From Planctomycetota bacterium (GTDB lineage: Bacteria > Planctomycetota > JBFWNO01): a stretch of 57,781 nt of DNA. Shown one piece after another: positions 1-57,781 of the stretch. Both the position numbers and the translations under genes were made by a program. The DNA lies in the NCBI GenBank assembly GCA_050251015.1, contig JBFWNO010000004.1:1-57781 (forward strand). Reading direction: 5' to 3'. Every line of letters starts with the position of its first letter. The first letter of the stretch is position 1. The notes beneath the pieces were generated by a model. It worked only from the letters and a program-made list of their open reading frames with translations, was not told the origin of the DNA and did not search any database.

Positions 1-80
1 CCCCCGTGGGGGGGGTGGGGGGGGGGGGGCCGGACTGCAGTGCACCCCCTCCCCAACCCTCCCCCTCCGGGGGCGGGAGT
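1..80. repeat. G/C-tract, hairpin-prone element truncated by the window edge
   Basis: Read directly: C5-GT-G8-T-G11-CC at 1-30. This is followed by a CCCTCCCCC (57-65) TCC GGGGGCGGG (69-77) stem-loop resembling the hairpins at 884-906 and about 10238-10259. Extent to the left is unknown. Confidence 0.35.
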
Positions 81-88
81 TCAGAAGC

Positions 89-1054
89 ATGACCATTCCC
101 TGGACCTGCCCCATGGTGGATGGAATTCCGGACGCCAGTGACCATTTTGATGAGCGCACCAGGACGCAGGCCGCCCTGCATGATGCCAAGGGGGCCGGCC
201 GCATCAACCCATGGCCCGGTGTGCCGGTCACCCTGATGCAGGCCCAGAGGGAGCGTTGGTTGAAGGCGTTGCGCCTGACTCCGCTGGGTGCAGGGGCCGA
301 CCCGCGTGTCGGCCCACCCCTTGTGCTTGAAATCGGCTGTCACCGCAGTGGCGTGCTGGAGACCTTTGCCAGGGTCGGATGGTCTGTCGCCGGGGTGGAT
401 GTGAGCCGTGCCAGCATCGTTGAGCAACATATGAGACACCCGGGCTGTTTCGCCGTGGCGCCGGCGGAACACATCCCATTGCCCGATGCTTCCGTGGACG
501 TGGTGCTGGCCATCCACGTGCTTGAGCATGTCTCAGACCGTGCCAAGGCCCTCGCCGAGGTGGCGCGCGTGCTCAAGCCCGGCGGCCTGGCCTTCCTGGA
601 GGTACCGCTCAAGGATCCGGGATTCAGCTGGGACGGGTGGCAACGGTGGGTGGACCAAGAGGCCTGGGAAAGGGGAGCTGCCGGAGCCGGTCACGAGATG
701 GTGCGCTTGCCCGTTTCCAAGGTGCTTCTGGGGGAATTGTTGGCGGCAGGCTTGTCGATCCAAAAAGTTGAGCGCGGATGGCGATGGATGGGGCCACTGC
801 TCGATCGGTTGTTGCAGGCTGTGGTCCGTGTTCAATCGTCATTCCCGCGTACGCGGGAATCCATCTTGAAGCCCCCCACCCCGCCCTCCCCCCAAGAGGG
901 GGAGGGATGCCAGAAGTCGGGAACCAACCTGGTGCGTCGCATCATTGGTGTGTTTCTGCGTCTTCTCGACATACTCGAACACCGGCTGATTCCCGGTACC
1001 CACGGGGGCACCCTGTTGGTCTTGGCGGCCAAGCCTTCAGGTGTAGTAGCGTAG
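89..1054 (+). CDS. Class I SAM-dependent methyltransferase with an in-frame palindromic-repeat insertion near the C-terminus
   Basis: SAM-binding LEIGCHRSG, VDVVLAIHVLEHV and LKPGGLAFLEV. The C-terminal tail GGTLLVLAAKPS parallels the tails of the MTs at 7371, 11822 and 21667. Start not verified. The 3' end overlaps the convergent gene by 18 nt. Confidence 0.75.
   Translation: MTIPWTCPMVDGIPDASDHFDERTRTQAALHDAKGAGRINPWPGVPVTLMQAQRERWLKALRLTPLGAGADPRVGPPLVLEIGCHRSGVLETFARVGWSVAGVDVSRASIVEQHMRHPGCFAVAPAEHIPLPDASVDVVLAIHVLEHVSDRAKALAEVARVLKPGGLAFLEVPLKDPGFSWDGWQRWVDQEAWERGAAGAGHEMVRLPVSKVLLGELLAAGLSIQKVERGWRWMGPLLDRLLQAVVRVQSSFPRTRESILKPPTPPSPQEGEGCQKSGTNLVRRIIGVFLRLLDILEHRLIPGTHGGTLLVLAAKPSGVVA
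841..906. repeat. Composite palindromic (REP/MITE-like) element inside the methyltransferase CDS
   Basis: Perfect 20-bp palindrome ATTCCCGCGTACGCGGGAAT (841-860), then a CCCTCCCCC (884-892) CAAGA GGGGGAGGG (898-906) hairpin. Region 871-906 matches the reverse complement of 10237-10272 at about 33/36 positions by hand alignment. It translates in frame as SSFPRTRESILKPPTPPSPQEGEG. Confidence 0.6.
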
Positions 1055-2341
1055 CTGGATGGCCCAGACGAAATAGAGGTTCAGGGTCAGCATCATGACA
1101 AGGGTCGCCACCCGCACCCACGGGTGGCGGGAGAGAAACACCATGTTGATGATGAGTCCCATCGGCAGCCAGTAACGGCCCGATAGCATGTGGCCGGACA
1201 CCGACAGCCGCGAAAATTCCCCGACGAATAAGACAATCGTGAAGATGACAAGGCAGATCAGCAAGGTCCTGACGATCCAACGTGTCGGCCTCAGGAGTGT
1301 TCGGGCGCCATAGAAGCCGAGACAGGCCGTGCCCAGGGCAATGACCTTGTAGCTCCATTCCGGCATTGTGCAGTCTTGCCACCCCAAGGAACCCCAATAA
1401 TGGATGAACATCCATTTGAGGCTTAGGGGGATCTGCACAATGTATTCGATCAGGGAGTCATGGGCGGGTGTTCCCATAAAGTAAGGAGGGTTCCATGAAT
1501 AGTAAGCGGCCCAGGATCCTGCGCCAACGGCCCCAGTGAGCATGGATGCGCGCAAGAGGGCCCGGCGCTTCCTGGCTTTTTCAAGGTAGGCCGCAATGGC
1601 AAGGCCAAAAAACAATGAAGCTGCCATTGGAAGAAACGAGGCCTTGATGCTGGCGAGAGTCAGCAAGCCACCCAGGAACGCTGCAGGTCGATGAGACCTC
1701 CGGAGAAAGATGATTAGACTCAGGAGCGTCCATGTGGCTATAGGCAGTGTGAATGCATCACTGTTCACTGATGAGCTGAGGTAGATCACCATGGGATTGA
1801 GCATCAGGCTGGCCAACAGTAGCGGAGTGCCCCTGAACGGAAGAGCCCGCCCGGCCAAGTGCAGGGTCAGCATCCAAAGGATGGCGGCGTAGAGTGCTGT
1901 GATCCATCGATAGGTCAGAAAGCTGTCCCAAGGGGAAAGCCTGCAAAGTTGGGTCAAGGCATGGGCGGGTCCATGCACCGCCCAGTAATAGAGAGTGGGA
2001 TGGTGGTGGTGGTAGGTGAAGGCTGGCACATGGTCACCCGGGGGATTCCAATCCAATTGGCGGAGGATGACAAGATCTCCGGAAGATAGTTTGCGATCCA
2101 ATTGGAAAATGGAGTCCACCAACAGAGGATTTCCATCAAATGGAGTGGCACGATCAGAAGGAATCAAAGGGTTGGTCGAATCCAATGTGAATGGATGGTC
2201 GGAAAGGGACAGGCAACGGTTGAGGTGGCTCCCTTCGTCCGGACCCGATCCTGGAGGATGGAGTGTGCACCAAAACGCTAGATACGCAAAATAGAGAAGG
2301 AAGCCGAGAATCCATTTCACCCTGGGAAGTCGTGGCCTCAT
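1037..2341 (-). CDS. Polytopic membrane protein, DUF2142-like / GT-C-fold glycosyltransferase candidate
   Basis: Multi-TM ORF with the acidic first-loop motif GSGPDEGSH (PDE..H is typical of DUF2142). The ORF is open to 2428, but the ATG at 2341 forms an ATGA overlap with the stop of the upstream gene (2338-2340), which matches the coupling pattern of the locus. An ATG at 2350 is an alternative start. Confidence 0.7.
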   Translation of the reverse strand: MRPRLPRVKWILGFLLYFAYLAFWCTLHPPGSGPDEGSHLNRCLSLSDHPFTLDSTNPLIPSDRATPFDGNPLLVDSIFQLDRKLSSGDLVILRQLDWNPPGDHVPAFTYHHHHPTLYYWAVHGPAHALTQLCRLSPWDSFLTYRWITALYAAILWMLTLHLAGRALPFRGTPLLLASLMLNPMVIYLSSSVNSDAFTLPIATWTLLSLIIFLRRSHRPAAFLGGLLTLASIKASFLPMAASLFFGLAIAAYLEKARKRRALLRASMLTGAVGAGSWAAYYSWNPPYFMGTPAHDSLIEYIVQIPLSLKWMFIHYWGSLGWQDCTMPEWSYKVIALGTACLGFYGARTLLRPTRWIVRTLLICLVIFTIVLFVGEFSRLSVSGHMLSGRYWLPMGLIINMVFLSRHPWVRVATLVMMLTLNLYFVWAIQLRYYT

Positions 2342-3957
2342 CGGTGACATTGATACAGGGTGAAGCCATTGCTGGTTGCCAAGGGTGTGGCAAGGCTTTT
2401 GATTTTCAGGGTGTTTTGTCGTTTCCATGCCTCAAAGGCTTCCACATGTGAGGCCAACGACTTGGATGTGCCCATCAAGGCAGGCCGATTTGATGTGGGT
2501 TGATCCGCAAGGATGAGATGGGTGACGCCAAGTGCCTTGAATGTTGTGGGCCAATCATCTCCAAACATTCGAGCATCGGAATGCAACATGACAAAGATGG
2601 ATCTGCCAGGGAGGTTCCATTCGGGACCGCGCTCTGAATACACCACAGCCAGTTCAGGCAAATCGGTGGCGAGATGATCCTCCAAGGATGGGGTGGGGGC
2701 ATTCCATAGTGTGGCCAGTCCCGGTTTCAGCTTGAGGTCCCACCACGAGGGCAGGCCTCTGACGGAAAAGAGCGAGAGGGAACAGAGCAACATGACTCCA
2801 CTTAAGGATCGGGGCAGTTTCCAGGAGCCCACTCCGATGAGGATCAGGGGAACAACATAGAGTAGAAATCGTTCTTGGGGGAAGGCGGCCCACCATGCCA
2901 GCAGGCTTCCCGCAACACTCCACATCAAGGGGGATTGCCGGTTCCGTAAGGCCCAAAAGATCCAAGGAACAAAGAAGGGCGAGACTCTCCAGAACACCGT
3001 GGTGGCGATCTCCATCGCATGAAAGCGTTGGGCATGAAAAGCCAGTTCATTCAATTGGGTATCCAGAGAGAACAAGTGGGCTGATTGGGCTTCACCCAGT
3101 ATTCCATAGGTTTGGGGAAAGAGAAAGAATCCCAAAGCACTCCATTGCACGCATCCGATAGCGAGGGTTGTCATGATGAACAGGCCGAGATGGGTCCGTG
3201 TGACACGGCGTTGCCAGATGGCAAGGGCTAACGGAGCCGCTAAAAGGACGGGGATCGTGACCTTGATGCCAAAGGTCAGACCCAAGGCAAGGCATTCGCC
3301 CTTTGTCGGGCTGCGTGTGGCCAGGACCTGCAACAGCTTGCATGTGATGTAAATCCCCAGCATGTCGATAAGGGCCTCCTGGCAAAGGATCCAGGTCAGG
3401 GGGATGCCCAACCAGGCCAAGGCCATCGCCACGGGGTGTTCCTTGGCGTTGTCGCGGATCCAGCGCAGGATGGCGATGGCGCAGATGGCTTGCATCCCTA
3501 TGGCAGCCGAGATCAAGGTCTGATTATCGAATCCCCAGGCTGAAAGCAGAAGGTGGGGGAAGCCCATCAAGGAGTGGTAGAAGGAGGTGCCATCGATGGC
3601 ACTGAGGCCAAAGCGATGGACATCGCGGGGTATGCGCAATTGGTACATGGTCACATCAAAGATCCCCGGCTCAAGGCGGGTGGCGGGATAGGCCAGGAGG
3701 TAGAGCCCATGCTCGACCCTGTCAAACAGGGTGCGCCAACCTTTTATCCAGCCCCAGGCTGATCCCGCGGCAAAAAGAGCGAAGGCGGCGTGGGGGTGCC
3801 AAGGGTTTGCGGCTACGGCCACAATCGATGCCACGGGAAGTGAGATGGCAAAAACCGTGAAAAGATCCCAGCCCCTGGCCTTGGAGACGTGGGCCAGGAG
3901 CATCCAGAGCCCGGGGATGATGATGAAGTATGATGCAAGGGCCATGAAATCCATCAT
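2338..3957 (-). CDS. Polytopic membrane protein with a C-terminal soluble domain; GT-C-like; paralog of 12586..14217
   Basis: 539 aa with about 12 hydrophobic segments. The block YLLAYPATRLEPGIFDVTMYQLRIPRDVHRFGLSAIDGT aligns with YLVIWPASLLPITQYDALHYQLRIPRSIHRIGLSVVDGT of 12586..14217. Confidence 0.75.
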   Translation of the reverse strand: MMDFMALASYFIIIPGLWMLLAHVSKARGWDLFTVFAISLPVASIVAVAANPWHPHAAFALFAAGSAWGWIKGWRTLFDRVEHGLYLLAYPATRLEPGIFDVTMYQLRIPRDVHRFGLSAIDGTSFYHSLMGFPHLLLSAWGFDNQTLISAAIGMQAICAIAILRWIRDNAKEHPVAMALAWLGIPLTWILCQEALIDMLGIYITCKLLQVLATRSPTKGECLALGLTFGIKVTIPVLLAAPLALAIWQRRVTRTHLGLFIMTTLAIGCVQWSALGFFLFPQTYGILGEAQSAHLFSLDTQLNELAFHAQRFHAMEIATTVFWRVSPFFVPWIFWALRNRQSPLMWSVAGSLLAWWAAFPQERFLLYVVPLILIGVGSWKLPRSLSGVMLLCSLSLFSVRGLPSWWDLKLKPGLATLWNAPTPSLEDHLATDLPELAVVYSERGPEWNLPGRSIFVMLHSDARMFGDDWPTTFKALGVTHLILADQPTSNRPALMGTSKSLASHVEAFEAWKRQNTLKIKSLATPLATSNGFTLYQCHR

Positions 3958-3978
3958 AACTCCCTATGGGAAGGGCAC

Positions 3979-4926
3979 ATGAAGACGGCACCCGTGGCGG
4001 TTTCAGTGGTCATTGTTTCATGGAATTCAAGAAACCATCTGGCCATGTGCCTTCCTTCCCTGGTGAACCAGGCCGGGGTGCCGATCGAGGTGATTGTGGT
4101 GGACAACTTCAGCCGCGATGGATCGGCCGATTTTGTGAGGCGGGAGTTTCCCTCCGTGCGCCTGATGGCCTTGAAGGACAACCTCGGGTTTGGCCACGGC
4201 TGCAATGTGGGCGCCAGGGAAGCCGTGGGTCGTCACATCCTTTTCCTCAATCCCGACACCGTGGTGGCCCAGGGGTGCATCGAAACGTTGGCCGCCTGGC
4301 TCGACAGCCACAGTGCGGCGGGGGCCGTGGCTCCTCGACTCCAGAACCTGGACGGGAGCCTCCAGCCCAGTGCCCGCCGTTTGCCCACTCTCTGGGGGGA
4401 GTTCTGCCAGGAGTTCAGGCTCAGTTCCCTGTTTGCCCAATCGGAGATGTTTTCTTCGTACTACATGGCGGGCTGGGATCACGCTGTCGAGCGCACGCTT
4501 GAGGCCGTGACGGGTGCCAGCTTCATGATCCGGCGGGAGGTCTTCAATCGCATCGGGGGCTTTGATGCCGAATTTTTCATGTACTACGAAGAGATGGATC
4601 TCTTCAAGAGATTGCGTCAGTCGGGCTATACCCTCACCTATCTTCCTTCGGCCTGCGTGGCCCACGTGGGCGGGGGGTCCACAGGGGGCTTCAATGCCCT
4701 GAGCCATGGCTGGCTTCTGAATTCGAGGGTCCTGTACCACAGCAAGGAGTCGGGTGAGTCGGCGGTGTGGATCCTTTGGGTGATCCATGTGATGTCCGCC
4801 GTGGTGGTGGGACTGTTTGCCATCCTGGCGGATGTCCTGGGGGTTGCCCCAGAAAAGGCCCGAGTCCACAGGGAGCGCAGCCGGTTCACCCTCACCCACG
4901 TGCTGGGCCGGACCCTGGGCCCATGA
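3979..4926 (+). CDS. Glycosyltransferase family 2
   Basis: VSVVIVSWNSRNHLAMCLPSL, VVDNFSRDGS, NLGFGHGCNVG and an FLNPDT acidic motif. This is the typical GT-A/GT2 N-terminal architecture. Confidence 0.85.
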   Translation: MKTAPVAVSVVIVSWNSRNHLAMCLPSLVNQAGVPIEVIVVDNFSRDGSADFVRREFPSVRLMALKDNLGFGHGCNVGAREAVGRHILFLNPDTVVAQGCIETLAAWLDSHSAAGAVAPRLQNLDGSLQPSARRLPTLWGEFCQEFRLSSLFAQSEMFSSYYMAGWDHAVERTLEAVTGASFMIRREVFNRIGGFDAEFFMYYEEMDLFKRLRQSGYTLTYLPSACVAHVGGGSTGGFNALSHGWLLNSRVLYHSKESGESAVWILWVIHVMSAVVVGLFAILADVLGVAPEKARVHRERSRFTLTHVLGRTLGP

Positions 4927-5927
4927 ACATCGGCATCACGATTCCCTCGCTCCACGTGGCCGGGGGGATCAAATGCCTCCTCAAGGTGGCCTCGGGGCTT
5001 CGGGCCCGCGGGCACAAGGTGACCTGCTATTGGCGCAGTTATTCCACACTCAACCACCTCAAGTCGCTTTTCATCCCGCCGATCGTCCGCTGGACGGAGG
5101 AGCCGCACCAGGTGGTGCCGGTGCTCGAGTGGAGCGACATCCCCCGTCACGACGCCCTGATCGCCAGTTCCTGGCGCACCGCAACCCCGGTCTGCGCCTG
5201 GTCGCAATCAACGGGAGGCAAGGGTCTTTATTACATCCAGCATCACGAAGCCATGTGGGACGGGGGGGAGGAGGCGGCCGCCACCTACAAACTTCCCCTG
5301 AAGCAGGTGGTGATCTCTTCGTGGCTCCAGACCACCATGAAGCAGGTGTATGGTCAGGAGAGCACGGTGTTGGTGACCCCGGTGGATGAGGCGCTGTTCC
5401 AGGAAGTCAATCCTCGCCCCGACCGCCCCCAGCGCGTCCTGTTGCTCCATCACACCTTCGATTGGAAAGGTTTTCCCGAGGGGGTTGCGGCAATTGAAGA
5501 AGTGCGCAGGACACACCCCCGCCTCCAACCCGTGGTGCTGGCGGGTCGCGAAAGGCCCGCAGGTTTGCCTGCGGGATATGAGGTGCACTTTCAGCCGGGT
5601 CCCAAGGAGCTCCGCCAACTCTATGCCGGATGTGGCATCTTCCTGTGTTCTAGCTGGCACGAAGGCCTGGGAATGCCCGCTATGGAGGCCATGGCCACAG
5701 GGGCCCTCTTGGTCACCACGGATACAGGGGGTTCGCGAGACTATGCCATCCAGGGGCAAACAGCCTGGGTAAGTCTCCCCCGCGACCCCAAGGGCCTGGC
5801 CCGGGGTCTAGCCCAGGGCCTCGAACGGTGGGATGAACTGGAACCGATGCGGCACAAGGGGCAGGCAAAGATCCGTGAATTTCAATGGGGGAGGAACCTG
5901 GATATCCTGGAGTCACTGCTCCGATGA
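4923..5927 (+). CDS. Glycosyltransferase family 4 (GT-B)
   Basis: The ATG at 4923 (MNIGITIPSLHVAGGIK) forms an ATGA overlap with the upstream stop. E-x7-E region: HEGLGMPAMEAMATGALLVTTDTGG. The longer ORF from 4767 is read-through of the upstream gene in another frame. Confidence 0.8.
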   Translation: MNIGITIPSLHVAGGIKCLLKVASGLRARGHKVTCYWRSYSTLNHLKSLFIPPIVRWTEEPHQVVPVLEWSDIPRHDALIASSWRTATPVCAWSQSTGGKGLYYIQHHEAMWDGGEEAAATYKLPLKQVVISSWLQTTMKQVYGQESTVLVTPVDEALFQEVNPRPDRPQRVLLLHHTFDWKGFPEGVAAIEEVRRTHPRLQPVVLAGRERPAGLPAGYEVHFQPGPKELRQLYAGCGIFLCSSWHEGLGMPAMEAMATGALLVTTDTGGSRDYAIQGQTAWVSLPRDPKGLARGLAQGLERWDELEPMRHKGQAKIREFQWGRNLDILESLLR

Positions 5928-7354
5928 TCCGCCGCCTTGTGATGCTGATGGCTGTCGCATTGTTAGCATCGGTGGCCTTCCTGGGTTGGCGCATTTGTGA
6001 GAGCCGTCTCTACGAGGTCAAGGGCCTGGAGTTTCATGTGGTCCATTCCCTGCAATCGCTCCGTCGAACGGGAACAGCCTACCCCGATCCCGCCCAGCCG
6101 CCCCACCTGCTCACCCAATACGGCCCCCTTTATTACCGCTTGGTGTCGGCTCAGGCCCCTCAGGGTCTGGACCCGATCGACTTGATCACGGCCGGGCGCA
6201 GGGTCTCGGGATTCCTTTCCCTGGCCTTGCTCGCGGTTTTGGGAGGGCTTGGCCTCCGTCTGGGTTTGGGATGGACATTGCTCTTGCCCACCCTGGCCCT
6301 GGCCCTGGCGGAAGTGGCCCCTTGGATTTTTCTATGCCGCCCCGATGCCCTGACCCTCCTCTGTTTCATGGCGGCTGTGGGCTCCTTCATGAGGGCGGTG
6401 CCGGGCGATGTGGGCAGGGGCGGGCCCTGGCCGGCTCTCGCCGCCGGGGTCTGGTCAGGGCTTGCTCTCTTGAGCAAACAATCGGCCATCATGCTTCTCC
6501 CGTTGTTTCCGGTCTTGGGATGGTGGGGTGGGCGCAGGGCCTTTGTTCCGGCAGTGGCCGGATGTGTGGCCGTCCTCGGTTCGGCTCCATGGGTGGCGGG
6601 GGCTCCATGGGGGCAACTGCTCACACAATTGATGCTCGGCATGAACAACGGGACAAGCCTGATCGAGGCCCTTCATCGGGCCTATGAGCCCGCCTCTCAT
6701 GTCTTTCCGTTGCATGCGGCAGCCCTGGTGGTGGCGTGGGGTGTGCTTCGGGACCATAGGACTAGGTTGGCGCAGAGCATGCTGGCTACAGCCTACATTG
6801 CCGCGTTTGTGCTTGCGGCCATCAGCGCCTTGAAAGTGGGTTCGGCCTGGCACTATTTCAACGAAAGCGTGGTCTGTGCCTTTCTGCTAGTGGGGTGGAA
6901 GTTGACCGACCTTTCGAAGACGGGACGCATGACCTCGTCGCTCTGGGCCCTGCTTATCCTTTCGGTAATGGCACACGGCTCGTTCACGGCCTTGCGAAGA
7001 CACAACATGTATTACCAAGCCCTGCCCCAGGTTTTCAGGCTCACACCGGAAGTCGCCCGATATGTTGAAAAAGTGATGGCATCTGGATCCGATGATCTCG
7101 CCTTCACTCCCGACAGGGAGCTGCCACTGTGGGTGCCCGGTTGTTTTGTTTTCCCCCAACCCTACTTCGCCGAGGTGCTCCACGAGGTCAATCCCGACCC
7201 CGGCTCTTGGCTCCGCCAGGATGTGGCATCGGGGAGATTGCGATGGTTGGTGCTTCCTGAGGACACCCAGCCCTCGGCGTGGCTTGGCGAAACCTTCGAA
7301 GGCTTTGAATTTGAGGCTTCCGTGCCCCCGTTTGACATCTGGCGCCGGCGTTGA
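5924..7354 (+). CDS. Polytopic membrane protein, GT-C-like (PMT_2/ArnT-like layout) with a C-terminal soluble domain
   Basis: ATG at 5924 (MIRRLVMLMAVALLASVAF) with an ATGA overlap. About 11 hydrophobic segments followed by a soluble tail of about 110 aa. No specific family motif recognised. Confidence 0.7.
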   Translation: MIRRLVMLMAVALLASVAFLGWRICESRLYEVKGLEFHVVHSLQSLRRTGTAYPDPAQPPHLLTQYGPLYYRLVSAQAPQGLDPIDLITAGRRVSGFLSLALLAVLGGLGLRLGLGWTLLLPTLALALAEVAPWIFLCRPDALTLLCFMAAVGSFMRAVPGDVGRGGPWPALAAGVWSGLALLSKQSAIMLLPLFPVLGWWGGRRAFVPAVAGCVAVLGSAPWVAGAPWGQLLTQLMLGMNNGTSLIEALHRAYEPASHVFPLHAAALVVAWGVLRDHRTRLAQSMLATAYIAAFVLAAISALKVGSAWHYFNESVVCAFLLVGWKLTDLSKTGRMTSSLWALLILSVMAHGSFTALRRHNMYYQALPQVFRLTPEVARYVEKVMASGSDDLAFTPDRELPLWVPGCFVFPQPYFAEVLHEVNPDPGSWLRQDVASGRLRWLVLPEDTQPSAWLGETFEGFEFEASVPPFDIWRRR

Positions 7355-7370
7355 ATCCTATAATGACCCG

Positions 7371-8090
7371 ATGCGTTCGCACATGTACGAGGATCTGGCC
7401 CGCAAGGAAAAGGGCTACTGGTGGCATGTGGTGCGCCGGGGCAACCTGATCGACGCCCTTCGTCGGGCCGGCTTCCAAGGCGGCCGAGTCCTGGAGGTGG
7501 GCTGTGGCACGGGTGCCAATCTCCGGGATCTGAGAAAGTTGGGCTGGAGTGTGACCGGAGTTGATCTTGCGCCCGAGGCCCTGGCCCATTGCCGGGATCT
7601 TCCCGTGCTCCGGGCCAATGGGCTCAAACCCCTTCCATTCAAGGACGGGGCCTTCGACGCAGTGGTGATGCTTGACGTGTTGGAACATCTTGAGGATGTA
7701 GCGCCTTTGATTGCTGAGACACGCCGTGTCCTCCGCACCAAGGGTGTGGTGATGGTGATGGTGCCGGCCGATCCATCGCTCTGGAGCTACTGGGATGAGA
7801 TGAATGGCCATCGCCGGCGCTACACCCGTGAAAGCCTGTCGGCCTGTTTCCAGGGCTGGCGCAGAGAGGGCGGGGGCTTCAGTTTTTCCTTCATGGCGGC
7901 CCCGGTGAAGATTTACCGGCGACTGAAGTCCCGATCCGTGCGCAAGGACGATCACACCGATTTCATCGACCTGCCTTCCTGGCTCAACACTCTGTTGGTG
8001 GCGGCAGGCACACTGGAGAGGTCGCTGGCCCGGATTCTTCCCTTGCCTTGCGGCACCACCCTGTCGGGGGTTTGGAGGAAAACGGCATGA
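7371..8090 (+). CDS. Class I SAM-dependent methyltransferase
   Basis: Start MRSHMYEDLARKEKGYWWHV. SAM motif VLEVGCGTGANLRDL, plus FDAVVMLDVLEHLED. Paralog of 11822..12589. Confidence 0.85.
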   Translation: MRSHMYEDLARKEKGYWWHVVRRGNLIDALRRAGFQGGRVLEVGCGTGANLRDLRKLGWSVTGVDLAPEALAHCRDLPVLRANGLKPLPFKDGAFDAVVMLDVLEHLEDVAPLIAETRRVLRTKGVVMVMVPADPSLWSYWDEMNGHRRRYTRESLSACFQGWRREGGGFSFSFMAAPVKIYRRLKSRSVRKDDHTDFIDLPSWLNTLLVAAGTLERSLARILPLPCGTTLSGVWRKTA

Positions 8091-9010
8091 GGCTTTCGTT
8101 CATCCTTCCCGTCTACAACGAGTCGGCCACCTTGAGGGAGTTCTTCCTGGAGGTCCGTGCCGCCGCCCAGAATCTGGCGGAGGAAAGGGAGTTCATCTTC
8201 ATCAATGACGGCAGTCGCGACGGTTCCCTGGCCGTGATGAAATCGCTGAGGACAGAGGTGGGGCCAGGCGAGATCTTCCGCATCCTCGACTTCTCCCGCA
8301 ATTTCGGTCAGCAGGCCGCTGTCACTGCCGGGGTCGAGCATGCCACGGGTGATGCCATCATCCTGATGGACACCGACATGCAGGATGACCCCGCGGCCTT
8401 TGCCGAGTTTGTGAGGGTTTGGAAGGCCGGCCATGACGTGGTTTATGCCGTGCGTTCGTCCCGTCGGGAATCCGTGGTGATGAGGTTCCTGTTCCGGAGT
8501 TTCTACCGGATCCTGGGGAGTCTTTCGAATGTCGAAATCCCCATGGATGCAGGGAACTTCGGACTGATTTCCCGCCGCGTGGCCGATGAGATCCGGGGCC
8601 TTCCCGAGCACAACCGTTACTTTCCCGGCCTGAGGGCCTGGGTGGGGTTCCCCCGTGCCGGGGTCGATGTGCCGCGCCGTTCCAGGGGTGACGGCCCCAG
8701 CCGGCTGGGGTTCAGCGGCCTGTTCCGGCTCGCGGTGGATGGCTTATTGGCCTTCTCCGACGCTCCTCTTCGGCTGGCCTTTTTGGCTGCCTTCATTCTT
8801 TCTTTCCTGGCTGTGGCTGGCGTGGTTGTGATTGTTGGAATCAAACTCTTCACAGACAAGGCTGTTGTCATGTGGGCTTCCATCATGTGTTCGGTGCTCT
8901 TCATCGGGGCCATGCAGTTCTTCCTGATCGGACTACTGGGGGAATACATTGGCCGGATCTATTCCGAGGTCAAACGCAGGCCGCACTACATCGTGAGGGA
9001 AGTTCTTTGA
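8087..9010 (+). CDS. Polyprenyl-phosphate glycosyltransferase, GtrB/ArnC/DPM1-like GT2
   Basis: SFILPVYNES, FINDGSRDGS, RNFGQQAA, ILMDTDMQDDP. Two C-terminal TM helices and the characteristic tail GEYIGRIYSEVKRRPHYIVREV. ATGA overlap at 8087-8090. Confidence 0.85.
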   Translation: MRLSFILPVYNESATLREFFLEVRAAAQNLAEEREFIFINDGSRDGSLAVMKSLRTEVGPGEIFRILDFSRNFGQQAAVTAGVEHATGDAIILMDTDMQDDPAAFAEFVRVWKAGHDVVYAVRSSRRESVVMRFLFRSFYRILGSLSNVEIPMDAGNFGLISRRVADEIRGLPEHNRYFPGLRAWVGFPRAGVDVPRRSRGDGPSRLGFSGLFRLAVDGLLAFSDAPLRLAFLAAFILSFLAVAGVVVIVGIKLFTDKAVVMWASIMCSVLFIGAMQFFLIGLLGEYIGRIYSEVKRRPHYIVREVL

Positions 9011-9017
9011 TGGAGTG

Positions 9018-9089
9018 TAGCCATGTGGGCGGGGTGGGGTGTGTTCCCCGCAGCGACGAATCACGTGGAAGTCGCAAGGGGAATACACA
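9018..9089. repeat. 72-bp imperfect palindromic (REP/MITE-like) element, intergenic copy
   Basis: Arm GGCGGGGTGGGGTGTGTTCCCC (9018-9039) is complementary to arm GGGGAATACACACTTCCCCGCC (9068-9089). The reverse complement of the core matches the core of the element inside valS (47460-47532) at 24/28 positions by hand alignment. Confidence 0.7.
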
Positions 9090-9199
9090 CTTCCCCGCCC
9101 TTTCGTGAAGGCGAATGCTGTAAAAGTGGGCTGGAGGGGATGGCCCCGTCGCCGCTTTTCAATAGAGCAGTATCCGCTTCGAATTGACATGATTGTGCC

Positions 9200-10864
9200 A
9201 TGAGGAAAATCGGCGCCGGAACCATCCCCTCAGCACTTTTGTTGGCCATGATTCTTGCGGCATTCTGTTTCCTCCGCTGGCATGACCTGACGGCCGATTT
9301 GCCTTCGTACTTTGATGTGGGCATCAGCGCCACCGACGAAGGCACCTATATGGATGGGCCACGCAAATGGGTCCAGACAGGATCATGGAATTTGCCTGGG
9401 GAGTGGTGGCATTCGCAGAAATTGGTGCCGCTGTATTCCTTCATGCTTGCGAAATGGTTCGAAGTCTTGGGCGTGGGTTTCTGGGAGGGGAGGGCGATGT
9501 CGGCCTTGTTGGGCTGTCTCACCCTCGTCCTTGTCACGCATTTCGGATGGAAACGGGCAGGCCCTGTCGGAGCCATGAAACTCCTGACCATCGTGGGCTC
9601 GTCCTATGTCCTGACCCACTTCCACAGGGCGGCCATGGTGGAGTCCTTGATGCTTTTCTGGCTGTGGGGCATTGTGCTGGCCGTCTCCTGCGATCGCGCC
9701 TGGTGGCGGGAGCCGGTCATGGGCCTTTGTGCCGCGGGATTGGTGCTCACCAAACTCTCAGGGGTCCTGGCATTGCCTGGGCTCTTCCTTTGGTGGTTGC
9801 TGAGGGACAGGGGATGGCAAAGTCCGAGTCGTCTCCTGACTGCGGTGTTGTTCTTTGCGTTCCCGATCGCGATGGTGGCCACCTTTCACCCGGGATTCCT
9901 GGGCCGATCATGGGCCTATGCCCATGAGAATTTCGGTTCCCTCCTGAACCTTCCAGGCGCCCCCTGGCACCTCTTGCATATGGGGGTGCGTGGGATGTGG
10001 CTGAGCCGCGAGTCAACCGTGGTGGCGCTGATGGCTTTGGGCGTGCTGGTGTGGCCAACACGCCAGGATCGCCGCCAATGGGATCCCCACATCTGGGGTC
10101 TTGTAGGAGCCCTTGTTGCCTGCTCCCTCCATGATTTTGCCGTCAGGCGGTATTTGATGATGTTGCCCTTCATCCACATGCTGGCCTGGCGGGCCACGCT
10201 GGTGGATGTCGGCGCACCAATCCCCTCCGATCTTGTGTCTCCCCCTCTTGGGGGGAGGGCAGGGTGGGGGGCTTCGGTGGTTCAGGCCACGTTGCTGTTT
10301 CTCGCCTTCTCTGGCATCCCGCTGGCTATAGGTCACTTCGGATGGATCCCCATCAAATATATCGTGGGTGGAGGGGCCTTGCTTGCCATGGCGGGATTGT
10401 GGGTCATGCCCAGGTGGGTTCTCGTGGCGCAGAGGGTTCTTCCGAGGGTGAAGGGGTGGCTTTTGGCGGGGGCCTTGGGGCTTTTGATCCTGCAACATGG
10501 AGGATGGCGCTTGGCTTCCACTCATCACACTTATGATCTCATACGTGATTGTGCCGGGCATTTCAATAAGGCCGGTCCACCGGTTTATGGTGTGGTGGCC
10601 CCGCTTTTGACGATCGAAAGTCATCGCCAAGCCGTCTTCATTGATGGACGGATGGGTGATCCGCTCAGGGGCAACCCCGCACCCCTGATCCTGGAAGTCA
10701 TCACCTACACCCGACCCTCATTTGGCTACGAAAACTTGGTGATCGACCGTTTGGCGGGATATTACACCCAGCATGACCTCATCATGGATGGCCCCATGTT
10801 TTCCGAGGGTGGCGTTGAGAGGGCCATAGGGGTGTTCAGGTTCTGCAGGCCCAAACCGGAATAG
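9200..10864 (+). CDS. Polytopic membrane glycosyltransferase candidate, ArnT/PMT_2 (GT39/83)-like GT-C
   Basis: 554 aa. First loop ISATDEGTYMDGPRKW (DE..Y, typical of ArnT/PMT_2). More than 10 hydrophobic segments and a soluble C-terminal domain of about 100 aa. Confidence 0.75.
   Translation: MRKIGAGTIPSALLLAMILAAFCFLRWHDLTADLPSYFDVGISATDEGTYMDGPRKWVQTGSWNLPGEWWHSQKLVPLYSFMLAKWFEVLGVGFWEGRAMSALLGCLTLVLVTHFGWKRAGPVGAMKLLTIVGSSYVLTHFHRAAMVESLMLFWLWGIVLAVSCDRAWWREPVMGLCAAGLVLTKLSGVLALPGLFLWWLLRDRGWQSPSRLLTAVLFFAFPIAMVATFHPGFLGRSWAYAHENFGSLLNLPGAPWHLLHMGVRGMWLSRESTVVALMALGVLVWPTRQDRRQWDPHIWGLVGALVACSLHDFAVRRYLMMLPFIHMLAWRATLVDVGAPIPSDLVSPPLGGRAGWGASVVQATLLFLAFSGIPLAIGHFGWIPIKYIVGGGALLAMAGLWVMPRWVLVAQRVLPRVKGWLLAGALGLLILQHGGWRLASTHHTYDLIRDCAGHFNKAGPPVYGVVAPLLTIESHRQAVFIDGRMGDPLRGNPAPLILEVITYTRPSFGYENLVIDRLAGYYTQHDLIMDGPMFSEGGVERAIGVFRFCRPKPE
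10237..10272. repeat. G/C hairpin repeat, inverted copy of 871-906, inside a CDS
   Basis: GTCTCCCCCTCTTGGGGGGAGGGCAGGGTGGGGGGC matches the reverse complement of 871-906 at about 33/36. It translates in frame as SPPLGGRAGWG within a loop of the membrane protein. Confidence 0.6.
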
Positions 10865-10865
10865 A

Positions 10866-11825
10866 ATGGCTGGGATGACAGCGCATAAGGCGACTTTCAA
10901 CCACAGTGTTGTGATCCCGGTTTACAACGGGGCGGCGACGGTTGGCCGTGTGGTGGATGAGGTCTTTGCCGTCCTTGAACCCTTGGGTTCCACGGAGGTG
11001 GTGCTTGTCAATGACGGCAGTGCAGACTCCAGTGCGGATGTGTGCCGTTCCCTGGCGCAATCGCGGTCCGGCAAGGTGGTCTTTGTGAATCTTTCGAGGA
11101 ATTTCGGGGAACACAATGCCGTGCTGGCCGGCATCAGCCATGCACGCGGCGCAAGGATTGCCATCATCGATGACGACGGGCAAAACCCGCCGTCGGAGAT
11201 CCCTGTGCTCTTGGCTGAAATGGAAAGAGGCGGTTTTGATGTGGTGTACGGCCGCTACGAGCAGAAACAGCACGAGACCTGGCGCAACCTTGGTAGCCGC
11301 TTCAACGATGCCGTGGCCACGAAGCTCATCGGGAAGCCTCCCAACCTCTACCTCTGCAGTTTCAAGGTCATCAACCGTTTTGTGGCCGATCACCTTCGGA
11401 GTCATCCCACTCCCTACCCCTATATCGATTCCATGATCTTCCAGTGCACCCAGAACATCGGACAGGCTCTGGTGAAGCACGCCCAACGTGTGGAAGGCCG
11501 GAGCAACTACAACTTGCGCAGACTGGTGCTTCTTTGGAGCAACATGCTCACCACCTCGAGCATCCTGCCCCTCCGCCTGGCCACATGGTTCGGCCTGGGC
11601 TTCGCCTGTTTTGGGTTTCTTTCAGCCCTGGCCATCTTGGTGGAGGCCATCTTTTTTCCTTCCGGCGAGCGCGGGTGGGCTTCCTTGGCCATGGCGGTGG
11701 TGGTTTTCAGCGGCATCCAGCTTTTCGCCCTGGGGATCGTGGGTGAGTATGTGGGACGGATCTTCCAGGCCGGCCACCGCCGGCCCTTTGTGGTGCGCGA
11801 GGTGGTGGGCGACAGCTCGTCGTGA
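10866..11825 (+). CDS. Polyprenyl-phosphate glycosyltransferase, GtrB/ArnC/DPM1-like GT2 (second copy)
   Basis: VVIPVYNGAATV, LVNDGSADSS, RNFGEHNAVLAG, AIIDDDGQNPP. C-terminal TM pair and the tail GEYVGRIFQAGHRRPFVVREV. Confidence 0.85.
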   Translation: MAGMTAHKATFNHSVVIPVYNGAATVGRVVDEVFAVLEPLGSTEVVLVNDGSADSSADVCRSLAQSRSGKVVFVNLSRNFGEHNAVLAGISHARGARIAIIDDDGQNPPSEIPVLLAEMERGGFDVVYGRYEQKQHETWRNLGSRFNDAVATKLIGKPPNLYLCSFKVINRFVADHLRSHPTPYPYIDSMIFQCTQNIGQALVKHAQRVEGRSNYNLRRLVLLWSNMLTTSSILPLRLATWFGLGFACFGFLSALAILVEAIFFPSGERGWASLAMAVVVFSGIQLFALGIVGEYVGRIFQAGHRRPFVVREVVGDSSS

Positions 11826-12589
11826 AGCCCGAGGAATTCATCACGTTGGAGCGTGCTGAAGAGACCCATTGGTGGTATCTCGGGCTTCGAGATTTCCTCG
11901 AGAAGATGATCCAGAGGCACCTCCCATCGCCACCCCAGCGTGTCTTGGATGCCGGTTGTGGTACAGGGGCCAATCTCAGGTTGATGAAGCGTCTTTTCAA
12001 CCCTGGTTATCTGGGCGGCTTTGATGTGTCGGAGGCATCCCTTGCCTCGTCATCCAGAAAGGTCCCTGGGGCGGATCTTTATGCTTCTTCGATCGTGGAG
12101 CCCCACCTGCAATCCAAGGATCTGGATCTCGTCATCAGCATGGATGTCGTGTACATGGTGGGTTTGCAGGAGGCCATGGCCGGATTGAAGACCCTGGTTT
12201 CTGCCCTGAGGCCCGGAGGCCTGTTCATCCTCCATCTGCCGGCCTACAACTGGCTCAAGAGTGCCCACGACGTGGCTGTGGGGACAAAGGAGCGTTACAC
12301 CTCGAATGACATGAGAGTCCTGGCTCAAGAGCTCGGGATGGAAACGCTGTGGCGGGGTTACCGGGTGTGTCTGTGGTTTCCCATGGTCCTGCTTGCCAGA
12401 TTGCCCAGCATGATTGTTCCTGCCCAGGTGAGTTCGGCCCGATCGGATCTTGACCCTCCTCCTTCCTGGGTGAACAGCCTTCTGGCCCAAGGGCTGTTCA
12501 CGGAGAATTCACTGATCGCCCATGGACTTGTCCCGCCCTGGGGTTCCTCTGTGGCCCTTGTCATGAGGAAGACCCTTCAGACCCCATGA
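11822..12589 (+). CDS. Class I SAM-dependent methyltransferase
   Basis: GTG start in a GTGA overlap. ETHWWYLGLRDF, VLDAGCGTGANLRLM, LDLVISMDVVYM, LRPGGLFILHLP. Confidence 0.85.
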   Translation: MKPEEFITLERAEETHWWYLGLRDFLEKMIQRHLPSPPQRVLDAGCGTGANLRLMKRLFNPGYLGGFDVSEASLASSSRKVPGADLYASSIVEPHLQSKDLDLVISMDVVYMVGLQEAMAGLKTLVSALRPGGLFILHLPAYNWLKSAHDVAVGTKERYTSNDMRVLAQELGMETLWRGYRVCLWFPMVLLARLPSMIVPAQVSSARSDLDPPPSWVNSLLAQGLFTENSLIAHGLVPPWGSSVALVMRKTLQTP

Positions 12590-14217
12590 ATCCGGAATCC
12601 TGGTCGTTGTGGGTCGATGTGCTGGTGTCGACGTTGTTGTACTTTGCACTGATTCCCGGGTTGTTTTTTGCCGTGCCTCGAACCCAATCCGACGACTTTT
12701 CCGGGGTTGTCGTCAGGGGCATCCTCTGGTTTCTGGCCTTGTCCACGGCCATCCTCTTGATCCAGAAACTGCACCCCATGGGGGGCCTTTGGCTATGCTC
12801 CATAATCGCCTTGTATGGGTGGTGGCAACGGCAGGATGGAGCGAAAAGGTTTCGGGATGTCTGGGTCTACCTTGTGATTTGGCCGGCGAGCCTTTTACCT
12901 ATCACCCAATATGACGCCTTGCACTATCAGTTGAGAATCCCCCGGTCCATTCATCGGATCGGCTTGAGTGTGGTGGACGGCACGGATTACCAATCCCAGG
13001 ATATCAATGCCTTGCACTGGTTTCTGAGTGCCTTTGGGTTCAGCGACAAACTCTTGAATGTGGCCGCCATCGCGATGCAAGCGTTCTGTCTTGTGCTTAT
13101 CCTGAGGATGTTCGAGTCATATGCTCCCAAGTCCAGAATTTGGAAATGGGCGTTGCTTGGCATGCCACTCACCGTGCAATTGACCCAGGAGGCCTGGGTT
13201 GACATATCTTGCTCCCTCATGCTCATGCTTTTTGCCTGGCGCTGTCACAAGGGCTGTTGCGGGCTCCTGGAGGCCTTCTTGCTTGGATTCATGTTCCATT
13301 TCAAGTTGGCGTTGTTCATCATGGCTCTCCCGATGCTCCTGCTTATGCCATGGAAGTCATGGCTCAATTCCCGGTGGTTGGGAGTGGCGGCCCTGCCCAT
13401 CCTCGGCAATCTGGTTCTGATTTGGGGGCTCACAGGCTATCCCCTGACCCCCTATATTTTCACTCTGCCCGTCCATCCCGAGTTCCACGAAACCTTCCAA
13501 TCGGCCAAGCTCCTGATTGACGAGGCTGTGCACAAGGATCGCTGGGATGTGCTCTGGTATTTCTATGGCATCTTTTACATGACATGCCCATTACTGTTGC
13601 CGGCTTTTATCCTGGCATTCAGGGAAGTGCGAGTGGGCCTGGCGTTTGTGGTTTCATTTGTCCTGTGGATGGCGCTGTTTCCCCAGTTGAGATTCACCAT
13701 GTATCTGGTTCCAGCCATTTTTCTCATCGGGGCCCTGCAAATAAGGAAGGGAAGGGAAGCCGTGTGCTTGTGGGTCCTCTCACTGTTCCTGCTCTTCTGG
13801 AGGGGTGCCAAGGCTGAGACTCAGTTTTGGAAAAGCCACGATCTCAGATGCATCGCGGAATCCCGGGTCTCCCATCCTTTCTCTAGGTTCATTGGCACGG
13901 ATGAAAAGTTCTACTCCGAAGCTGATTGGGGTTGGGACTATCCCGGCCATGCAGTTGCGGCGAGTGTGCTGCAGTTCAGGTATGAGTATTCCAGTCCCTG
14001 GCTGGAACAGTTCAGACGCGATGGCATACGGCATGTCATTGTGAAAGACGGATACAGGGATTTCTTTCTGAATTTTGGGAATGCCCAATCCTCTTACCGG
14101 ATTGTGTTTGAGAGGTTAGATCGACAAAGGAGAAAGCGAATCGATGAATTGACGCGGGTCAGCGCAGTAGAGGCTCATTGCCTCGATCTCACCCTCTACA
14201 GATTGCCGAATCCATGA
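12586..14217 (+). CDS. Polytopic membrane protein with a C-terminal soluble domain; GT-C-like; paralog of 2338..3957
   Basis: 543 aa with an ATGA overlap at the start. Shares the YDALHYQLRIPRS...GLSVVDGT...LSAFGF block with 2338..3957. Confidence 0.75.
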   Translation: MNPESWSLWVDVLVSTLLYFALIPGLFFAVPRTQSDDFSGVVVRGILWFLALSTAILLIQKLHPMGGLWLCSIIALYGWWQRQDGAKRFRDVWVYLVIWPASLLPITQYDALHYQLRIPRSIHRIGLSVVDGTDYQSQDINALHWFLSAFGFSDKLLNVAAIAMQAFCLVLILRMFESYAPKSRIWKWALLGMPLTVQLTQEAWVDISCSLMLMLFAWRCHKGCCGLLEAFLLGFMFHFKLALFIMALPMLLLMPWKSWLNSRWLGVAALPILGNLVLIWGLTGYPLTPYIFTLPVHPEFHETFQSAKLLIDEAVHKDRWDVLWYFYGIFYMTCPLLLPAFILAFREVRVGLAFVVSFVLWMALFPQLRFTMYLVPAIFLIGALQIRKGREAVCLWVLSLFLLFWRGAKAETQFWKSHDLRCIAESRVSHPFSRFIGTDEKFYSEADWGWDYPGHAVAASVLQFRYEYSSPWLEQFRRDGIRHVIVKDGYRDFFLNFGNAQSSYRIVFERLDRQRRKRIDELTRVSAVEAHCLDLTLYRLPNP

Positions 14218-15254
14218 GGGGGTTCCAACGAAAAATCCAGTATCTCCTGATTCTTGCATTCCTTCTGTTGGTCATTTGTGAATCCCTGACAAGGATGTAT
14301 TGGGTTGTACGGCATGACCTGGGTTTCTTTGACATGGGCCGGATCAATGCTCTCTTTTACCCCAGTGTTGATCAGTCACCTCCTTTGGATCCAAAGGTCC
14401 ACAATATCCTGGTCTTGGGGGGGTCGGTGGTCTCCCGTGAGTGGAACCCGGTGTTCGGAGGATTGTCAGGCCGCTTGGAGGAAAAGTGGGGACATCCGGT
14501 GAACGTGGCCCATTGGGCCCAAGTCAGCCATTCCTCTCTCGATTCCCTGGTGAAATACACGGCGATGGAGGGGCAACCTTTCGACACGGTGTTCATTTAC
14601 CATGGCATCAACGACTTGAGGGCGAACAACTGCCCGCCCGAGGTGTACCGCGATGACTACAGCCACATGGTCTGGTATGAGCAGGTGAACCTCTGCGTGG
14701 CCTATCCCTGGAAGAACTGGTGCGTGCTTCCCTTCACGCTTCACTACTTCAAGGTGATCGTGGAGGGCAAACTCAGGAGCGCTCCGAAACTGCCGTCCTC
14801 GGGTTTTCCGGAATCAGGCCCGCTGGCGTCCTGGATCCAATTTGGAAGCGATATCAAGACCAGGGTCGCATTCCGAAGGAACATCCAGTCCATCGTCGAG
14901 AAAGCAGGGTTGAGGGGACAGCGGGTGGTGTTGGCGACGTTCAAAACCTACTTCAGCCCCGGCTACACCCGGGAGAAGTTCGACCGGCACGCCTTGGATT
15001 ACGCGGATTACAAATGCCCGATTGAAACCTGGGGCCTGCCCGGGAACATCAGGAAGGGTATGGAAGTCCACAATGCCATCCTCAGGGATGTGGCCAAGGC
15101 CTATCCCCATGTGACGCTGGTGGATATGGACCTCCTTATGCCCTCTCAGGGGGAGTTCTTCATGGATGTTTGTCATTTGAGCCCGAAGGGTCAGGAAGTG
15201 TTTCTGACCCTCCTCCTTGAGCATTGGCCTGCGGCAAAAGCGCTCAAGCCCTAG
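14214..15254 (+). CDS. Membrane-anchored SGNH/GDSL-family hydrolase (esterase or O-acyl-modifying enzyme)
   Basis: The ATG at 14214 (MRGFQRKIQYLLILAFLLLVI, TM anchor) sits in an ATGA overlap. Block I-like VLGGSVVS, block III HGINDL, block V MDVCHLSPKG (DxxH). Confidence 0.65.
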   Translation: MRGFQRKIQYLLILAFLLLVICESLTRMYWVVRHDLGFFDMGRINALFYPSVDQSPPLDPKVHNILVLGGSVVSREWNPVFGGLSGRLEEKWGHPVNVAHWAQVSHSSLDSLVKYTAMEGQPFDTVFIYHGINDLRANNCPPEVYRDDYSHMVWYEQVNLCVAYPWKNWCVLPFTLHYFKVIVEGKLRSAPKLPSSGFPESGPLASWIQFGSDIKTRVAFRRNIQSIVEKAGLRGQRVVLATFKTYFSPGYTREKFDRHALDYADYKCPIETWGLPGNIRKGMEVHNAILRDVAKAYPHVTLVDMDLLMPSQGEFFMDVCHLSPKGQEVFLTLLLEHWPAAKALKP

Positions 15255-16342
15255 GCAAAAAGTTCCCTTACGGCCTCCGCGACCTCGTCCACCTGGTCAT
15301 CTCGGAGATCCTGGTGGAAGGGCAGCGAAAGGCAGTGGGAAGCCAGCCTTTCTGCTACCGGGTGGCTCCCGCCTCCCGTCCATGAGGGATGCTGGTGGAT
15401 GGCGCGGGGATAATGGATCAGCGTCTCGATGCCCTTGGCGGCCAAATGCTGTTGGAGGACATCGCGATCCTCGGCTTCGACCACAAAGAGGTGGGGGGAG
15501 GCCAGCACGTTCTCTTCCAGTCTAGGCAGGGCTAGACCCGCAATGCCGGACAAGCCTTCGAGATAACGTTCATGCAGTCTGAGTCTCTTGCGGTTCCATT
15601 CCGCGAGGTGGGCCAGCTTGGCGCGAAGCACGGCAGCCTGCATATCATCCATCCTGCTGTTGATGCCCCATTCCTCGGAAATGCCATAGACGAAGCCGTA
15701 CATCCTGAGGCGCCGCACTCTTTGAAGAAGGGTGATGTCGGTGGAGGCGACAAAACCCCCGTCACCCAGGGCGCCCAGGTTCTTGGTGGGATAAAAGCTG
15801 AAGGCGGCAGCCTGACCCAAGGTTCCGATGCGCCGTTGCCCAATGCTTCCGGCTGTGCACTGGGCGCAATCCTCGAGAAGTTTCACGCCCGCCCTGGCAC
15901 AGGCCTGTTGGATCTTCAGGGCATCGTGGGTGGGATACCCGTATAGATGCACAAAGATCAGGGCGCGGGTGTTCGGGGTGATCGAGGACTCCACCAGCGC
16001 GGGATCCATGCAGCGGGTCTGGGAACGGATGTCCACCAGTTTGGGCGAGGCCCCGATCTGCCTCACGGCGGCCGCGGTGGGAAAGGCCGTCATGGCCGGC
16101 ATGAGCACTTCGTCGCCAGGGCCCATGCCCAGGGCTCTCAGGGCCAGGGCCAGGGCATCGGTGCCACTGGCGCAGGCCAGGCCGGGGGGGCCTTGGGTGG
16201 TGGCCGGAAATTCCTTTTCAAAGGCCTCCACCTCCGGGCCGAGAATGTAGCGCCCCGAGTCCACAACCCTTCCGATGGCCTCCATGAGCTCGGGTCGCAA
16301 GCGGGCGCTTTGGTCTGCAAGGGGCATGAAGGGGATTTTCAT
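15251..16342 (-). CDS. DegT/DnrJ/EryC1/StrS-family PLP-dependent sugar aminotransferase
   Basis: Start MKIPFMPLADQSARLRPEL (ATGA overlap with the upstream SDR stop). GRYILGPEVEAFEKEF, and the PLP-lysine block FSFYPTKNLGALGDGG. Confidence 0.9.
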   Translation of the reverse strand: MKIPFMPLADQSARLRPELMEAIGRVVDSGRYILGPEVEAFEKEFPATTQGPPGLACASGTDALALALRALGMGPGDEVLMPAMTAFPTAAAVRQIGASPKLVDIRSQTRCMDPALVESSITPNTRALIFVHLYGYPTHDALKIQQACARAGVKLLEDCAQCTAGSIGQRRIGTLGQAAAFSFYPTKNLGALGDGGFVASTDITLLQRVRRLRMYGFVYGISEEWGINSRMDDMQAAVLRAKLAHLAEWNRKRLRLHERYLEGLSGIAGLALPRLEENVLASPHLFVVEAEDRDVLQQHLAAKGIETLIHYPRAIHQHPSWTGGGSHPVAERLASHCLSLPFHQDLRDDQVDEVAEAVRELFA

Positions 16343-17364
16343 GGGAGGTAATACCTGAGATGGGATTGGTAGAACTCCGCCATTTGCCGGAGTCCATCCT
16401 TCATCATCACACGGGGTGACCAACCCAGGAGACTCTGGATCTTCGTGAAATCGCATTGGGTGCTACCCAGATCGATGCGTTTTTTCTCATCGGGGAAGGG
16501 GATCTTCTTCACCTTGGCCTGGGGGCAGAATTCTTGAAGGGTTGTGGCGATGGCTTCCAACGACACGGTTTCACGGTGGCCCAAATTGAAAATCCCGCCG
16601 ACAGCATTGGGATGCATGGCGGCCAGCAGGAAGGCTTCCACTACATCCGATACGTGGTTGAGGTCGCGGGTCTGGGTGCCGCCCCCGTAGAGCTCAATCT
16701 CCTGGCCTTCCACGGCCCGCCTGACAAACCAGGGCAGGAAACCCTGCCTGTTGTGGCGGATCAGCTGCCCCGGTCCATAGGTGTTGGTCAGCCTGAGGGA
16801 GCAGGCCTGCACTCCATAGACGCGGTGATAAAGAATATGGGCCCATTCGGCGGCATATTTGCTGATGCCGTTGAGGTCGACGGGTTGAACGATGTGATCC
16901 TCACGGATCGGCAGGGTTTTGGGCGCGCCATACACCTGTCGAGTGCCGGCATACACCACCCGGGCCTGCGGGCAGACATGGCGGAGGGTTTCCAGAAATG
17001 TCAGGTGATCCGAATAATTCAGCTCAAGGTCATCCAAGGGATGCGTCATGCTGTCGATGTGACTGACCTGACCCGCCAGGTTGAAGACATGGGTGCAACC
17101 GGTGAGGGCCTCCGCGGCCTTGCCTGCGTCACCCAGGCGCCCCTCGATCAGCCGAACCCTGTCTCGGATGTCGTGGATGTTGAAGTCGTTGGCGCCCAAG
17201 CCATCCACCCTGGCATCCAGGATGGTGACATGGGCCCCGGCTTGGACCAGGGCGCGCGCCATGTGGCTCCCCACAAAGCCCAATCCACCTGTGACCAGGG
17301 TGCGGCATTCCTTGTAGGGGGAGAGGATCTCCTGACGAAACGACGCGCCAAAGATTTGGCTCAT
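16339..17364 (-). CDS. NAD-dependent epimerase/dehydratase (extended SDR; NDP-sugar 4-oxidising type)
   Basis: VTGGLGFVGSHMARAL (GxxGxxG), a catalytic YxxxK in SKYAAEW, and NLAGQVSHIDS. Confidence 0.9.
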   Translation of the reverse strand: MSQIFGASFRQEILSPYKECRTLVTGGLGFVGSHMARALVQAGAHVTILDARVDGLGANDFNIHDIRDRVRLIEGRLGDAGKAAEALTGCTHVFNLAGQVSHIDSMTHPLDDLELNYSDHLTFLETLRHVCPQARVVYAGTRQVYGAPKTLPIREDHIVQPVDLNGISKYAAEWAHILYHRVYGVQACSLRLTNTYGPGQLIRHNRQGFLPWFVRRAVEGQEIELYGGGTQTRDLNHVSDVVEAFLLAAMHPNAVGGIFNLGHRETVSLEAIATTLQEFCPQAKVKKIPFPDEKKRIDLGSTQCDFTKIQSLLGWSPRVMMKDGLRQMAEFYQSHLRYYLP

Positions 17365-18817
17365 GTTGTACCCATGTTACACTAGCCCTGTGGCGCGATT
17401 TGGCAAACTGCTCCAGGGGGCTGCCCTTGCGCTGATCGGTGCGGAGTTGTTGTTTTCATTGTTCGTTGCCCGCATGGCGCCTTGTGCCGGCGACGATGGT
17501 TTTTTTCAATACCTTGCGGCCCTCCACTTCCATCATGGACTGGTACCTATCAGGGATTTTCTTTGCGAGTACAGCCCCGGATTCGTTTACTTTTTCTCGG
17601 GGGTGTGGACTGTGATGGGTGTGGGTGTCACCGACACGCTACTGGCCATGGCTTTGGTGGGGTTTGCCATTGTGATTCTGAGTTCCATGGCTTGCGCCTA
17701 TCAAACGGGAAGCCTGAATGCTGCCCTCTTCTGTGCCGTGGTGATGATCCCCATGAGGCTGGTCTATGAGGGGGGGTATGCCTACACGGAACCCCTGGTG
17801 ATGATCTTTGTCATGGCAGCCTACCTTCTCCAAATCAAGGGCGGCCGACGTTGGTCTTGGGCGACGGGACTGTTTCTGGGTTCGGCGCTGATGATGAAGC
17901 AAAGTGCCATGGTGTTCCTGCCGGCTTTCGGACTCGATCTTGTGATGCGGGGTGGTGTTTGGGGTCGCTGGAAGGCCTTGGTGATCTGGTTGGCGGGGCT
18001 TGGCGTGCCCTTTGGATTCTTCTGCCTGGCCAATGGACTGCCCTTCCTTGAGACCCTCTGGTATGTGGCTGATTACGGTCACCAGGAATACAGGGGGGAT
18101 TTCATTTCGTTGCCAGAAACCATTCGGTTCCATTTGCAGATGTGGGTCTTTGTTTGGCCGGCCCTTGGTTCGGCCGTTTGGGTCCTTTGGAGGCACCGCT
18201 CCAACTATGCGTTGGCCTTGGGATGTCTTGCCGGGGCCCTGGCCCTGTGTTCCTGCCAGTCTTCTTACCATTACTTTCTTTCCGCCCTGCCTTTCCTTTG
18301 TTTGACCTTGGCTCAGGCCGCCACTGATCTCTGGAGATTTGCGGGCCCGGTGAAGATCGGAGTCGCGGGATTGGTGGGGATGATGGCGGTGGGTGTGTTG
18401 GGTCGTGATCGATTGACTCAAAAGCTATCCGCCCTCACCGGACCCGAACCCTTGTTCCGGACTTTTTACGGGGGCCTCGACGGGTCTGTCCGCCGGCGCC
18501 AGATCAAAAAGGCCTCCATCATCCGGGACATGGCGGGGGATCGAAAGCTGATGATCCTGGGTGATGTGGCCATGCAGTATTACTCGGGGATCCGGCTGTA
18601 TGTGGATGAGCCCAACATGGGCTACCTACGTTGGCCCCAGGACCAGGACCTGATCGACGGACGATTCCTGGGGCGTTGCGACTTCATTGTGGTCAGGCCG
18701 TCCCAGGACCGCTACAACTATGAGGGGCTGATCCAGCACCTCAAGGAATCCGGTTATGTCGAGCATGCCAGGATCGCCGTCTGGGACGATGTGGTGGTGG
18801 ACCTGAGGCGTCCGTGA
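17363..18817 (+). CDS. Polytopic membrane protein, GT-C-like
   Basis: 484 aa. TM1 (LLQGAALALIGAELLFSLFVA) is followed by the acidic loop CAGDDGFFQYLAALHFHHGLVPIRDF. About 11 hydrophobic segments and a soluble C-terminal domain. The annotated ATG overlaps the divergent gene's ATG (CATG), so the true start may be slightly downstream. Confidence 0.7.
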   Translation: MLYPCYTSPVARFGKLLQGAALALIGAELLFSLFVARMAPCAGDDGFFQYLAALHFHHGLVPIRDFLCEYSPGFVYFFSGVWTVMGVGVTDTLLAMALVGFAIVILSSMACAYQTGSLNAALFCAVVMIPMRLVYEGGYAYTEPLVMIFVMAAYLLQIKGGRRWSWATGLFLGSALMMKQSAMVFLPAFGLDLVMRGGVWGRWKALVIWLAGLGVPFGFFCLANGLPFLETLWYVADYGHQEYRGDFISLPETIRFHLQMWVFVWPALGSAVWVLWRHRSNYALALGCLAGALALCSCQSSYHYFLSALPFLCLTLAQAATDLWRFAGPVKIGVAGLVGMMAVGVLGRDRLTQKLSALTGPEPLFRTFYGGLDGSVRRRQIKKASIIRDMAGDRKLMILGDVAMQYYSGIRLYVDEPNMGYLRWPQDQDLIDGRFLGRCDFIVVRPSQDRYNYEGLIQHLKESGYVEHARIAVWDDVVVDLRRP

Positions 18818-19866
18818 AGGTCCTCTTGATGGCCTACAAGTTTCCGCCATGCCACATGAGCGGGCTCGAAATGGGGACCGATTTCATGGCCCGGGAACTT
18901 GTGCGGCGAGGCCATCAGGTTCATGTGGTGGTGACCCGGAGGGACAGGGGCCAGTCCTTTCATGGCCTTCAACATGGTTACCGTCTTTGGCGATTGCCGG
19001 TCTTGCCTGTCCCCGTGCTCAGAAGCCTTTGGGAGTGGTGGGCGGCCAGCCTCATGGTGCTGTGGATACGGCCCGACCTGTTCCATGGTCAGGCGTTGGT
19101 GCCCTGCGGTTTCCTGGCGGGTTTTTGGGGACGGCTACTCGGTTGCCGTTCCGTGGTTTATCTGTACGGCCGGGATGTCCGGCACCCTTCCACCTTTTTG
19201 CGCGAAACACTGGGCCGGCCTGCCTTGACCTGGTGCACCGTGGTCCTGGCCGCTACCGAGCATTGCCGGTCAGCAGCCCTTGAGATCAAACAGCGGGATA
19301 TCAGGGTGTTCCTGTCCGGATTCGAGCCCCCTGCGCGTTGGCCTCAGAGGGAACGTGGAAAGCGCATCCTCTTTGTGGGCCGGCTCGACAAGGTGAAAGG
19401 TGTGGATGTCTTGTTGAAGGCGCTACCCCAGATTGAGGGAGTGGGCCTGGATATTGTGGGGGAGGGTCCACTCCGCAGGGAGTTGGAGTTTTTGGCTGCA
19501 ACCTTGGGAGTGGATTCGCGTGTCGCCTTTTTGGGAAGCAGAAGCAATGACGATGTGCTCTCTTTGATGGCCCGTTCGGCCGTCCTTGCAGTCCCCTCCC
19601 TGGAGGAACCCTATGGTGTCGTCATCCTGGAGGCCCTCTCTGTGGGTTGCCCCGTTGTGGCCTCCCGTGTGGGAGGGATCCCCGAAATCATCGACAGCCC
19701 GGATAAGGGATTCTTGGTGGAACCAGGTGTACCAGCCCCGCTGGCCGAGGCCCTCCGTAAGGCCCTTCATGAGGCCGATCCCTCGCCCGAGGTGGTTCAG
19801 GGGATTCGAAGCCGTTTCACATGGCGTTCCAGGGTGGACGAATTGGAAGCCCACTATGCGGCGTAG
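18814..19866 (+). CDS. Glycosyltransferase family 4
   Basis: GTG start in a GTGA overlap. MKVLLMAYKFPP. E-x7-E region SLEEPYGVVILEALSVGCPVVASRVGGIPEII. Confidence 0.85.
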   Translation: MKVLLMAYKFPPCHMSGLEMGTDFMARELVRRGHQVHVVVTRRDRGQSFHGLQHGYRLWRLPVLPVPVLRSLWEWWAASLMVLWIRPDLFHGQALVPCGFLAGFWGRLLGCRSVVYLYGRDVRHPSTFLRETLGRPALTWCTVVLAATEHCRSAALEIKQRDIRVFLSGFEPPARWPQRERGKRILFVGRLDKVKGVDVLLKALPQIEGVGLDIVGEGPLRRELEFLAATLGVDSRVAFLGSRSNDDVLSLMARSAVLAVPSLEEPYGVVILEALSVGCPVVASRVGGIPEIIDSPDKGFLVEPGVPAPLAEALRKALHEADPSPEVVQGIRSRFTWRSRVDELEAHYAA

Positions 19867-20740
19867 GATTCAAATGATTGTGGCCGTTGCGACACTCCTC
19901 CTGGGGACGGCAACATGGTTTGTCTACAACGCGATGGAACAGAAGCACTTGGCTCGCTGGGAGCTCATGGGAAGCGCACCCTCGGGACTCCCTGTTTTCA
20001 TGTTCCATGAACCCGATGCCCAGGAACTTGAGGAGGTTTTGGATCACCTGGTGCGCAACCAATACATCACCCTGGGTGTAAGGGAGGCTTCGGATATTCT
20101 TGCCGGTCGACGGCCCTTCACGGGTCGGGAAGTCTTGTTGACCTTCGATGATGGCAAGCTCGCGCTTTGGAGCTATGTCTGGCCGGCCCTCCAGAAACGG
20201 AAGCTCCGTGGTGTGGCCTTTGTGAACCCCGGCTTGGTCACCGAGTCTTCCTTGCGTCCCCAACATCCGGGCGAGGGGCCGGCCAACGAGGACCTCAGCC
20301 AGTACTGCTCCTGGGACGAGCTCCAGAAGGCTGCGGGCCAAGGCTTGGATATTCAGAGTCATGCCTGGAGCCATGAGCGGGAGATCTACGCTGACGTAGC
20401 CCTGCACCCGCAGTATCACCAGGAGATCCTTCAGGGATTGGTGAGGGCCAAGGACCGGTTGATATCCATGGGTTTCGGTCGGCAGCTCCTGTTCTGTGCT
20501 CCCTTCGGGTCCGTGAGCCCTGCATTGGAAGAGATGGCACTGGAGGCCGGTTATCCTCAAGTGGTGGGTGTCAGGCCCGATCGTTACGAAGGTTTCTATT
20601 CCCCGGAAAATGAGGCGGGTGCCAAACGGGTGATCCGGTTCAACCACCGGAGCATCCTTTCTTTGCCGGGTGAAGGGCGTGAGGGGCTGATGGGCCGTAT
20701 GTGGCGCAGACTGTGGAGAGGTGGCGATCGATATGAGTGA
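19856..20740 (+). CDS. Membrane-anchored polysaccharide deacetylase (CE4/NodB family)
   Basis: Start MRRRIQMIVAVATLLLGTATWFVY (TM anchor; alternative ATG at 19874). CE4 motif 1 LLTFDDGKLALW and motif 2 SHAWSHE (HxxxH). Confidence 0.75.
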   Translation: MRRRIQMIVAVATLLLGTATWFVYNAMEQKHLARWELMGSAPSGLPVFMFHEPDAQELEEVLDHLVRNQYITLGVREASDILAGRRPFTGREVLLTFDDGKLALWSYVWPALQKRKLRGVAFVNPGLVTESSLRPQHPGEGPANEDLSQYCSWDELQKAAGQGLDIQSHAWSHEREIYADVALHPQYHQEILQGLVRAKDRLISMGFGRQLLFCAPFGSVSPALEEMALEAGYPQVVGVRPDRYEGFYSPENEAGAKRVIRFNHRSILSLPGEGREGLMGRMWRRLWRGGDRYE

Positions 20741-21656
20741 CCAGCCTCTCGTCAGTGTGATCATTCCCGCTTACAAGGCCCGAGACTACCTGCGCAAGTG
20801 CCTCCAAAGCATCGAAGAGAACCTCAGTGTTCCCCACGAGGTGATTGTGGTTGAGGATGCGGGCCGCGATGGCACGGTGGACATGGTCCGGTTGGAGTTT
20901 CCCCATGTTGTCCTGCTGGAAAACGAACAAAATTTGGGCGTGATCGGTGCAAGGGCCAGGGGAATCGAGAAAGCCAGGGCTTCTCTTCTTTTTTTTGTCG
21001 ATTCCGACATCGAACTCCTCCCTGGGGTCTTTGAGGCCCTGCATGGAGAGTTGAAGAGTGACGCACGCATTGCGTATGTCACTTGCAACAAGCGATCCGT
21101 CGATGGAACGCACCAACGGAGCGCCTTTGCATGGCCGACCTTGTCGGGTCAAATCCGTGCCATGATTCCTCCGATCCGCACAAGGGATGTCCTGTCGGCG
21201 GAGGCGGGACACCGGCAAGCCTTTGATCCCGGATGGATCAGTGTGGGCCACAGTCTCATGAGGCTGGAGGCTTTCAAGGAGACAGGCGGTTTCCTGAAAG
21301 GGGTCTTCTTTTTTGGGGAGGATGTGGATATCTGCGCCAAGCTCAGGGCTAAGGGTTGGCGGGTGCGCTTCATCCCCTACCTTGGATTTGTCCATCACGG
21401 CAGTATTTCCCAAGTGCTGGAACCCAACCGGTTCAGGGTGAAGTCCTGGCTGTCTTCGGTCATCCTGGCGGATCTCTATTGGCCCCGATGGCAGGCTTTG
21501 GTCCTCCGATTTCTGCTTTTTTTCAGGGGACTTGTTGTCTGTGGGATGCAGATCTGTCGCGGGCAGGATGTGAGGGAGATCCTGCAGGCCCTCCCCAAGC
21601 TGCTTTGGCCTATCCCCCTGACCACCAATTATCGGGCCCGGGATGCCTTAGGATGA
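20733..21656 (+). CDS. Glycosyltransferase family 2
   Basis: MSDQPLVSVIIPAYKARDYLRKCLQSI, VVEDAGRDGT, FFVDSDIEL (DxD). An alternative GTG start lies at 20721. Confidence 0.85.
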   Translation: MSDQPLVSVIIPAYKARDYLRKCLQSIEENLSVPHEVIVVEDAGRDGTVDMVRLEFPHVVLLENEQNLGVIGARARGIEKARASLLFFVDSDIELLPGVFEALHGELKSDARIAYVTCNKRSVDGTHQRSAFAWPTLSGQIRAMIPPIRTRDVLSAEAGHRQAFDPGWISVGHSLMRLEAFKETGGFLKGVFFFGEDVDICAKLRAKGWRVRFIPYLGFVHHGSISQVLEPNRFRVKSWLSSVILADLYWPRWQALVLRFLLFFRGLVVCGMQICRGQDVREILQALPKLLWPIPLTTNYRARDALG

Positions 21657-21666
21657 TGCACCTCCC

Positions 21667-22392
21667 ATGAGCCTCCCCATGCCCAAGGAAAGCCAGGAAC
21701 GCGTGAAAGACTCTCTGGAGTTTCTTTCCAGTGTCTACAACTACAACCATTGGATCGCCCGCACCCTAGAGCCTTTTTGTGGTGCCCGGATCCTGGAACT
21801 GGGATGCGGGATCGGGAGCATGGTGCCCTATTTCCTGACAAGGAAGGCCTTCTTGGGAGCCGACAACGATCCGAGGTTTGTGGCGTATTGCGAAGAGCAG
21901 TACAAGGATCACCTGAATTGCCGCTTCTTTCATGGTGACCTCGCCAAGCGGGAACTCGCCCTCCCGGAAGGCGCCGTGTTTGACACCATTCTCAGCCTGA
22001 ATGTGATCGAGCACCTGGAAGACGATGTGGGGGCTCTGGAGTACATGGCGAGCCTGGTTCCGGATGGCGGCAATCTGGTCCTTCTCCTTCCTGCCCACCC
22101 CTCCATCCATGGCCATCTTGATGATGTGGTGGGACATTTCCGCCGCTATTCCAAGGAAGACCTGCTTGCCAAGATCGGCCGTGTGGGATTGCGCACAGCC
22201 AGCTGCTTTTATTTCAACGTGGTGGGCTATGTTGGATGGGGGCTCAACAGCAGGGTCTTGGGCCGCAGTCGCATTCCTGTGAAGAGTACCCTCATGTATG
22301 ACAAATACATTGTCCCCCTGCAGGCCTGGTTGGAGGGATTGATCCATCCTCCTTTCGGACAATCCATCATCCTGCACGCCGTCAAGACATGA
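21667..22392 (+). CDS. Class I SAM-dependent methyltransferase
   Basis: ILELGCGIGSM, FDTILSLNVIEHLEDD, PDGGNLVLLLP. The C-terminal tail GQSIILHAVKT resembles those of the other three MTs. Confidence 0.85.
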   Translation: MSLPMPKESQERVKDSLEFLSSVYNYNHWIARTLEPFCGARILELGCGIGSMVPYFLTRKAFLGADNDPRFVAYCEEQYKDHLNCRFFHGDLAKRELALPEGAVFDTILSLNVIEHLEDDVGALEYMASLVPDGGNLVLLLPAHPSIHGHLDDVVGHFRRYSKEDLLAKIGRVGLRTASCFYFNVVGYVGWGLNSRVLGRSRIPVKSTLMYDKYIVPLQAWLEGLIHPPFGQSIILHAVKT

Positions 22393-23891
22393 AGGTCTCG
22401 GTGGTGGTGCCAGTGGCCGATGCTTCGCGCAATCGCCTGCTTGCGGATCTCTTGGAGTCGCTCAAGAAACAGACACTCCGGGACTTTGAGGTGATCCTGG
22501 TGGAAGGCGACAGCCGCCAGGGCCGGGCCATCAACCAGGGCGTTCGGGTGGCACGAGGCGAGTGGATCGTGACCATGGATGATGACACGATGATCTTGGA
22601 TGACGATCTGTTGGCATGCCTTGTGGCTCGCATGGAGGAGGCGCCGGAAATCGGCCTGGGGGGAGCGGCCTGTGTGATCCCTGATTCTGCCTCTGCCTTC
22701 CAGAAGCGGGCCATGCTGGAGGTTCCCCGCAGGCAATTCCCTGTCCAGGAATCCACCGTGGACAGCGATTTTGTTCAGCATCCCTGCCTGATTATCCAAA
22801 GGGATCTCTTCATGGCGATCGGGGGCGAGGATGAGGAATTGGTGAGAGGGCTTGATCCGGTCCTGCGCAAGAAAGTCAGGGATAGAGGGAAGAGGGTGGC
22901 CATTCTTGCCGGAACCCGTGTGGCCCACTTGGTCCCGGATTCTTTGGGTGCCTTGGTGAGGATGTACCGCCGCAATGGGCGGGGCTCGGCCTTTGCCTCG
23001 AGGTTTTTCCCCGGAAGGGTCCTGGAATTGACAGATGGGTTTGACGGAGGAAGCTTTGTGGAAACCCGGCCCCTGGGATACAGGGTCCAACGGAGGATGA
23101 GGGGTTTCATGGCCGACCTATGGCATGGCCGATGGCTTTCACTCTCCTGTCAGGCGGGCTATGTGACGGGTTGGGTGGAGGGATTTCTTGAGGGCGGTTT
23201 CCCGGGTTCTTCGCCTCGGGTGTATGGCGAGCCATCTTCTCCTGAGGGACAGCCACCCGTGCGTCGCCTGCGGGCCGTGGTCGGCCCCCCTTCGACTGAT
23301 GAGCAGATTGCCCGCATGCATGTGAACCCCACGAGGGATTTCTGCATGGGGTCCGAAACCAGCCCCGTCCTAGACTTCTATCGTGATAAGGTGGGACTCT
23401 TCCGTCAGTTTGAACCACAGGGTGTCTTGGTGGAACAGAATGCATCGGGTGAAGTCTTGGGCTTTCTCCTCTTGAACATTCATCCCGGCAAGTTCAAGAA
23501 GCGGCTCCTGATGAGTGCCTATCCTTTGCGATATCTCTGGAGTCTCGTCACCCGGCGTTACAAGGGAAGCCGGGAAGGTTGGCGCAAGTGGTGGAGGCTT
23601 CCCCTGGCCTTTATCCGCAAACCCAAGGGGGCCCCCGGATCCGGTGGTGCCAAGGTTTTGGCGTTCATTGTGAGGGAGGACCAACGGGGCCAAGGGATCG
23701 GGAGTGCCCTCCTTCGCCGCGCCGAGAGTGAGACCCTGCGCAGGGGCAAGCATCACCTCGAAGTCACGGTGGCCAAGGACAATGCCAAGGCCATCAGGGT
23801 CTATGAGAAAGAAGGTTACAAGATCACTGGCGAATTGCTGGAAAGCACGGGACAGAGCTACTATCTCGAGAAACCTGTCGGCGTCCCGTGA
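22389..23891 (+). CDS. Fusion protein: N-terminal GT2 glycosyltransferase plus C-terminal GNAT N-acetyltransferase
   Basis: N-terminus: KVSVVVPVADASRNRLLADLLESLKKQT, FEVILVEGDS, IVTMDDDT. C-terminus: VLAFIVREDQRGQGIGSALLRRAE...LEVTVAKDNAKAIRVYEKEGYK (GNAT motif A, Q/RxxGxG). ATGA overlap at the start. Confidence 0.8.
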   Translation: MKVSVVVPVADASRNRLLADLLESLKKQTLRDFEVILVEGDSRQGRAINQGVRVARGEWIVTMDDDTMILDDDLLACLVARMEEAPEIGLGGAACVIPDSASAFQKRAMLEVPRRQFPVQESTVDSDFVQHPCLIIQRDLFMAIGGEDEELVRGLDPVLRKKVRDRGKRVAILAGTRVAHLVPDSLGALVRMYRRNGRGSAFASRFFPGRVLELTDGFDGGSFVETRPLGYRVQRRMRGFMADLWHGRWLSLSCQAGYVTGWVEGFLEGGFPGSSPRVYGEPSSPEGQPPVRRLRAVVGPPSTDEQIARMHVNPTRDFCMGSETSPVLDFYRDKVGLFRQFEPQGVLVEQNASGEVLGFLLLNIHPGKFKKRLLMSAYPLRYLWSLVTRRYKGSREGWRKWWRLPLAFIRKPKGAPGSGGAKVLAFIVREDQRGQGIGSALLRRAESETLRRGKHHLEVTVAKDNAKAIRVYEKEGYKITGELLESTGQSYYLEKPVGVP

Positions 23892-24967
23892 AGATCGCGG
23901 TGGTCAGCGACTACCTCGACCCCCTCAATTGGGGAGGGGCCTCCAGGGTAGCGGCAATGCAGGCCCGGGAATTGACCCGCGAAGGCCATGATGTGCTCCT
24001 GCTGGGGGCATCCTCCAGTCTGGCCCGAGTGGGATCCTGTCGTCATGTGGCCTTTCCCCATCGGCCTGGTCTGCGTGGAGCCTGGAGCCTCCGGCGCCAT
24101 GTGCGAGCCCATGTGGGGGCCTTCGCTCCCGACCTTGTGGTGGCCCATCAGCCCCTGGTGGCCAGATTTGTGATCGAACAGTTTCCCCTGGTGCGGTTGC
24201 GGTATGTCTTCCATTCGAGTTGGAGCGCCGAGGTGGAGGCCAGAGGAGGCCGGCCTGGCATGAGACGAAGGGTGGAGCGCCATGTCCTCCGCAAGGCGGA
24301 AAGGATCTTTTGCACCAGTCCCTTCACGTTGGGGGAGCTCGAGCGAACCGAGGCGTCATCCTTGCACAAATCGAAAGTCAACCCCTTGGCGGTAGAGAGT
24401 CCTCCCTTTATCCCTGATCCTGGTAGGGAAGAGTGGGTCCGACGCACCCACGACATTCCGCCAGGGATGAAGGCCGTGGCGGTCTTCCGGAGGCTGACAG
24501 CAAGAACGGGCGTTGATCTTGCCATTCAGGCAGTGAAAGAGTGCCCTGAGGTTTTCCTCCTTGTGGGAGGCACCGGAGAGCAGGCCGGAGCCATGCGGGA
24601 ACTGGCCGCCAACGAAGGCATTTCAGACAGGTGCCGCTTTCTGGGCTATGTGCCCGAGGATCAGATGGTCTCCCTCCTCCAGGGGGCCTCTGCCGTGATG
24701 GTGCCCAGCAGGGACCTTGAGGGATTCGGGCTCTCCACACTTGAGGCCATGGCCTGCGGGTGCCCGGTGGTGGCGACGGATGTGGGGAACAACAGGGCCT
24801 TGGTGGAGCAATGTGCCGGTGGTGCCCTGTCCGATGGCGAGGGACCCGTGGCCCTGGCATCGGCCCTGCGCCGGGTCTTGGGATCTTCATGGGACAGGGT
24901 GGCCATGGGACAAAGGGTCCGCCAGTCGTTCAGCTGGAACAGGCATGTTCAGGAGCTATTGTGCTGA
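23888..24967 (+). CDS. Glycosyltransferase family 4
   Basis: GTG start in a GTGA overlap. MKIAVVSDYLDPLNWGG. E-x7-E region SRDLEGFGLSTLEAMACGCPVVATDVG. Confidence 0.85.
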   Translation: MKIAVVSDYLDPLNWGGASRVAAMQARELTREGHDVLLLGASSSLARVGSCRHVAFPHRPGLRGAWSLRRHVRAHVGAFAPDLVVAHQPLVARFVIEQFPLVRLRYVFHSSWSAEVEARGGRPGMRRRVERHVLRKAERIFCTSPFTLGELERTEASSLHKSKVNPLAVESPPFIPDPGREEWVRRTHDIPPGMKAVAVFRRLTARTGVDLAIQAVKECPEVFLLVGGTGEQAGAMRELAANEGISDRCRFLGYVPEDQMVSLLQGASAVMVPSRDLEGFGLSTLEAMACGCPVVATDVGNNRALVEQCAGGALSDGEGPVALASALRRVLGSSWDRVAMGQRVRQSFSWNRHVQELLC

Positions 24968-24972
24968 GATTC

Positions 24973-26400
24973 ATGCCCCTGTTTTTTTTGGCCTTGTACA
25001 CGATGACGCTCATGCCCGGCGTGGGATGGGGGGACGAAGCCAAATATCAGGTTGAGGCCCTCACGCTTGATTGGCCGCGTGAGGCGGGGCTTCATGGTCT
25101 CTATGCCATTGTGAGCGCTCTCTTCGTGCAGGCCTGGCCTTGGGGTTCAGTGGCCTACAAGGCGAATCTGTTTTCCGCTGTCTGTGCAGCAGCGGCCCTG
25201 GCCGTTTTCATCCGGGTTCTGCGGACGCTTGGGATCTCACAGCGCTCGACTGCCCTTGCCACCTTGACCCTGGGGCTTTCGCACACCTTCTGGACCCATG
25301 CCACTTGGGCCGAAAGCTATCCCTTGTTTGCCTGCCTTTGGATTGGTGCCGTGGGTGTTGGGATGCGTTACCTGATGGAGGGTCACCCGCGTGACTTGGC
25401 CCTGACCCTCGGGCTCTTCGGCCTCACGCTTTGGGTCAACCTGATGGCCACGCAGGGTTTGGCGGCCTTCCTGTGTTGCGCGGTGCTTTTGAGACCCGAG
25501 TGCCGGAAGCTGCCGGCTTGGAAGATCCCCTTGCTGGCGCTCCTGGTGGGCCTTTCCCCATGGCTGGGGCGGCTTCTCTGGGCGCTGGGCGTTGAGAAAA
25601 TTCCCTTGGACCTTGTGTTGATGCGGGCCTTCGAACTCGACTTTGCGCACCAGTTATGGATCCGACATTCTCCCTCAGACTGGATCCGTGGGGCGCGGGC
25701 CTTCCCCCTGTATTTTCTGTATCAATTTGGGCTGATGGCTTTCTATTTCACCCGTCTGAGGCGATTGCCTGCCAGGGTCTGGCTCTTCCCTGTCCTTTTG
25801 ACTCTTCTCATCATGCTCTTCTGCTCCACCTTCCTTCCCCAGCGCACGGTGTGGGTGTTGATGGCTGCTTGGCTTCCCCTGTTTCTCCTGATGGCGACTT
25901 GCCTTGATGTCTCGATGCCAGCAACACCCAGAATGTTCATTCTGCCGTTGCTGACCGTGGCGGGGTACGCCTTGCTGTCGTATTCAGTGCAGATATTCTT
26001 GGATCAACACCCTGCTGCAAGATCCTTTTCCATTTTCCACGCCGAACCTGTTGGCACGAGAAACGCTGCCGCAATATTTTTGAAACCTTGGAAGCAGGAT
26101 GAACGTTCCGCTCAGGACTACATTGATGAGGTTGAGTCGACGCTCAAGGCCAAAGACATGATTGTCTGCGACTTCACCCCGGCGGCCACCCTGCGATACG
26201 CCAAGGAGGTCGAGGGGCGCCTGCACAACATCACGATCGCTTACCTCCGAGATGACCTCAATTCCGTGCTGTCCTCGGCACCACCCGGAACCGGGCTTTG
26301 GCTCGGGAGAGATTCCGCAGAGTTCCACAGGCGCTTGGATGGCATGCGATGGCGTACGGAAAAAGTGGGTTCCCTGTTGAGGGTGGAGAAGCGTCCGTGA
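24973..26400 (+). CDS. Polytopic membrane protein, DUF2723/TMEM260-like GT-C candidate
   Basis: MPLFFLALYTMTLMPGVGWGDEAKYQVEAL resembles the DUF2723 N-terminal signature (Y..T..PgV..gD..E). About 11 hydrophobic segments and a soluble C-terminal domain. An alternative GTG start lies at 24961. Confidence 0.7.
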   Translation: MPLFFLALYTMTLMPGVGWGDEAKYQVEALTLDWPREAGLHGLYAIVSALFVQAWPWGSVAYKANLFSAVCAAAALAVFIRVLRTLGISQRSTALATLTLGLSHTFWTHATWAESYPLFACLWIGAVGVGMRYLMEGHPRDLALTLGLFGLTLWVNLMATQGLAAFLCCAVLLRPECRKLPAWKIPLLALLVGLSPWLGRLLWALGVEKIPLDLVLMRAFELDFAHQLWIRHSPSDWIRGARAFPLYFLYQFGLMAFYFTRLRRLPARVWLFPVLLTLLIMLFCSTFLPQRTVWVLMAAWLPLFLLMATCLDVSMPATPRMFILPLLTVAGYALLSYSVQIFLDQHPAARSFSIFHAEPVGTRNAAAIFLKPWKQDERSAQDYIDEVESTLKAKDMIVCDFTPAATLRYAKEVEGRLHNITIAYLRDDLNSVLSSAPPGTGLWLGRDSAEFHRRLDGMRWRTEKVGSLLRVEKRP

Positions 26401-27569
26401 TGCGCGTGGCCCATGTCATCACCCGTCTTTGTGCAGGGGGAGCCTCGGAAGCCCTGCGGACTCTCGCTGAGGCCGTCGATGCCAAACGGTTCACCTTGGA
26501 CGTGCTTCATGGCGACGTGGAACCTGGCGAGACGGATGTTTCCGGCGAAGTCGGTCAGGCATTCAAGGCCAAGTTCCGGCTGTCTTCCATGAGACGGTCC
26601 GTGCGCCCATGGAGGGATTTCAGGGCACTTCAAGAGTTGGCTCGGGTGTTGAGGGAGGGTCGCTATGACCTCGTGCACACCCATACGTCCAAGGCCGGCA
26701 TCCTGGGAAGGATGGCCGCCCATCAAGCCGGGATACCTTCGGTGCATTCCACTCATGGCCACATCTTTGCGCCTGGAGCCGGCATTCCCGGCGTGGGTGC
26801 CCTCACGCGTCCAGTGTTTCTTGCACTCGAGCGCCACAGTGCAAGGCGATGCCGCCGCATTTTCACCCTATCCGAAAGGGAGAGGCAGGATTGGATCTCC
26901 ATGGGTGTGGCCCCGGCATCTCTTTATGAAGTCTTGCCCTCCCCGCTCGATGCAAGAAGACTCTTGGCGGCCCGCCCCCGCCGCGATGGATTGAGAAAGG
27001 AGTGGGGGATCGAACCGGGTGTTCCCGTGATCGTGATGGCCGGAAGGCTGGCGGCAGAGAAGGGCCATGCCACGGCGATACGGGCCCTGGCGCAGGGACT
27101 TGACGGTCAGCTTTGGATCGCGGGCGACGGACCCTTGCGACCCTCGCTGATGAACCTCGTGGCAGCGATGGGACTCGGTGCCCGTGTGCGTTTTCTGGGC
27201 CATCGACCGGATTTCCAGGATTGGCTTCCCCTGGCGGATGCCCTGGTGATGCCCAGTACCTACGAGGGCCAGGGCTTGGTGGCGTTGGAAGCCTTTGCCG
27301 CCGGAGTCCCTGTGGTGGCCTCGAACGTGGGCGGGGTTCCTGAAATCGTGGTGCATGAAGTGTCGGGGTTGCTGGTGCCACCCGGGGACAGTGCGGCGCT
27401 GGCAATGGCATTGCGGCGTCTGCAACGGGAGCCAGGGCTTGCCGCAGGCTTGGCAATAAGGGCACTTTCCAGGATCGAGGCTTTCGACCCCGCCACACTG
27501 GCGAAGCGCTTGGAAACGGTATACCTTGAGGTGGCCCCGTTGGATGGCCAACGGTCAAGCTTGAGATAA
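26400..27569 (+). CDS. Glycosyltransferase family 4
   Basis: MRVAHVITRLCAGGASEAL. E-x7-E region STYEGQGLVALEAFAAGVPVVASNVGGVPEIV. The start overlaps the upstream stop by 1 nt (TGATG). Confidence 0.85.
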   Translation: MRVAHVITRLCAGGASEALRTLAEAVDAKRFTLDVLHGDVEPGETDVSGEVGQAFKAKFRLSSMRRSVRPWRDFRALQELARVLREGRYDLVHTHTSKAGILGRMAAHQAGIPSVHSTHGHIFAPGAGIPGVGALTRPVFLALERHSARRCRRIFTLSERERQDWISMGVAPASLYEVLPSPLDARRLLAARPRRDGLRKEWGIEPGVPVIVMAGRLAAEKGHATAIRALAQGLDGQLWIAGDGPLRPSLMNLVAAMGLGARVRFLGHRPDFQDWLPLADALVMPSTYEGQGLVALEAFAAGVPVVASNVGGVPEIVVHEVSGLLVPPGDSAALAMALRRLQREPGLAAGLAIRALSRIEAFDPATLAKRLETVYLEVAPLDGQRSSLR

Positions 27570-27578
27570 GATACGCCC

Positions 27579-28307
27579 ATGTTCGACCCCAAGGCCCACA
27601 TGGAGGAGTTCCTGTCACGCCAACGCCTCTTGGTGGTGGCTCCCCACCCAGATGACGAGACGGCCGGTGCCGGCGGACTGATCACCAGGGTCAAGCGTGC
27701 TGGTGGGCAGGCTTTTGTTTCCGTGCTCAGCACGGGTTGCCTGGACCATTTTGATGGCAAAAAGGGCACGGTGGATGGTGATGAGCGGGGCCAGGAACTT
27801 GCCGATGCCATGAAAGTCCTGAAGGTAGATGATTATGAGATCCTCCTGCCCAACGACACGCTTCACATGCAGCTCGACACCCTGCCCCGCAAGCAGTTGA
27901 TCGATCTCATCGAACGCTCGGGAAGGCTATCCACGGAGAAGGTCAAGCCCACCATGATTGTCCTGCCGGCGCCCAGCTTCAACCAGGATCACGAGGCTGT
28001 CTACAAGGCGGGCATCTCGGCCTGCAGGCCGCACCTTTCGACCCTCAAGGCCTTCCAGCGTGTGGTGCTCATCGCCGATGCACCCCAGCTGTCGTGGACC
28101 AAAGAGATCTTCAAGCCCAATTTTTATGTGGATATCTCGGATTGCCTGGAAGTGAAGCTTGAAGCCTTCCGTCAGCACCGCTCCCAGCAAAGGCCGGCTC
28201 CCCACCAGGGTGGTGTGGATGCCCTGGAGATGCTGGCGCGGATGAGGGGGGCCGAGATCAGCGTGCATGCCGCCGAGGCCTTTGAAATCTTCAGGTTTGT
28301 GGCCTGA
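27579..28307 (+). CDS. PIG-L/LmbE-family N-acetylglucosaminyl deacetylase
   Basis: LLVVAPHPDDETAGAGGLI (AHPDDE signature) and FNQDHEAVY (HxDH-type zinc motif). Confidence 0.85.
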   Translation: MFDPKAHMEEFLSRQRLLVVAPHPDDETAGAGGLITRVKRAGGQAFVSVLSTGCLDHFDGKKGTVDGDERGQELADAMKVLKVDDYEILLPNDTLHMQLDTLPRKQLIDLIERSGRLSTEKVKPTMIVLPAPSFNQDHEAVYKAGISACRPHLSTLKAFQRVVLIADAPQLSWTKEIFKPNFYVDISDCLEVKLEAFRQHRSQQRPAPHQGGVDALEMLARMRGAEISVHAAEAFEIFRFVA

Positions 28308-29488
28308 TGGAATCGGCGGCAGTCTCGGATTCCCCAGTCCCGACGGCCAACGAAGGTCGGATTCTTGTCGTCGATGACGACAAGGGCATCCGCACAATCA
28401 TTGCGACAGTCCTGAAGAAAGCCGGATTCGAGATCCAGCAGGCTGGGAATGGGCAGGAAGGGCTCGAGATCGCCCGTTCCTTGCGACCCGATGTGATCTT
28501 CTCGGATTGGATGATGCCCGTGATGGACGGATTGGAGTTCTGCCGTCAGGTCAAGGCCGACAAGGAGCTCAAGAACACACTCTTTGTTTTGTTGACGGCG
28601 AAGACCGAAACGGAAGACAAGGTCTCGGGCCTTGAGACGGGGGCCGACGATTACCTCACCAAGCCCTTCAAGCATGTGGAGATCATCGCCAAGGCGAAGG
28701 CCGGGATGCGCATCCGCAATCTGCAAAAATCATTGGAAGTTCAGAATGAGGAGCTCAAGAGGCTCCATGCGCTGAAGGATGAATTCCTTGGCATGGCCGC
28801 CCACGACATGCGCAACCCCTTGAGTGTGATCAAGCTCTGGTCCGACAGCATTCTTGAGGGGATCATGGGAGAAGTTCCCGAAAAGCAGGCCCACGGCGTG
28901 AAGATCATCATGACCCATGCCGACAACATGCTCCGCCTGATCAATGATCTCCTGGACATCCAGAAGATCGAGAGCGGGAAGTTGGTGCTCGACATCAAGC
29001 CCTTCCTGATCGGTGAATTGGTGACCCGCTTCCATGTGGCCAACAGGATCCTGGCCCAGGACAAGGGGGTGGACTTTACGGTGGATGTGCAGCCGGGGCT
29101 GGCTCCCGTCAAGTTGGACGAGGGCAAGATCGGCGAGGTGGTCAACAATCTCATGTCCAATTCGCTCAAGTTCTGCCGGAAGGGCGACAAGGTCGTTATC
29201 AAGGTCAGTGCCCCACAGCCCGGCCATCAGCTTGTGGAAGTGATCGACACGGGTCCCGGGATCCGTCCGGAGGAGCTTCCCAAGCTTTTCGGCAAGTTCC
29301 AACAGATCTCCACCAAGGCCACAGGGGGGGAGAAGGGCACAGGATTGGGGCTGAGCATCTGCAAAAAGATTGTAGAATTACATGGCGGCTCCATCGGGGT
29401 CCGCAGTACGTTCGGTGAGGGGGCCACTTTCCACTTCAGCCTTCCGGAAGCCGGCCCGCAATCCACAGCCACAACACAAGGAGCCTGA
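28307..29488 (+). CDS. Hybrid response regulator-histidine kinase (REC-HisKA-HATPase_c) with no TM or sensor domain
   Basis: REC domain: ILVVDDDKGIRTI...DVIFSDWMMPVMDGLEF...LTAKTE...DDYLTKPF. H-box: LGMAAHDMRNPLSVI. N/G boxes: NNLMSNSLKF, DTGPGI, GTGLGLSICKKIV. Confidence 0.9.
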   Translation: MESAAVSDSPVPTANEGRILVVDDDKGIRTIIATVLKKAGFEIQQAGNGQEGLEIARSLRPDVIFSDWMMPVMDGLEFCRQVKADKELKNTLFVLLTAKTETEDKVSGLETGADDYLTKPFKHVEIIAKAKAGMRIRNLQKSLEVQNEELKRLHALKDEFLGMAAHDMRNPLSVIKLWSDSILEGIMGEVPEKQAHGVKIIMTHADNMLRLINDLLDIQKIESGKLVLDIKPFLIGELVTRFHVANRILAQDKGVDFTVDVQPGLAPVKLDEGKIGEVVNNLMSNSLKFCRKGDKVVIKVSAPQPGHQLVEVIDTGPGIRPEELPKLFGKFQQISTKATGGEKGTGLGLSICKKIVELHGGSIGVRSTFGEGATFHFSLPEAGPQSTATTQGA

Positions 29489-29494
29489 ACCGTC

Positions 29495-29734
29495 ATGAGC
29501 ACCGCGAAGAAGACCGCCCCCAAGGACGAAAAGAAGCCCACCGCCACCCATCCCAAGAAATCAGCGGCCGGCTCGGCTCCCAAGGCAGGCCCACGCAAAC
29601 GTTTGGCCAAGGGGCAACGCATCGCCATTCGGAAGGCCAAAAGCGCCCTGCGCCAGACTCTCCTTGAAGGGCCCGAGCTTCAAAAGAAGCTCAAGGAACT
29701 CAGGACCAAGGCCTACAAGGCGTTGATGAAGTAA
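29495..29734 (+). CDS. Small lysine-rich basic protein, function unknown
   Basis: 79 aa. AAGGAG at 29478-29483 lies 11 nt upstream of the ATG, the clearest Shine-Dalgarno sequence in the window. Low-complexity K/A/P-rich N-terminus and a predicted helical C-terminus. Confidence 0.5.
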   Translation: MSTAKKTAPKDEKKPTATHPKKSAAGSAPKAGPRKRLAKGQRIAIRKAKSALRQTLLEGPELQKKLKELRTKAYKALMK

Positions 29735-29829
29735 AGGCGGTCTCGGGCCCCACTTCAACTAGGTTCGAGCGCGACTCGAGCTGAATTCAACGTTTTCAGG
29801 TTTGATGGATTTCTTCCGATGTGCGAAGC

Positions 29830-30690
29830 ATGGGATCAAGGAAATCCAAGGAAGGTTCTAAGGAGGGATCCAAGGGCAGGAAGGGTCCGTCGCCGTGGAC
29901 GCCCTTTGCACGTCAGACCCTTGGCATTGGCGTCACGCTGGGTGTGCTGACCTTGGCGATGTCCGAAGTCCGCTCCGAAGTGATTTCCAGGCCTGAATAC
30001 CTCCTGAGGCCCCAGTCCATGGTGCTGGGCGAGCTCCCCTATTGGATGCGCTCCTCAGAAAGCGTGCCTTTCGACTGCTCGCGCTGGATGGAGGGCCGGA
30101 CCTTGCTGGATGAGGATCTCGATGACGTTGTTCGCTCGGGACTGCTGTCGGTGCCCTGGGTCGAGAGCGTGGGCGCTATCGAACGCCGATTTCCCAACAT
30201 GCTGAGTGTCAGGCTGACCCCACGCAAGCCCGTGGCCCAGGTGCGCGAGGGATTCAAGCGCACCTTTGTCGATGCGGGGGGCGTTTGCCTGCCGGAGTCG
30301 GCCTACAAATCCGACCTCGAACTTCCGTTCATTGAAGGCTTGGGTGACGAGGCTCCTGCGGCCGGAAAATCCTGGAACCATCCCGTGTTGCTCAGGGCCA
30401 TCGACCTGCTCAGGATGTGGCACGAACGCAACATCGCGGAATCCAACCCCATCGCCCAGGTAGTGAGGGTGGAGTGCGCCACGCCATCCGAAATCCTCAG
30501 GGGCAAGCCCGACTTCATCCTACATGTGAGGAGACGGGTGCAGATCTATGTCAATTCGGGAGTCCGTGATGGCGAGGTGCCCTTGGCCGGTGCCCTCTCC
30601 AATCTGGAGAAGATCCTCCTGCACGACCCCCAGCTCGACCATGTGCGTTCCTATGTCGACCTCAGGTGGCGCACGCCAAGATTGCAGTAA
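29830..30690 (+). CDS. FtsQ/DivIB-like protein (TM anchor plus POTRA-like domain)
   Basis: TM LGIGVTLGVLTLAM. The block LLSVPWVESVGAIERRFPNMLSVRLTPRKPVAQV...FVDAGGVCLP resembles the FtsQ POTRA consensus (pwV..a.V.R..P.tl.i.v.eR.PvA). An alternative GTG start lies at 29821. Confidence 0.55.
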   Translation: MGSRKSKEGSKEGSKGRKGPSPWTPFARQTLGIGVTLGVLTLAMSEVRSEVISRPEYLLRPQSMVLGELPYWMRSSESVPFDCSRWMEGRTLLDEDLDDVVRSGLLSVPWVESVGAIERRFPNMLSVRLTPRKPVAQVREGFKRTFVDAGGVCLPESAYKSDLELPFIEGLGDEAPAAGKSWNHPVLLRAIDLLRMWHERNIAESNPIAQVVRVECATPSEILRGKPDFILHVRRRVQIYVNSGVRDGEVPLAGALSNLEKILLHDPQLDHVRSYVDLRWRTPRLQ

Positions 30691-30726
30691 CACCCTATCT
30701 CCCTGAGGTTTGTGTAAAATTGTGGG

Positions 30727-32550
30727 GTGAAAACCCCCTTTGACATCGTGGTGGTGGGTTCCGGTCATGCCGGATGCGAAGCGGCACTGATTGCGGCCAA
30801 GCGGGGGTTGTCCGTAGCCCTCGTCACTCTTGACCCCCAAGCCATCGGCCGCATGAGTTGCAACCCGGCAATCGGGGGGATGTCCAAGGGCCAACTGGTC
30901 CGTGAAATCGATGCCCTCGGGGGCGAGATGGCCAGGGCCATCGATGCCACCGGGATCCAGTTCAAGATGCTGGGCACCAAGAAGGGTCCGGCGGTGCACA
31001 GCCCCAGGGCCCAGGCCGACAGGGTGCTTTATGAAAACCACATGCGCGCTCGCGTGGGGGAATTCGGGAACATCACCGTCCTTGCCGGGGAGGTGGCCGG
31101 GCTCATTGTGGATACCGTTCCGAACGGCAGGGAATGCCGCGGGGTCATCCTGGACGGAGGCATCGAGGTGCGCGCCAAGCGCACGATCCTGACCCCTGGC
31201 ACTTTCCTCGGGGGACTCACCCATTGCGGCAGTGTGCAAAAGCGCGAGGGCCGCTGGGGAGAGGCTCCCGCCCTCAAGCTTTCCGAGCAGCTGAAGTCCA
31301 TCGGTTTCCCGACCTTGAGACTCAAGACAGGCACGCCACCCAGGGTTTGGCTGGACAGCCTTGATCTCACCGCGATGGAAGAGGACAGGGGAGATGACAA
31401 TCCCTCGCCCTTTTCCTTTTCAACATCACCCTCCAACCTTCTCGACAGACCAAGGGTTCCATGCTGGTTCACGGAAACCACACCGGAAACCCATCGCCTG
31501 ATCCGCGAGAACCTGGGTGAAAGCCCATTGTTCAACGGCGCGATCAAGGGGATCGGACCCCGGTACTGCCCCAGCGTCGAGGACAAAGTCGTGCGGTTCG
31601 CAGATCGGGAAAGCCATCGTATTGTGGTGGAACCCGAGGGTCTCGGGCATCCGCAGGTTTACATCAACGGCTTTTCCACCAGTCTTCCGGAGGATATCCA
31701 GCTCCGCATGCTCCACACCCTGCCGGGCTTTGCCTCGGCGAGGATGGCCAGGCCCGGATACAGCGTGGAATACGACATGGTGCCGCCCACCGAACTTCAT
31801 CCCTGGTTGGAGACCCGCCGGGTCCGTCACCTGTTTCACGCCGGCCAGATCAACGGGACATCGGGCTATGAAGAGGCCGCCGCTCAGGGGTTATTGGCCG
31901 GCATCAACGCCGTGGCCTCGCTCGAAGGCCGCGACCCTCTGGTGTTGGGGCGTGATGAAGCGGTGATCGGCGTGCTCATCGACGATCTCGTCACCCATGG
32001 CACCGAGGAACCCTATCGCATGTTCACATCCCGCTGCGAGTTCCGCATGCATCTTAGGCAAGACAACGCCGACCTGAGGCTCATGCCCAGGGCCCGGGAG
32101 CGCGGCCTCCTTGATGAGGTGACGTGGAGAGAACACCAAACGCATACGGCCCTCATCGCCGAGTTGTCGACCTTCCTCCGCAAAAACCGGCATGAAGGCC
32201 AGACGTTGGAGGATCATCTCAGGCGTCCCGAGATGGATGAGGACCGCTTGAGGGTTTTGAGGCCCGAATTGGATGGATACCCGGCAAGGGTTTGGGAGCA
32301 GGTGCGCATAGCCGTGAAGTACGAGGGGTACCTGCGCAGGCAGGATTCCCTCGTCGCCCAACAAAAAAGACTGGCCGGGATGCCCATCCCAGAGACCCTG
32401 GATTTCAAATCCTTGGCGATGATCGGCATGGAAGCCAGAGAGAAGCTTGCAAGGCACAGACCCCGCAATCTGGATCAGGCGGGCCGTATCAGCGGTGTCA
32501 CGCCCGCTGATCTGGCGGCACTTGCCGTGGTGTTGGAGGCCGGACGATGA
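30727..32550 (+). CDS. mnmG: tRNA uridine 5-carboxymethylaminomethyl modification enzyme MnmG (GidA)
   Basis: GTG start. [76 protein letters not shown]. Confidence 0.95.
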
Positions 32551-33560
32551 AGGGATTCAAGGGGGCTCTCAGCTTTGTTGTGGTGTGCTTCTTGGGGTAT
32601 GGCATGGGACTGGGATACAACGCCTATCGACGGGAAGCCAACCAAAAGGAAAGGCTTGAGGAACAGGTCCGGCAATCCCAGGAGCGCGATCCGGATTCCC
32701 CTGTGGCCATGTTGATCCGCGACCTTGTGGAAGGCAAGCCTCCCAAGGCACTTAGCGATGAAGATAAGACGGCCATCCAGCGCTTGCACAACGAGGCTGT
32801 CTCCCTGGTCCGCTCGAACCGATTGCCCTCCGCGCTGGAAAAATACCGTGAAATGACCAAGCTCGATCCGCGCAATGTGGAAGCCCATGTGGGGTACGCT
32901 GAAACGGCTCTCCAACAGATCCGCTGGGTCAGGGGATATGAGCCCAGCACCTATGACCAGGCCTATCTGGACACTCTTGGGGACCATATGAAGGCGGCCG
33001 GATTGTTGGCCCCCGAAAACTTCGATGTGATGCTGTTGGCGGCCCACTACCAGGGCTACATTGGCAACCTTTATCTCGTGGCCGGTGACACGGCGGGAGC
33101 GGAAGACAGGTTTGGTAGGGCTTCGAGAGTTCTTGAGGACGCCCTGACCCTTTTCGCCTCCGACAAAGCCAAGATCCATCAATTGATCCTTGAGCAATGC
33201 GGCATCCTGAGATACAGGAAAGCCTACAAGGAGGCGCTATCTAAGCTTGATGCTCTCATGGCAAGCCAGGAGATGAGCCTGGCCGTCAGGGGGCACCTCG
33301 AATTCAACAAAGCTCTTGTCTATGCGCAGATGAACGATGAAAAGGCGGCTGTGGAGGCATTTGACCGCTCGTTGGCCTGCTACCCGGAGCCTCCTCCTGC
33401 CATCCTCCTCCATAGGGGCAAGTTCCTGGAGGAGAGGGGATACCGCAACATGGCCCTGCGCGATTTCGAGATTTTGGGCAAAATGGACCCTGATAACGCC
33501 TTTGTTAGGGCCAGGATCACGGCACTGAAATCGAATTCCCCCCAGGAACCCGGAGAATAG
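32547..33560 (+). CDS. Membrane-anchored TPR-like repeat protein
   Basis: ATGA overlap with mnmG. N-terminal TM ([18 protein letters not shown]), then helical repeats of 34-aa-like periodicity ([22 protein letters not shown]..., [18 protein letters not shown]...). Confidence 0.6.
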
Positions 33561-33562
33561 CC

Positions 33563-34036
33563 ATGACACGATTCAAGGAAAGCACCGGCAAGCAGGTCCT
33601 TCTGATCCTGTTCCTCATCGTGGCGGCCGTGGGTCTGCTGTTTTACAAAGTGCCCAAGCTTCAGGTGTATGCCTTGAGCTGGAAGCTCAGCTTCAGCGGG
33701 TATTCCAAGGTGGATCTGTTCCGTGAAATGTTGGAGATCCGGCACCCTGCTGTGTTGGAGGTCCTCCTGAACAACCTTCACATTGATGACGAGGACCTTC
33801 CTTCCAACGTGGTCGAGAAGATGGAGGACTTTGACGGGAGGAGTGTGGGGGACTACGCCGCCTATCTGATCAACAAGCACTGCACCTACGAGTTGGATCT
33901 GGAGGGCACGGATCGATATTCCCGCCCCGTGCAGATCAATGCTTTCAAGGTCTGGTTGGAGGCCCATGTGGCCCACCTTGTCTGGAACGAATCGAAAAAG
34001 AAATTCATCGATCCCAGGGTTCCCCTCGAGGAATGA
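33563..34036 (+). CDS. Hypothetical membrane-anchored protein
   Basis: 157 aa with N-terminal TM VLLILFLIVAAVGLLFY. Tightly packed between neighbours (ATGA overlap with gltX). No motif recognised. Confidence 0.5.
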   Translation: MTRFKESTGKQVLLILFLIVAAVGLLFYKVPKLQVYALSWKLSFSGYSKVDLFREMLEIRHPAVLEVLLNNLHIDDEDLPSNVVEKMEDFDGRSVGDYAAYLINKHCTYELDLEGTDRYSRPVQINAFKVWLEAHVAHLVWNESKKKFIDPRVPLEE

Positions 34037-35541
34037 GTTCCGTGAATACCCGTCCGGTCCGCGTGCGCATCGCCCCTTCTCCCACGGGGGACCCTCACGT
34101 TGGTACAGCCTATATTGCCCTGTTCAACATGATGTTTGCGCGCCAGCATGGAGGGCAATTTCTCCTGCGGATCGAGGATACCGACCAGGAACGCAGTTCT
34201 CGCGCCAGTGAAACGGCTATTTTTGAGGCCTTGAAATGGCTGGGACTTCATTATGACGAGGGGCCGGATATCGGAGGGCCGGTTGGGCCTTACCGCCAGA
34301 GTGAGCGGTTGCCTTTGTACAAGAAGCGTTGTGAGGAACTGGTGTCATCCGGAAAGGCCTACCGTTGTTTCTGTACCAAGGAACGGCTTGATGAATTGAA
34401 GGAACTCCAGCGCAAGATGAAATCCGGAAGTGGATACGACGGCCATTGCCGCTACATGGATCCAGCCGAGGTCAGCCGCCGACTGGCTGCCGGGGAACCC
34501 CATGTCGTACGTCTGAGAGTGGAGAAGTCCGGCAAGACAGGTTATGTCGACGGGCTCAGGGGCCTGATCGAATTCGACAACGCCGAGGTCGATGATCAGG
34601 TCCTGCTCAAAAGTGACGGGTTCCCCACCTACCATTTGGCGAATGTCGTGGACGATCAGGCCATGGGCATCACCCACGTGATCCGTGCCGAAGAATGGAT
34701 CCCCAGCACGCCCAAGCACCTGATGCTTTATGCGGCTTTCGGGTGGGAACCTCCCCAATTCTTCCATATGCCCCTCCTGAGGAATGCCGACAAGAGCAAG
34801 ATCAGTAAGCGCAAGAATCCCGTGAGTTTGACCTGGTACCGTGAGTCGGGTTATCTGCCCGAGGCCTTGGTGAATTTTCTAGCCCTCCAGGGTTGGAGCC
34901 ACCCCTCGGGGCAAGACAAGTTCACCCGCCAGGAGATGCTCGAGAGTTTTGACATCACCAGGGTGGGTCTCTCGGGGCCCGTGTTCGACCTGGAGAAGCT
35001 GGGTTGGCTCAATGGCATGTACATCCGCGAATTGCCTCTTCCCAAGCTTCGGGAATTGCTCAAACCCCACATCCCTGAAGGGGCCCACTTCAGTGATGCC
35101 CAACTGACAGCCATTCTGCCGCTGGTACAGGAACGTCTACGCCGTCTCGATGAATTTCATGCACTGACATCCTTTTTTCATCCCGGACCCGTGCCTGTCG
35201 ATCCGGAATCCTTGCGCGTCCGCAAGAAGAACCAGCCTGACGGAGTGGAAAGCAAGACACCTTCCGAGGCGGCCAAGGCCATTGAATCCCTGATCGAGAA
35301 GTGCCGATCCTTCAAGGAGTTCGAGCCGGCTCCCTTGGAGACCGCGGCTCGAGATGTGCTGGCCGGTTTGGAAGGCTGGAAGCCACCCGAGTTCTTCATG
35401 CTGCTCCGAAAGGCCAGCACAGGGACAACGGATGCCCCTCCACTTTTTGACACATTGTCCATCATTGGGAAGGAAACCTGTCTCAATCGCTGGGAACAGG
35501 CCTGCCGTCTTCTTCGAGGGCTTCAAGCTGCGGCATCTTGA
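34033..35541 (+). CDS. gltX: Glutamate--tRNA ligase
   Basis: VRVRIAPSPTGDPHVGTAYIALFN (HIGH-type), LRIEDTD, and KISKRK (KMSKS-type). Confidence 0.95.
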   Translation: MSSVNTRPVRVRIAPSPTGDPHVGTAYIALFNMMFARQHGGQFLLRIEDTDQERSSRASETAIFEALKWLGLHYDEGPDIGGPVGPYRQSERLPLYKKRCEELVSSGKAYRCFCTKERLDELKELQRKMKSGSGYDGHCRYMDPAEVSRRLAAGEPHVVRLRVEKSGKTGYVDGLRGLIEFDNAEVDDQVLLKSDGFPTYHLANVVDDQAMGITHVIRAEEWIPSTPKHLMLYAAFGWEPPQFFHMPLLRNADKSKISKRKNPVSLTWYRESGYLPEALVNFLALQGWSHPSGQDKFTRQEMLESFDITRVGLSGPVFDLEKLGWLNGMYIRELPLPKLRELLKPHIPEGAHFSDAQLTAILPLVQERLRRLDEFHALTSFFHPGPVPVDPESLRVRKKNQPDGVESKTPSEAAKAIESLIEKCRSFKEFEPAPLETAARDVLAGLEGWKPPEFFMLLRKASTGTTDAPPLFDTLSIIGKETCLNRWEQACRLLRGLQAAAS

Positions 35542-35586
35542 ATCGGGCCCCTGTGGGGGGTTAGGCTGTGTCAAAGGGTATGCAAC

Positions 35587-36909
35587 ATGAAAATGGAAGA
35601 GTTGAAGGCTGACAGCAGGCTCTGGTCGAAGAACTTGATGCCCGGTGAGGACCTCAAGATCAACCTTTACGAGGCGGCCACTGGCCAATTCTTGAAGGTG
35701 GCCGACATGGTCTCGCTGAAAACCCCCTACAAGACCATCCTCAGCCAACCCAAGAGCGAAATCATCGTCAATTTCCCGGTGGCCATGGATGACGGCAGTT
35801 ACCGCCTGTTCAAGGGCTACCGCATCCAGCACAACAACCTGCTCGGCCCCTACAAGGGGGGTATACGTTTCCACCCCGACGTCCACTTGGATGAGGTCAA
35901 GGCCCTGGCTGCCTGGATGACCTGGAAGTGCGCCTTGTGCGAGGTCCCGTTCGGTGGGGCAAAAGGTGGCATCAAGTTCAACCCCCGTGAGTTTTCTCGA
36001 GAGGAACTGAAAAAGATCACCCGTCGCTTCACCCATGCACTGGGGAACAACATCGGTCCCGAATACGACATCCCCGCACCCGACATGGGATCGGATGCCC
36101 AGATCATGGTGTGGATGATGGATACCTATGCCAACAGCAATAACTCGCTCGACAGGCAAAACGTCAAGCGGGTGGTCACAGGCAAAACCATCGAGTGCGG
36201 AGGGTGCTTGGGCCGAGAAAAGGCCACCGGTCAGGGTTTGGTGTACGGGCTCCAGCATTATTGCGAGGAGACTGGCCGGAAAATTGAGGGGGCCACGGTG
36301 GCCATCCAGGGCTTTGGCAATGTGGGAAGCCACACCGGCAGGATCATGGCCGGGCTCGGAGCGAAGATCTTGGCGGTGGGAGACCATACAGGCTATGTCC
36401 GCAATCAGCGCGGACTCGACACCCATGCTCTGCATGCCCATGTGGCTTCGACCGGTGGTGTGAAGGGTTTCAAGGGTGGCGAAGTCATCACTCGAGAGGA
36501 CTTCTTCTCCAGTGAGGTTGATTTCCTGATTCCGGCGGCCCTCGAAAACCAGATCACCCTGGATAATGCGAATAGCATCCGCGCCAAGGTGGTGGTGGAG
36601 GCGGCCAACGGTCCCACAACCTATCCGGCCGAGCAGGTGCTCCTCTCGAAGGGAATCGAAGTGCTGCCCGACATCCTCATGAACGCTGGCGGTGTGATCG
36701 TGTCTTATTTTGAGTGGCTTCTGAATAAGAACAGCCGCCACTGGGAATTGGAAGAGGTTGACCAGAAACTCAAGAGGATGATCTGGAAGGCTTGCGAGAA
36801 TGTGAAGCGCCTCAAGGAGAAATACAAGTGTTCGCCTCGAGATGCCGCCTACGCGGTGGCTCTAGAGAGAATCCAGATCGTCTATGACCAGCGTGGGATC
36901 TTCCCGTGA
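35587..36909 (+). CDS. gdhA: Glutamate dehydrogenase (Glu/Leu/Phe/Val dehydrogenase family)
   Basis: GPYKGGIRFHPDVHLDEVKALAAWMTWKCALCEVPFGGAKGGI and the NAD(P) fold IQGFGNVGSH. Confidence 0.93.
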   Translation: MKMEELKADSRLWSKNLMPGEDLKINLYEAATGQFLKVADMVSLKTPYKTILSQPKSEIIVNFPVAMDDGSYRLFKGYRIQHNNLLGPYKGGIRFHPDVHLDEVKALAAWMTWKCALCEVPFGGAKGGIKFNPREFSREELKKITRRFTHALGNNIGPEYDIPAPDMGSDAQIMVWMMDTYANSNNSLDRQNVKRVVTGKTIECGGCLGREKATGQGLVYGLQHYCEETGRKIEGATVAIQGFGNVGSHTGRIMAGLGAKILAVGDHTGYVRNQRGLDTHALHAHVASTGGVKGFKGGEVITREDFFSSEVDFLIPAALENQITLDNANSIRAKVVVEAANGPTTYPAEQVLLSKGIEVLPDILMNAGGVIVSYFEWLLNKNSRHWELEEVDQKLKRMIWKACENVKRLKEKYKCSPRDAAYAVALERIQIVYDQRGIFP

Positions 36910-38060
36910 CGACGTACCGGTTGGTCACCTTGGGAGGGGATGGTACAGGTCCAGAAGTGATGGCCGAAGCCGTCAAGTGCCTCGATGTCATCCAGAAGAA
37001 GCTGGGGCTCACTTTCGAGCGCCGGGATGTTCCCTGTGGCGGCGCTTACTTCCTGAAGGATGGCAAACGGGATTGGCCTGAAGGTTCCGAGAAGGCCTGT
37101 CAGGAAAGTGACCTGATTCTCCTGGGTGCCGTGGGCTGGCCCTCGCCGACTGGCAAGGGGCCGGTCACCATGCCCGATGGCCGCATGGCCGGGCATTCCC
37201 CTGTCATTGGCAACAGGGCCAACCTCAATCTCTTTGCCAATGTGCGCCCGGTGAAGCTCTATCCCGGAGTCACACACCGCATCCACGGGTCGCACAAGCA
37301 GGTGTGGGAACCCGGTAAGGTCGATATGGTGTTCGTCAGGGAAAACACCGAGGATCTCTATGTCCAGGCAGGGGGGGGGCTTGACCGCGGTGGCAAGCGA
37401 TTGGTGGTTACCGATACGCGTATCATCACCCGCGAGGGCACGGATCAGGTTGTCCGTTACGCCTTTGAACTCTGCAAACGCCGCAACAAGGGTGCTCCGG
37501 GCGATGGCAAGAAGCGCGTGACCTGCATCGTGAAAGACAATGTCCTGGAAGGCTGCCGCTTCTTCAAGCGCCGTTTCCTGGAGATCGGCGAGGAATACCC
37601 CGATATCGAGAAAGATCCGGTGATTGTGGACGCCTTCACCCAATGGCTGGTCACCAGCCCCGAGAATTTTGACGTGCTGGTGGCCCCGAACATGTTCGGC
37701 GACATCGTCACCGACTTGGCCAGTGTCCTCCAAGGGGGGATGGGTATGGCTGCGGGTGCCAACATCGGTCCGCAGCATGGCATGTTTGAGCCCATCCACG
37801 GATCAGCCCCCAAGCACGCCGGCCTCGACAAGGTGAATCCCCTGGCGATGATCATGGCCCTCCGCGAGGGATTGATCTGGCTGGGAGAGCGCAAGCAGGA
37901 CCCCAAACTCCAAAAGGCAGCCGGTGCCATCGAGGCTTCCGTCATCGAGCTTCTCAAGATGGGTTCGCCCTTGACCTACGATCTGGCTCCCTCAGGCAAG
38001 GGGGCCAAATGCTCGGAGGTGGGGTCGAAAATGGCCCAACTCATCGGGGAGCGTCTTTAA
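36906..38060 (+). CDS. Isocitrate/isopropylmalate dehydrogenase-family enzyme (substrate not assignable)
   Basis: GTG start in a GTGA overlap with gdhA. LGGDGTGPEVM, NLFANVRPVK, VRENTEDLY, NMFGDIVTDLASVLQGGMGMAAGANIG, FEPIHGSAPKHAG. Confidence 0.8.
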   Translation: MTTYRLVTLGGDGTGPEVMAEAVKCLDVIQKKLGLTFERRDVPCGGAYFLKDGKRDWPEGSEKACQESDLILLGAVGWPSPTGKGPVTMPDGRMAGHSPVIGNRANLNLFANVRPVKLYPGVTHRIHGSHKQVWEPGKVDMVFVRENTEDLYVQAGGGLDRGGKRLVVTDTRIITREGTDQVVRYAFELCKRRNKGAPGDGKKRVTCIVKDNVLEGCRFFKRRFLEIGEEYPDIEKDPVIVDAFTQWLVTSPENFDVLVAPNMFGDIVTDLASVLQGGMGMAAGANIGPQHGMFEPIHGSAPKHAGLDKVNPLAMIMALREGLIWLGERKQDPKLQKAAGAIEASVIELLKMGSPLTYDLAPSGKGAKCSEVGSKMAQLIGERL

Positions 38061-38083
38061 GTAGCTTCTGATAGCCTGAAGGC

Positions 38084-39439
38084 ATGAACAAAGCCTTGGG
38101 CATTGTTATCCTAGCGGGTGTGACCCTGCTCCTGCATGCCTATGTCGGCGTATGGTCCGGTCCGCCTCGCGATGACGAATCGGGATATCTCCGATACGCC
38201 ACTTCATTCTGGACCTTTGCCCTCGAGGGCAATCAACACGATCCCAAGGATGCCCTGCCCTTCTGGTGGCCGCCAGGGGCTCCCTTCATCCTGTGGTGCC
38301 TCAGATCGTTGGGGTTGGAATCGGTGGAGTCGCTCCGGATGGCCATGCATGCTGTGGCAGCCTTGATCCCGCCTCTGACTTGGCTTTGGGCCCGGACTCT
38401 GCTTCCTGCGCCCTGGGCCTTTCTGGCGGGTGTTCTTTGTGCCCTCGATCCCTATGTGGCGCGTGAAAGCGGGATGGTGCAGAGCGATCTCCTTTTTGTC
38501 TTGGCTTGCCTGGGCCTCTACCGTCTGCCCTTGGCGGGGCGTACGGGGTGGGGATGTTTCCGGCTTGGTTTGATTCTTGGACTGATGGGACTTTTGAGGA
38601 CGGCTGTTGTGTTCTTTGTGCCTTTTGTGGTGTGGGAGCTTTGGCGCTTGAGTCACCTGCCTCGGGGTCCTGTCGCCGGTCGTCCGTTCGGTGCTCGCGA
38701 GGACGCTCCGTGCCGAGACGGACACCTACCGGCGCCACCCCTCGTGCATCAGTCTTCTTCTGTAGGGGCGCATGGCAATGCGCCTGCACGCATAAAAGGC
38801 ATTGTTTTTTTGATGATGGGGGTTGTTCTCGGCCTTTCACCCCTTTTGATTCGAAATTATCTCCTCACCGACCGCGTGTTCCTCACCAAGGTCTCGGGTT
38901 TTGTCCTGGTGGCCAACAATGCTCCCTTTCATCTTGAGGAAGGCTGGACTGTTCCAGGCATGGGCCTTCGCCGGGCGGTGACCCTGCATCCCAACACCTG
39001 CGGGCTGGTTGATACGCGTCATGCGGCCACCCTCCCCGCCTTGGAGCGCGATGACTATTACGCCAGCCAGGCCAGGGATTTCATGGCTAAACACCCTTCC
39101 ATGTGGTGGATCAATGCCTATCACCGCGTGTTGGCCATGTTCCATTTGTACCCACCCTCAGGCCCCGAGGACGCGGGCGGGCTCAGGATCCTGGTGCTCG
39201 TCGGCTTCACGATCCTTGTGGCCCTGGGACTGGTGGGCCTGATCACTACTTGGCGAGACGAACGTTTCGCCTGGTGCCGTGTGGCCTGGGGGGGTGTGAC
39301 CCTGCTCGCGTTTTGCACGATGGTGCAGATGCGCTACCGCTTTCCCCTCCATCCCGCGATCTTCATCCTGGCCGTGGTGGGTTGGCGCTCCCTGCTCACT
39401 TCAGGGCCTGCTCCGTCCGGACGATCTGCTCCTCGATGA
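38084..39439 (+). CDS. Polytopic membrane protein, ArnT/PMT_2-like GT-C candidate with a repeat-derived loop insertion
   Basis: First loop GPPRDDESGYLRYATSFW, followed by multiple TM segments. The loop at 38682-38787 is hairpin-rich and non-hydrophobic. The 3' end overlaps the convergent sigma gene by 44 nt. Confidence 0.7.
   Translation: MNKALGIVILAGVTLLLHAYVGVWSGPPRDDESGYLRYATSFWTFALEGNQHDPKDALPFWWPPGAPFILWCLRSLGLESVESLRMAMHAVAALIPPLTWLWARTLLPAPWAFLAGVLCALDPYVARESGMVQSDLLFVLACLGLYRLPLAGRTGWGCFRLGLILGLMGLLRTAVVFFVPFVVWELWRLSHLPRGPVAGRPFGAREDAPCRDGHLPAPPLVHQSSSVGAHGNAPARIKGIVFLMMGVVLGLSPLLIRNYLLTDRVFLTKVSGFVLVANNAPFHLEEGWTVPGMGLRRAVTLHPNTCGLVDTRHAATLPALERDDYYASQARDFMAKHPSMWWINAYHRVLAMFHLYPPSGPEDAGGLRILVLVGFTILVALGLVGLITTWRDERFAWCRVAWGGVTLLAFCTMVQMRYRFPLHPAIFILAVVGWRSLLTSGPAPSGRSAPR
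38682..38787. repeat. Hairpin-rich, repeat-like insertion inside a CDS (single copy in this window)
   Basis: Imperfect inverted repeat GTCCGTTCGGTGC (38682-38694) / GTGCCGAGACGGAC (38710-23), and a stem GGCGCAT (38767-73) GGCA ATGCGCC (38778-84). It translates as GRPFGAREDAPCRDG...VGAHGNAPAR, a peptide style typical of translated REP elements. I have not confirmed that it is repeated elsewhere. Confidence 0.3.
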
Positions 39440-41120
39440 TTTTCTTGAGTTCGGGATCGGCGGTGGCCGAGGACTCGTTGCGAAGGAATTCGAGCACCTT
39501 GGCATCCTTCCGACCCCCCAGTCCCCTGTATGCGGCCTGCAGGGTATCGGGATCTCCCCATCCTTTTTCTCTCACCACATATTGAAGACCCTCAATGGCT
39601 TCTGGGCCCCTGGCTTGAACCAGAAGTCCGAGGCCTGACCGCCTTTTTTGGAGATTGGCATCCTGCCTGACGCAGTCGAAGGCGTAACGAGTGAGCCTGG
39701 CATTGAGTTCCGGAGTCAATTTGCCTGAAACAGCCACGTAAGCTTTTGTGACCGGATTCGACCAGGTCATGTAGTCGAGAGCCGAGGCCTGGAACGGCTC
39801 GGGGTAGCCTTCGCCTTTTTCAAGTCTTTCCAACAGTCGTTCCACAGAGATATTGATGGCCTCTTTGGAAGGATTGGGCGCCATGGCGGCCGAGAAGACC
39901 ATCAGCTTGTAAATATCGCTGTGCATTTGCGGATCATCGCTTTCCGCATCAAGCCCATTGAGAATCTCGTAATCCTCATGGCTGAACTTGCCGAGGACGC
40001 TGATGAGTTTCATGCCTTCCTGCATCGAATTTGACCCACCACTTTCAAGGGCCTTGAGGATTAGAGTGGTTTCCTCCAGAAGGGCCTTGGCTTTGGCCGC
40101 TTGCTCCTCGGAGGGTGCCTTAGGGGCCTGTGCTGTGGCCGTCACAGGAGCGGCCTTGGCGGCAGACTCCAGAAGGGCCAGACGTTTTTCCAGCTTGGAC
40201 TTGGTTTCCTCTGCAACCCGATGCAATGTACGCATAGACTCCAGCTCAGCCTGGACCTTGTTGCGTTCGGATTGGGCCAGTTTGAGCTTGGCCTCAACTT
40301 CCTGGATGAGGGCCGAGTGGCGAGAATGCTCCATTGACACGGTGGCCTGATTGTCAGGAGGGGTTGTGCCCACGCCCATGTGCTGGGCTCCCTCGTACCC
40401 AGCCGTGATGCCAATCACTGTGCATACAGAGGCTCCGATAATCCATTTGGTGTTCATGAGGAGGGCTCCTTTGATGAGGGTTCCGGTGGCCACGGCACCT
40501 ACCCCGACCGGGGCGGATGCCATGGCTGTGATGATCTTTGTCTTTAAGGCAGCTGGCACGGGAGCCAGGGTTGATGAGTCCATCAGCTGATTGAGTGGGA
40601 CAACGCTCATGGCCAACCGGGTCCTTAACAAGCCCAGGGCTTTTTCCAGCCTTACGGAAACGGTTTTCTGAGTGCAATCCAAAACGGAGGCGATTTGGGT
40701 TTGAGTCAGCTTGTGAAAGTAGGAAAGGATCACACTTTCTCGGAGGTCCTCCGGCAGGGATTGCACGGCGTGGTGCAATCGAGCCCTGTCCTCTTCGCGG
40801 ATGATGGTGGTGGAGGGGGATTCCTCCATGCGCTCAAGACATTCGTCCTTGTATCCCGTCATGGTTCTCTCCCGGCTCGAGCGCGAGCGCTGGTGACTAC
40901 GGATGGTGGTGAAGGCGATCTTGAGCATCCAGTGTTCCCGGGGGGCTTCTCCCCTGAAGGTGTTCCAATGCGACAGGATCTTGAGCGCGGCCTCCTGGGT
41001 GGCATCTTCGGCGTCCTTGGGATCTTTGAAGTTGTAATGAGCCATTGTGTAGAGGCGAGGTAGCACCTCCAGCACCTGATCCTTGGGATCCTTCAATGTT
41101 GTGGTGTTCACATCATTCAC
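39396..41120 (-). CDS. ECF-type sigma-70 factor fused to a TM segment, a coiled coil and a large helical C-terminal domain
   Basis: GTG start. Region 2: DAEDATQEAALKILSHWNTFRGE...WMLKIAFTTIRSHQRS. Region 4: LPEDLRESVILSYFHKLTQTQIASVLDCTQKTVSVRLEKALGLLR. These are followed by a hydrophobic WIIGASVCTVIGITAGY segment, a coiled coil (EVEAKLKLAQSERNKVQAELESMR...) and about 230 aa of helical tail. Confidence 0.8.
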   Translation of the reverse strand: MNDVNTTTLKDPKDQVLEVLPRLYTMAHYNFKDPKDAEDATQEAALKILSHWNTFRGEAPREHWMLKIAFTTIRSHQRSRSSRERTMTGYKDECLERMEESPSTTIIREEDRARLHHAVQSLPEDLRESVILSYFHKLTQTQIASVLDCTQKTVSVRLEKALGLLRTRLAMSVVPLNQLMDSSTLAPVPAALKTKIITAMASAPVGVGAVATGTLIKGALLMNTKWIIGASVCTVIGITAGYEGAQHMGVGTTPPDNQATVSMEHSRHSALIQEVEAKLKLAQSERNKVQAELESMRTLHRVAEETKSKLEKRLALLESAAKAAPVTATAQAPKAPSEEQAAKAKALLEETTLILKALESGGSNSMQEGMKLISVLGKFSHEDYEILNGLDAESDDPQMHSDIYKLMVFSAAMAPNPSKEAINISVERLLERLEKGEGYPEPFQASALDYMTWSNPVTKAYVAVSGKLTPELNARLTRYAFDCVRQDANLQKRRSGLGLLVQARGPEAIEGLQYVVREKGWGDPDTLQAAYRGLGGRKDAKVLEFLRNESSATADPELKKIIEEQIVRTEQALK

Positions 41121-41173
41121 GACGCAGCATGTCTCCGGGATATACCTTGTCTTTCAGAAAAAGGATGGCCCCC

Positions 41174-42142
41174 TCAATTTTTGGCAAATTTCGGGCATAT
41201 TTCCTTGAAATTGCAGAACCGGCATGAGGATTCATCCCTGGCCAAGGCAAAACCTTCCTCGGCGATGGGCACATTGTTGATCTCATCCACCAGCAGACTT
41301 TTCATGTCCTTGATGCAGCCGCGGAGGGTGGCCTTGGTGTGCTCGGCCTCGGATTCCGACACGTCGTAGGCCAGATCCACGCCATGCTGAAGGTTCACCT
41401 CGCAACCCCGCAGGTCGGCCACCTTGAATCCATGGACCTTTTGGGCATACATGGCATAGGTGGCCAGTTGGAGCGGCGCCGGGCGATCTCCGGCCTTGCC
41501 TGTCTTCCAATCCACAATGACCTTGGAATCCCCATCCCTGTAGAAAAGGTCCAGGACCACCCAGATCTTGGTTCCCTCAAACTCGAAGGATGTGAGTCTT
41601 TCGATCTCGATGAAATTCTCCTTGGGCATGGTTCGGAGATGATCGAAGAGGGGGAGGGTGTAAAAACGGCCCAGACAACGGCGCACAAGATCGGCGTTAT
41701 CTCGCCACGCTGAAGCCGGGATGTTTTCCTTGTAATGGTGTTCCACAAGCCCCGGTTCCCGTTTGGGATCCTCCAGGTAGCGCCCATCGCGGCTGGAGGC
41801 AAATTCGCGGCGCATCTCCTCCAGGGTGATCTCGATGCTTTCTTCGGGAGGCAGGATCTTGATGCCCCTCACCAGGTTGTTCAGGCATCGTTCGATGGCG
41901 GCGTGCACCTTGGTCCCGGCCCACATCTGCCGGCTTTTGAGGTTCTTGAGCACGTAGGCCCGTCTGGAGCGCTTTTCAGCCCTGGCGTTCCATCCACCCC
42001 AACTCAAATAGTATTGGTAGTAGTACCGCCGGGCGCAGTCTTGAAAGGTGTTGTTCCTGCTGGGGCTCCAGGAGAAATCGTTCTTGAGGTCGGCCATGGG
42101 GAAATTGTATCGGAACCTGTTGTCATGCAAGGGGTTAGGCAC
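41174..42142 (-). CDS. PD-(D/E)XK nuclease of Cas4/AddB type with a four-Cys (Fe-S) signature
   Basis: Nuclease core IEIERL...VVLDLFYRDGDSKVIVDWKTGK (E...D...DxK) and the QLATYAMYA (QxxxY) motif. Cys pattern FQDC...CRFCNFKEIC (C...CxxCx5C). An alternative ATG lies at 42097. Confidence 0.75.
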   Translation of the reverse strand: MPNPLHDNRFRYNFPMADLKNDFSWSPSRNNTFQDCARRYYYQYYLSWGGWNARAEKRSRRAYVLKNLKSRQMWAGTKVHAAIERCLNNLVRGIKILPPEESIEITLEEMRREFASSRDGRYLEDPKREPGLVEHHYKENIPASAWRDNADLVRRCLGRFYTLPLFDHLRTMPKENFIEIERLTSFEFEGTKIWVVLDLFYRDGDSKVIVDWKTGKAGDRPAPLQLATYAMYAQKVHGFKVADLRGCEVNLQHGVDLAYDVSESEAEHTKATLRGCIKDMKSLLVDEINNVPIAEEGFALARDESSCRFCNFKEICPKFAKN

Positions 42143-42159
42143 TAAAATGCGCCTTTGAC

Positions 42160-43116
42160 ATGATCCCCGGCCTGCTAGAGCTCGAAACCATCACCTCGAA
42201 GGAGCTCGAGGCCATCTTCCATGAGGCCGACGGATTCTTCGAGGCCGCCGAAGGCAAGGTCGAAAGGAAAGATCTCGCCGGGCGCACCATCGCGAACCTG
42301 TTCTTCGAGGATTCCACCCGCACGGCCAACTCCTTCTACCTCGCGGGCCGCCGGTTGGGAGCCACCGTGCTCGATTTCACCGGAGCGGGAAGTTCGCTGA
42401 GCAAGGGCGAGACTCTTCTCGACACGGCCAAGAACATCTGTGCGATGGGGGTGGACCTCTTCGTGGTGCGCCATGTATCGCCCGGTGCTCCCCACATGAT
42501 CGCCCAGGCCTTGGGCAAACCCGTGGTCAATGCCGGGGATGGCAGTCACGAGCACCCCACGCAGGGACTTCTGGATGCCTATACCCTCTACCGTGAGGTG
42601 GGTTCCGTCAAGAAGCTCAAGGAACTCACCGTGGCCATTGTGGGAGACATCCTCCACAGCCGTGTGGCCCGCAGCAACATCCACGCCCTCAAGGCGCTGG
42701 GTTGCCGAGTGATTCTTGTGGGCCCTCCCGCTCTTCTGCCTCCTCATTTTGCGGGCCTGGGCTGTGAGATCCGCCACAGCCTCGACGAGGTACTCTCTGA
42801 GGTGGATGTGCTCAACTTCCTCCGCCTGCAGAACGAACGGATGCAATCGGGGCTCGTGGCCTCACTCCGCGAATACAAGTACCTCTACGGGATGACGGCC
42901 GAACGCCTGAAGAAGTGCCGCAAAAACGTCTTCATCATGCACCCCGGTCCGATGAATCGCGGCGTAGAGATCGATCCCGAGGTGGCGGATGGCCCTCGGA
43001 GCCTGATCTTCAAGCAGGTCACCTGCGGAATGGCCGTCCGCATGGCCGTGCTCACCCGCCTCATCGGCAAGGCCCCTTCCCAAACCAGCAAGTCCTCAAG
43101 AAAGGCGCGTGAATAA
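42160..43116 (+). CDS. pyrB: Aspartate carbamoyltransferase catalytic subunit
   Basis: FFEDSTRTANSF (STRT), HPTQGLLD, HPGPMNRGVEI. Confidence 0.95.
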   Translation: MIPGLLELETITSKELEAIFHEADGFFEAAEGKVERKDLAGRTIANLFFEDSTRTANSFYLAGRRLGATVLDFTGAGSSLSKGETLLDTAKNICAMGVDLFVVRHVSPGAPHMIAQALGKPVVNAGDGSHEHPTQGLLDAYTLYREVGSVKKLKELTVAIVGDILHSRVARSNIHALKALGCRVILVGPPALLPPHFAGLGCEIRHSLDEVLSEVDVLNFLRLQNERMQSGLVASLREYKYLYGMTAERLKKCRKNVFIMHPGPMNRGVEIDPEVADGPRSLIFKQVTCGMAVRMAVLTRLIGKAPSQTSKSSRKARE

Positions 43117-43117
43117 C

Positions 43118-44392
43118 ATGGCTGAGCTCTACACCGGCGCCAGGATGGTGGACCCGAAAAACGGCAAGGATGAGCTCCTGGACTTCCTCGTGGTGGATGG
43201 TCGGATTGCCAAAGTGGGCAAACAGCTACATGTTGCGGGCGCGAAGACGCACAAGCTCGATGGCAGGCTGGTGATCCCCGGTGTGGTGGACATGCACGTT
43301 CACTTCCGTGAGCCCGGTACCGGTGGCGAGACGATCAAGAGCGGGGCGGCCGCAGCCCTTCGTGGCGGTGTCACCACGGTGGCTGCCATGCCCAACACCG
43401 ATCCCGCGATCGATTCCGTCACCAACCTCAGGAGTGTGAAGGCCCTGGCGGAGCTGGCAGGCCTGGCCCGAGTCCACTTCATCTGCGCCATGACACGGGC
43501 AAGGCAGGGCAAGGAGATCGTGGAGGTGGCCCTTCTCAAGCGCGAGGGAGCCGTGGCCTTCTCGGATGACGGAGCCCCAGTGGCCGATTCAGGAGTCATG
43601 AGGCTGGGGATGCTCGCGGCGGCCCAGGCCGGGGCTCCGGTGATCAATCATTGCGAGGAGCCCAGCCTCAGTTGTGGCGGCGTGATGCACGAGGGGCTTG
43701 TGAGCGTGAGAAAGGGTCTCAAGGGTCAACCCGGCCTGAGTGAAAGCGTGATGGTCGGTCGCGATCTCATGTTGGCCGCCGAGACGGGAGCGCATTACCA
43801 CGTGGCCCATGTCTCCACGGCCGGTTCTCTGGAGCAGGTCCGCTGGGCCCGCACAAAGGGTGTGAAGGTCAGCGCCGAGGTGGCTCCCCACCATTTCATC
43901 CTTACCGACGAGGATATCCCCGGCTACGACACCAACTACAAGATGAACCCGCCTCTGCGTACCAAGGCCGATGTGCAGGCCATGATCGAGGGTTTGAAGT
44001 CAGGGCTTATCGAGGTGATCGCCAGCGACCATGCACCGCATCCGCTCGACAAGAAATCGCTGGAATTCGACAAAGCCCCCTTTGGCATCATGGGTGTGGA
44101 AACCATCCTGCCCCTTTCGATCAAGTACCTGGTGCACAAGGGGCACCTGTCGCTTTCGAAGGTGGTCGCCTGTCTCACCTGCAACCCGGCCCGCGTGCTG
44201 GGCCTGGACGCCGGCCATTTGGGCGAGGGAGCCCCGGCCGACTTCGTGGTGATCGACCCTGACAAGCCCTCGACCTACGATGTGAGTGCTTCCCCGTCCC
44301 TGAGCCGCAACACGCCCTTCCAGGGTGAGAAGTTCCCCATCACCCTCTTGGCCACCTTCGTCGGCGGGCGCCTCTTGCACGGGAAGCTCTGA
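43118..44392 (+). CDS. pyrC: Dihydroorotase
   Basis: ATG at 43118 (MAELYTGARMVDP); the ORF is open from GTG 43109. VDMHVHFREPG, AAMPNT, HVAHVST, ASDHAPH. Confidence 0.9.
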   Translation: MAELYTGARMVDPKNGKDELLDFLVVDGRIAKVGKQLHVAGAKTHKLDGRLVIPGVVDMHVHFREPGTGGETIKSGAAAALRGGVTTVAAMPNTDPAIDSVTNLRSVKALAELAGLARVHFICAMTRARQGKEIVEVALLKREGAVAFSDDGAPVADSGVMRLGMLAAAQAGAPVINHCEEPSLSCGGVMHEGLVSVRKGLKGQPGLSESVMVGRDLMLAAETGAHYHVAHVSTAGSLEQVRWARTKGVKVSAEVAPHHFILTDEDIPGYDTNYKMNPPLRTKADVQAMIEGLKSGLIEVIASDHAPHPLDKKSLEFDKAPFGIMGVETILPLSIKYLVHKGHLSLSKVVACLTCNPARVLGLDAGHLGEGAPADFVVIDPDKPSTYDVSASPSLSRNTPFQGEKFPITLLATFVGGRLLHGKL

Positions 44393-45621
44393 TGGCTCTC
44401 GTCGTGATGAAGTTCGGCGGTTCGTCGGTGGCCACACCGGATCGCATCAAGCATGTGGCTTCGCGTGTGAGCAAAAAAGTTTCCGAAGGTCACCGCGTGG
44501 TGGTGGTGGTCAGTGCCATGGGTGACACGACCAACCGTCTGATCGCCCTTTCGGGGCAGATCTCCCCCAAGCCCGACCTTCGCTCCTATGACCTGCTGCT
44601 GAGCACGGGCGAGATGGTCTCGATCGCCCTTTTGGCCATGGCCTTGAGCGACCTGGGTGTCTCCGCAGTGCCCATGACGGCCTACCAACTTGGGATCCAG
44701 ACTGACAGCAACCACAAGCAGGCCCGTGTGAAGGTGGTCAAGCCCCAGCACATTCTGCGCGTCCTCCAGGAAGGACAGGTGGTGGTGGCCGCTGGTTTCC
44801 AAGGGGTTTCGGAGGATTACCACATCACCACACTGGGGAGGGGAGCCGGCGACAAGACTGCGGTGATCCTCGCAGCCATCCTGAAGGCCGACCTCTGCGA
44901 AATCTATACTGATGTGGAAGGGGTGTTCACAGCCGATCCCCGCATTGTTCCCGAGGCCAGGAAATTGCGCTCGATCTCCTGCGACGAGATGCTTGAACTG
45001 GCCACATCAGGCGCCAAAGTCATGAATTCCGACAGCATCGAGTGGGCGAAGAAATACAACGTCCCGCTGGTGGTGCGCAGCACGTTTTCTGAAAGCGAGG
45101 GTAGCATGATCCAGAATTTCTCGGCCATGGACGATCCGGTGGTGGTGGGGGCGGCAGCCAGCTCGAAGGACGCGCGCATCAGCGTGCACGGCATCAAGGC
45201 CGCCGGTGGCGGGGTGGGCCGTATCTTCCGCGCCGTGTCGGATGCCAAGGTGAATGTGGACATGATTGTGCTCACCCCGACGGGCAACGGCTTTGAACTG
45301 AGTTTCACGGTGCCCCGCGAATCGCTTGACTCGGCCCTCTCCGTGGTGAAGGGACTCCAGAACGAGTTGGGAGCTTCCAGCATCGATGCCGACAGCTCGG
45401 TGGCCAAGGTCAGCATTGTGGGAGTGGGCATGCAGAACCACCGCGGCGTGGCCGCGCGCATGTTCGAGGCCCTGGCCAAGAAGGGCATCCAGCCCAGTGC
45501 CGTGACCACCAGCGAAATCAAGGTCAGCGTCCTGGTGCCCGAAGCCCGCATGCAGGAATCCGTGAAGGCCCTGCACGATGAATTTGAACTCTCCAGGGAT
45601 CCCCAGGCGATTCCGAGCTGA
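44392..45621 (+). CDS. lysC: Aspartate kinase
   Basis: MALVVMKFGGSSVATPDRIKHV, VVVVSAMGDTTN, and two C-terminal ACT-like repeats (VAKVSIVGVGM...). Confidence 0.93.
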   Translation: MALVVMKFGGSSVATPDRIKHVASRVSKKVSEGHRVVVVVSAMGDTTNRLIALSGQISPKPDLRSYDLLLSTGEMVSIALLAMALSDLGVSAVPMTAYQLGIQTDSNHKQARVKVVKPQHILRVLQEGQVVVAAGFQGVSEDYHITTLGRGAGDKTAVILAAILKADLCEIYTDVEGVFTADPRIVPEARKLRSISCDEMLELATSGAKVMNSDSIEWAKKYNVPLVVRSTFSESEGSMIQNFSAMDDPVVVGAAASSKDARISVHGIKAAGGGVGRIFRAVSDAKVNVDMIVLTPTGNGFELSFTVPRESLDSALSVVKGLQNELGASSIDADSSVAKVSIVGVGMQNHRGVAARMFEALAKKGIQPSAVTTSEIKVSVLVPEARMQESVKALHDEFELSRDPQAIPS

Positions 45622-45624
45622 GCC

Positions 45625-48135
45625 ATGGCTCTCCCCAAATCCTACGACTTTGCCGAGGCTGAGCCCCGCTGGCAGAAAGCCTGGGCGGATGAGGGATTGT
45701 TCTCGTTTGAGGGCCAGAAGGGAACGGGGGAGGTCTTTTCAGTGGACACGCCGCCTCCCACGGTGAGCGGCTCCCTGCACATCGGGCACCTCTTCAGCTA
45801 CACCCAGGCCGAGATGATCGCGCGCTACAAGCGTCACCGCGGCTACCGCGTGTTCTACCCCATGGGTTTCGATGACAACGGCCTGCCCACCGAACGCCTG
45901 GTGGAACGCGAGAAGGAGATTGTGGGCTCGAAGATGGAACGGGCCGAGTTCGTGAAACTCTGCCTTGAGACCACCGAGCGCTACGGAGCCGAATTCAGCG
46001 CCTTCTTCCAGTCGCTGGGCTTCAGCTTTGATTGGGACAAGTGCTATTCCACCATCAGCCCCCTGGCCCAGCGAGTGTCGCAACGGAGTTTCCTCGATCT
46101 GCTTGCAAAGGGGAGGGTGGATCGCCGGCACACACCGACGCTGTGGTGCCCCCAGTGCCAGACCAGCTTTGCCCAGGCCGAGGTGGAAAGCAAGGATATG
46201 CCTTCAACCTTCAACAAGGTGATCTTCAAGGCTGCAAGCGGATCCGGTGAGATCACCATTGCCACCACCAGGCCCGAGCTTCTGCCTGCCTGTGTCAGCC
46301 TGTTTGTGCACCCTGATGATCCCCGTTACAAGGCGATGGTGGGCCAGAAATTTGTTGTCCCCCTGTTTGGCCATCAGATTGAGCTCAGGGCCGACCCCAA
46401 GGCCGATCCTGAGAAGGGAACCGGGGCCGTGATGTGCTGCACCTTTGGCGACAAGACCGACATCGAGTGGTGGCGCCTGCACAAACTGGAGCTCAGGGAG
46501 GCCCTCGACAAGGCCGGCCACATGACGGACATCGCCGGGGCCTTCAAGGGGATGTACCTCAAGAAGGCCCGCAAAGAGATCCTGGCCAAGCTCAAGGAGG
46601 ACGGCCTTCTTGTGGGGCAGGAGGAGATCAGCCACAGCGTGAACACCCACGAGCGTTGCGGCACGGAACAGGAGTTTCTCTGCACGCCGCAGTGGTACAT
46701 CAAATTGCTCGATCACAAGGAGAAGTACCTCAAGGCGGGCGAAAGCGTGAAGTGGCACCCCGAGCACATGGGCAAGCGCTATGCCGACTGGGTGCGCAAT
46801 CTGGAGTGGGATTGGTGTATTTCGCGCCAGCGTTTCTTCGGCGTGCCCTTCCCGGTGTGGCATTGCTCCTGCGGGGGGGTGGTCGCTGCGGACCCCGCCA
46901 TGTTGCCCATCGATCCCTGCAAGACACCTTCACCCAAACCCTGCGAAAAGTGCGGCTCCAAGGAGCTCACCGGAGAAAAGGATGTGATGGACACCTGGGC
47001 CACCAGTTCGGTCACGCCCCAGATCAACCGACTGTGGGGGGAGGCGGGGGCCGGTGCCAGACAGGAGTCGGTGAAGCTTCCGATGGCCTTGCGTCCCCAG
47101 GCCCATGAAATCATCCGCACCTGGGCCTTCTACACCATCGTCAAGTCGGTGGAGCACGAGGGAGTTGTACCGTGGAAGGATGTGATGGTCTCGGGGTACG
47201 TGACGGATCCCAACAAACAGAAGATCTCCAAGAGCAAGACCAAGATGGTGGAGGCGCCGCCCGACATCATCAAGAAGTTCGGGGCCGATCTGATCCGTTA
47301 TTGGGCTCTGGGTTCCAAGTTGGGAGTCGACTTCACCTACTTCCGCGACAACGAGGGGAAGTTCTCGAAGGAGAACGTGGATGGCGGCAAAAAACTTGTC
47401 ACCAAATTGTGGAACGCCAGCCGGTTGATCGATGAGAGATGTTCGGCTGTGAGTGGTGTGGAGGGGCGAGGGGGGCTTCCCCTTACGGCTTCCACGGGAT
47501 TCGCCGCTGCGGGGAACCCCCCTCACCCCTCCTGTGAGGTCATTGATCTTTGGGTCATCGGGCGTTTCCGCGACATGGTGCGCCGTGTCACCGATTACCT
47601 TGAACAGTTCGAATTTGGCGTGGCCCGCAGCGAGATCGAGAAGTTTTTCTTCATGGACTTCTGCGATAACTATTTGGAGATGGTCAAGACCCGCCTCTAT
47701 GTCGAAGGGGTGAACACATCGAAGCAGGCAGCCCAGGCCACACTCCTTGAAATCCACCGCGATCTTCTCGTGCTGTTGGCTCCCTACATCCCGCATGTCA
47801 CCGAGGAAATCGCTTCCCACATGCATCCGGAGGGTGGGAGACTGATCCATCGGGCATGGCCCCAGGGTGCCACCTTGGATGCCTCTGTGGAGATGTCAGG
47901 TGCCACGGCTGTCGAGATGGTCTCCATGATCAGGAGACACAAGACGGAGAACGCCCTGAGTATGAATGCCCCGCTCCTGAATGCCCGATTTGAGGTGCCC
48001 AAGGCAACTATGGAATCCGCCAAGATGATCGACGACGTGGTGAGGGCCACCTGCGTGGTGTCCAAACTCGAGTATGCTGAGGGTACGGAGCTCAGGCTTG
48101 TGTCAGCCGAGGCCGCAAAGGGAGGTGGGGCATGA
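45625..48135 (+). CDS. valS: Valine--tRNA ligase (short, no C-terminal coiled coil) carrying an in-frame palindromic-element insertion
   Basis: PPPTVSGSLHIGHLFSY (HIGH), CPQCQTSF, WCISRQRFFGVPFPVW, and KISKSK (KMSKS). The insertion lies at 47460-47532, between KLWNASRLI and DLWVIGRF. Confidence 0.93.
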   Translation: MALPKSYDFAEAEPRWQKAWADEGLFSFEGQKGTGEVFSVDTPPPTVSGSLHIGHLFSYTQAEMIARYKRHRGYRVFYPMGFDDNGLPTERLVEREKEIVGSKMERAEFVKLCLETTERYGAEFSAFFQSLGFSFDWDKCYSTISPLAQRVSQRSFLDLLAKGRVDRRHTPTLWCPQCQTSFAQAEVESKDMPSTFNKVIFKAASGSGEITIATTRPELLPACVSLFVHPDDPRYKAMVGQKFVVPLFGHQIELRADPKADPEKGTGAVMCCTFGDKTDIEWWRLHKLELREALDKAGHMTDIAGAFKGMYLKKARKEILAKLKEDGLLVGQEEISHSVNTHERCGTEQEFLCTPQWYIKLLDHKEKYLKAGESVKWHPEHMGKRYADWVRNLEWDWCISRQRFFGVPFPVWHCSCGGVVAADPAMLPIDPCKTPSPKPCEKCGSKELTGEKDVMDTWATSSVTPQINRLWGEAGAGARQESVKLPMALRPQAHEIIRTWAFYTIVKSVEHEGVVPWKDVMVSGYVTDPNKQKISKSKTKMVEAPPDIIKKFGADLIRYWALGSKLGVDFTYFRDNEGKFSKENVDGGKKLVTKLWNASRLIDERCSAVSGVEGRGGLPLTASTGFAAAGNPPHPSCEVIDLWVIGRFRDMVRRVTDYLEQFEFGVARSEIEKFFFMDFCDNYLEMVKTRLYVEGVNTSKQAAQATLLEIHRDLLVLLAPYIPHVTEEIASHMHPEGGRLIHRAWPQGATLDASVEMSGATAVEMVSMIRRHKTENALSMNAPLLNARFEVPKATMESAKMIDDVVRATCVVSKLEYAEGTELRLVSAEAAKGGGA
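47460..47532. repeat. 73-bp imperfect palindromic (REP/MITE-like) element inserted in frame in valS
   Basis: Arm GGAGGGGCGAGGGGGGCTTCCCC (47460-82) is complementary to arm GGGGAACCCCCCTCACCCCTCC (47511-32). Core TTACGGCTTCCACGGGATTCGCCGCTGC matches the reverse complement of the core of 9018-9089 at 24/28. CTGTGAG occurs on both flanks (47448-54 and 47532-38). Confidence 0.7.
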
Positions 48136-48557
48136 ACCTGGATTCCCTTGTTGAAGTGGAGCTGGTACGGGTGTTGATCAATGAATGCGAAGGGGAGCAC
48201 CAGATCGTGCTCAAAGAAAAGAAGGGCGAGCGTTCGGTGCCCATCTCCATCGGTCCCTTCGAGGCCCTCGCCATCCATGCCAAGGTCAACGACAACGCCC
48301 CGGCCCGACCCATGACCCACGATCTCCTGGCCACCGTGATCAACTCGATGGGTGCCAAACTGGAAAAAGTGGTGGTGGATGCCTATGCCAAGGGAGAGGA
48401 GACAGGGTCGGGGACCTATCATGGCAAGCTGATCCTGCAGACCCCCGCTGGTCCCCGGATCATCGACTGCCGGCCTAGCGACGGCGTGGCTCTGGCCCTG
48501 AGGCTTGAAGCCCCCCTGGCGGTCAGCCAGCAGGTCTTCGAAGTCCAGAACAACTGA
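48132..48557 (+). CDS. Bifunctional nuclease (BFN/DUF151) family protein
   Basis: ATGA overlap with valS. QIVLKEKKGERSVPISIGPFEALAI...ARPMTHDLL matches the BFN-domain signature. Confidence 0.8.
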   Translation: MNLDSLVEVELVRVLINECEGEHQIVLKEKKGERSVPISIGPFEALAIHAKVNDNAPARPMTHDLLATVINSMGAKLEKVVVDAYAKGEETGSGTYHGKLILQTPAGPRIIDCRPSDGVALALRLEAPLAVSQQVFEVQNN

Positions 48558-48599
48558 TCCGAGGACCCTGAACCGTAAACTATTAAAATGTGGTGAGGT

Positions 48600-48675
48600 G
48601 GGCCCTTGGCGCAATGGTTAGCGCAGGGGACTCATAATCCCTTGGTTCCTGGTTCGAGTCCAGGAGGGCCCACCA
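48600..48675 (+). tRNA. tRNA with anticodon CAT (elongator Met, or Ile2 if lysidinylated), CCA encoded
   Basis: Hand-folded cloverleaf. Acceptor GGGCCCT/AGGGCCC; D arm GCGC-AATGGTTA-GCGC; anticodon arm GGGGA-CTCATAA-TCCCT (CAT at 48633-48635); variable loop TGGTT; T arm CCTGG-TTCGAGT-CCAGG; discriminator A plus CCA. Confidence 0.9.
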
Positions 48676-48695
48676 TTTCGATACAATTCGCACCC

Positions 48696-50789
48696 ATGGG
48701 ATTACGCAAAATCTCGCTTCGCATCACCATCGGGAGTTTCATATCGCTCCTGCTTCTTTGTACCGGCTTGGCCGTGCTTTGGGTGATTTCCACAGACTCC
48801 AAAAAAACCCTGCTTGAGACCTCGGGTCAGATCATGGAACAGGTGGAGAATGCAGTGCAGGGCGAGATGCGGGCTTACCTGCGCGGTACCCAAGCCACTG
48901 TGTTCAACGCCGTCAATCATTCAAACATGGGCGTTATCAATCCCGCGGATAGCCGCAGTTTGGAGGCCTATTTCTATTCCCTGTTGTCGGGTCCCACCCC
49001 GATCCAAGGCCTTTTGTATGGTGATTTTGAGGGTCGTTTTATCATGGTGGTCCGCAAACCGGACGGGGCCCTGGATACCAAAGAAGTCGGGGGCGACATC
49101 AAGGGCGCTTTATGGAGGCGTCGCAAACCTGGGGGGGCTCTGGCCCATTTCAGGACCGAAACAGATCTTTTGGACCGCTATGACCCGCGAACGAGACCCT
49201 GGTATATGCATTGGTCGGGGGCCACAAGCGAGATGCTGGACAAGCCCACCGCCTTTTGGACGGATGCCTACATTTTTCACACCGAACAAACCCCCGGCAT
49301 CACCGTTTCCTTGCCCCACGTGGTGGGTGGCCAGCTTCGGGGTGTGTTCAGTGCCGATATTCCCCTCATCCATCTTTCGCGTTTTCTCGGGGATCTGAAG
49401 GTCGGCAAGAACGGCCGGGTTGTGGTGACCGATTCCCAGGACCGCCTGTTGGCCGTGGGGGATCCCAAGGATCTTCTGGTGGCGGGGCCGGATGGGAAGT
49501 CCACCCTCAGGGCAATGGTGGATGCCCCCTATCCCGAAGTGGCCGAATTGGCCAGGCTGGGCCGTGTGGAGGATGAGGGCGGACGTTTCACCCTGGGGGG
49601 GGTGACCTATCTTTCCAGCTGGAATCCCATGGATGAGGGTGTGGTGTCTTGCCGGACGGCCATCACCGTGCCCGAGGATGACTTTCTGGGATCGGTCAAG
49701 GAGAGCATGGTCAGGGCCGTCACCATTGTGGCCGCCTTGATCGCCATTTCCCTGCTCATTGGCATGCAGTTCACCAACATCCTCTCGAGATCCTTGAGGC
49801 GACTGGTCACCGAGGCGAAGGACATCGAACAGCTCAATTTCAGCTCCCACCCCGGCAAGCCGTCGAGGTTCCGTGAGATCCACGATGTGCTGATGGCTTT
49901 CGATCGCATGAAAGTGGGGCTCCGTTCCTTTGGGAAGTTTGTCCCGGGCAAGCTCGTGCAAATGCTCTTGGCCAAGGGTGTGGAGCCCCAATTGGGAGCT
50001 GAGGGCCGGGAACTGACCATCCTCTTCTCCGATATCCGCAACTTCACCCCGATCAGCGAGCAGATGGGGGTGGCCAAGCTGTCCGAAAAACTCGGGGCCT
50101 ACATGAGCACTGTCACCAACATTATCCAGGGCCCCCGTAGCCAGGGGATCGTCGACAAGTATGTCGGGGATTGTGTGATGGCCCTGTGGAATGCCCCGGA
50201 GCAGGTGGAGGACCACAGCCTGAAGGCCTGTCTGGCCACCCTGGAATGTGTCCGTGCGCTTGAGCGACTCCAGGATGCCTTCCCCGGGACCCCGGAGTTT
50301 GTGACCCGTTTCGGGATCCATACCGGCACTGTGATGGTGGGAAATTTCGGTTCAAAGGAAAGGCTGGATTACACCTGCATCGGCGATGGCGTGAACCTCG
50401 CTTCGCGATTGGAACATATCAATAAGTACTACAGTACCCAAATCATTATCAGTGAATCCGTGCATGAGCGCGTGAAAGACAAACTGGAGACCCGCTTGGT
50501 CGACCTTGTGGCCGTCAAGGGCAAGGTGGAGGGCGTAAGGATCTACGAACTCCTGGGCGAGAAGGGTTCTGTCTCGGAAGCGATCCTGGGGTTCCGCAAC
50601 CGCTATGAGGAAGCCATGACACGTTACCTGGCCCACGACTTTGCCGCGGCGCGAAGTCATTGGGTGGCCCTCAGGCATGAGCGGCCGGGCGACCTGTCCG
50701 TCAGCTCGATGATCGAGCGTTGTGACGAATACCTGGAGCATCCACCTGGTGAAGCCTGGAATGGTGTGCATGTGATGCAGGGCAAATGA
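48696..50789 (+). CDS. Membrane sensor adenylate/guanylate cyclase (class III) with an extracytoplasmic Cache-like domain and HAMP
   Basis: ATG at 48696 (MGLRKISLRITIGSFISLLLLCTGLAVLWV). Second TM VTIVAALIAISLLIGMQF. Cyclase blocks: LTILFSDIRNFT, VDKYVGDCVMALWNAP, RFGIHTGTVMVGNFGS, YTCIGDGVNLASRLE. Confidence 0.88.
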   Translation: MGLRKISLRITIGSFISLLLLCTGLAVLWVISTDSKKTLLETSGQIMEQVENAVQGEMRAYLRGTQATVFNAVNHSNMGVINPADSRSLEAYFYSLLSGPTPIQGLLYGDFEGRFIMVVRKPDGALDTKEVGGDIKGALWRRRKPGGALAHFRTETDLLDRYDPRTRPWYMHWSGATSEMLDKPTAFWTDAYIFHTEQTPGITVSLPHVVGGQLRGVFSADIPLIHLSRFLGDLKVGKNGRVVVTDSQDRLLAVGDPKDLLVAGPDGKSTLRAMVDAPYPEVAELARLGRVEDEGGRFTLGGVTYLSSWNPMDEGVVSCRTAITVPEDDFLGSVKESMVRAVTIVAALIAISLLIGMQFTNILSRSLRRLVTEAKDIEQLNFSSHPGKPSRFREIHDVLMAFDRMKVGLRSFGKFVPGKLVQMLLAKGVEPQLGAEGRELTILFSDIRNFTPISEQMGVAKLSEKLGAYMSTVTNIIQGPRSQGIVDKYVGDCVMALWNAPEQVEDHSLKACLATLECVRALERLQDAFPGTPEFVTRFGIHTGTVMVGNFGSKERLDYTCIGDGVNLASRLEHINKYYSTQIIISESVHERVKDKLETRLVDLVAVKGKVEGVRIYELLGEKGSVSEAILGFRNRYEEAMTRYLAHDFAAARSHWVALRHERPGDLSVSSMIERCDEYLEHPPGEAWNGVHVMQGK

Positions 50790-51064
50790 GTTTTCTGCTT
50801 GCGTTGATGTTGTCTTACTTTCCCTTCAAGGGGGTTCCCTTGCCAGTCACGATGCCCTCCATCATCGCGCAGGAAACTGAGGTCATGCGTGAGGAAGGTT
50901 TGCTCAATGACGAAGAGGAAGAGCCCCCGAAGCCCGATGCCGAGGAACCCATTCTTGGCGATTTCGCCAGATTGGGATATTTCATCCTGTCGGTTCTTTT
51001 GGTGGGCCTGATTGCCTGGCTTGTGGGGGCCGCTCCGTCTAGGAAGAAGAAAGAGGAATCCTGA
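50786..51064 (+). CDS. Small acidic membrane protein, hypothetical
   Basis: ATGA overlap with the cyclase stop. Hydrophobic N-terminus, an acidic DEEEEPPKPDAEEP centre, a C-terminal TM LGYFILSVLLVGLIAWLV and a KKKEES tail. It overlaps the convergent gene by 26 nt, so it may not be real. Confidence 0.4.
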   Translation: MSFLLALMLSYFPFKGVPLPVTMPSIIAQETEVMREEGLLNDEEEEPPKPDAEEPILGDFARLGYFILSVLLVGLIAWLVGAAPSRKKKEES

Positions 51065-52370
51065 ACCAACCCTCGGTCCCTGACCCGGCGTTGGCCAATC
51101 TCAGGGGTTTGCCATTAGGCAGGGGATTCTCGATGATGAATTCAACAAACGCAGTCTCTGCAGGCGCTTTGGCTGCTAGGTGGGTGAAAGACTTGACCGC
51201 ACCCGGAAGGAGACCTTGAGGTGTCCACGACAGGTTGATGGTCCTGCCGATCACTTGTTCTTGGGCATCCAGGAACCTGGCCTTGAATTTCCATGGTGCA
51301 TAGAAGGGGGCCACCCCGCGATTGGTGAGCGTCAGGCTGAGCCTTACCCTCTCGCCTTCATAGTGGCAGGATCCCTGGGTGGCCTGAAGTTCATAACCCA
51401 GCCTGGAAGCAAATGATTGCGCCCTGAGGGTTTCATCCTTGTCCAAACTTCTGGAAAACACCTGCTCAAACAGGAGAAAAGTGGGATGAGCTTTTTCGAG
51501 GCACGCAGCCATGTCTTGCATTGGGGGATCGATGGATGAGGTGCCCGCCAGCACATGGGGTTGAAGTTCAGGACGAAGTTCCCCGCCGATGGGCCGTGTT
51601 TTCCATATATCCCCCAAGCCGGCGGACTTGAGATCGGTCAGGAAGTGCCAACTTTCTCCTTCAAGGGTGGTGAGACCGAAGGAATCATCATGGAATCCGA
51701 AGCCTGCAAGAGAGCCCTTGCCACCGGTGCGCCTGAGGAGGACAGGTGTGAGTCTGAAGGCCGAGGCGTAGGCCTTGATGACCCTTTCCTCGGTGGCCAG
51801 CGGGGGAGCGAGCTCATTGCGGGGCCAGGTGTGCCATTCTCCCCAAAAACCCAGGAGACCGGCTTCAATGAATCCCAAGCGTGGATCACCATCGTAGACC
51901 TTGCCGATGGCGGCGATCAGCTGTTCCATCGCCTCGATCAGTCTCTTGTCAGCATAATCCGGGCTCAGACCGCCACCATGTTCCGCATAGCGGGTGGACT
52001 GAAGACCGGCCTTCGTGAGGTAGCGGGGAATGCCCGAGGTTTCGCCTGGATAGTCGATAACCAACCGGATCACGGCTTGGCAACCGTGGGAGGCGATATT
52101 CTCAAGCAGGGTTTCTAGGGGGAGGGTGTTGACCTTGCCTTGGTCATCAAACATCGTGTCCAGCGTGATGTAGCCGAATTCGAGGGAATGGGGCCAAGAG
52201 GGGTGATGTCCTGTTGCGTGAAAAGGCACCAAGCCCCGCAAGGGATTGTCGAGCGGCCCAGGCTGATACTCAAAAATGTCCGTTGTCATGCCCGATTTCC
52301 CTTCGGTGTCACAGCCTGATGTGACCATGATTGCCAATAGATAAAAAACATGGGGCCAAAGCGCCTTCAT
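51039..52370 (-). CDS. Probable lipoprotein, DUF4874/DUF4832-type glycoside-hydrolase-like TIM-barrel protein
   Basis: Signal peptide plus lipobox-like LAIMVTSGC. DNPLRGLVPFHATG and GFIEAGLLGFWGEWHTW resemble the DUF4874/DUF4832 signatures. Confidence 0.7.
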   Translation of the reverse strand: MKALWPHVFYLLAIMVTSGCDTEGKSGMTTDIFEYQPGPLDNPLRGLVPFHATGHHPSWPHSLEFGYITLDTMFDDQGKVNTLPLETLLENIASHGCQAVIRLVIDYPGETSGIPRYLTKAGLQSTRYAEHGGGLSPDYADKRLIEAMEQLIAAIGKVYDGDPRLGFIEAGLLGFWGEWHTWPRNELAPPLATEERVIKAYASAFRLTPVLLRRTGGKGSLAGFGFHDDSFGLTTLEGESWHFLTDLKSAGLGDIWKTRPIGGELRPELQPHVLAGTSSIDPPMQDMAACLEKAHPTFLLFEQVFSRSLDKDETLRAQSFASRLGYELQATQGSCHYEGERVRLSLTLTNRGVAPFYAPWKFKARFLDAQEQVIGRTINLSWTPQGLLPGAVKSFTHLAAKAPAETAFVEFIIENPLPNGKPLRLANAGSGTEGWFRIPLSSS

Positions 52371-52385
52371 TCATGCTCCAGAAGA

Positions 52386-52415
52386 TAGTCAATCCTAGTG
52401 TACAGCACATATAAT
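52386..52415 (+). promoter_or_regulatory. Candidate sigma70-type promoter in the only AT-rich intergenic gap
   Basis: TATAAT at 52410-52415 and TAGTCA (4/6 match to TTGACA) at 52386-52391, with an 18-nt spacer. It lies only 19 nt upstream of ATG 52434, implying a very short leader. The organism's promoter consensus is unknown. Confidence 0.3.
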
Positions 52416-52433
52416 ATCGTGCTTTAACTCCCT

Positions 52434-54569
52434 ATGCCATCAAGACTTAAATACTTTTCACTTCTTTTGACCATGAGTGGCATCTTGTGGGTGTTCGCAC
52501 AAAGTACGGCGTCGGGAAAGGAAGGCTCAGGTCCTTCAACCGAAACGACCACGGAACCGGAGGTCATTGAGTCGCTCTTCAACCCGAACAATCGGGTGAT
52601 CCTGGCCCTCCATGACACTTCGGAAGGTGGGCGGTGGGATGAGAGTTACATCCATAAATGTGCCGAGATGCCCCTGAACCATTTGGGATGCAAGCTCCGT
52701 TATCACGATGTGGCCAAGGGACTTCCCACTGAAGCCGACATGGAAGGCGTCAGGGGAATCCTGACCTGGTACATGGATGATTCCATGATGGATGCCGCAG
52801 CCTACTGCCATTGGCTGAGGGGATTGATCGAAAAGGGTTTGCCCTGTGTGATCATCGAAAATTTGGGAGCCCGAGAAGATTTGAAGACCAAGACGATCCT
52901 TCCGGAGGGGCTTCCTAATTCGGTTCTCATGGCGTTGGGTCTGGAGACGGGGGGATTCTCGTCGACCCGCAACCTGAAGATCCGGGTCAAGAGCAAAGAT
53001 AGCTCTATGGTGGAGTTTGAGCGTTCCCTCGATGGGCCCCTGAAATATTTCCGTGAGATCAGGGCTCGGCACTTCGATTCCAAGGTGTATCTCACGCTCC
53101 TGCATTTGGATGCCCCCAAGGCTCTTTGTGATGCGGTGGTCACAACACCGCGGGGTGGCTACGTGGAAACGTCCTATGCCCTGGCGTCGGATCCCGATTC
53201 TCCGGCCCGTCAATGGCGCATCGATCCGTTTCGATTCTTCACAGAGGCTTATCGACTTCAGGACAACCCCCGACCCGATGTGACCACGCGCAATGGCCGG
53301 CGACTGTGGTTTTCTCACATTGACGGCGACGCCCTGACGAATGGGTCCTTCCTCGGCGCCGACATTCTCTCGGGCCAGGTGATCATGGACCGCATCCTCA
53401 AACGCTACAAGCTTCCCTTCACCGTGTCGATCGTGACAGGGCTTGTGGACGAAGCAGGTCTGGGGACTCCCGAAGTCGTCAGCATGGCGCGGGAGATGCT
53501 GTCCCTGCCCAATGTCGAGCCGGCCTGCCACGGCCACGCCCACCCTGCGGAATGGGAAGAGTGCACCCTGACTCTCACCAATGTCCCGAACGCCCCGGAT
53601 TATTCGTCACAGCGTGAGATCACCTACGCCACCAATTACATCAACACGCGGCTCCTATCCAAGGACCAATCCGTGAAGATCTATCTCTGGACAGGGGATT
53701 GCCGTCCCAAGGAAAGTGATATCGCCATCACCCGCAAGCAGGGTCTCCTGAACATCAACGGCGGGGACACGCGCATGTATGGATTGTTCTCGTCGTATAC
53801 CTGGGTGGCGCCCTTAACCCGTCAGGTGGGATCCCACCTGCAGGTGTATTCGGGCATGGCCAACGAGAACATTTTCACGGGACTGTTCACCGACCCCCTT
53901 TACGGATTTGTGAATGTGATCGACACCATCAATAACACCGAGAGCCCGGCCTGCCTGGGCCCTGGCCGGCAGCCACGCCGCGTGTGCCCCATCAACATCT
54001 ATTTCCATTTTTACATTGCTGACAAACTCGGAGCCTTCAACAGTCTGGTCAAGGTGATTGATGCCAGCACCAAGGGTCCCATCGCGCCCTGTTATGCCAG
54101 CGACTATGCCCGTTCAGTCGAGGGCGCTATGGACATGACATGGACTTCCGAGGGTCCCGGCCTGTGGAGGGTCAGGAATTTCGGGAACTGCAGGACCCTG
54201 AGGTTTGACGATGCCGTGGGGGGTGTGGACTTGGAGCGGTGCAAGGGCGTCTGGGGCTTCAAGCGGCTCGACACGAGGCTTTGGGTGCATCTGGCTGAAG
54301 GGGAAGAGGCTCTCATTCAACTCAAAACATCCGGTGACACCGGGAATCGTCCGTACCTGGAGGAAGCCACTCCCCTGATCACTCAGTTCAAGCCGGGTGC
54401 TGACAGGATCGAGTTGGCTGTTGATAGCCTGGAGCCTGGCGAGATCGTTCTGGCCGGAGTGTCCGGGACTTGGCGGATTGAAGGTGGAGAGACTGTTGAT
54501 GCCAATGGTCAGGGCCGTTTGGCACTCTCGTTGAGCTCGGGATCTCATGTGCTGACGAGGTCTCCTTGA
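52434..54569 (+). CDS. Secreted multidomain protein with a divergent polysaccharide-deacetylase-like metal site (function tentative)
   Basis: Signal peptide MPSRLKYFSLLLTMSGILWVFAQS. WFSHIDGDALTNG (DxD) is followed about 75 aa later by ACHGHAHP (HxxxH), reminiscent of the CE4/CE18 Asp-His-His arrangement. The N-terminal ~230 aa and C-terminal ~150 aa were not recognised. Confidence 0.7.
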   Translation: MPSRLKYFSLLLTMSGILWVFAQSTASGKEGSGPSTETTTEPEVIESLFNPNNRVILALHDTSEGGRWDESYIHKCAEMPLNHLGCKLRYHDVAKGLPTEADMEGVRGILTWYMDDSMMDAAAYCHWLRGLIEKGLPCVIIENLGAREDLKTKTILPEGLPNSVLMALGLETGGFSSTRNLKIRVKSKDSSMVEFERSLDGPLKYFREIRARHFDSKVYLTLLHLDAPKALCDAVVTTPRGGYVETSYALASDPDSPARQWRIDPFRFFTEAYRLQDNPRPDVTTRNGRRLWFSHIDGDALTNGSFLGADILSGQVIMDRILKRYKLPFTVSIVTGLVDEAGLGTPEVVSMAREMLSLPNVEPACHGHAHPAEWEECTLTLTNVPNAPDYSSQREITYATNYINTRLLSKDQSVKIYLWTGDCRPKESDIAITRKQGLLNINGGDTRMYGLFSSYTWVAPLTRQVGSHLQVYSGMANENIFTGLFTDPLYGFVNVIDTINNTESPACLGPGRQPRRVCPINIYFHFYIADKLGAFNSLVKVIDASTKGPIAPCYASDYARSVEGAMDMTWTSEGPGLWRVRNFGNCRTLRFDDAVGGVDLERCKGVWGFKRLDTRLWVHLAEGEEALIQLKTSGDTGNRPYLEEATPLITQFKPGADRIELAVDSLEPGEIVLAGVSGTWRIEGGETVDANGQGRLALSLSSGSHVLTRSP

Positions 54570-57500
54570 ATTTCAGGTTCCGCCATCTGGCATTCTTCAC
54601 CCTCGGTGTCCTTGTGCTTGCGGTTCTCCTGTTCCCCAAGCCTCGTGAACGGGCCCTTTGGGAAAAACGCGGCGGCGACTTGGGCCGCATCATCGACAGG
54701 CACCGTCGTTCGCTCAAGGACAGGCCCGAGGATGTGCTTCTGAACAGGGAATTGGCTAGCTTTCTGATCGAAGTCACCAGTTTCGATGAAGCTAAGTCCA
54801 TCCTGGAGGGACAGATTGCCCGGGGCCAGGAGCCTGTGCTTGCGGCCCGCGTCCTGGGCCAGATGCACGAAAACCTGGGTGATCTCAAGAGGGCCAATGA
54901 CTACCGGATCATCGCGTCTCGGGCCGATCCCCTCAACACAACCCTGTTGTTCTTCGCCGTCAAGCGGCTGATGTGGATGCAGGATGAGGGCCGGGCCATC
55001 GATCTCATGCAGAATGCCCTGGCTGCGGGCCTGGTGCCCACCGAGGAATTCTGTCAGCTCCTGGCCCAGGCCTACGAGAATAAGGGGCGGCTGAATGACG
55101 CCCTCGTCTGGCGCCAACGTCTGACAGTCCTCAAGCCGCGCAGTCTCAGGGCCTGGCTCGACCTGGCGGACATCAATCAGCTCCTGGGTTACCAGGGCCC
55201 GGAACTGGCGATCCGACGGAGCATCTGGGAAAAGACCTCCGACATCGAGCACGGACTCTTCTACGCGTCGCGGCTTGATGAGTGCAACCTCGACAAGCAG
55301 CTGCAGGAATTCCTGGCCTCGCTCTTGGTGATCAGGCCTAATGACATCACGATCCGCCGTTTCATTGCCGCCACGGTGATCAAATCCCGAGACATGGAAA
55401 AAAGACAGTCGGTGGACGACTACATCAGCCAGTGGGGAAAATCAGACTATGTGTTGCGCTATGACTATGCGACCTGGCTCTATGAGGTGGGAGATCCAGG
55501 TGCCAGCGCCACCTTTGATTCGCTGTTGACGGATGCCGGTGACCAGCTGGCGCCGGAATACAGGGCGAAGGCGCTGGGCAACCTGGGGCGTTACCGCGAA
55601 TCGGCGGATCTTTGGGAACAGCAGATCGAATTCCATCCCATGGATGCCAGGGTTGAGCTGATTGATTTGTGCATCAAGTTGGGCCGGCTCGACCAGGCCG
55701 TGGGTCATGCCCGCGCCCTCTGGTCGCTGTCACCGACCCTTGACAGGGGCCTCGCCCTGATCGACCTTCTGGTGGCCACGGGGAGGGTTCCAGAGGCGCT
55801 GACCTTCCTCAACGATATTGAAGAGCGCCATGGTTTCGTGCAGGAAGTGACGGCTCGCAGAGCGCTCCTGGCAGCGGAATCTCGCCTGGAGGCCGAGGCC
55901 CAAACAGCGGCAACGGAACTTGAAAAGAGGGGTGTCTTTCCGGCCACCGTGCTCTTTGTCCGTGCCAAGCTTCTCCATGATGCCGGTAAGAACGCCGAAG
56001 CGGAGACCCTTCTCTCGCACGGGCAGGTCCGGGGTGTGAGCTCGGATGCCATGATGACCTCGGGCCAGATCGACTCTTTGCGCTGTTTCAATGCTTTGTC
56101 CTGGGCGGAAGCCCCTAAGTCCCTGGTGGGCCGGTTGGTGTCCGCCCAGGAGTTGGCTGATCCTGCCGATTTCGTGGTGCCCTTCAGCCATGTTCAATGG
56201 CTTCAGAACGCCGGCTTTCGCGAAGAAGCTGAAGCCAAGGCCACCCTCCTGCTCTCTCGCCTCGAGAACCCTGTCAGGCCTGAAGAGCGGATCATGCGTG
56301 CCCGCATGTTTGGTCTGATCGGGCGCCGTACGGACAGCATCCGGGAATGGGAATCGCTCCGCCAGGAACGCCCGCTGGAGGCCCTGACGGCGTTGGTGGA
56401 ACTGCGCGAGGCCGACGGCGACATCGCCGGAGCCCTGCGCGACAGTACCGACCTGGTGGAGCTTGATGGAAGTCGTTACGTTTTGCGACGCCATGCGTCC
56501 CTGCTGGCCCGCAACGGCCGGAACAAGGAAGCTGCCGATTGGCTCGGGCAACTGATCCAGAAAAACCCGGGTGACAAATCTCTCATCCTGGACGCCCTTT
56601 GGGTGCATCTTGAAGCCGGACTTTTCGCCGAGGCCGAACCTGTGTTGCAGGCCTATGAAGCCGTAGAAAAGGGCCCGGCCCCGTCCCTGTTCCGAGCGGC
56701 CTTTGCCCTGCGTCTGCAACATCATGCCCAGGCGGTGGCCACCCTCAAGCCTCTTGATGAATCCCTGTTGGAAGAGGGTTGCCCCGAATTCGGGGGAGCC
56801 CGCGATGTGTCCTACACGGCCTGCACCGCCCTGATCGGTGCGAAGGATGTGACGACCCCTCTGTTCGGGATGACACTCACCGATTTGGTCATCCGTCACC
56901 TCAAAAAATTTCCTTCCGATGCGACCCTAGCCCTGACTCTGGCGACCCTGGAACGTGAAGCGGGAAGGCCTGAGTCGGCTCTGGCCTGCTTGGAGGCCGC
57001 TCTTGAACACCTGGGGTCCGTCTCCGATGACTCGGCAAGGTTGGAAAGGGCCAGGATCCTCACGGACATGGGGAGGCCTGAGGCCGTTTCTGCCTGGGAA
57101 CCCCTGGTCGCCAAATACCCCGAGGCGGCCCTGCCGGCCCTTGTGTCCATCCACCGCAATGCCAAACGCTGGGAAGAAGCCGTGGTATGCCAACAAGAGT
57201 TGGTGGAACTTCGTCCCACCCGCGACAACCTGACCAGCCTGGCGTTCCTCCTTGATGAAGCGGGGCAGAAGGAGGCGTCCATTGCCGTATGGCAGAAGTT
57301 GATCCGGGAGAACAAGGGTGACACGGAGGCGGCCCGTTTCCTTGTGTATTCGCTTCTGGATTCCGGTGATTCCGCACGGGCCCTAGGTGTGATGGACACC
57401 TACCTTGAGGCCGTTCCCGACGACGAAGCCATGAGGATCCTGCAGTGCCAGGTGTTGGTCGGTGCCGGAAGCTTGCGCGAGGCCCTGGCCTCGTTGTCGG

Positions 57501-57781
57501 CCCTGCCGTCGATCGTCCTCGACAGTTCACGCTGGTCTCCGGCCCTCTCCACGCCCGAAAGCCTGCGTCTCGTGGTGGATGTCTTTATCAGCCAGGCCCC
57601 CGAGGATGTTGAGGCTTCCTTGGACTTTGAACCCAAGGCCGTGCTGGCCCTCCGTCAACTACCTCCCGAGGATGCGGTCTGGAGATACCGCTATGCCCTG
57701 TGGCTGGCGGCCAGGGGGAGGCAGGAGGAGTCGGAATCCCTCCTGGCGGAGGTCCTGGAGGGCCCGGCGGTGTCGAGCGAG
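54566..57781 (+). CDS. Large membrane-anchored TPR-repeat protein, 3'-truncated by the window end (PelB/PgaA/BcsC-like scaffold candidate)
   Basis: Not in the supplied ORF track because it has no stop. I translated it by hand: the frame is open from 54500 to 57781, and TTG at 54566 forms a TTGA overlap with the upstream stop. It starts LNFRFRHLAFFTLGVLVLAVLLF (TM), then gives 1072 codons of helical repeats (e.g. AQAYENKGRLNDALVWRQRLTVLKPRSLRAWLDLADI). The antisense ORFs listed here are shadows. Confidence 0.8.
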   Translation, partial: MNFRFRHLAFFTLGVLVLAVLLFPKPRERALWEKRGGDLGRIIDRHRRSLKDRPEDVLLNRELASFLIEVTSFDEAKSILEGQIARGQEPVLAARVLGQMHENLGDLKRANDYRIIASRADPLNTTLLFFAVKRLMWMQDEGRAIDLMQNALAAGLVPTEEFCQLLAQAYENKGRLNDALVWRQRLTVLKPRSLRAWLDLADINQLLGYQGPELAIRRSIWEKTSDIEHGLFYASRLDECNLDKQLQEFLASLLVIRPNDITIRRFIAATVIKSRDMEKRQSVDDYISQWGKSDYVLRYDYATWLYEVGDPGASATFDSLLTDAGDQLAPEYRAKALGNLGRYRESADLWEQQIEFHPMDARVELIDLCIKLGRLDQAVGHARALWSLSPTLDRGLALIDLLVATGRVPEALTFLNDIEERHGFVQEVTARRALLAAESRLEAEAQTAATELEKRGVFPATVLFVRAKLLHDAGKNAEAETLLSHGQVRGVSSDAMMTSGQIDSLRCFNALSWAEAPKSLVGRLVSAQELADPADFVVPFSHVQWLQNAGFREEAEAKATLLLSRLENPVRPEERIMRARMFGLIGRRTDSIREWESLRQERPLEALTALVELREADGDIAGALRDSTDLVELDGSRYVLRRHASLLARNGRNKEAADWLGQLIQKNPGDKSLILDALWVHLEAGLFAEAEPVLQAYEAVEKGPAPSLFRAAFALRLQHHAQAVATLKPLDESLLEEGCPEFGGARDVSYTACTALIGAKDVTTPLFGMTLTDLVIRHLKKFPSDATLALTLATLEREAGRPESALACLEAALEHLGSVSDDSARLERARILTDMGRPEAVSAWEPLVAKYPEAALPALVSIHRNAKRWEEAVVCQQELVELRPTRDNLTSLAFLLDEAGQKEASIAVWQKLIRENKGDTEAARFLVYSLLDSGDSARALGVMDTYLEAVPDDEAMRILQCQVLVGAGSLREALASLSALPSIVLDSSRWSPALSTPESLRLVVDVFISQAPEDVEASLDFEPKAVLALRQLPPEDAVWRYRYALWLAARGRQEESESLLAEVLEGPAVSSE

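Follow-up and report, generated by a model that had tools for sequence, protein, structure and literature searches.

How does a locus rich in glycosyltransferases and large membrane proteins assemble its glycan, when no recognisable exporter or initiating enzyme is found beside them? The question is raised by a gene island at positions 89-29488 (~28 kb) of a contig of 57.8 kb. The window analysed here is this complete contig, to which every contig-level absence refers. It comes from an uncultured, sparsely sampled bacterium, whose MnmG shares no more than 51% identity with that of any retrieved genome.

Organization of the island

The genes and other features are listed in Table 1. The island is 99.4% coding, with 4-bp overlaps between most neighbouring genes and a lone gap of 189 bp; the first-pass annotation had stated that coding density leaves no room for unlisted genes. 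The gap holds a strong RNA hairpin (minimum free energy -53.8 kcal/mol, z -7.0 versus shuffles). There are three strand switches, at ~1040-1054 (convergent, MT1/M1), 3957/3979 and 15254/17363, and the paralogous sets (MT1-4, GT4b-d, GT2a/d, GT2b/c, M2/M5 and M3/M4/M6) are interleaved across sub-operons. The codon-position GC of the polytopic ORFs is coding-like (GC3 0.66-0.71 > GC1 > GC2), and the boundaries called for M1, M2, M3 and M7 in an independent Logan assembly are identical or almost so. The calls of M1 and MT2 are found in Logan contig L083, in which GT4a is called as 334 aa. ORF and family checks showed the earlier gene inventory and its coordinates to be real and correct. The hybrid histidine kinase that ends the island range, overlapping the LmbE gene by 1 bp, was absent from that list.

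Table 1. Features of the island, and the polytopic protein M8 outside it, with their positions in the window.
Feature	Position	Strand	Assignment	Basis
MT1	89..1054	+	Class-I SAM methyltransferase	Pfam Methyltransf_11 E 1e-21
M1	1037..2341	-	Polytopic, predicted GT-C-type (DUF2142), PDEGSH after TM1	Pfam PF09913
M2	2338..3957	-	Orphan polytopic, ~12 helices + 135-aa tail, paralogue of M5	BLAST-level paralogy
GT2a	3979..4926	+	GT-A glycosyltransferase	Pfam Glycos_transf_2 E 2e-21
GT4a	4923..5927	+	GT-B glycosyltransferase	Pfam Glycos_transf_1 E 2e-16
M3	5924..7354	+	Polytopic, probable ArnT/PMT_2-like GT-C, no DE motif	hhalign, BLAST
MT2	7371..8090	+	SAM methyltransferase	Pfam Methyltransf_23 E 1e-22
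GT2b	8087..9010	+	Polyprenyl-phosphate sugar synthase (PgfS/ArnC/GtrB type)	NCBIfam PgfS, ArnC
Hairpin	9020..9110	+	Strong RNA hairpin	In the sole intergenic gap
M4	9200..10864	+	Predicted ArnT/PMT_2-like GT-C, ATDEGTY motif	Homologue P0003 = PMT_2
GT2c	10866..11825	+	Second polyprenyl-phosphate sugar synthase (ArnC type)	NCBIfam ArnC, PgfS
MT3	11822..12589	+	SAM methyltransferase	Pfam Methyltransf_25 E 5e-11
M5	12586..14217	+	Orphan polytopic, paralogue of M2	Conserved loop motif
SGNH-like	14214..15254	+	SGNH/GDSL-like esterase, N-terminal membrane anchor	Pfam Lipase_GDSL_2, below threshold
DegT	15251..16456	-	DegT/ArnB/PseC-type sugar aminotransferase	Pfam DegT_DnrJ_EryC1 E 4e-92
SDR	16339..17364	-	SDR nucleotide-sugar 4,6-dehydratase/epimerase	Pfam Epimerase E 2e-47
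M6	17363..18817	+	Predicted ArnT-like GT-C, GDDGFFQY motif	Foldseek of AF2 model, hhalign
GT4b	18814..19866	+	GT4 glycosyltransferase	Pfam Glycos_transf_1 E 5e-36
CE4	19874..20740	+	CE4 polysaccharide deacetylase, N-terminal anchor	Pfam Polysacc_deac_1 E 6e-16
GT2d	20721..21656	+	GT2 glycosyltransferase	Pfam Glycos_transf_2 E 5e-23
MT4	21667..22392	+	SAM methyltransferase	Pfam Methyltransf_12 E 5e-12
GT2-GNAT	22389..23891	+	GT2-GNAT fusion	Pfam Glycos_transf_2 E 1e-12, Acetyltransf_1 E 7e-13
GT4c	23888..24967	+	GT4 glycosyltransferase	Pfam Glycos_transf_1 E 8e-30
M7	24973..26400	+	Polytopic, tentative GT-C, GWGDEAKY motif	Pfam TMEM260-like, below cut-off
GT4d	26397..27569	+	GT4 glycosyltransferase (MshA/BshA-like)	Pfam E 4e-36
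LmbE	27579..28307	+	LmbE/PIG-L de-N-acetylase	Pfam PIG-L E 4e-17
Hybrid kinase	28307..29488	+	Response-regulator/histidine kinase (REC-HisKA-HATPase)	Pfam Response_reg, HisKA, HATPase_c
M8	38084..39439	+	Polytopic, the eighth of its kind, outside the island	Pfam PMT_2, below threshold

The two GT2s taken for GtrB/ArnC-type enzymes at first reading have full-length ArnC and PgfS matches, mostly at about E 1e-41 to 1e-68 (GT2b: PgfS 5e-68, ArnC 6e-41; GT2c: ArnC 3e-49, PgfS 4e-38). They are 30% identical, both have two C-terminal TM helices, and the tail signature of these synthases is GEY[IV]GRI (GEYIGRIY in GT2b). These matches support their assignment as genuine polyprenyl-P-sugar synthases. 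GT2b is followed by M4, and GT2c by MT3 and M5. Of the four methyltransferase genes, whose class-I products are pairwise 23-32% identical, two show translational coupling to a synthase gene each: MT2 has a 4-bp overlap with GT2b, and MT3 has such overlaps with both GT2c and M5.

The remaining three GT2s, the GNAT that is fused to one of them, the four GT4s and the CE4, LmbE, DegT and SDR enzymes are all Pfam-supported. GT2a has one C-terminal hydrophobic segment and is 30% identical to GT2d, and GT4d matches NCBIfam BshA below the cut-off (E 6e-31). The aminotransferase, with a likely start at 16342, matches PseC (E 6e-52) and ArnB (E 1e-46), and the SDR protein matches LegB and RmlB-like models (E 1e-35). 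The proposed SGNH esterase does resemble SGNH/GDSL proteins (Lipase_GDSL_2, E 2e-6), but stays below the threshold with 28.6 versus 32.9 bits. Like the CE4 protein, it has a single N-terminal TM anchor.

Polytopic proteins and their relation to GT-C enzymes

The seven polytopic ORFs of the island and M8 lie where they had been placed, with 9-13 hydrophobic segments each. The motifs PDEGSH, ATDEGTY, GDDGFFQY, GWGDEAKY and RDDESGY and the YQLRIPR loop were recovered, but M3 lacks a clear acidic motif, and in M2 and M5 the motif comes after three to four helices and not after the first. The first-pass annotation had named matches of most of these ORFs to Wzx, Wzy, WaaL or transporter models as evidence against its reading; no polytopic ORF matches any of these models. 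Its GT-C-like reading of all seven is upheld for M1, M4 and M6; by family assignment, no fewer than three and probably five of the island proteins are of this type.

M1 is well supported as GT-C-type by a full-length match to DUF2142 (PF09913, E 1e-19, 71 bits, cut-off 30). Equally well supported is an ArnT/PMT_2-like identity for M4, since its sole homologue P0003 (38% identity, 99% coverage) matches Pfam PMT_2 (E 2e-12, 47.8 bits, cut-off 26.1); its hhalign leave-one-out probability against the other paralogues is 96%. For M6, the corresponding value is 99% (E 6e-19). When its low-confidence AF2 model (pLDDT 46) is compared with the PDB by Foldseek, the six best matches belong without exception to GT-C enzymes (two entries each for ArnT and STT3, plus ALG3 and PimE), with TM-scores of 0.30-0.38 and ArnT 5ezm as the best (E 2e-3), which argues well for an ArnT-like GT-C protein. 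M3 is probably ArnT/PMT_2-like, given its match to the other paralogues (57%, E 1e-4; reversed-sequence control 0.9%), a BLAST match to M6 (E 1e-3) and the presence of the KQS...LP motif. The pooled paralogue profile, which also takes in M8 (PMT_2 E 7e-4, 20.4 bits, cut-off 26.1), matches E. coli ArnT (probability 92%, E 6e-7) with the DExxY, acidic and K..S...LP motifs aligned, versus at most 1.6% for reversed and shuffled controls. M7 is tentatively TMEM260-like through a sub-threshold Pfam match (E 0.087, 150/179 profile positions), and the ArnT match of the group drops from 58.9 to 44.1 when M7 is left out.

M2 and M5 are 27% identical over their full length (E 2e-41) and have no Pfam, NCBIfam or PDB-sequence match. 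Among 1.84 billion cluster representatives, two fragments were the only relatives of this family; the D-x3-YQ[LI]R[IV]PR...DG[ST] motif of M5 is also kept in fragment P0005. Sequence and structure searches detected no relation of the pair to GT-C enzymes or to anything else, the Foldseek matches of the AF2 model (pLDDT 36) being noise.

Proposed assembly in two compartments and the alternatives

We consider it reasonably probable that the operon-packed island serves to make an envelope glycoconjugate assembled in two compartments, as in the LM/LAM, Gtr and Arn systems. Judged by family assignment, the SDR, DegT and GNAT enzymes supply a cytoplasmic amino sugar that is probably N-acylated. The GT-A/GT-B enzymes of the cytoplasm number seven, with three GT2s plus four GT4s, and the LmbE de-N-acetylase is paired with one GT4; these transferases would build a lipid-linked core at the inner membrane face. 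GT2b and GT2c, with their C-terminal TM hairpins, belong to a type that loads monosaccharides onto polyprenyl phosphate. Once the core and two polyprenyl-P-sugars had been flipped to the outer face, GT-C enzymes could add several different linkages from the two donors, and the anchored CE4 and SGNH-like enzymes would tailor the product outside the membrane. Cytoplasmic intermediates may be the substrates of the four methyltransferases. Prediction of membrane topology, which sets the side of the acidic loops, is unreliable here, and the island genes might serve several separate pathways instead of one. Assembly on the periplasmic face, as first proposed, is partly supported: it is in line with the two synthases and at least three GT-C-type proteins, but draws no support from M2 and M5, for which no GT-C link was detected. 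Published accounts of PIM/LM/LAM (PMC7261415) and of three-component systems (PMC11127046, PMC13390465) describe the same compartmental logic of GT-A/B plus GT-C enzymes.

Model searches over the complete contig gave no Wzx, Wzy, Wzz, Wza, ABC or PGT match for any ORF, and the contig holds neither a GtrA-like gene nor a small ORF with at least three TM segments. The absence noted at first reading thus extends to the contig by model search; because the window is a whole contig, with its start 88 bp ahead of the first gene of the island, and no longer assembly turned up, it does not amount to absence from the genome. The pathway visible on the contig is incomplete, as it includes no flippase or exporter and no initiating enzyme or polymerase, which counts against the two-compartment reading. 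Priming and flipping may be encoded beyond the upstream edge of the contig or in another part of the genome, or might come from M2 and M5 or from an acceptor lipid for which a phosphoglycosyltransferase is not required.

The contig start, a G-run typical of an assembly break, also suits an O-antigen, EPS or capsule locus of the ordinary, Und-PP-based kind, whose PGT and Wzx/Wzy or ABC exporter genes would lie just past the contig start or in another part of the genome, with the GT-C proteins and synthases serving only Gtr-like side-chain decoration after polymerisation. Seven cytoplasmic GT2/GT4 enzymes suffice for a repeat unit, and Gtr-type systems are well known to decorate polymers made by Wzy or ABC routes (PMC11127046). 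We nevertheless find this unlikely, as five to seven polytopic transferase-like proteins for two synthases far exceed known decoration modules with one GT-C each, and exporter, PGT, copolymerase and GtrA-like flippase are all missing from the 57.8 kb. Somewhat less probable still is that M2 and M5 are not glycosyltransferases but the missing machinery, i.e., a new family of lipid-linked-sugar flippases or a Wzy/WaaL-like polymerase or ligase. They are the sole polytopic proteins without a GT-C link, they number two like the synthases, M5 is translationally coupled to GT2c-MT3, and their conserved Arg-rich loop (YQLRIPR..R) recalls Und-PP-binding enzymes; moreover, the flippase family varies by system, being GtrA, SMR or MATE (PMC11127046). 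Against this, the pair matches no Wzx, Wzy, WaaL, MATE or SMR model nor any PDB sequence, and their layout, a TM block followed by ~135 aa of soluble C-terminal domain, typifies GT-C proteins and not flippases. Their hand-picked motifs D-x3-Y, K...P and Q-x-RF..Y.VP, with a 130/130 residue spacing, are also spaced comparably to those of M4 (138/131) and M6 (134/123).

It is very unlikely that the GT-C proteins glycosylate Ser/Thr-rich envelope or S-layer proteins in PMT- or Pgf-type O-glycosylation, the cytoplasmic transferases serving another glycan. The best NCBIfam match of GT2b is indeed PgfS, which belongs to the streptococcal Pgf protein-glycosylation operon and works with GT-C partners (PMC12041528), and M4 and M8 are related to PMT_2. 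However, the PgfS match lies far under the equivalog cut-off (230 vs 500 bits), and the locus holds no MIR or PMT_4TMC domains and no gene for a Ser/Thr-rich substrate. The PMT_2 family itself is mostly ArnT-like and acts on lipids and glycans. We give equally little credence to a mosaic of independent adjacent modules, for Arn-like amino-sugar lipid A modification, GlcNAc/LmbE and methylated sugars. The three strand switches, the hairpin and the Arn-like set of DegT, SDR, ArnC-like, CE4 and ArnT-like genes fit such a mosaic, whereas the dense coding with overlapping neighbours, the interleaved paralogous sets and the lack of an ArnA formyltransferase domain and of ArnE/F genes speak against it.

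Comparison with known systems

Like Wzx/Wzy or ABC-dependent O-antigen, EPS and capsule loci, the island is large and mixes GT2 and GT4 genes with those of sugar-modifying enzymes, but their PGT, Wzx, Wzy, Wzz, Wza and Wzm/Wzt are not recognisable on the contig. The Arn system (PmrHFIJKLM, L-Ara4N on lipid A) shares with it the DegT (ArnB-like, E 1e-46), SDR and ArnC-like GT2 (E 3e-49) proteins, a CE4 enzyme (ArnD family) and ArnT-like GT-C proteins, although every island match is well under the equivalog cut-off. Unlike Arn, the island has many extra glycosyltransferases and a GNAT in place of the formyltransferase. With Gtr-type systems (GtrA-GtrB-GtrC, CsbB-GtcA-YfhO and C. youngae ORF15-14-12), it shares a GtrB/ArnC-type synthase with C-terminal TM helices that adjoins GT-C genes. 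These systems have one partner each, whereas the two synthases of the island have five to seven polytopic partners between them, each synthase gene is coupled to a methyltransferase gene, and no gene for a GtrA, SMR or MATE flippase is present.

The first-pass annotation regarded so dense a set of GT-C genes as unusual, but it has a precedent in the mycobacterial arabinogalactan cluster, with about six within ~40 kb. In mycobacterial and corynebacterial systems, the priming enzyme is not necessarily encoded inside the cluster. Compared here were PimA/PimB (GT4), the synthase Ppm1 and the GT-C proteins PimE, MptA/B/C, EmbA-C and AftA-D. In PIM-LM-LAM synthesis, cytoplasmic GT-A/GT-B enzymes act on a lipid-linked primer, after which many GT-C enzymes use few polyprenyl-P-sugar donors outside the membrane (PMC7261415). 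The island resembles the PIM-LM-LAM and arabinogalactan systems in its proposed compartmentalised assembly and its several clustered GT-C genes. It differs in lacking a UbiA-type DPPR synthase, Glf/GlfT genes, Emb-type C-terminal carbohydrate-binding domains and GT87/PimE-family matches, and its source is not recognisable as an actinobacterium by MnmG. Its own GT-C proteins would instead be ArnT/PMT_2-like, DUF2142 and possibly TMEM260-like, and it carries four methyltransferases and two deacetylases. The building plan itself is known; the proteins that would carry it out here are unusually divergent, and one membrane-protein family, that of M2 and M5, is nearly without relatives in public data.

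Gene content and packing of the island

The first-pass annotation described positions 89-29488 as a tightly packed glycan-assembly island, and its gene inventory and coordinates were borne out by ORF listing and by Pfam and NCBIfam scans; a hybrid kinase (REC-HisKA-HATPase) is missing from its list. The coding fraction of the island is 99.4 %, with a single gap of 189 bp, and most adjacent genes overlap by 4 bp. Every island gene has the codon-position order GC3 > GC1 > GC2, and the boundaries of M1, M2, M3 and M7 are the same or nearly the same in an independent Logan assembly of run SRR27751816. The island encodes seven polytopic proteins (M1-M7, in gene order), five GT2 glycosyltransferases, one of them as a GT2-GNAT fusion, four GT4 glycosyltransferases (GT4a-d) and four class-I SAM methyltransferases (MT1-MT4) with pairwise identities of 23-32 %. 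Sugar-modifying genes encode a DegT aminotransferase, an SDR and an LmbE/PIG-L deacetylase. A CE4 deacetylase and an SGNH-like protein (sub-threshold match) each carry an N-terminal membrane anchor. The genes 3′ of the island have housekeeping functions (mnmG, gltX, gdh, icd, pyrB/C, lysC and a class-I tRNA synthetase), and an eighth polytopic protein, M8, is encoded among them.

Positions of the island features and of other features on the contig
Feature	Positions	Strand	Assignment or remark
M1	1037-2341	-	DUF2142 family
M2	2338-3957	-	M2/M5 family
M2 and GT2a starts	3945-3979	-/+	divergent pair
M3	5924-7354	+	probably ArnT/PMT_2-like
MT2-GT2b	7371-9010		translationally coupled
GT2b	8087-9010		predicted polyprenyl-P-sugar synthase
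Hairpin	9020-9110		GT2b/M4 gap
M4	9200-10864	+	predicted ArnT/PMT_2-like GT-C
GT2c	10866-11825		predicted polyprenyl-P-sugar synthase
GT2c-MT3-M5	10866-14217		translationally coupled
M5	12586-14217	+	M2/M5 family
DegT	15251-16456		longest ORF
SDR and M6 starts	17363-17364	-/+	divergent pair
M6	17363-18817	+	predicted ArnT/PMT_2-like GT-C
M7	24973-26400	+	tentative GT-C
Hybrid kinase	28307-29488		REC-HisKA-HATPase
M8	38084-39439		sub-threshold PMT_2-like
ECF sigma factor	39396-41120		574 aa
tRNA-Met (CAT)	48600-48675		overlaps start of cyclase ORF
Cyclase	48606-50789		dCache-adenylate/guanylate cyclase, longest ORF
ORF	52434-54569		711 aa, no Pfam match
ORF	54545-55252	-	no Pfam match
ORF	55730-56899	-	no Pfam match
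ORF	56896-57399	-	no Pfam match

The sole intergenic gap of the island holds a hairpin with a 23-bp stem (MFE -53.8 kcal/mol; z -7 compared to shuffles), with a weak U-tract behind it. Possible roles are transcription termination, attenuation and stabilisation of the mRNA. Two divergent gene pairs have almost no DNA between them: the starts of M2 and GT2a lie 21-33 bp apart, and the start codons of the SDR gene and M6 share 2 bp. Consequently, their promoters must be embedded in coding sequence, unless the start codons were annotated wrongly. In its longest form the DegT ORF has 118 bp in common with the SDR gene; initiation at an internal ATG at 16342 (MKIPFMPL...) would leave the customary overlap of 4 bp and is more likely.

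The host belongs to a poorly sampled lineage, as indicated by MnmG, which is at most 51 % identical to GTDB representatives among the matches listed, with best matches spread over many phyla, and by the lack of close homologues for most island proteins. Outside the island, the M8 gene is convergent with that of an ECF sigma factor extended by a long C-terminal region, the two overlapping by 44 bp. A tRNA gene overlaps the TTG start of the longest cyclase ORF, so that the true start of the cyclase gene lies further downstream. Four ORFs near the 3′ end have no Pfam match at E up to 0.01, and one ORF extends past the contig end.

Relation of the polytopic proteins to GT-C enzymes

Among the polytopic proteins, M1 has a full-length match to DUF2142 (E 1e-19, 71 bits; cut-off, 30), which we take to be a member of Pfam's GT-C clan. 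M4 gives no Pfam match of its own, and a search of 5.8 billion clusters yielded a single homologue, P0003 (38 % identity, 99 % coverage), which is a PMT_2 protein (E 2.4e-12, 47.8 bits against a cut-off of 26.1). Matches under the cut-offs were obtained for M8 (PMT_2, 20.4 bits, E 7e-4), M6 (ALG10, E 0.1) and M7 (TMEM260-like, E 0.087, near-full-length). M2, M3 and M5 do not match the curated GT-C models (PMT_2, DUF2142, TMEM260-like/DUF2723, ALG10 and others). Membership of the GT39 PMT family was considered and rejected, because only PMT_2-type signals were found and the PMT, MIR and PMT_4TMC models gave no match at E up to 10. P0003 is encoded on a 2.2-kb contig of another assembly (L084; JGI 3300059824, Ga0589498_08148806), with pieces of other small hydrophobic proteins on either side. 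With a GC content of 45 %, compared to approximately 59 % here, this contig places the M4 family in a compositionally very different organism as well.

An AF2 model of M6, built with an alignment of seven paralogues, is of low confidence (pLDDT 46, pTM 0.40). Despite this, all of its six best Foldseek matches in the PDB are to GT-C enzymes: ArnT (5ezm, the best match, E 2e-3, and 5f15), ALG3, two STT3 entries and PimE, with ALG6, Pmt1/2 and ALG9 lower in the list. A profile of M4, P0003, M6, M3, M8, M7 and M1 was matched to E. coli ArnT with an hhalign probability of 92 % (E 6e-7, 242 columns), compared to 0.2 % for reversed ArnT and at most 1.6 % for 25 local shuffles. A phmmer match to 5ezm (E 1e-31) showed the query to be an ArnT-family sequence. 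In the alignment, PDETRY of ArnT is paired with DE-x2-Y, LDPF with a second acidic position and TKGFLALAVP with K-x-S...LP. When each protein was left out and compared to the rest, the probabilities were 99 % for M6, 96 % for M4, 57 % for M3, 10 % for M8, 2.7 % for M7 and 1.8 % for M1. M1, M4, M6, M7 and M8 have a DE/DD-x2-3-Y/H motif behind their first hydrophobic segment, 20-45 residues into the protein; it lines up with PDETRY of ArnT and is absent from M3. Loop topology was predicted from hydropathy and the positive-inside rule, which is too crude to orient the loops.

Searching the PDB by sequence and by profile with M4, M6, P0003, A1, A2 and A4 returned no GT-C entries, scanning metagenomes with the M4 alignment gave no matches, and a homologue search with a combined M3, M6 and M7 profile retrieved M7 itself only. 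Single-sequence hhalign among the paralogues was mostly uninformative, and comparison of the C-terminal tails with each other revealed similarity in the M2/M5 pair only.

Altogether, the PMT_2 link, the Foldseek matches, the ArnT profile and the leave-one-out test argue for an ArnT/PMT_2-like GT-C group that comprises M4 and M6, which resemble solved GT-C enzymes in profile or modelled structure, and probably M3. M1 stands apart as a separate GT-C family by its Pfam assignment. M7 is tentatively a GT-C protein, given its sub-threshold TMEM260-like match, its GDEAKY motif and its contribution to the ArnT match. The initial proposal that all seven island proteins have a GT-C-like layout is thus supported for M1, M4, M6 and probably M3, tentatively for M7, and lacks a GT-C link for M2 and M5. 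The same annotation had allowed that some of these proteins might be Wzy- or ligase-like; none of the eight polytopic ORFs matched Wzx, Wzy, WaaL, MATE or transporter models at E up to 10.

M2 and M5, paralogous over their full length (27 % identity, E 2e-41), form a polytopic family that has practically no relatives in public data and is the most novel element of the locus. A HMMER profile of the pair retrieved, from 1.84 billion cluster representatives, both proteins and two fragments only, one of which retains the loop motif D-x3-YQ[LI]R[IV]PR-x3-R[FI]G-x4-DG[ST]; a homologue search with M2 returned only itself. Their predicted architecture consists of approximately 12 helices and a mixed alpha/beta tail of 135 aa, with D-x3-Y after three to four helices. 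The spacing of the hand-picked motifs D-x3-Y, K...P and Q-x-RF-x2-Y-x-VP is 130/130 in M2/M5, 138/131 in M4 and 134/123 in M6, which serves as a lead that the pair may be GT-C proteins with two extra N-terminal helices. Their profile gave no significant match to the PDB, ArnT or the other paralogues, and the AF2 model of M2 (pLDDT 36) is unusable, its Foldseek matches being noise. M2 and M5 might instead be a flippase, polymerase or ligase. The pair is a candidate for a new GT-C family or for a flippase of lipid-linked sugars.

Donor synthases and export functions

GT2b and GT2c, which are 30 % identical, have full-length NCBIfam matches to PgfS (E 5e-68 and 4e-38, respectively) and ArnC (E 6e-41 and 3e-49, respectively). 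At the C-terminus of both, two TM helices precede a GEY[IV]GRI...RP tail. Polyprenyl-P-sugar synthase is well supported as their enzyme type, with all these scores under the equivalog cut-offs. From the genomic association with these two genes, the GT-C proteins are predicted to use polyprenyl-P-linked sugar donors. Both synthase genes are translationally coupled to methyltransferase genes, in MT2-GT2b and GT2c-MT3-M5, which suggests that methylation is tied to the lipid-linked donors.

No recognisable PGT, Wzx, Wzy, Wzz, Wza or ABC gene is present on the 57.8-kb contig, which opens 88 bp before the island. The Bac_transf, Glycos_transf_4, Polysacc_synt, Wzy_C and EpsG models gave no match to any contig ORF at E up to 0.01, nor to the eight polytopic ORFs at E up to 10. 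ABC_tran and ABC2_membrane (Wzm/Wzt-type) have no match on the contig, the MATE, Polysacc_synt and GtrA models have none among the polytopic ORFs, and no contig ORF of 50-175 aa has the three or more TM segments of a possible GtrA or SMR flippase. The contig begins with CCCCCGTGGGGGGGGTGGGGGGGGGGGGGCC..., a G/C homopolymer-rich stretch in the 88 bp 5′ of the first gene that probably caused the assembly break, and the island may continue upstream. Exact-protein look-ups with MT1 and M2 gave no match, the Logan contig bearing M1 stops within MT1, a JGI metagenome scan with MT1 yielded one unrelated match of 32 % only, and a GTDB scan with M1 gave no match, so that these look-ups and scans produced neither a longer assembly nor a syntenic relative. 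The absence of exporter genes therefore holds for the visible sequence, which is the entire contig.

Proposed assembly route and comparison with known systems

Compartmentalised assembly of a glycan is the best-supported reading of the locus. The enzyme families are established by sequence comparison; from these we infer a route, including its order of steps, acceptor, sugars, membrane topology and the role of the methyltransferases. In the cytoplasm, the SDR, DegT and GNAT enzymes would modify a nucleotide sugar, the GT2 and GT4 enzymes, including the GT4-LmbE pair, would build a lipid-linked core, and the two synthases would load sugars onto polyprenyl phosphate. Flipping would be followed by the attachment of residues outside the membrane by three to five, possibly seven, enzymes of GT-C type, and the anchored CE4 and SGNH-like enzymes would tailor the product. 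That GT4d and LmbE act in bacillithiol or mycothiol formation was rejected, as neither comes near the equivalog cut-offs.

A more far-reaching version, which we consider unlikely, holds that the locus is logically complete. It would then encode a LAM/GPI-like lipoglycan pathway in a deep-branching lineage outside the Actinobacteria, with a membrane lipid primed by the GT4s (the GT4d-LmbE pair acting like PIG-A/PIG-L or MshA/MshB), GT-C extension outside and no need for PGT, Wzx, Wzy or ABC functions. M2/M5 would be a new family, either GT-C with an N-terminal addition of two helices or a flippase for the two (possibly methylated) polyprenyl-P-sugars.

Compared to Wzx/Wzy- and ABC-dependent loci, every defining feature is missing from the visible sequence. 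The island has an Arn-like parts list without an ArnA formyltransferase domain or ArnE/F: the SDR matches ArnA weakly, in the dehydrogenase part (E 1e-8), and neither a formyltransferase domain (Pfam) nor an SMR-like ORF occurs anywhere on the contig. The family-level Arn matches are under the equivalog cut-offs (ArnB 159 bits versus 631; ArnC 168 bits versus 529), and the models matched by the CE4 enzyme are of the PgaB type, not ArnD. With Gtr-type three-component systems the island shares synthases with C-terminal TM helices (GT2b and GT2c) and a GT-C partner, M4 lying directly 3′ of GT2b, with M1, M6 and M3 also in the locus. It differs by the lack of a GtrA/SMR/MATE flippase on the contig and by having many more polytopic partners per synthase.

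The concentration of GT-C genes had been noted as unusual; their density is indeed high, but it is not unique, as the embCAB-aftA-aftB-Rv3779 region of M. tuberculosis is comparable. In its working, the island would resemble LM, LAM and AG assembly, although without a UbiA-type DPPR synthase and without the Emb/Aft and GT87 families. Such compartmentalised assembly with GT-A/B and GT-C enzymes is documented for PIM/LM/LAM (PMC7261415), and its logic for Gtr-type and multi-component systems (PMC11127046, PMC13390465, PMC12041528). Current models are not overturned by the locus. If the proposed route is true, two-compartment building of envelope glycans, with a cytoplasmic core and several GT-C steps fed by polyprenyl-P-sugars, extends to an unsampled bacterial lineage. 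Its enzymes would be highly divergent ArnT-like, DUF2142 and possibly TMEM260-like proteins, the coupled methyltransferase genes hint at methylated donors, and the mechanism would reach beyond its best-known cases, mycobacterial LAM and arabinogalactan.

Follow-up and report, generated by a model that had tools for sequence, protein, structure and literature searches.

The window, a stretch of 57,781 nt from a Planctomycetota bacterium (contig JBFWNO010000004.1), appears to hold two adjacent, separable things: a module that would load an amino sugar onto a lipid carrier, and a separate polysaccharide deacetylase that would not act as an ArnD-like step on that carrier. We give this joint reading a probability of about 0.5. 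The earlier note on this DNA had described an Arn-like pathway in which a sugar is aminated, acylated, loaded on a lipid, deacylated and transferred. Amination, lipid loading and transfer outside the cell are supported, acylation and deacylation are not, and the parts are not homologues of the Arn proteins. The named genes (DegT, SDR, CE4, two GT2s and the GT2-GNAT fusion) were all found with strong domain matches at the coordinates in Table 1. The locus also contains a second deacetylase (PIG-L), four methyltransferases and one GDSL/SGNH protein, which had not been listed before.

Table 1. Features of the locus, with window positions, strand and domain evidence.
Feature	Position	Strand	Evidence and remarks
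Second module, whole	7371-10864	+	Methyltransferase, GT2, polytopic protein
Methyltransferase MT2 (second module)	7371-8090	+	
PgfS/GtrB-like GT2 (second module)	8087-9010	+	PgfS model 229 bits, ArnC model 141 bits; two C-terminal TM helices
TM554, polytopic protein, 554 aa (second module)	9200-10864	+	
GT2, ArnC/GtrB-like	10866-11825	+	ArnC model 168 bits; two C-terminal TM helices
MT3, class I SAM methyltransferase	11822-12589	+	Pfam Methyltransf_25/11
TM543, orphan polytopic membrane protein, 543 aa	12586-14217	+	~10 or more TM helices
GDSL/SGNH-like protein, TM-anchored	14178-15254	+	Lipase_GDSL_2 28.6 bits, under the 32.9 cutoff
degT, DegT-family PLP aminotransferase	15251-16342	-	PF01041, Pfam 310 bits
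Extended SDR	16339-17364	-	PF01370 (Epimerase), Pfam 162 bits
Polytopic membrane protein, 484 aa	17363-18817	+	GDDG motif after TM1; divergent from SDR
GT4 glycosyltransferase	18814-19866	+	Glycos_transf_1 124 bits; directly upstream of CE4 gene
CE4 de-N-acetylase, TM-anchored	19856-20740	+	PF01522 59.9 bits (cutoff 23.1)
Remainder of CE4 operon, whole	20721-28307	+	Pfam and NCBIfam
GT2 in CE4 operon	20721-21656	+	
MT in CE4 operon	21667-22392	+	
GT2-GNAT fusion	22389-23891	+	Pfam
GT4 in CE4 operon	23888-24967	+	
Polytopic protein in CE4 operon	about 24973-26400	+	
Second GT4 after CE4	26397-27569	+	
PIG-L/LmbE deacetylase, cytoplasmic	27579-28307	+	End of CE4 operon

The SDR and the Aminotransferase

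The stop codon of the SDR gene and the start codon of degT overlap by 4 nt (CCATGA, an ATGA overlap), and the two genes are translationally coupled. Against the PDB, the DegT protein scored 302 bits with DesV, 262 with 7b0d, 231 with QdtB and 203 with WbpE, but 127–132 bits with ArnB, and in the alignment its Lys is retained within SFYPTKNLG. By these scores it groups with the C3 aminotransferases DesV, QdtB and WbpE and not with ArnB, of which it had been called the counterpart. The earlier note held that clustering of the SDR and the aminotransferase with enzymes of soluble NDP-amino sugars would speak against its model; for one of the two, the aminotransferase with its C3 clade, this was found. 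The clade makes soluble NDP-3-amino sugars, normally consumed by cytoplasmic glycosyltransferases, which are abundant at the locus, and this counts against a lipid route.

The SDR has an intact GxxGxxG motif and, in the alignment, T141-R142-Q143 and N165-x-x-x-K169, with an Asn where the catalytic Tyr belongs. TRQ is present in 82 and the Asn in 80 of 84 members of the family, which has more than 7900 relatives. The best PDB match was T. maritima GalE with only 117 bits. With T-R-Q in place of T-S-E or T-D-E, no catalytic Tyr and a score of 34 bits with the ArnA model, the SDR is not the ArnA-DH counterpart that had been proposed. Because the Tyr is missing, its capacity to form a keto sugar is uncertain.

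A Cassette Found in Many Phyla

We compared 80 genome loci carrying this SDR family, from Chloroflexota, Acidobacteriota, CPR, Woesearchaeota, Cyanobacteria, Verrucomicrobiota and others. DegT was the gene directly after the SDR in 54 of 74 loci; no DegT was within reach in 16 of the 74 SDR loci with sufficient downstream flank, so that the SDR need not always go with amination. A polyprenyl-phosphate-type GT2 lies immediately upstream of the SDR in 46 of 72 loci, frequently with overlapping stop and start codons, and a cassette methyltransferase was seen at most 6 kb away in 22 of 56. The short cassette GT2 aligns with ArnC, Dol-P-hexose transferase and PpgS across nearly the full catalytic length. 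One locus (L060) has the colinear order SDR, DegT, GT2 (ArnC-like, 270 bits to that of the window), MT and a PMT_2/TPR protein. Large polytopic ORFs were found beside the cassette in 39 of 54 loci, and up to 4 kb from it they show a 2.2-fold enrichment (71 versus 33 in the same length of sequence). A scan of ten membrane proteins next to the cassette in five loci brought up PMT_2 and YfhO (L072, L032) and Wzy_C (L025). Homologues of CE4, GT2-GNAT and PIG-L occurred in none of 56 cassette loci.

The polyprenyl-phosphate-type GT2, SDR, DegT and methyltransferase form a widespread, multi-phylum cassette, whose recurrent partner is the methyltransferase and not an acyltransferase/deacylase pair. 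All four parts are present in the window (GT2 at 10866, MT at 11822, SDR and DegT). Taken together, the synteny, the enriched polytopic neighbours, some of them PMT_2, YfhO or Wzy_C, and the complete set in the window make amination, loading on a lipid and transfer outside the best reading. The comparative context backs the core of the earlier proposal, in which an ArnC-like GT2 loads the product of SDR and DegT onto polyprenyl phosphate for transfer by a polytopic protein.

The ArnC score of the GT2 at 10866 falls under the equivalog cutoff of 529, its TM helices span residues 246–264 and 274–292, and its orthologues (255–299 bits) adjoin SDR-DegT in L060, L062 and L072. MT3 aligned over its full length with the cassette methyltransferase of L005 (37% identity, E = 2e-47) and is its orthologue; in the PDB, three enzymes that N-methylate sugars (CalS10, DesVI and TylM1) matched weakly (22–29 bits). 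Overlaps of 4 nt join the GT2 to MT3 and MT3 to TM543. The operon is closed by the GDSL/SGNH gene, whose product has a TM helix at 22–40 and whose stop codon overlaps that of degT (CCTAGG). The second module has the same build, so that two such modules stand in tandem, and MT2 shares 30% identity with both MT3 and an MT of L060. Since this methyltransferase subfamily is also found with an amine-free PgfS-like GT2, the cassette enzyme might not touch the amino group at all.

Polytopic Membrane Proteins

Seven polytopic proteins had been labelled ArnT-like GT-C, which their sequences do not confirm. Only the one at 1037-2428 passed the Pfam threshold (DUF2142, 71 bits), and the others gave nothing or faint matches (ALG10, E = 0.1; TMEM260, E = 0.09). 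TM554 matched the PMT_2 profile weakly and colinearly in hhalign (probability 20%, E = 1e-3). The 484-aa protein had no significant family match (ALG10, E = 0.1), and its PDB matches were non-significant (E about 0.5). For TM543 there was no match in Pfam, NCBIfam or the PDB and only 4 among 1.84 billion representatives; its paralogue is 2338-3957 (27% identity, E = 1e-41), and its AF2 model had a pLDDT of 35. We regard TM543 as a candidate transferase or flippase. None of the polytopic proteins in the window can be shown to be GT-C. As had been noted before, no GtrA- or ArnE/F-like flippase ORF was seen: positions 1-33000 contain no ORF of 60–200 aa with at least two predicted TM helices.

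Proposed Route and Alternatives

Domain identities, motifs, gene coupling, conserved synteny and the fold class of CE4 are direct results; from clade, family and gene context we infer substrates, regiochemistry, step order and acceptor as follows. The SDR-DegT pair (15251-17364) would work with the convergent GT2-MT-TM543-GDSL operon. The atypical NAD-binding SDR would oxidise a common NDP-hexose to a keto sugar, which DegT would transaminate, most likely at C3 as its clade suggests. The cassette methyltransferase may then methylate the sugar, on N or O, and the ArnC-like GT2 would move it onto polyprenyl phosphate. A flippase would carry the lipid-linked sugar across the membrane, and one polytopic membrane protein would join it to an envelope acceptor.

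We consider it rather unlikely that the locus follows a conventional cytoplasmic route, in which a soluble NDP-3-amino or 3-acetamido sugar arises from the SDR and DegT, perhaps with the help of the GNAT, and is built into a polysaccharide or glycolipid by the GT4/GT2 enzymes of the locus, while the ArnC-like GT2s and the membrane proteins serve to attach other, unrelated sugars as side chains. This would fit the aminotransferase, whose clade makes NDP-3-amino sugars, and the presence at the locus of four domains of GT4, three more of GT2 and a GNAT, which matches the WecD model faintly (24 bits). However, neither a 4,6-dehydratase, a 3,4-ketoisomerase nor a nucleotidyltransferase was found among the scanned window ORFs, it is the polyprenyl-phosphate-type GT2 that is most frequently fused in register with the SDR, and the minimal cassettes of CPR and Woesearchaeota have no cognate GT-B adjoining. 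With the QdtB, DesV/DesVI, TylB/TylM1, WbpB/WbpE and NtdC/NtdA pathways the locus shares the aminotransferase clade and a methyltransferase nearby, as for DesVI and TylM1. Unlike them, it also has no Gfo/Idh/MocA oxidase, the keto sugar would need to come from a Tyr-less SDR, and the methyltransferase resembles DesVI/TylM1 weakly (22–26 bits).

It also seems improbable that the sugar is tailored on the lipid, in which case the GT2 would load a common hexose (Glc/GlcNAc) on polyprenyl phosphate, and oxidation by the SDR, amination by DegT and methylation by the MT would follow at the membrane, ahead of the flip. Neither the SDR nor DegT carries a membrane anchor, both retain the overall build of nucleotide-sugar enzymes, and we know of no DegT enzyme acting on a polyprenyl-linked sugar. 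In favour of such tailoring, the common cassette starts with the GT2, which overlaps the SDR, the SDR active site is non-canonical, and matches of the cassette MT include phospholipid N-methyltransferases (8ys9 in the PDB, 41 bits; PmtA in NCBIfam, 30 bits). Precedent is given by ORF13, proposed to act on Und-P-Ribf, and DprE2, both SDRs proposed to act on polyprenyl-phosphate sugars (PMC11127046).

The CE4 Deacetylase

A single TM helix lies at the N-terminus of CE4, and the protein contains the motifs LLTFDDG and SHAWSH. As RRR precedes the helix, the N-terminus is predicted to lie inside and the catalytic domain outside, as in PplD, which is membrane-anchored with its catalytic domain outside; ArnD acts at the cytoplasmic leaflet. 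The metal and catalytic residues, which the earlier note had asked about, are kept: in the alignment H45, D92, D93, H163 and R255 are invariant and H167 nearly so, which covers the catalytic D92 as well as the triad of D93, H163 and H167. The DD...H-x3-H metal site and the invariant His N-terminal to the DD motif are shared with PgaB, IcaB, BpsB and PplD. CE4 scored 42 bits with IcaB and 25 bits with PgaB and did not match the ArnD NCBIfam model. The top Foldseek matches of its AF2 model (pLDDT 87) were IcaB, PgaB, PplD and BpsB (E from 4e-15 for IcaB to 3e-11), with ArnD at rank 15 (E = 3e-4, TM-score 0.29–0.30).

By sequence and modelled fold, CE4 thus appears to be of the PgaB/IcaB/PplD type, and not the ArnD counterpart it had been called. 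Unlike that group, it has no PgaC/IcaA-type synthase at its locus, and it is only 14–24% identical to the solved members. The family is very small (4 close homologues found), and the nearest (44–47% identity) lie in loci that are rich in GT4 or unrelated and that contain neither SDR nor DegT. As part of the divergent GT4/GT2 operon, CE4 would de-N-acetylate a glycan of the GlcNAc type after its export. The acylate-then-deacylate steps are unsupported because CE4 is an outward-facing, biofilm-type polysaccharide deacetylase by these predictions, and the GT2-GNAT, proposed as the transient N-acylase, gave a generic GNAT match. The logic ascribed to CE4 is that of the Und-P-GalNAc/GlcNAc "load, deacetylate, transfer" systems, Francisella FlmF2/NaxD/FlmK and Bordetella LgmABC. 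The cytoplasmic PIG-L deacetylase would be a closer analogue there than CE4; unlike in those systems, neither window deacetylase shows a link to a polyprenyl-phosphate sugar, and neither accompanies the cassette elsewhere. The model in which GT2-GNAT N-acylates the amino sugar and CE4 deacylates it on the lipid, before flip and transfer, therefore deserves very little credence: every domain type lies within one 20-kb neighbourhood and the CE4 active site is retained, but the CE4 fold, its predicted orientation, its neighbours and its absence from the cassette loci all stand against it.

Relation to Known Systems

Like the Arn system (PmrHFIJKLM; L-Ara4N on lipid A), the proposed route combines a co-transcribed SDR and DegT with a polyprenyl-phosphate-loading GT2 and a polytopic membrane transferase, which in cassette relatives is PMT_2, the Pfam family of ArnT. 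Unlike Arn, the SDR is not of the decarboxylase type, the aminotransferase falls outside the ArnB clade, a formyltransferase, an ArnD-like deformylase and ArnE/F are all absent, and the additional component that recurs is a methyltransferase. Three-component extracytoplasmic glycosylation systems (GtrA/B/Gtr*, CsbB/GtcA/YfhO, GacI/J/K/L and PgfS/PgfM; PMC11127046) likewise place a GtrB-like GT2 beside polytopic membrane proteins, as in the tandem modules of the window, and YfhO and PMT_2 partners recur in related cassette loci. They differ from the cassette, which has a dedicated SDR and aminotransferase (and methyltransferase) ahead of lipid loading, and in the window no flippase resembling GtrA or MATE proteins can be recognised.

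Unlike Arn, the cassette also occurs in LPS-free lineages (Chloroflexota, CPR, archaea), and its acceptor therefore cannot generally be lipid A. We conclude that the probable task of this widespread, previously unstudied cassette is to make an amino sugar, attach it to a lipid carrier in the membrane and pass it to an outer-face transferase.

Organization of the glycan locus

Bases 1–28300 of the window form one large glycan locus with a GC content of about 0.59, followed by a hybrid histidine kinase and then by mnmG, gltX and other housekeeping genes. An earlier note had proposed an Arn-like route here. All the genes that it named were found in place, and the TFDDG and HAWSH motifs are present.

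Features of the glycan locus and its surroundings
Feature	Position	Strand	Remarks
Class I methyltransferases	glycan locus		n = 4
GT4 enzymes	glycan locus		n = 4
Ordinary GT2 enzymes	glycan locus		n = 3
Polytopic membrane proteins	glycan locus		n = 7
GDSL/SGNH-like protein	glycan locus		TM-anchored
DUF2142 protein	1037–2428		71 bits
Paralogue of TM543	2338–3957	-	
Two tandem modules	7371–14217	+	
GtrB/ArnC-like GT2	8087–9010		two C-terminal TM helices
TM554, membrane protein	9200–10864	+	
GtrB/ArnC-like GT2	10866–11825		two C-terminal TM helices
MT3, methyltransferase	11822–12589	+	
TM543, membrane protein	12586–14217	+	
SDR-DegT pair	15251–17364	-	
DegT aminotransferase	15251–16342	-	
SDR	16339–17364	-	
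TM484, membrane protein	17363–18817	+	
CE4 deacetylase	19856–20740	+	TM-anchored
GT2-GNAT fusion	22389–23891		
GT4-PIG-L pair	26397–28307	+	
PIG-L deacetylase	27579–28307		cytoplasmic
Hybrid receiver/HisKA/HATPase protein	28307–29488	+	
Polytopic protein	38084–39439	+	amid housekeeping genes
ECF-type sigma domain protein	39396–41120	-	

The start codon of the SDR gene (CAT, 17362–17364) overlaps the first ATG (17363–17365) of the divergent membrane-protein ORF, and if the latter starts at the alternative GTG at 17390 the intergenic gap to the SDR is still only 25 bp. The GDSL and DegT genes are convergent and their stop codons overlap (CCTAGG, 15251–15254). As both the starts and the stops overlap, promoters and terminators must sit within coding sequence. 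The hybrid receiver/HisKA/HATPase protein begins on the final base of the PIG-L gene and is a possible regulator of the glycan locus.

The two tandem modules have one build, a methyltransferase of the same subfamily, a GtrB/ArnC-like GT2 and a polytopic protein, and this pairing is also seen in the Bacteroidia genome with locus L060. In the adjacent GT4 and PIG-L genes, the GT4 scores 108 bits on BshA, 98 on MshA and 59 on GlcNAc-PG synthase, and the PIG-L/LmbE deacetylase scores 54 bits on the BshB2 model. The pair recalls BshA/BshB, MshA/MshB and PIG-A/PIG-L and represents a second, cytoplasmic route to free glucosamine that the earlier note had not listed. Among the housekeeping genes, the polytopic protein has a PMT_2 match below the cutoff (E = 6.6e-4); the neighboring protein joins an ECF-type sigma domain to a long C-terminal extension.

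A GT2-SDR-DegT-methyltransferase cassette across phyla

The window holds all four parts of a cassette that appears to be uncharacterised and widespread, consisting of a polyprenyl-phosphate-type GT2, an SDR, a DegT aminotransferase and a methyltransferase. A profile scan using one genome per species yielded at least 597 loci encoding an SDR relative, of which the best 80 were analysed. These belong to Chloroflexota, Acidobacteriota, Verrucomicrobiota, Cyanobacteria, Betaproteobacteria, CPR phyla and Woesearchaeota. Among the best 80, DegT is the gene right after the SDR in 54 of the 74 loci with enough flank, and a polyprenyl-phosphate-type GT2, frequently overlapping the SDR, lies immediately upstream in 46/72. 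Of 56 loci, 22 have the cassette methyltransferase within 6 kb. Some genomes carry the GT2, SDR and methyltransferase without DegT, so the product of the SDR is not always aminated. Literature searches on the cassette, on SDRs lacking the catalytic tyrosine and on PDB entry 7B0D turned up no specific account.

The short GT2 of the cassette matches ArnC and PgfS, as well as Dol-P-hexose transferase and PpgS, with which it aligns over almost the whole profile. Orthologues of the window GT2 at 10866 (255–299 bits) adjoin SDR-DegT in Verrucomicrobiota and Bacteroidia genomes. MT3 is 37% identical to the cassette methyltransferase, and its subfamily also occurs with an amine-free PgfS-like GT2. MT3-type enzymes may methylate N or O and may not be dedicated sugar N-methyltransferases. 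At L060 the genes are colinear (SDR, DegT, GT2, methyltransferase and a PMT_2/TPR protein) and, as in the window, a second module of methyltransferase, PgfS-like GT2 and membrane protein adjoins the cassette.

Within 4 kb of the cassette there is a 2.2-fold excess of large polytopic ORFs. A scan of ten neighboring membrane proteins from five loci identified PMT_2 (above the cutoff), YfhO and Wzy_C proteins among them; PMT_2 is the Pfam family of ArnT. In a deltaproteobacterial genome (L032, 12843–15038), PMT_2 proteins come after the cassette, together with a sulfatase-superfamily protein that has a membrane anchor and the LtaS/EptA build.

An SDR family with an atypical active site

The SDR is of the extended type with an intact GxxGxxG motif. 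It is roughly equidistant from GalE, tyvelose epimerase, UXS and RmlB, with a best PDB match of 117 bits. Its NCBIfam scores are 122 bits for LegB and RmlB, 104 for GalE, 51.5 for the UXS/ArnA-like NF008872 (cutoff 294) and 33.9 for ArnA (cutoff 777). The family is very large (>7900 matches at about 50% identity, with 54% as the highest identity in any genome of the species collection), and its members, which number in the thousands, are mostly auto-annotated as UDP-glucose 4-epimerase.

The active site motifs are T141-R142-Q143 and N165-x-x-x-K169. The TRQ motif is present in 82 of 84 genomic family members, and the T(S)-R-Q pattern also runs across 23 aligned members. The catalytic Tyr of Y-x-x-x-K is replaced by Asn, within D-[VIL]-N-G-[IV]-x-K, in 80/84, whereas the ordinary SDR paralogues at those loci retain Tyr in 17 of 23 cases. 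The R-Q after the catalytic Thr and the His in AGQVSHxDS are invariant in the family. At the T-R-Q site 4,6-dehydratases carry T-D-E and UXS/ArnA enzymes T-S-E, and the T-R-Q motif rules out both assignments. Together with the exchange of Tyr for Asn, this means that the SDR is neither a 4,6-dehydratase nor a decarboxylase of the ArnA-DH/UXS type with T-S-E and Y-x-x-x-K, which had been its proposed role in the Arn-like route.

The aminotransferase resembles C3 enzymes

The DegT start overlaps the SDR stop (ATGA), and the protein retains the PLP lysine. Against PDB sequences it scores 302 bits with DesV (2oga), 262 with 7b0d, 231 with QdtB, 203 with WbpE and 159 with NtdA, above ArnB (127–132 bits) and the perosamine synthases (about 125). 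On the ArnB NCBIfam model it reaches 160 bits (cutoff 631). The cassette DegT of an Anaerolineae genome ranks alike, with 457 bits for 7b0d, 374 for QdtB and DesV and about 200 for ArnB. The top matches with a name, DesV included, belong to the C3 aminotransferases. This closeness argues against the proposed role as an ArnB-type C4 aminotransferase of a UDP-4-keto-pentose, and is half of what the earlier note had said would speak against its proposal. In NDP-3-amino-6-deoxyhexose pathways of the Qdt/Des type, the C3 aminotransferase is fed by a T-D-E 4,6-dehydratase and a 3,4-ketoisomerase. The window has the T-R-Q SDR instead, and neither a cupin isomerase nor a nucleotidyltransferase turned up in the window ORFs that were scanned.

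The CE4 protein and N-acylation

The CE4 protein matches PF01522 (Polysacc_deac_1) with 59.9 bits. The catalytic Asp and the Asp-His-His metal site are present: D92, D93 and H163 are invariant in the alignment of homologues and H167 is nearly so. H45, N-terminal to the DD motif, is also invariant, a placement which we presume to be equivalent to the permuted PgaB layout. One N-terminal TM helix follows an RRR sequence, and this anchor is kept in the close homologues P0122–P0124; the catalytic domain is thus predicted to lie outside the cytoplasmic membrane.

By sequence the protein scores 42 bits with IcaB and 25 with PgaB, and the ArnD models of NCBIfam gave no match. In a Foldseek search with its AF2 model (pLDDT 87) the top ten hits were all IcaB, PgaB, PplD or BpsB chains (E from 4e-15 to 3e-11; IcaB E = 4e-15, TM-score 0.60–0.74), whereas ArnD (8t0j) ranked 15th (E = 3e-4, TM-score 0.29–0.30). 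On fold, sequence and predicted topology we reject an ArnD-like enzyme, and with it the suggested deacylation of a lipid-linked sugar. The conserved residues, the predicted outside position and the PgaB/IcaB-type match suggest that the CE4 protein is probably active.

Only four close homologues were found (44–47% identity). Two of their contexts were examined, one GT4-rich, where a CotH protein and a TonB-dependent receptor are encoded, and one unrelated, and no SDR or DegT was near the CE4 gene in either. As for a partner synthase of the PgaC/IcaA type, the window GT2s reach at most 47 bits on PgaC_IcaA, where the cutoff is 422. The most likely substrate for de-N-acetylation by the CE4 protein is an exported glycan that its own GT4/GT2 operon makes. 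Free surface amines may still arise in this way, following the logic of PNAG/PplD and not that of Arn.

A formyltransferase domain was not found among the window ORFs scanned. The GNAT domain fused to GT2 matches the generic acetyl-CoA core only. Homologues of CE4, GT2-GNAT and PIG-L occur in none of 56 long cassette loci.

Lipid loading and membrane proteins

In Arn and three-component glycosylation systems, a sugar is made or tailored in the cytoplasm and attached to polyprenyl phosphate; outside, a polytopic transferase uses it (PMC11127046). The related loci L060, L072 and L032 match such systems through their PMT_2 and YfhO proteins. In the window the GtrB-like polyprenyl-phosphate GT2 is matched twice and no flippase was recognised; as the earlier note had observed, there is no small ArnE/F- or GtrA-like ORF (60–200 aa with at least two TM helices) in 1–33000. 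The GT2 at 10866 aligns to positions 7–313 of 316 of the ArnC model; it scores 168 bits, short of the 529 that the equivalog cutoff requires, and shares its C-terminal TM helices with ArnC and GtrB, a resemblance at the family level.

Pfam searches at E up to 10 with all polytopic proteins gave only faint hints of GT-C. With hhalign, TM554 has a weak colinear match to the PMT_2 profile (probability 20%), and TM484 and the TM543 alignment have none; TM554 and TM484 found nothing meaningful among PDB sequences. TM543 and its paralogue (both ∼540 aa, 27% identity) have the motif YQLRIPRxxHRxGLSxxDGT in common. A word-index search with TM543 returned only itself, and an exhaustive profile search of 1.84 billion representatives gave four hits, the two window paralogues and two fragments. 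Judged by these searches, the two proteins are an orphan, lineage-restricted membrane protein family. The AF2 model of TM543 from the two-sequence alignment was unusable (pLDDT 35).

Proposed pathway and its implications

The synteny of the cassette and its PMT_2, YfhO and Wzy_C neighbors point to the gene logic of Arn and three-component systems. Of the Arn-like scheme, "aminate, load on lipid, transfer" is therefore backed by the comparative data, with non-Arn parts, while "acylate, deacylate" finds no comparative support, as CE4 and GT2-GNAT are absent from the 56 cassette loci.

We consider it more likely that SDR and DegT act on a nucleotide sugar (probability about 0.5) than on a lipid-linked one. 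In the alternative, which we regard as improbable, the GT2 loads a common hexose on polyprenyl phosphate, and SDR, DegT and methyltransferase then oxidise, aminate and methylate it at the membrane. If true, it would be the first known case of an aminotransferase using a polyprenyl-linked sugar as substrate, and would amount to a pan-phylum means, shared by CPR and DPANN archaea, of displaying a (methyl)amino sugar at the cell surface.

The CE4 protein is reassigned from an analogue of the lipid-carrier deformylase to a probable post-export polysaccharide deacetylase. If tailoring at the nucleotide-sugar level holds, an Arn-like route would exist far outside the context of polymyxin resistance, in which an amino sugar produced in the cytoplasm travels on polyprenyl phosphate and is attached on the outer side of the membrane. 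It would be built from non-homologous parts in Chloroflexota, Acidobacteriota, Verrucomicrobiota, Cyanobacteria, CPR and DPANN archaea, most of them without lipid A. It would also give a testable function to several thousand proteins annotated as UDP-glucose 4-epimerase that lack the catalytic tyrosine, and would point to a modification of the surface, perhaps cationic or methylated, in phyla that have been little studied.
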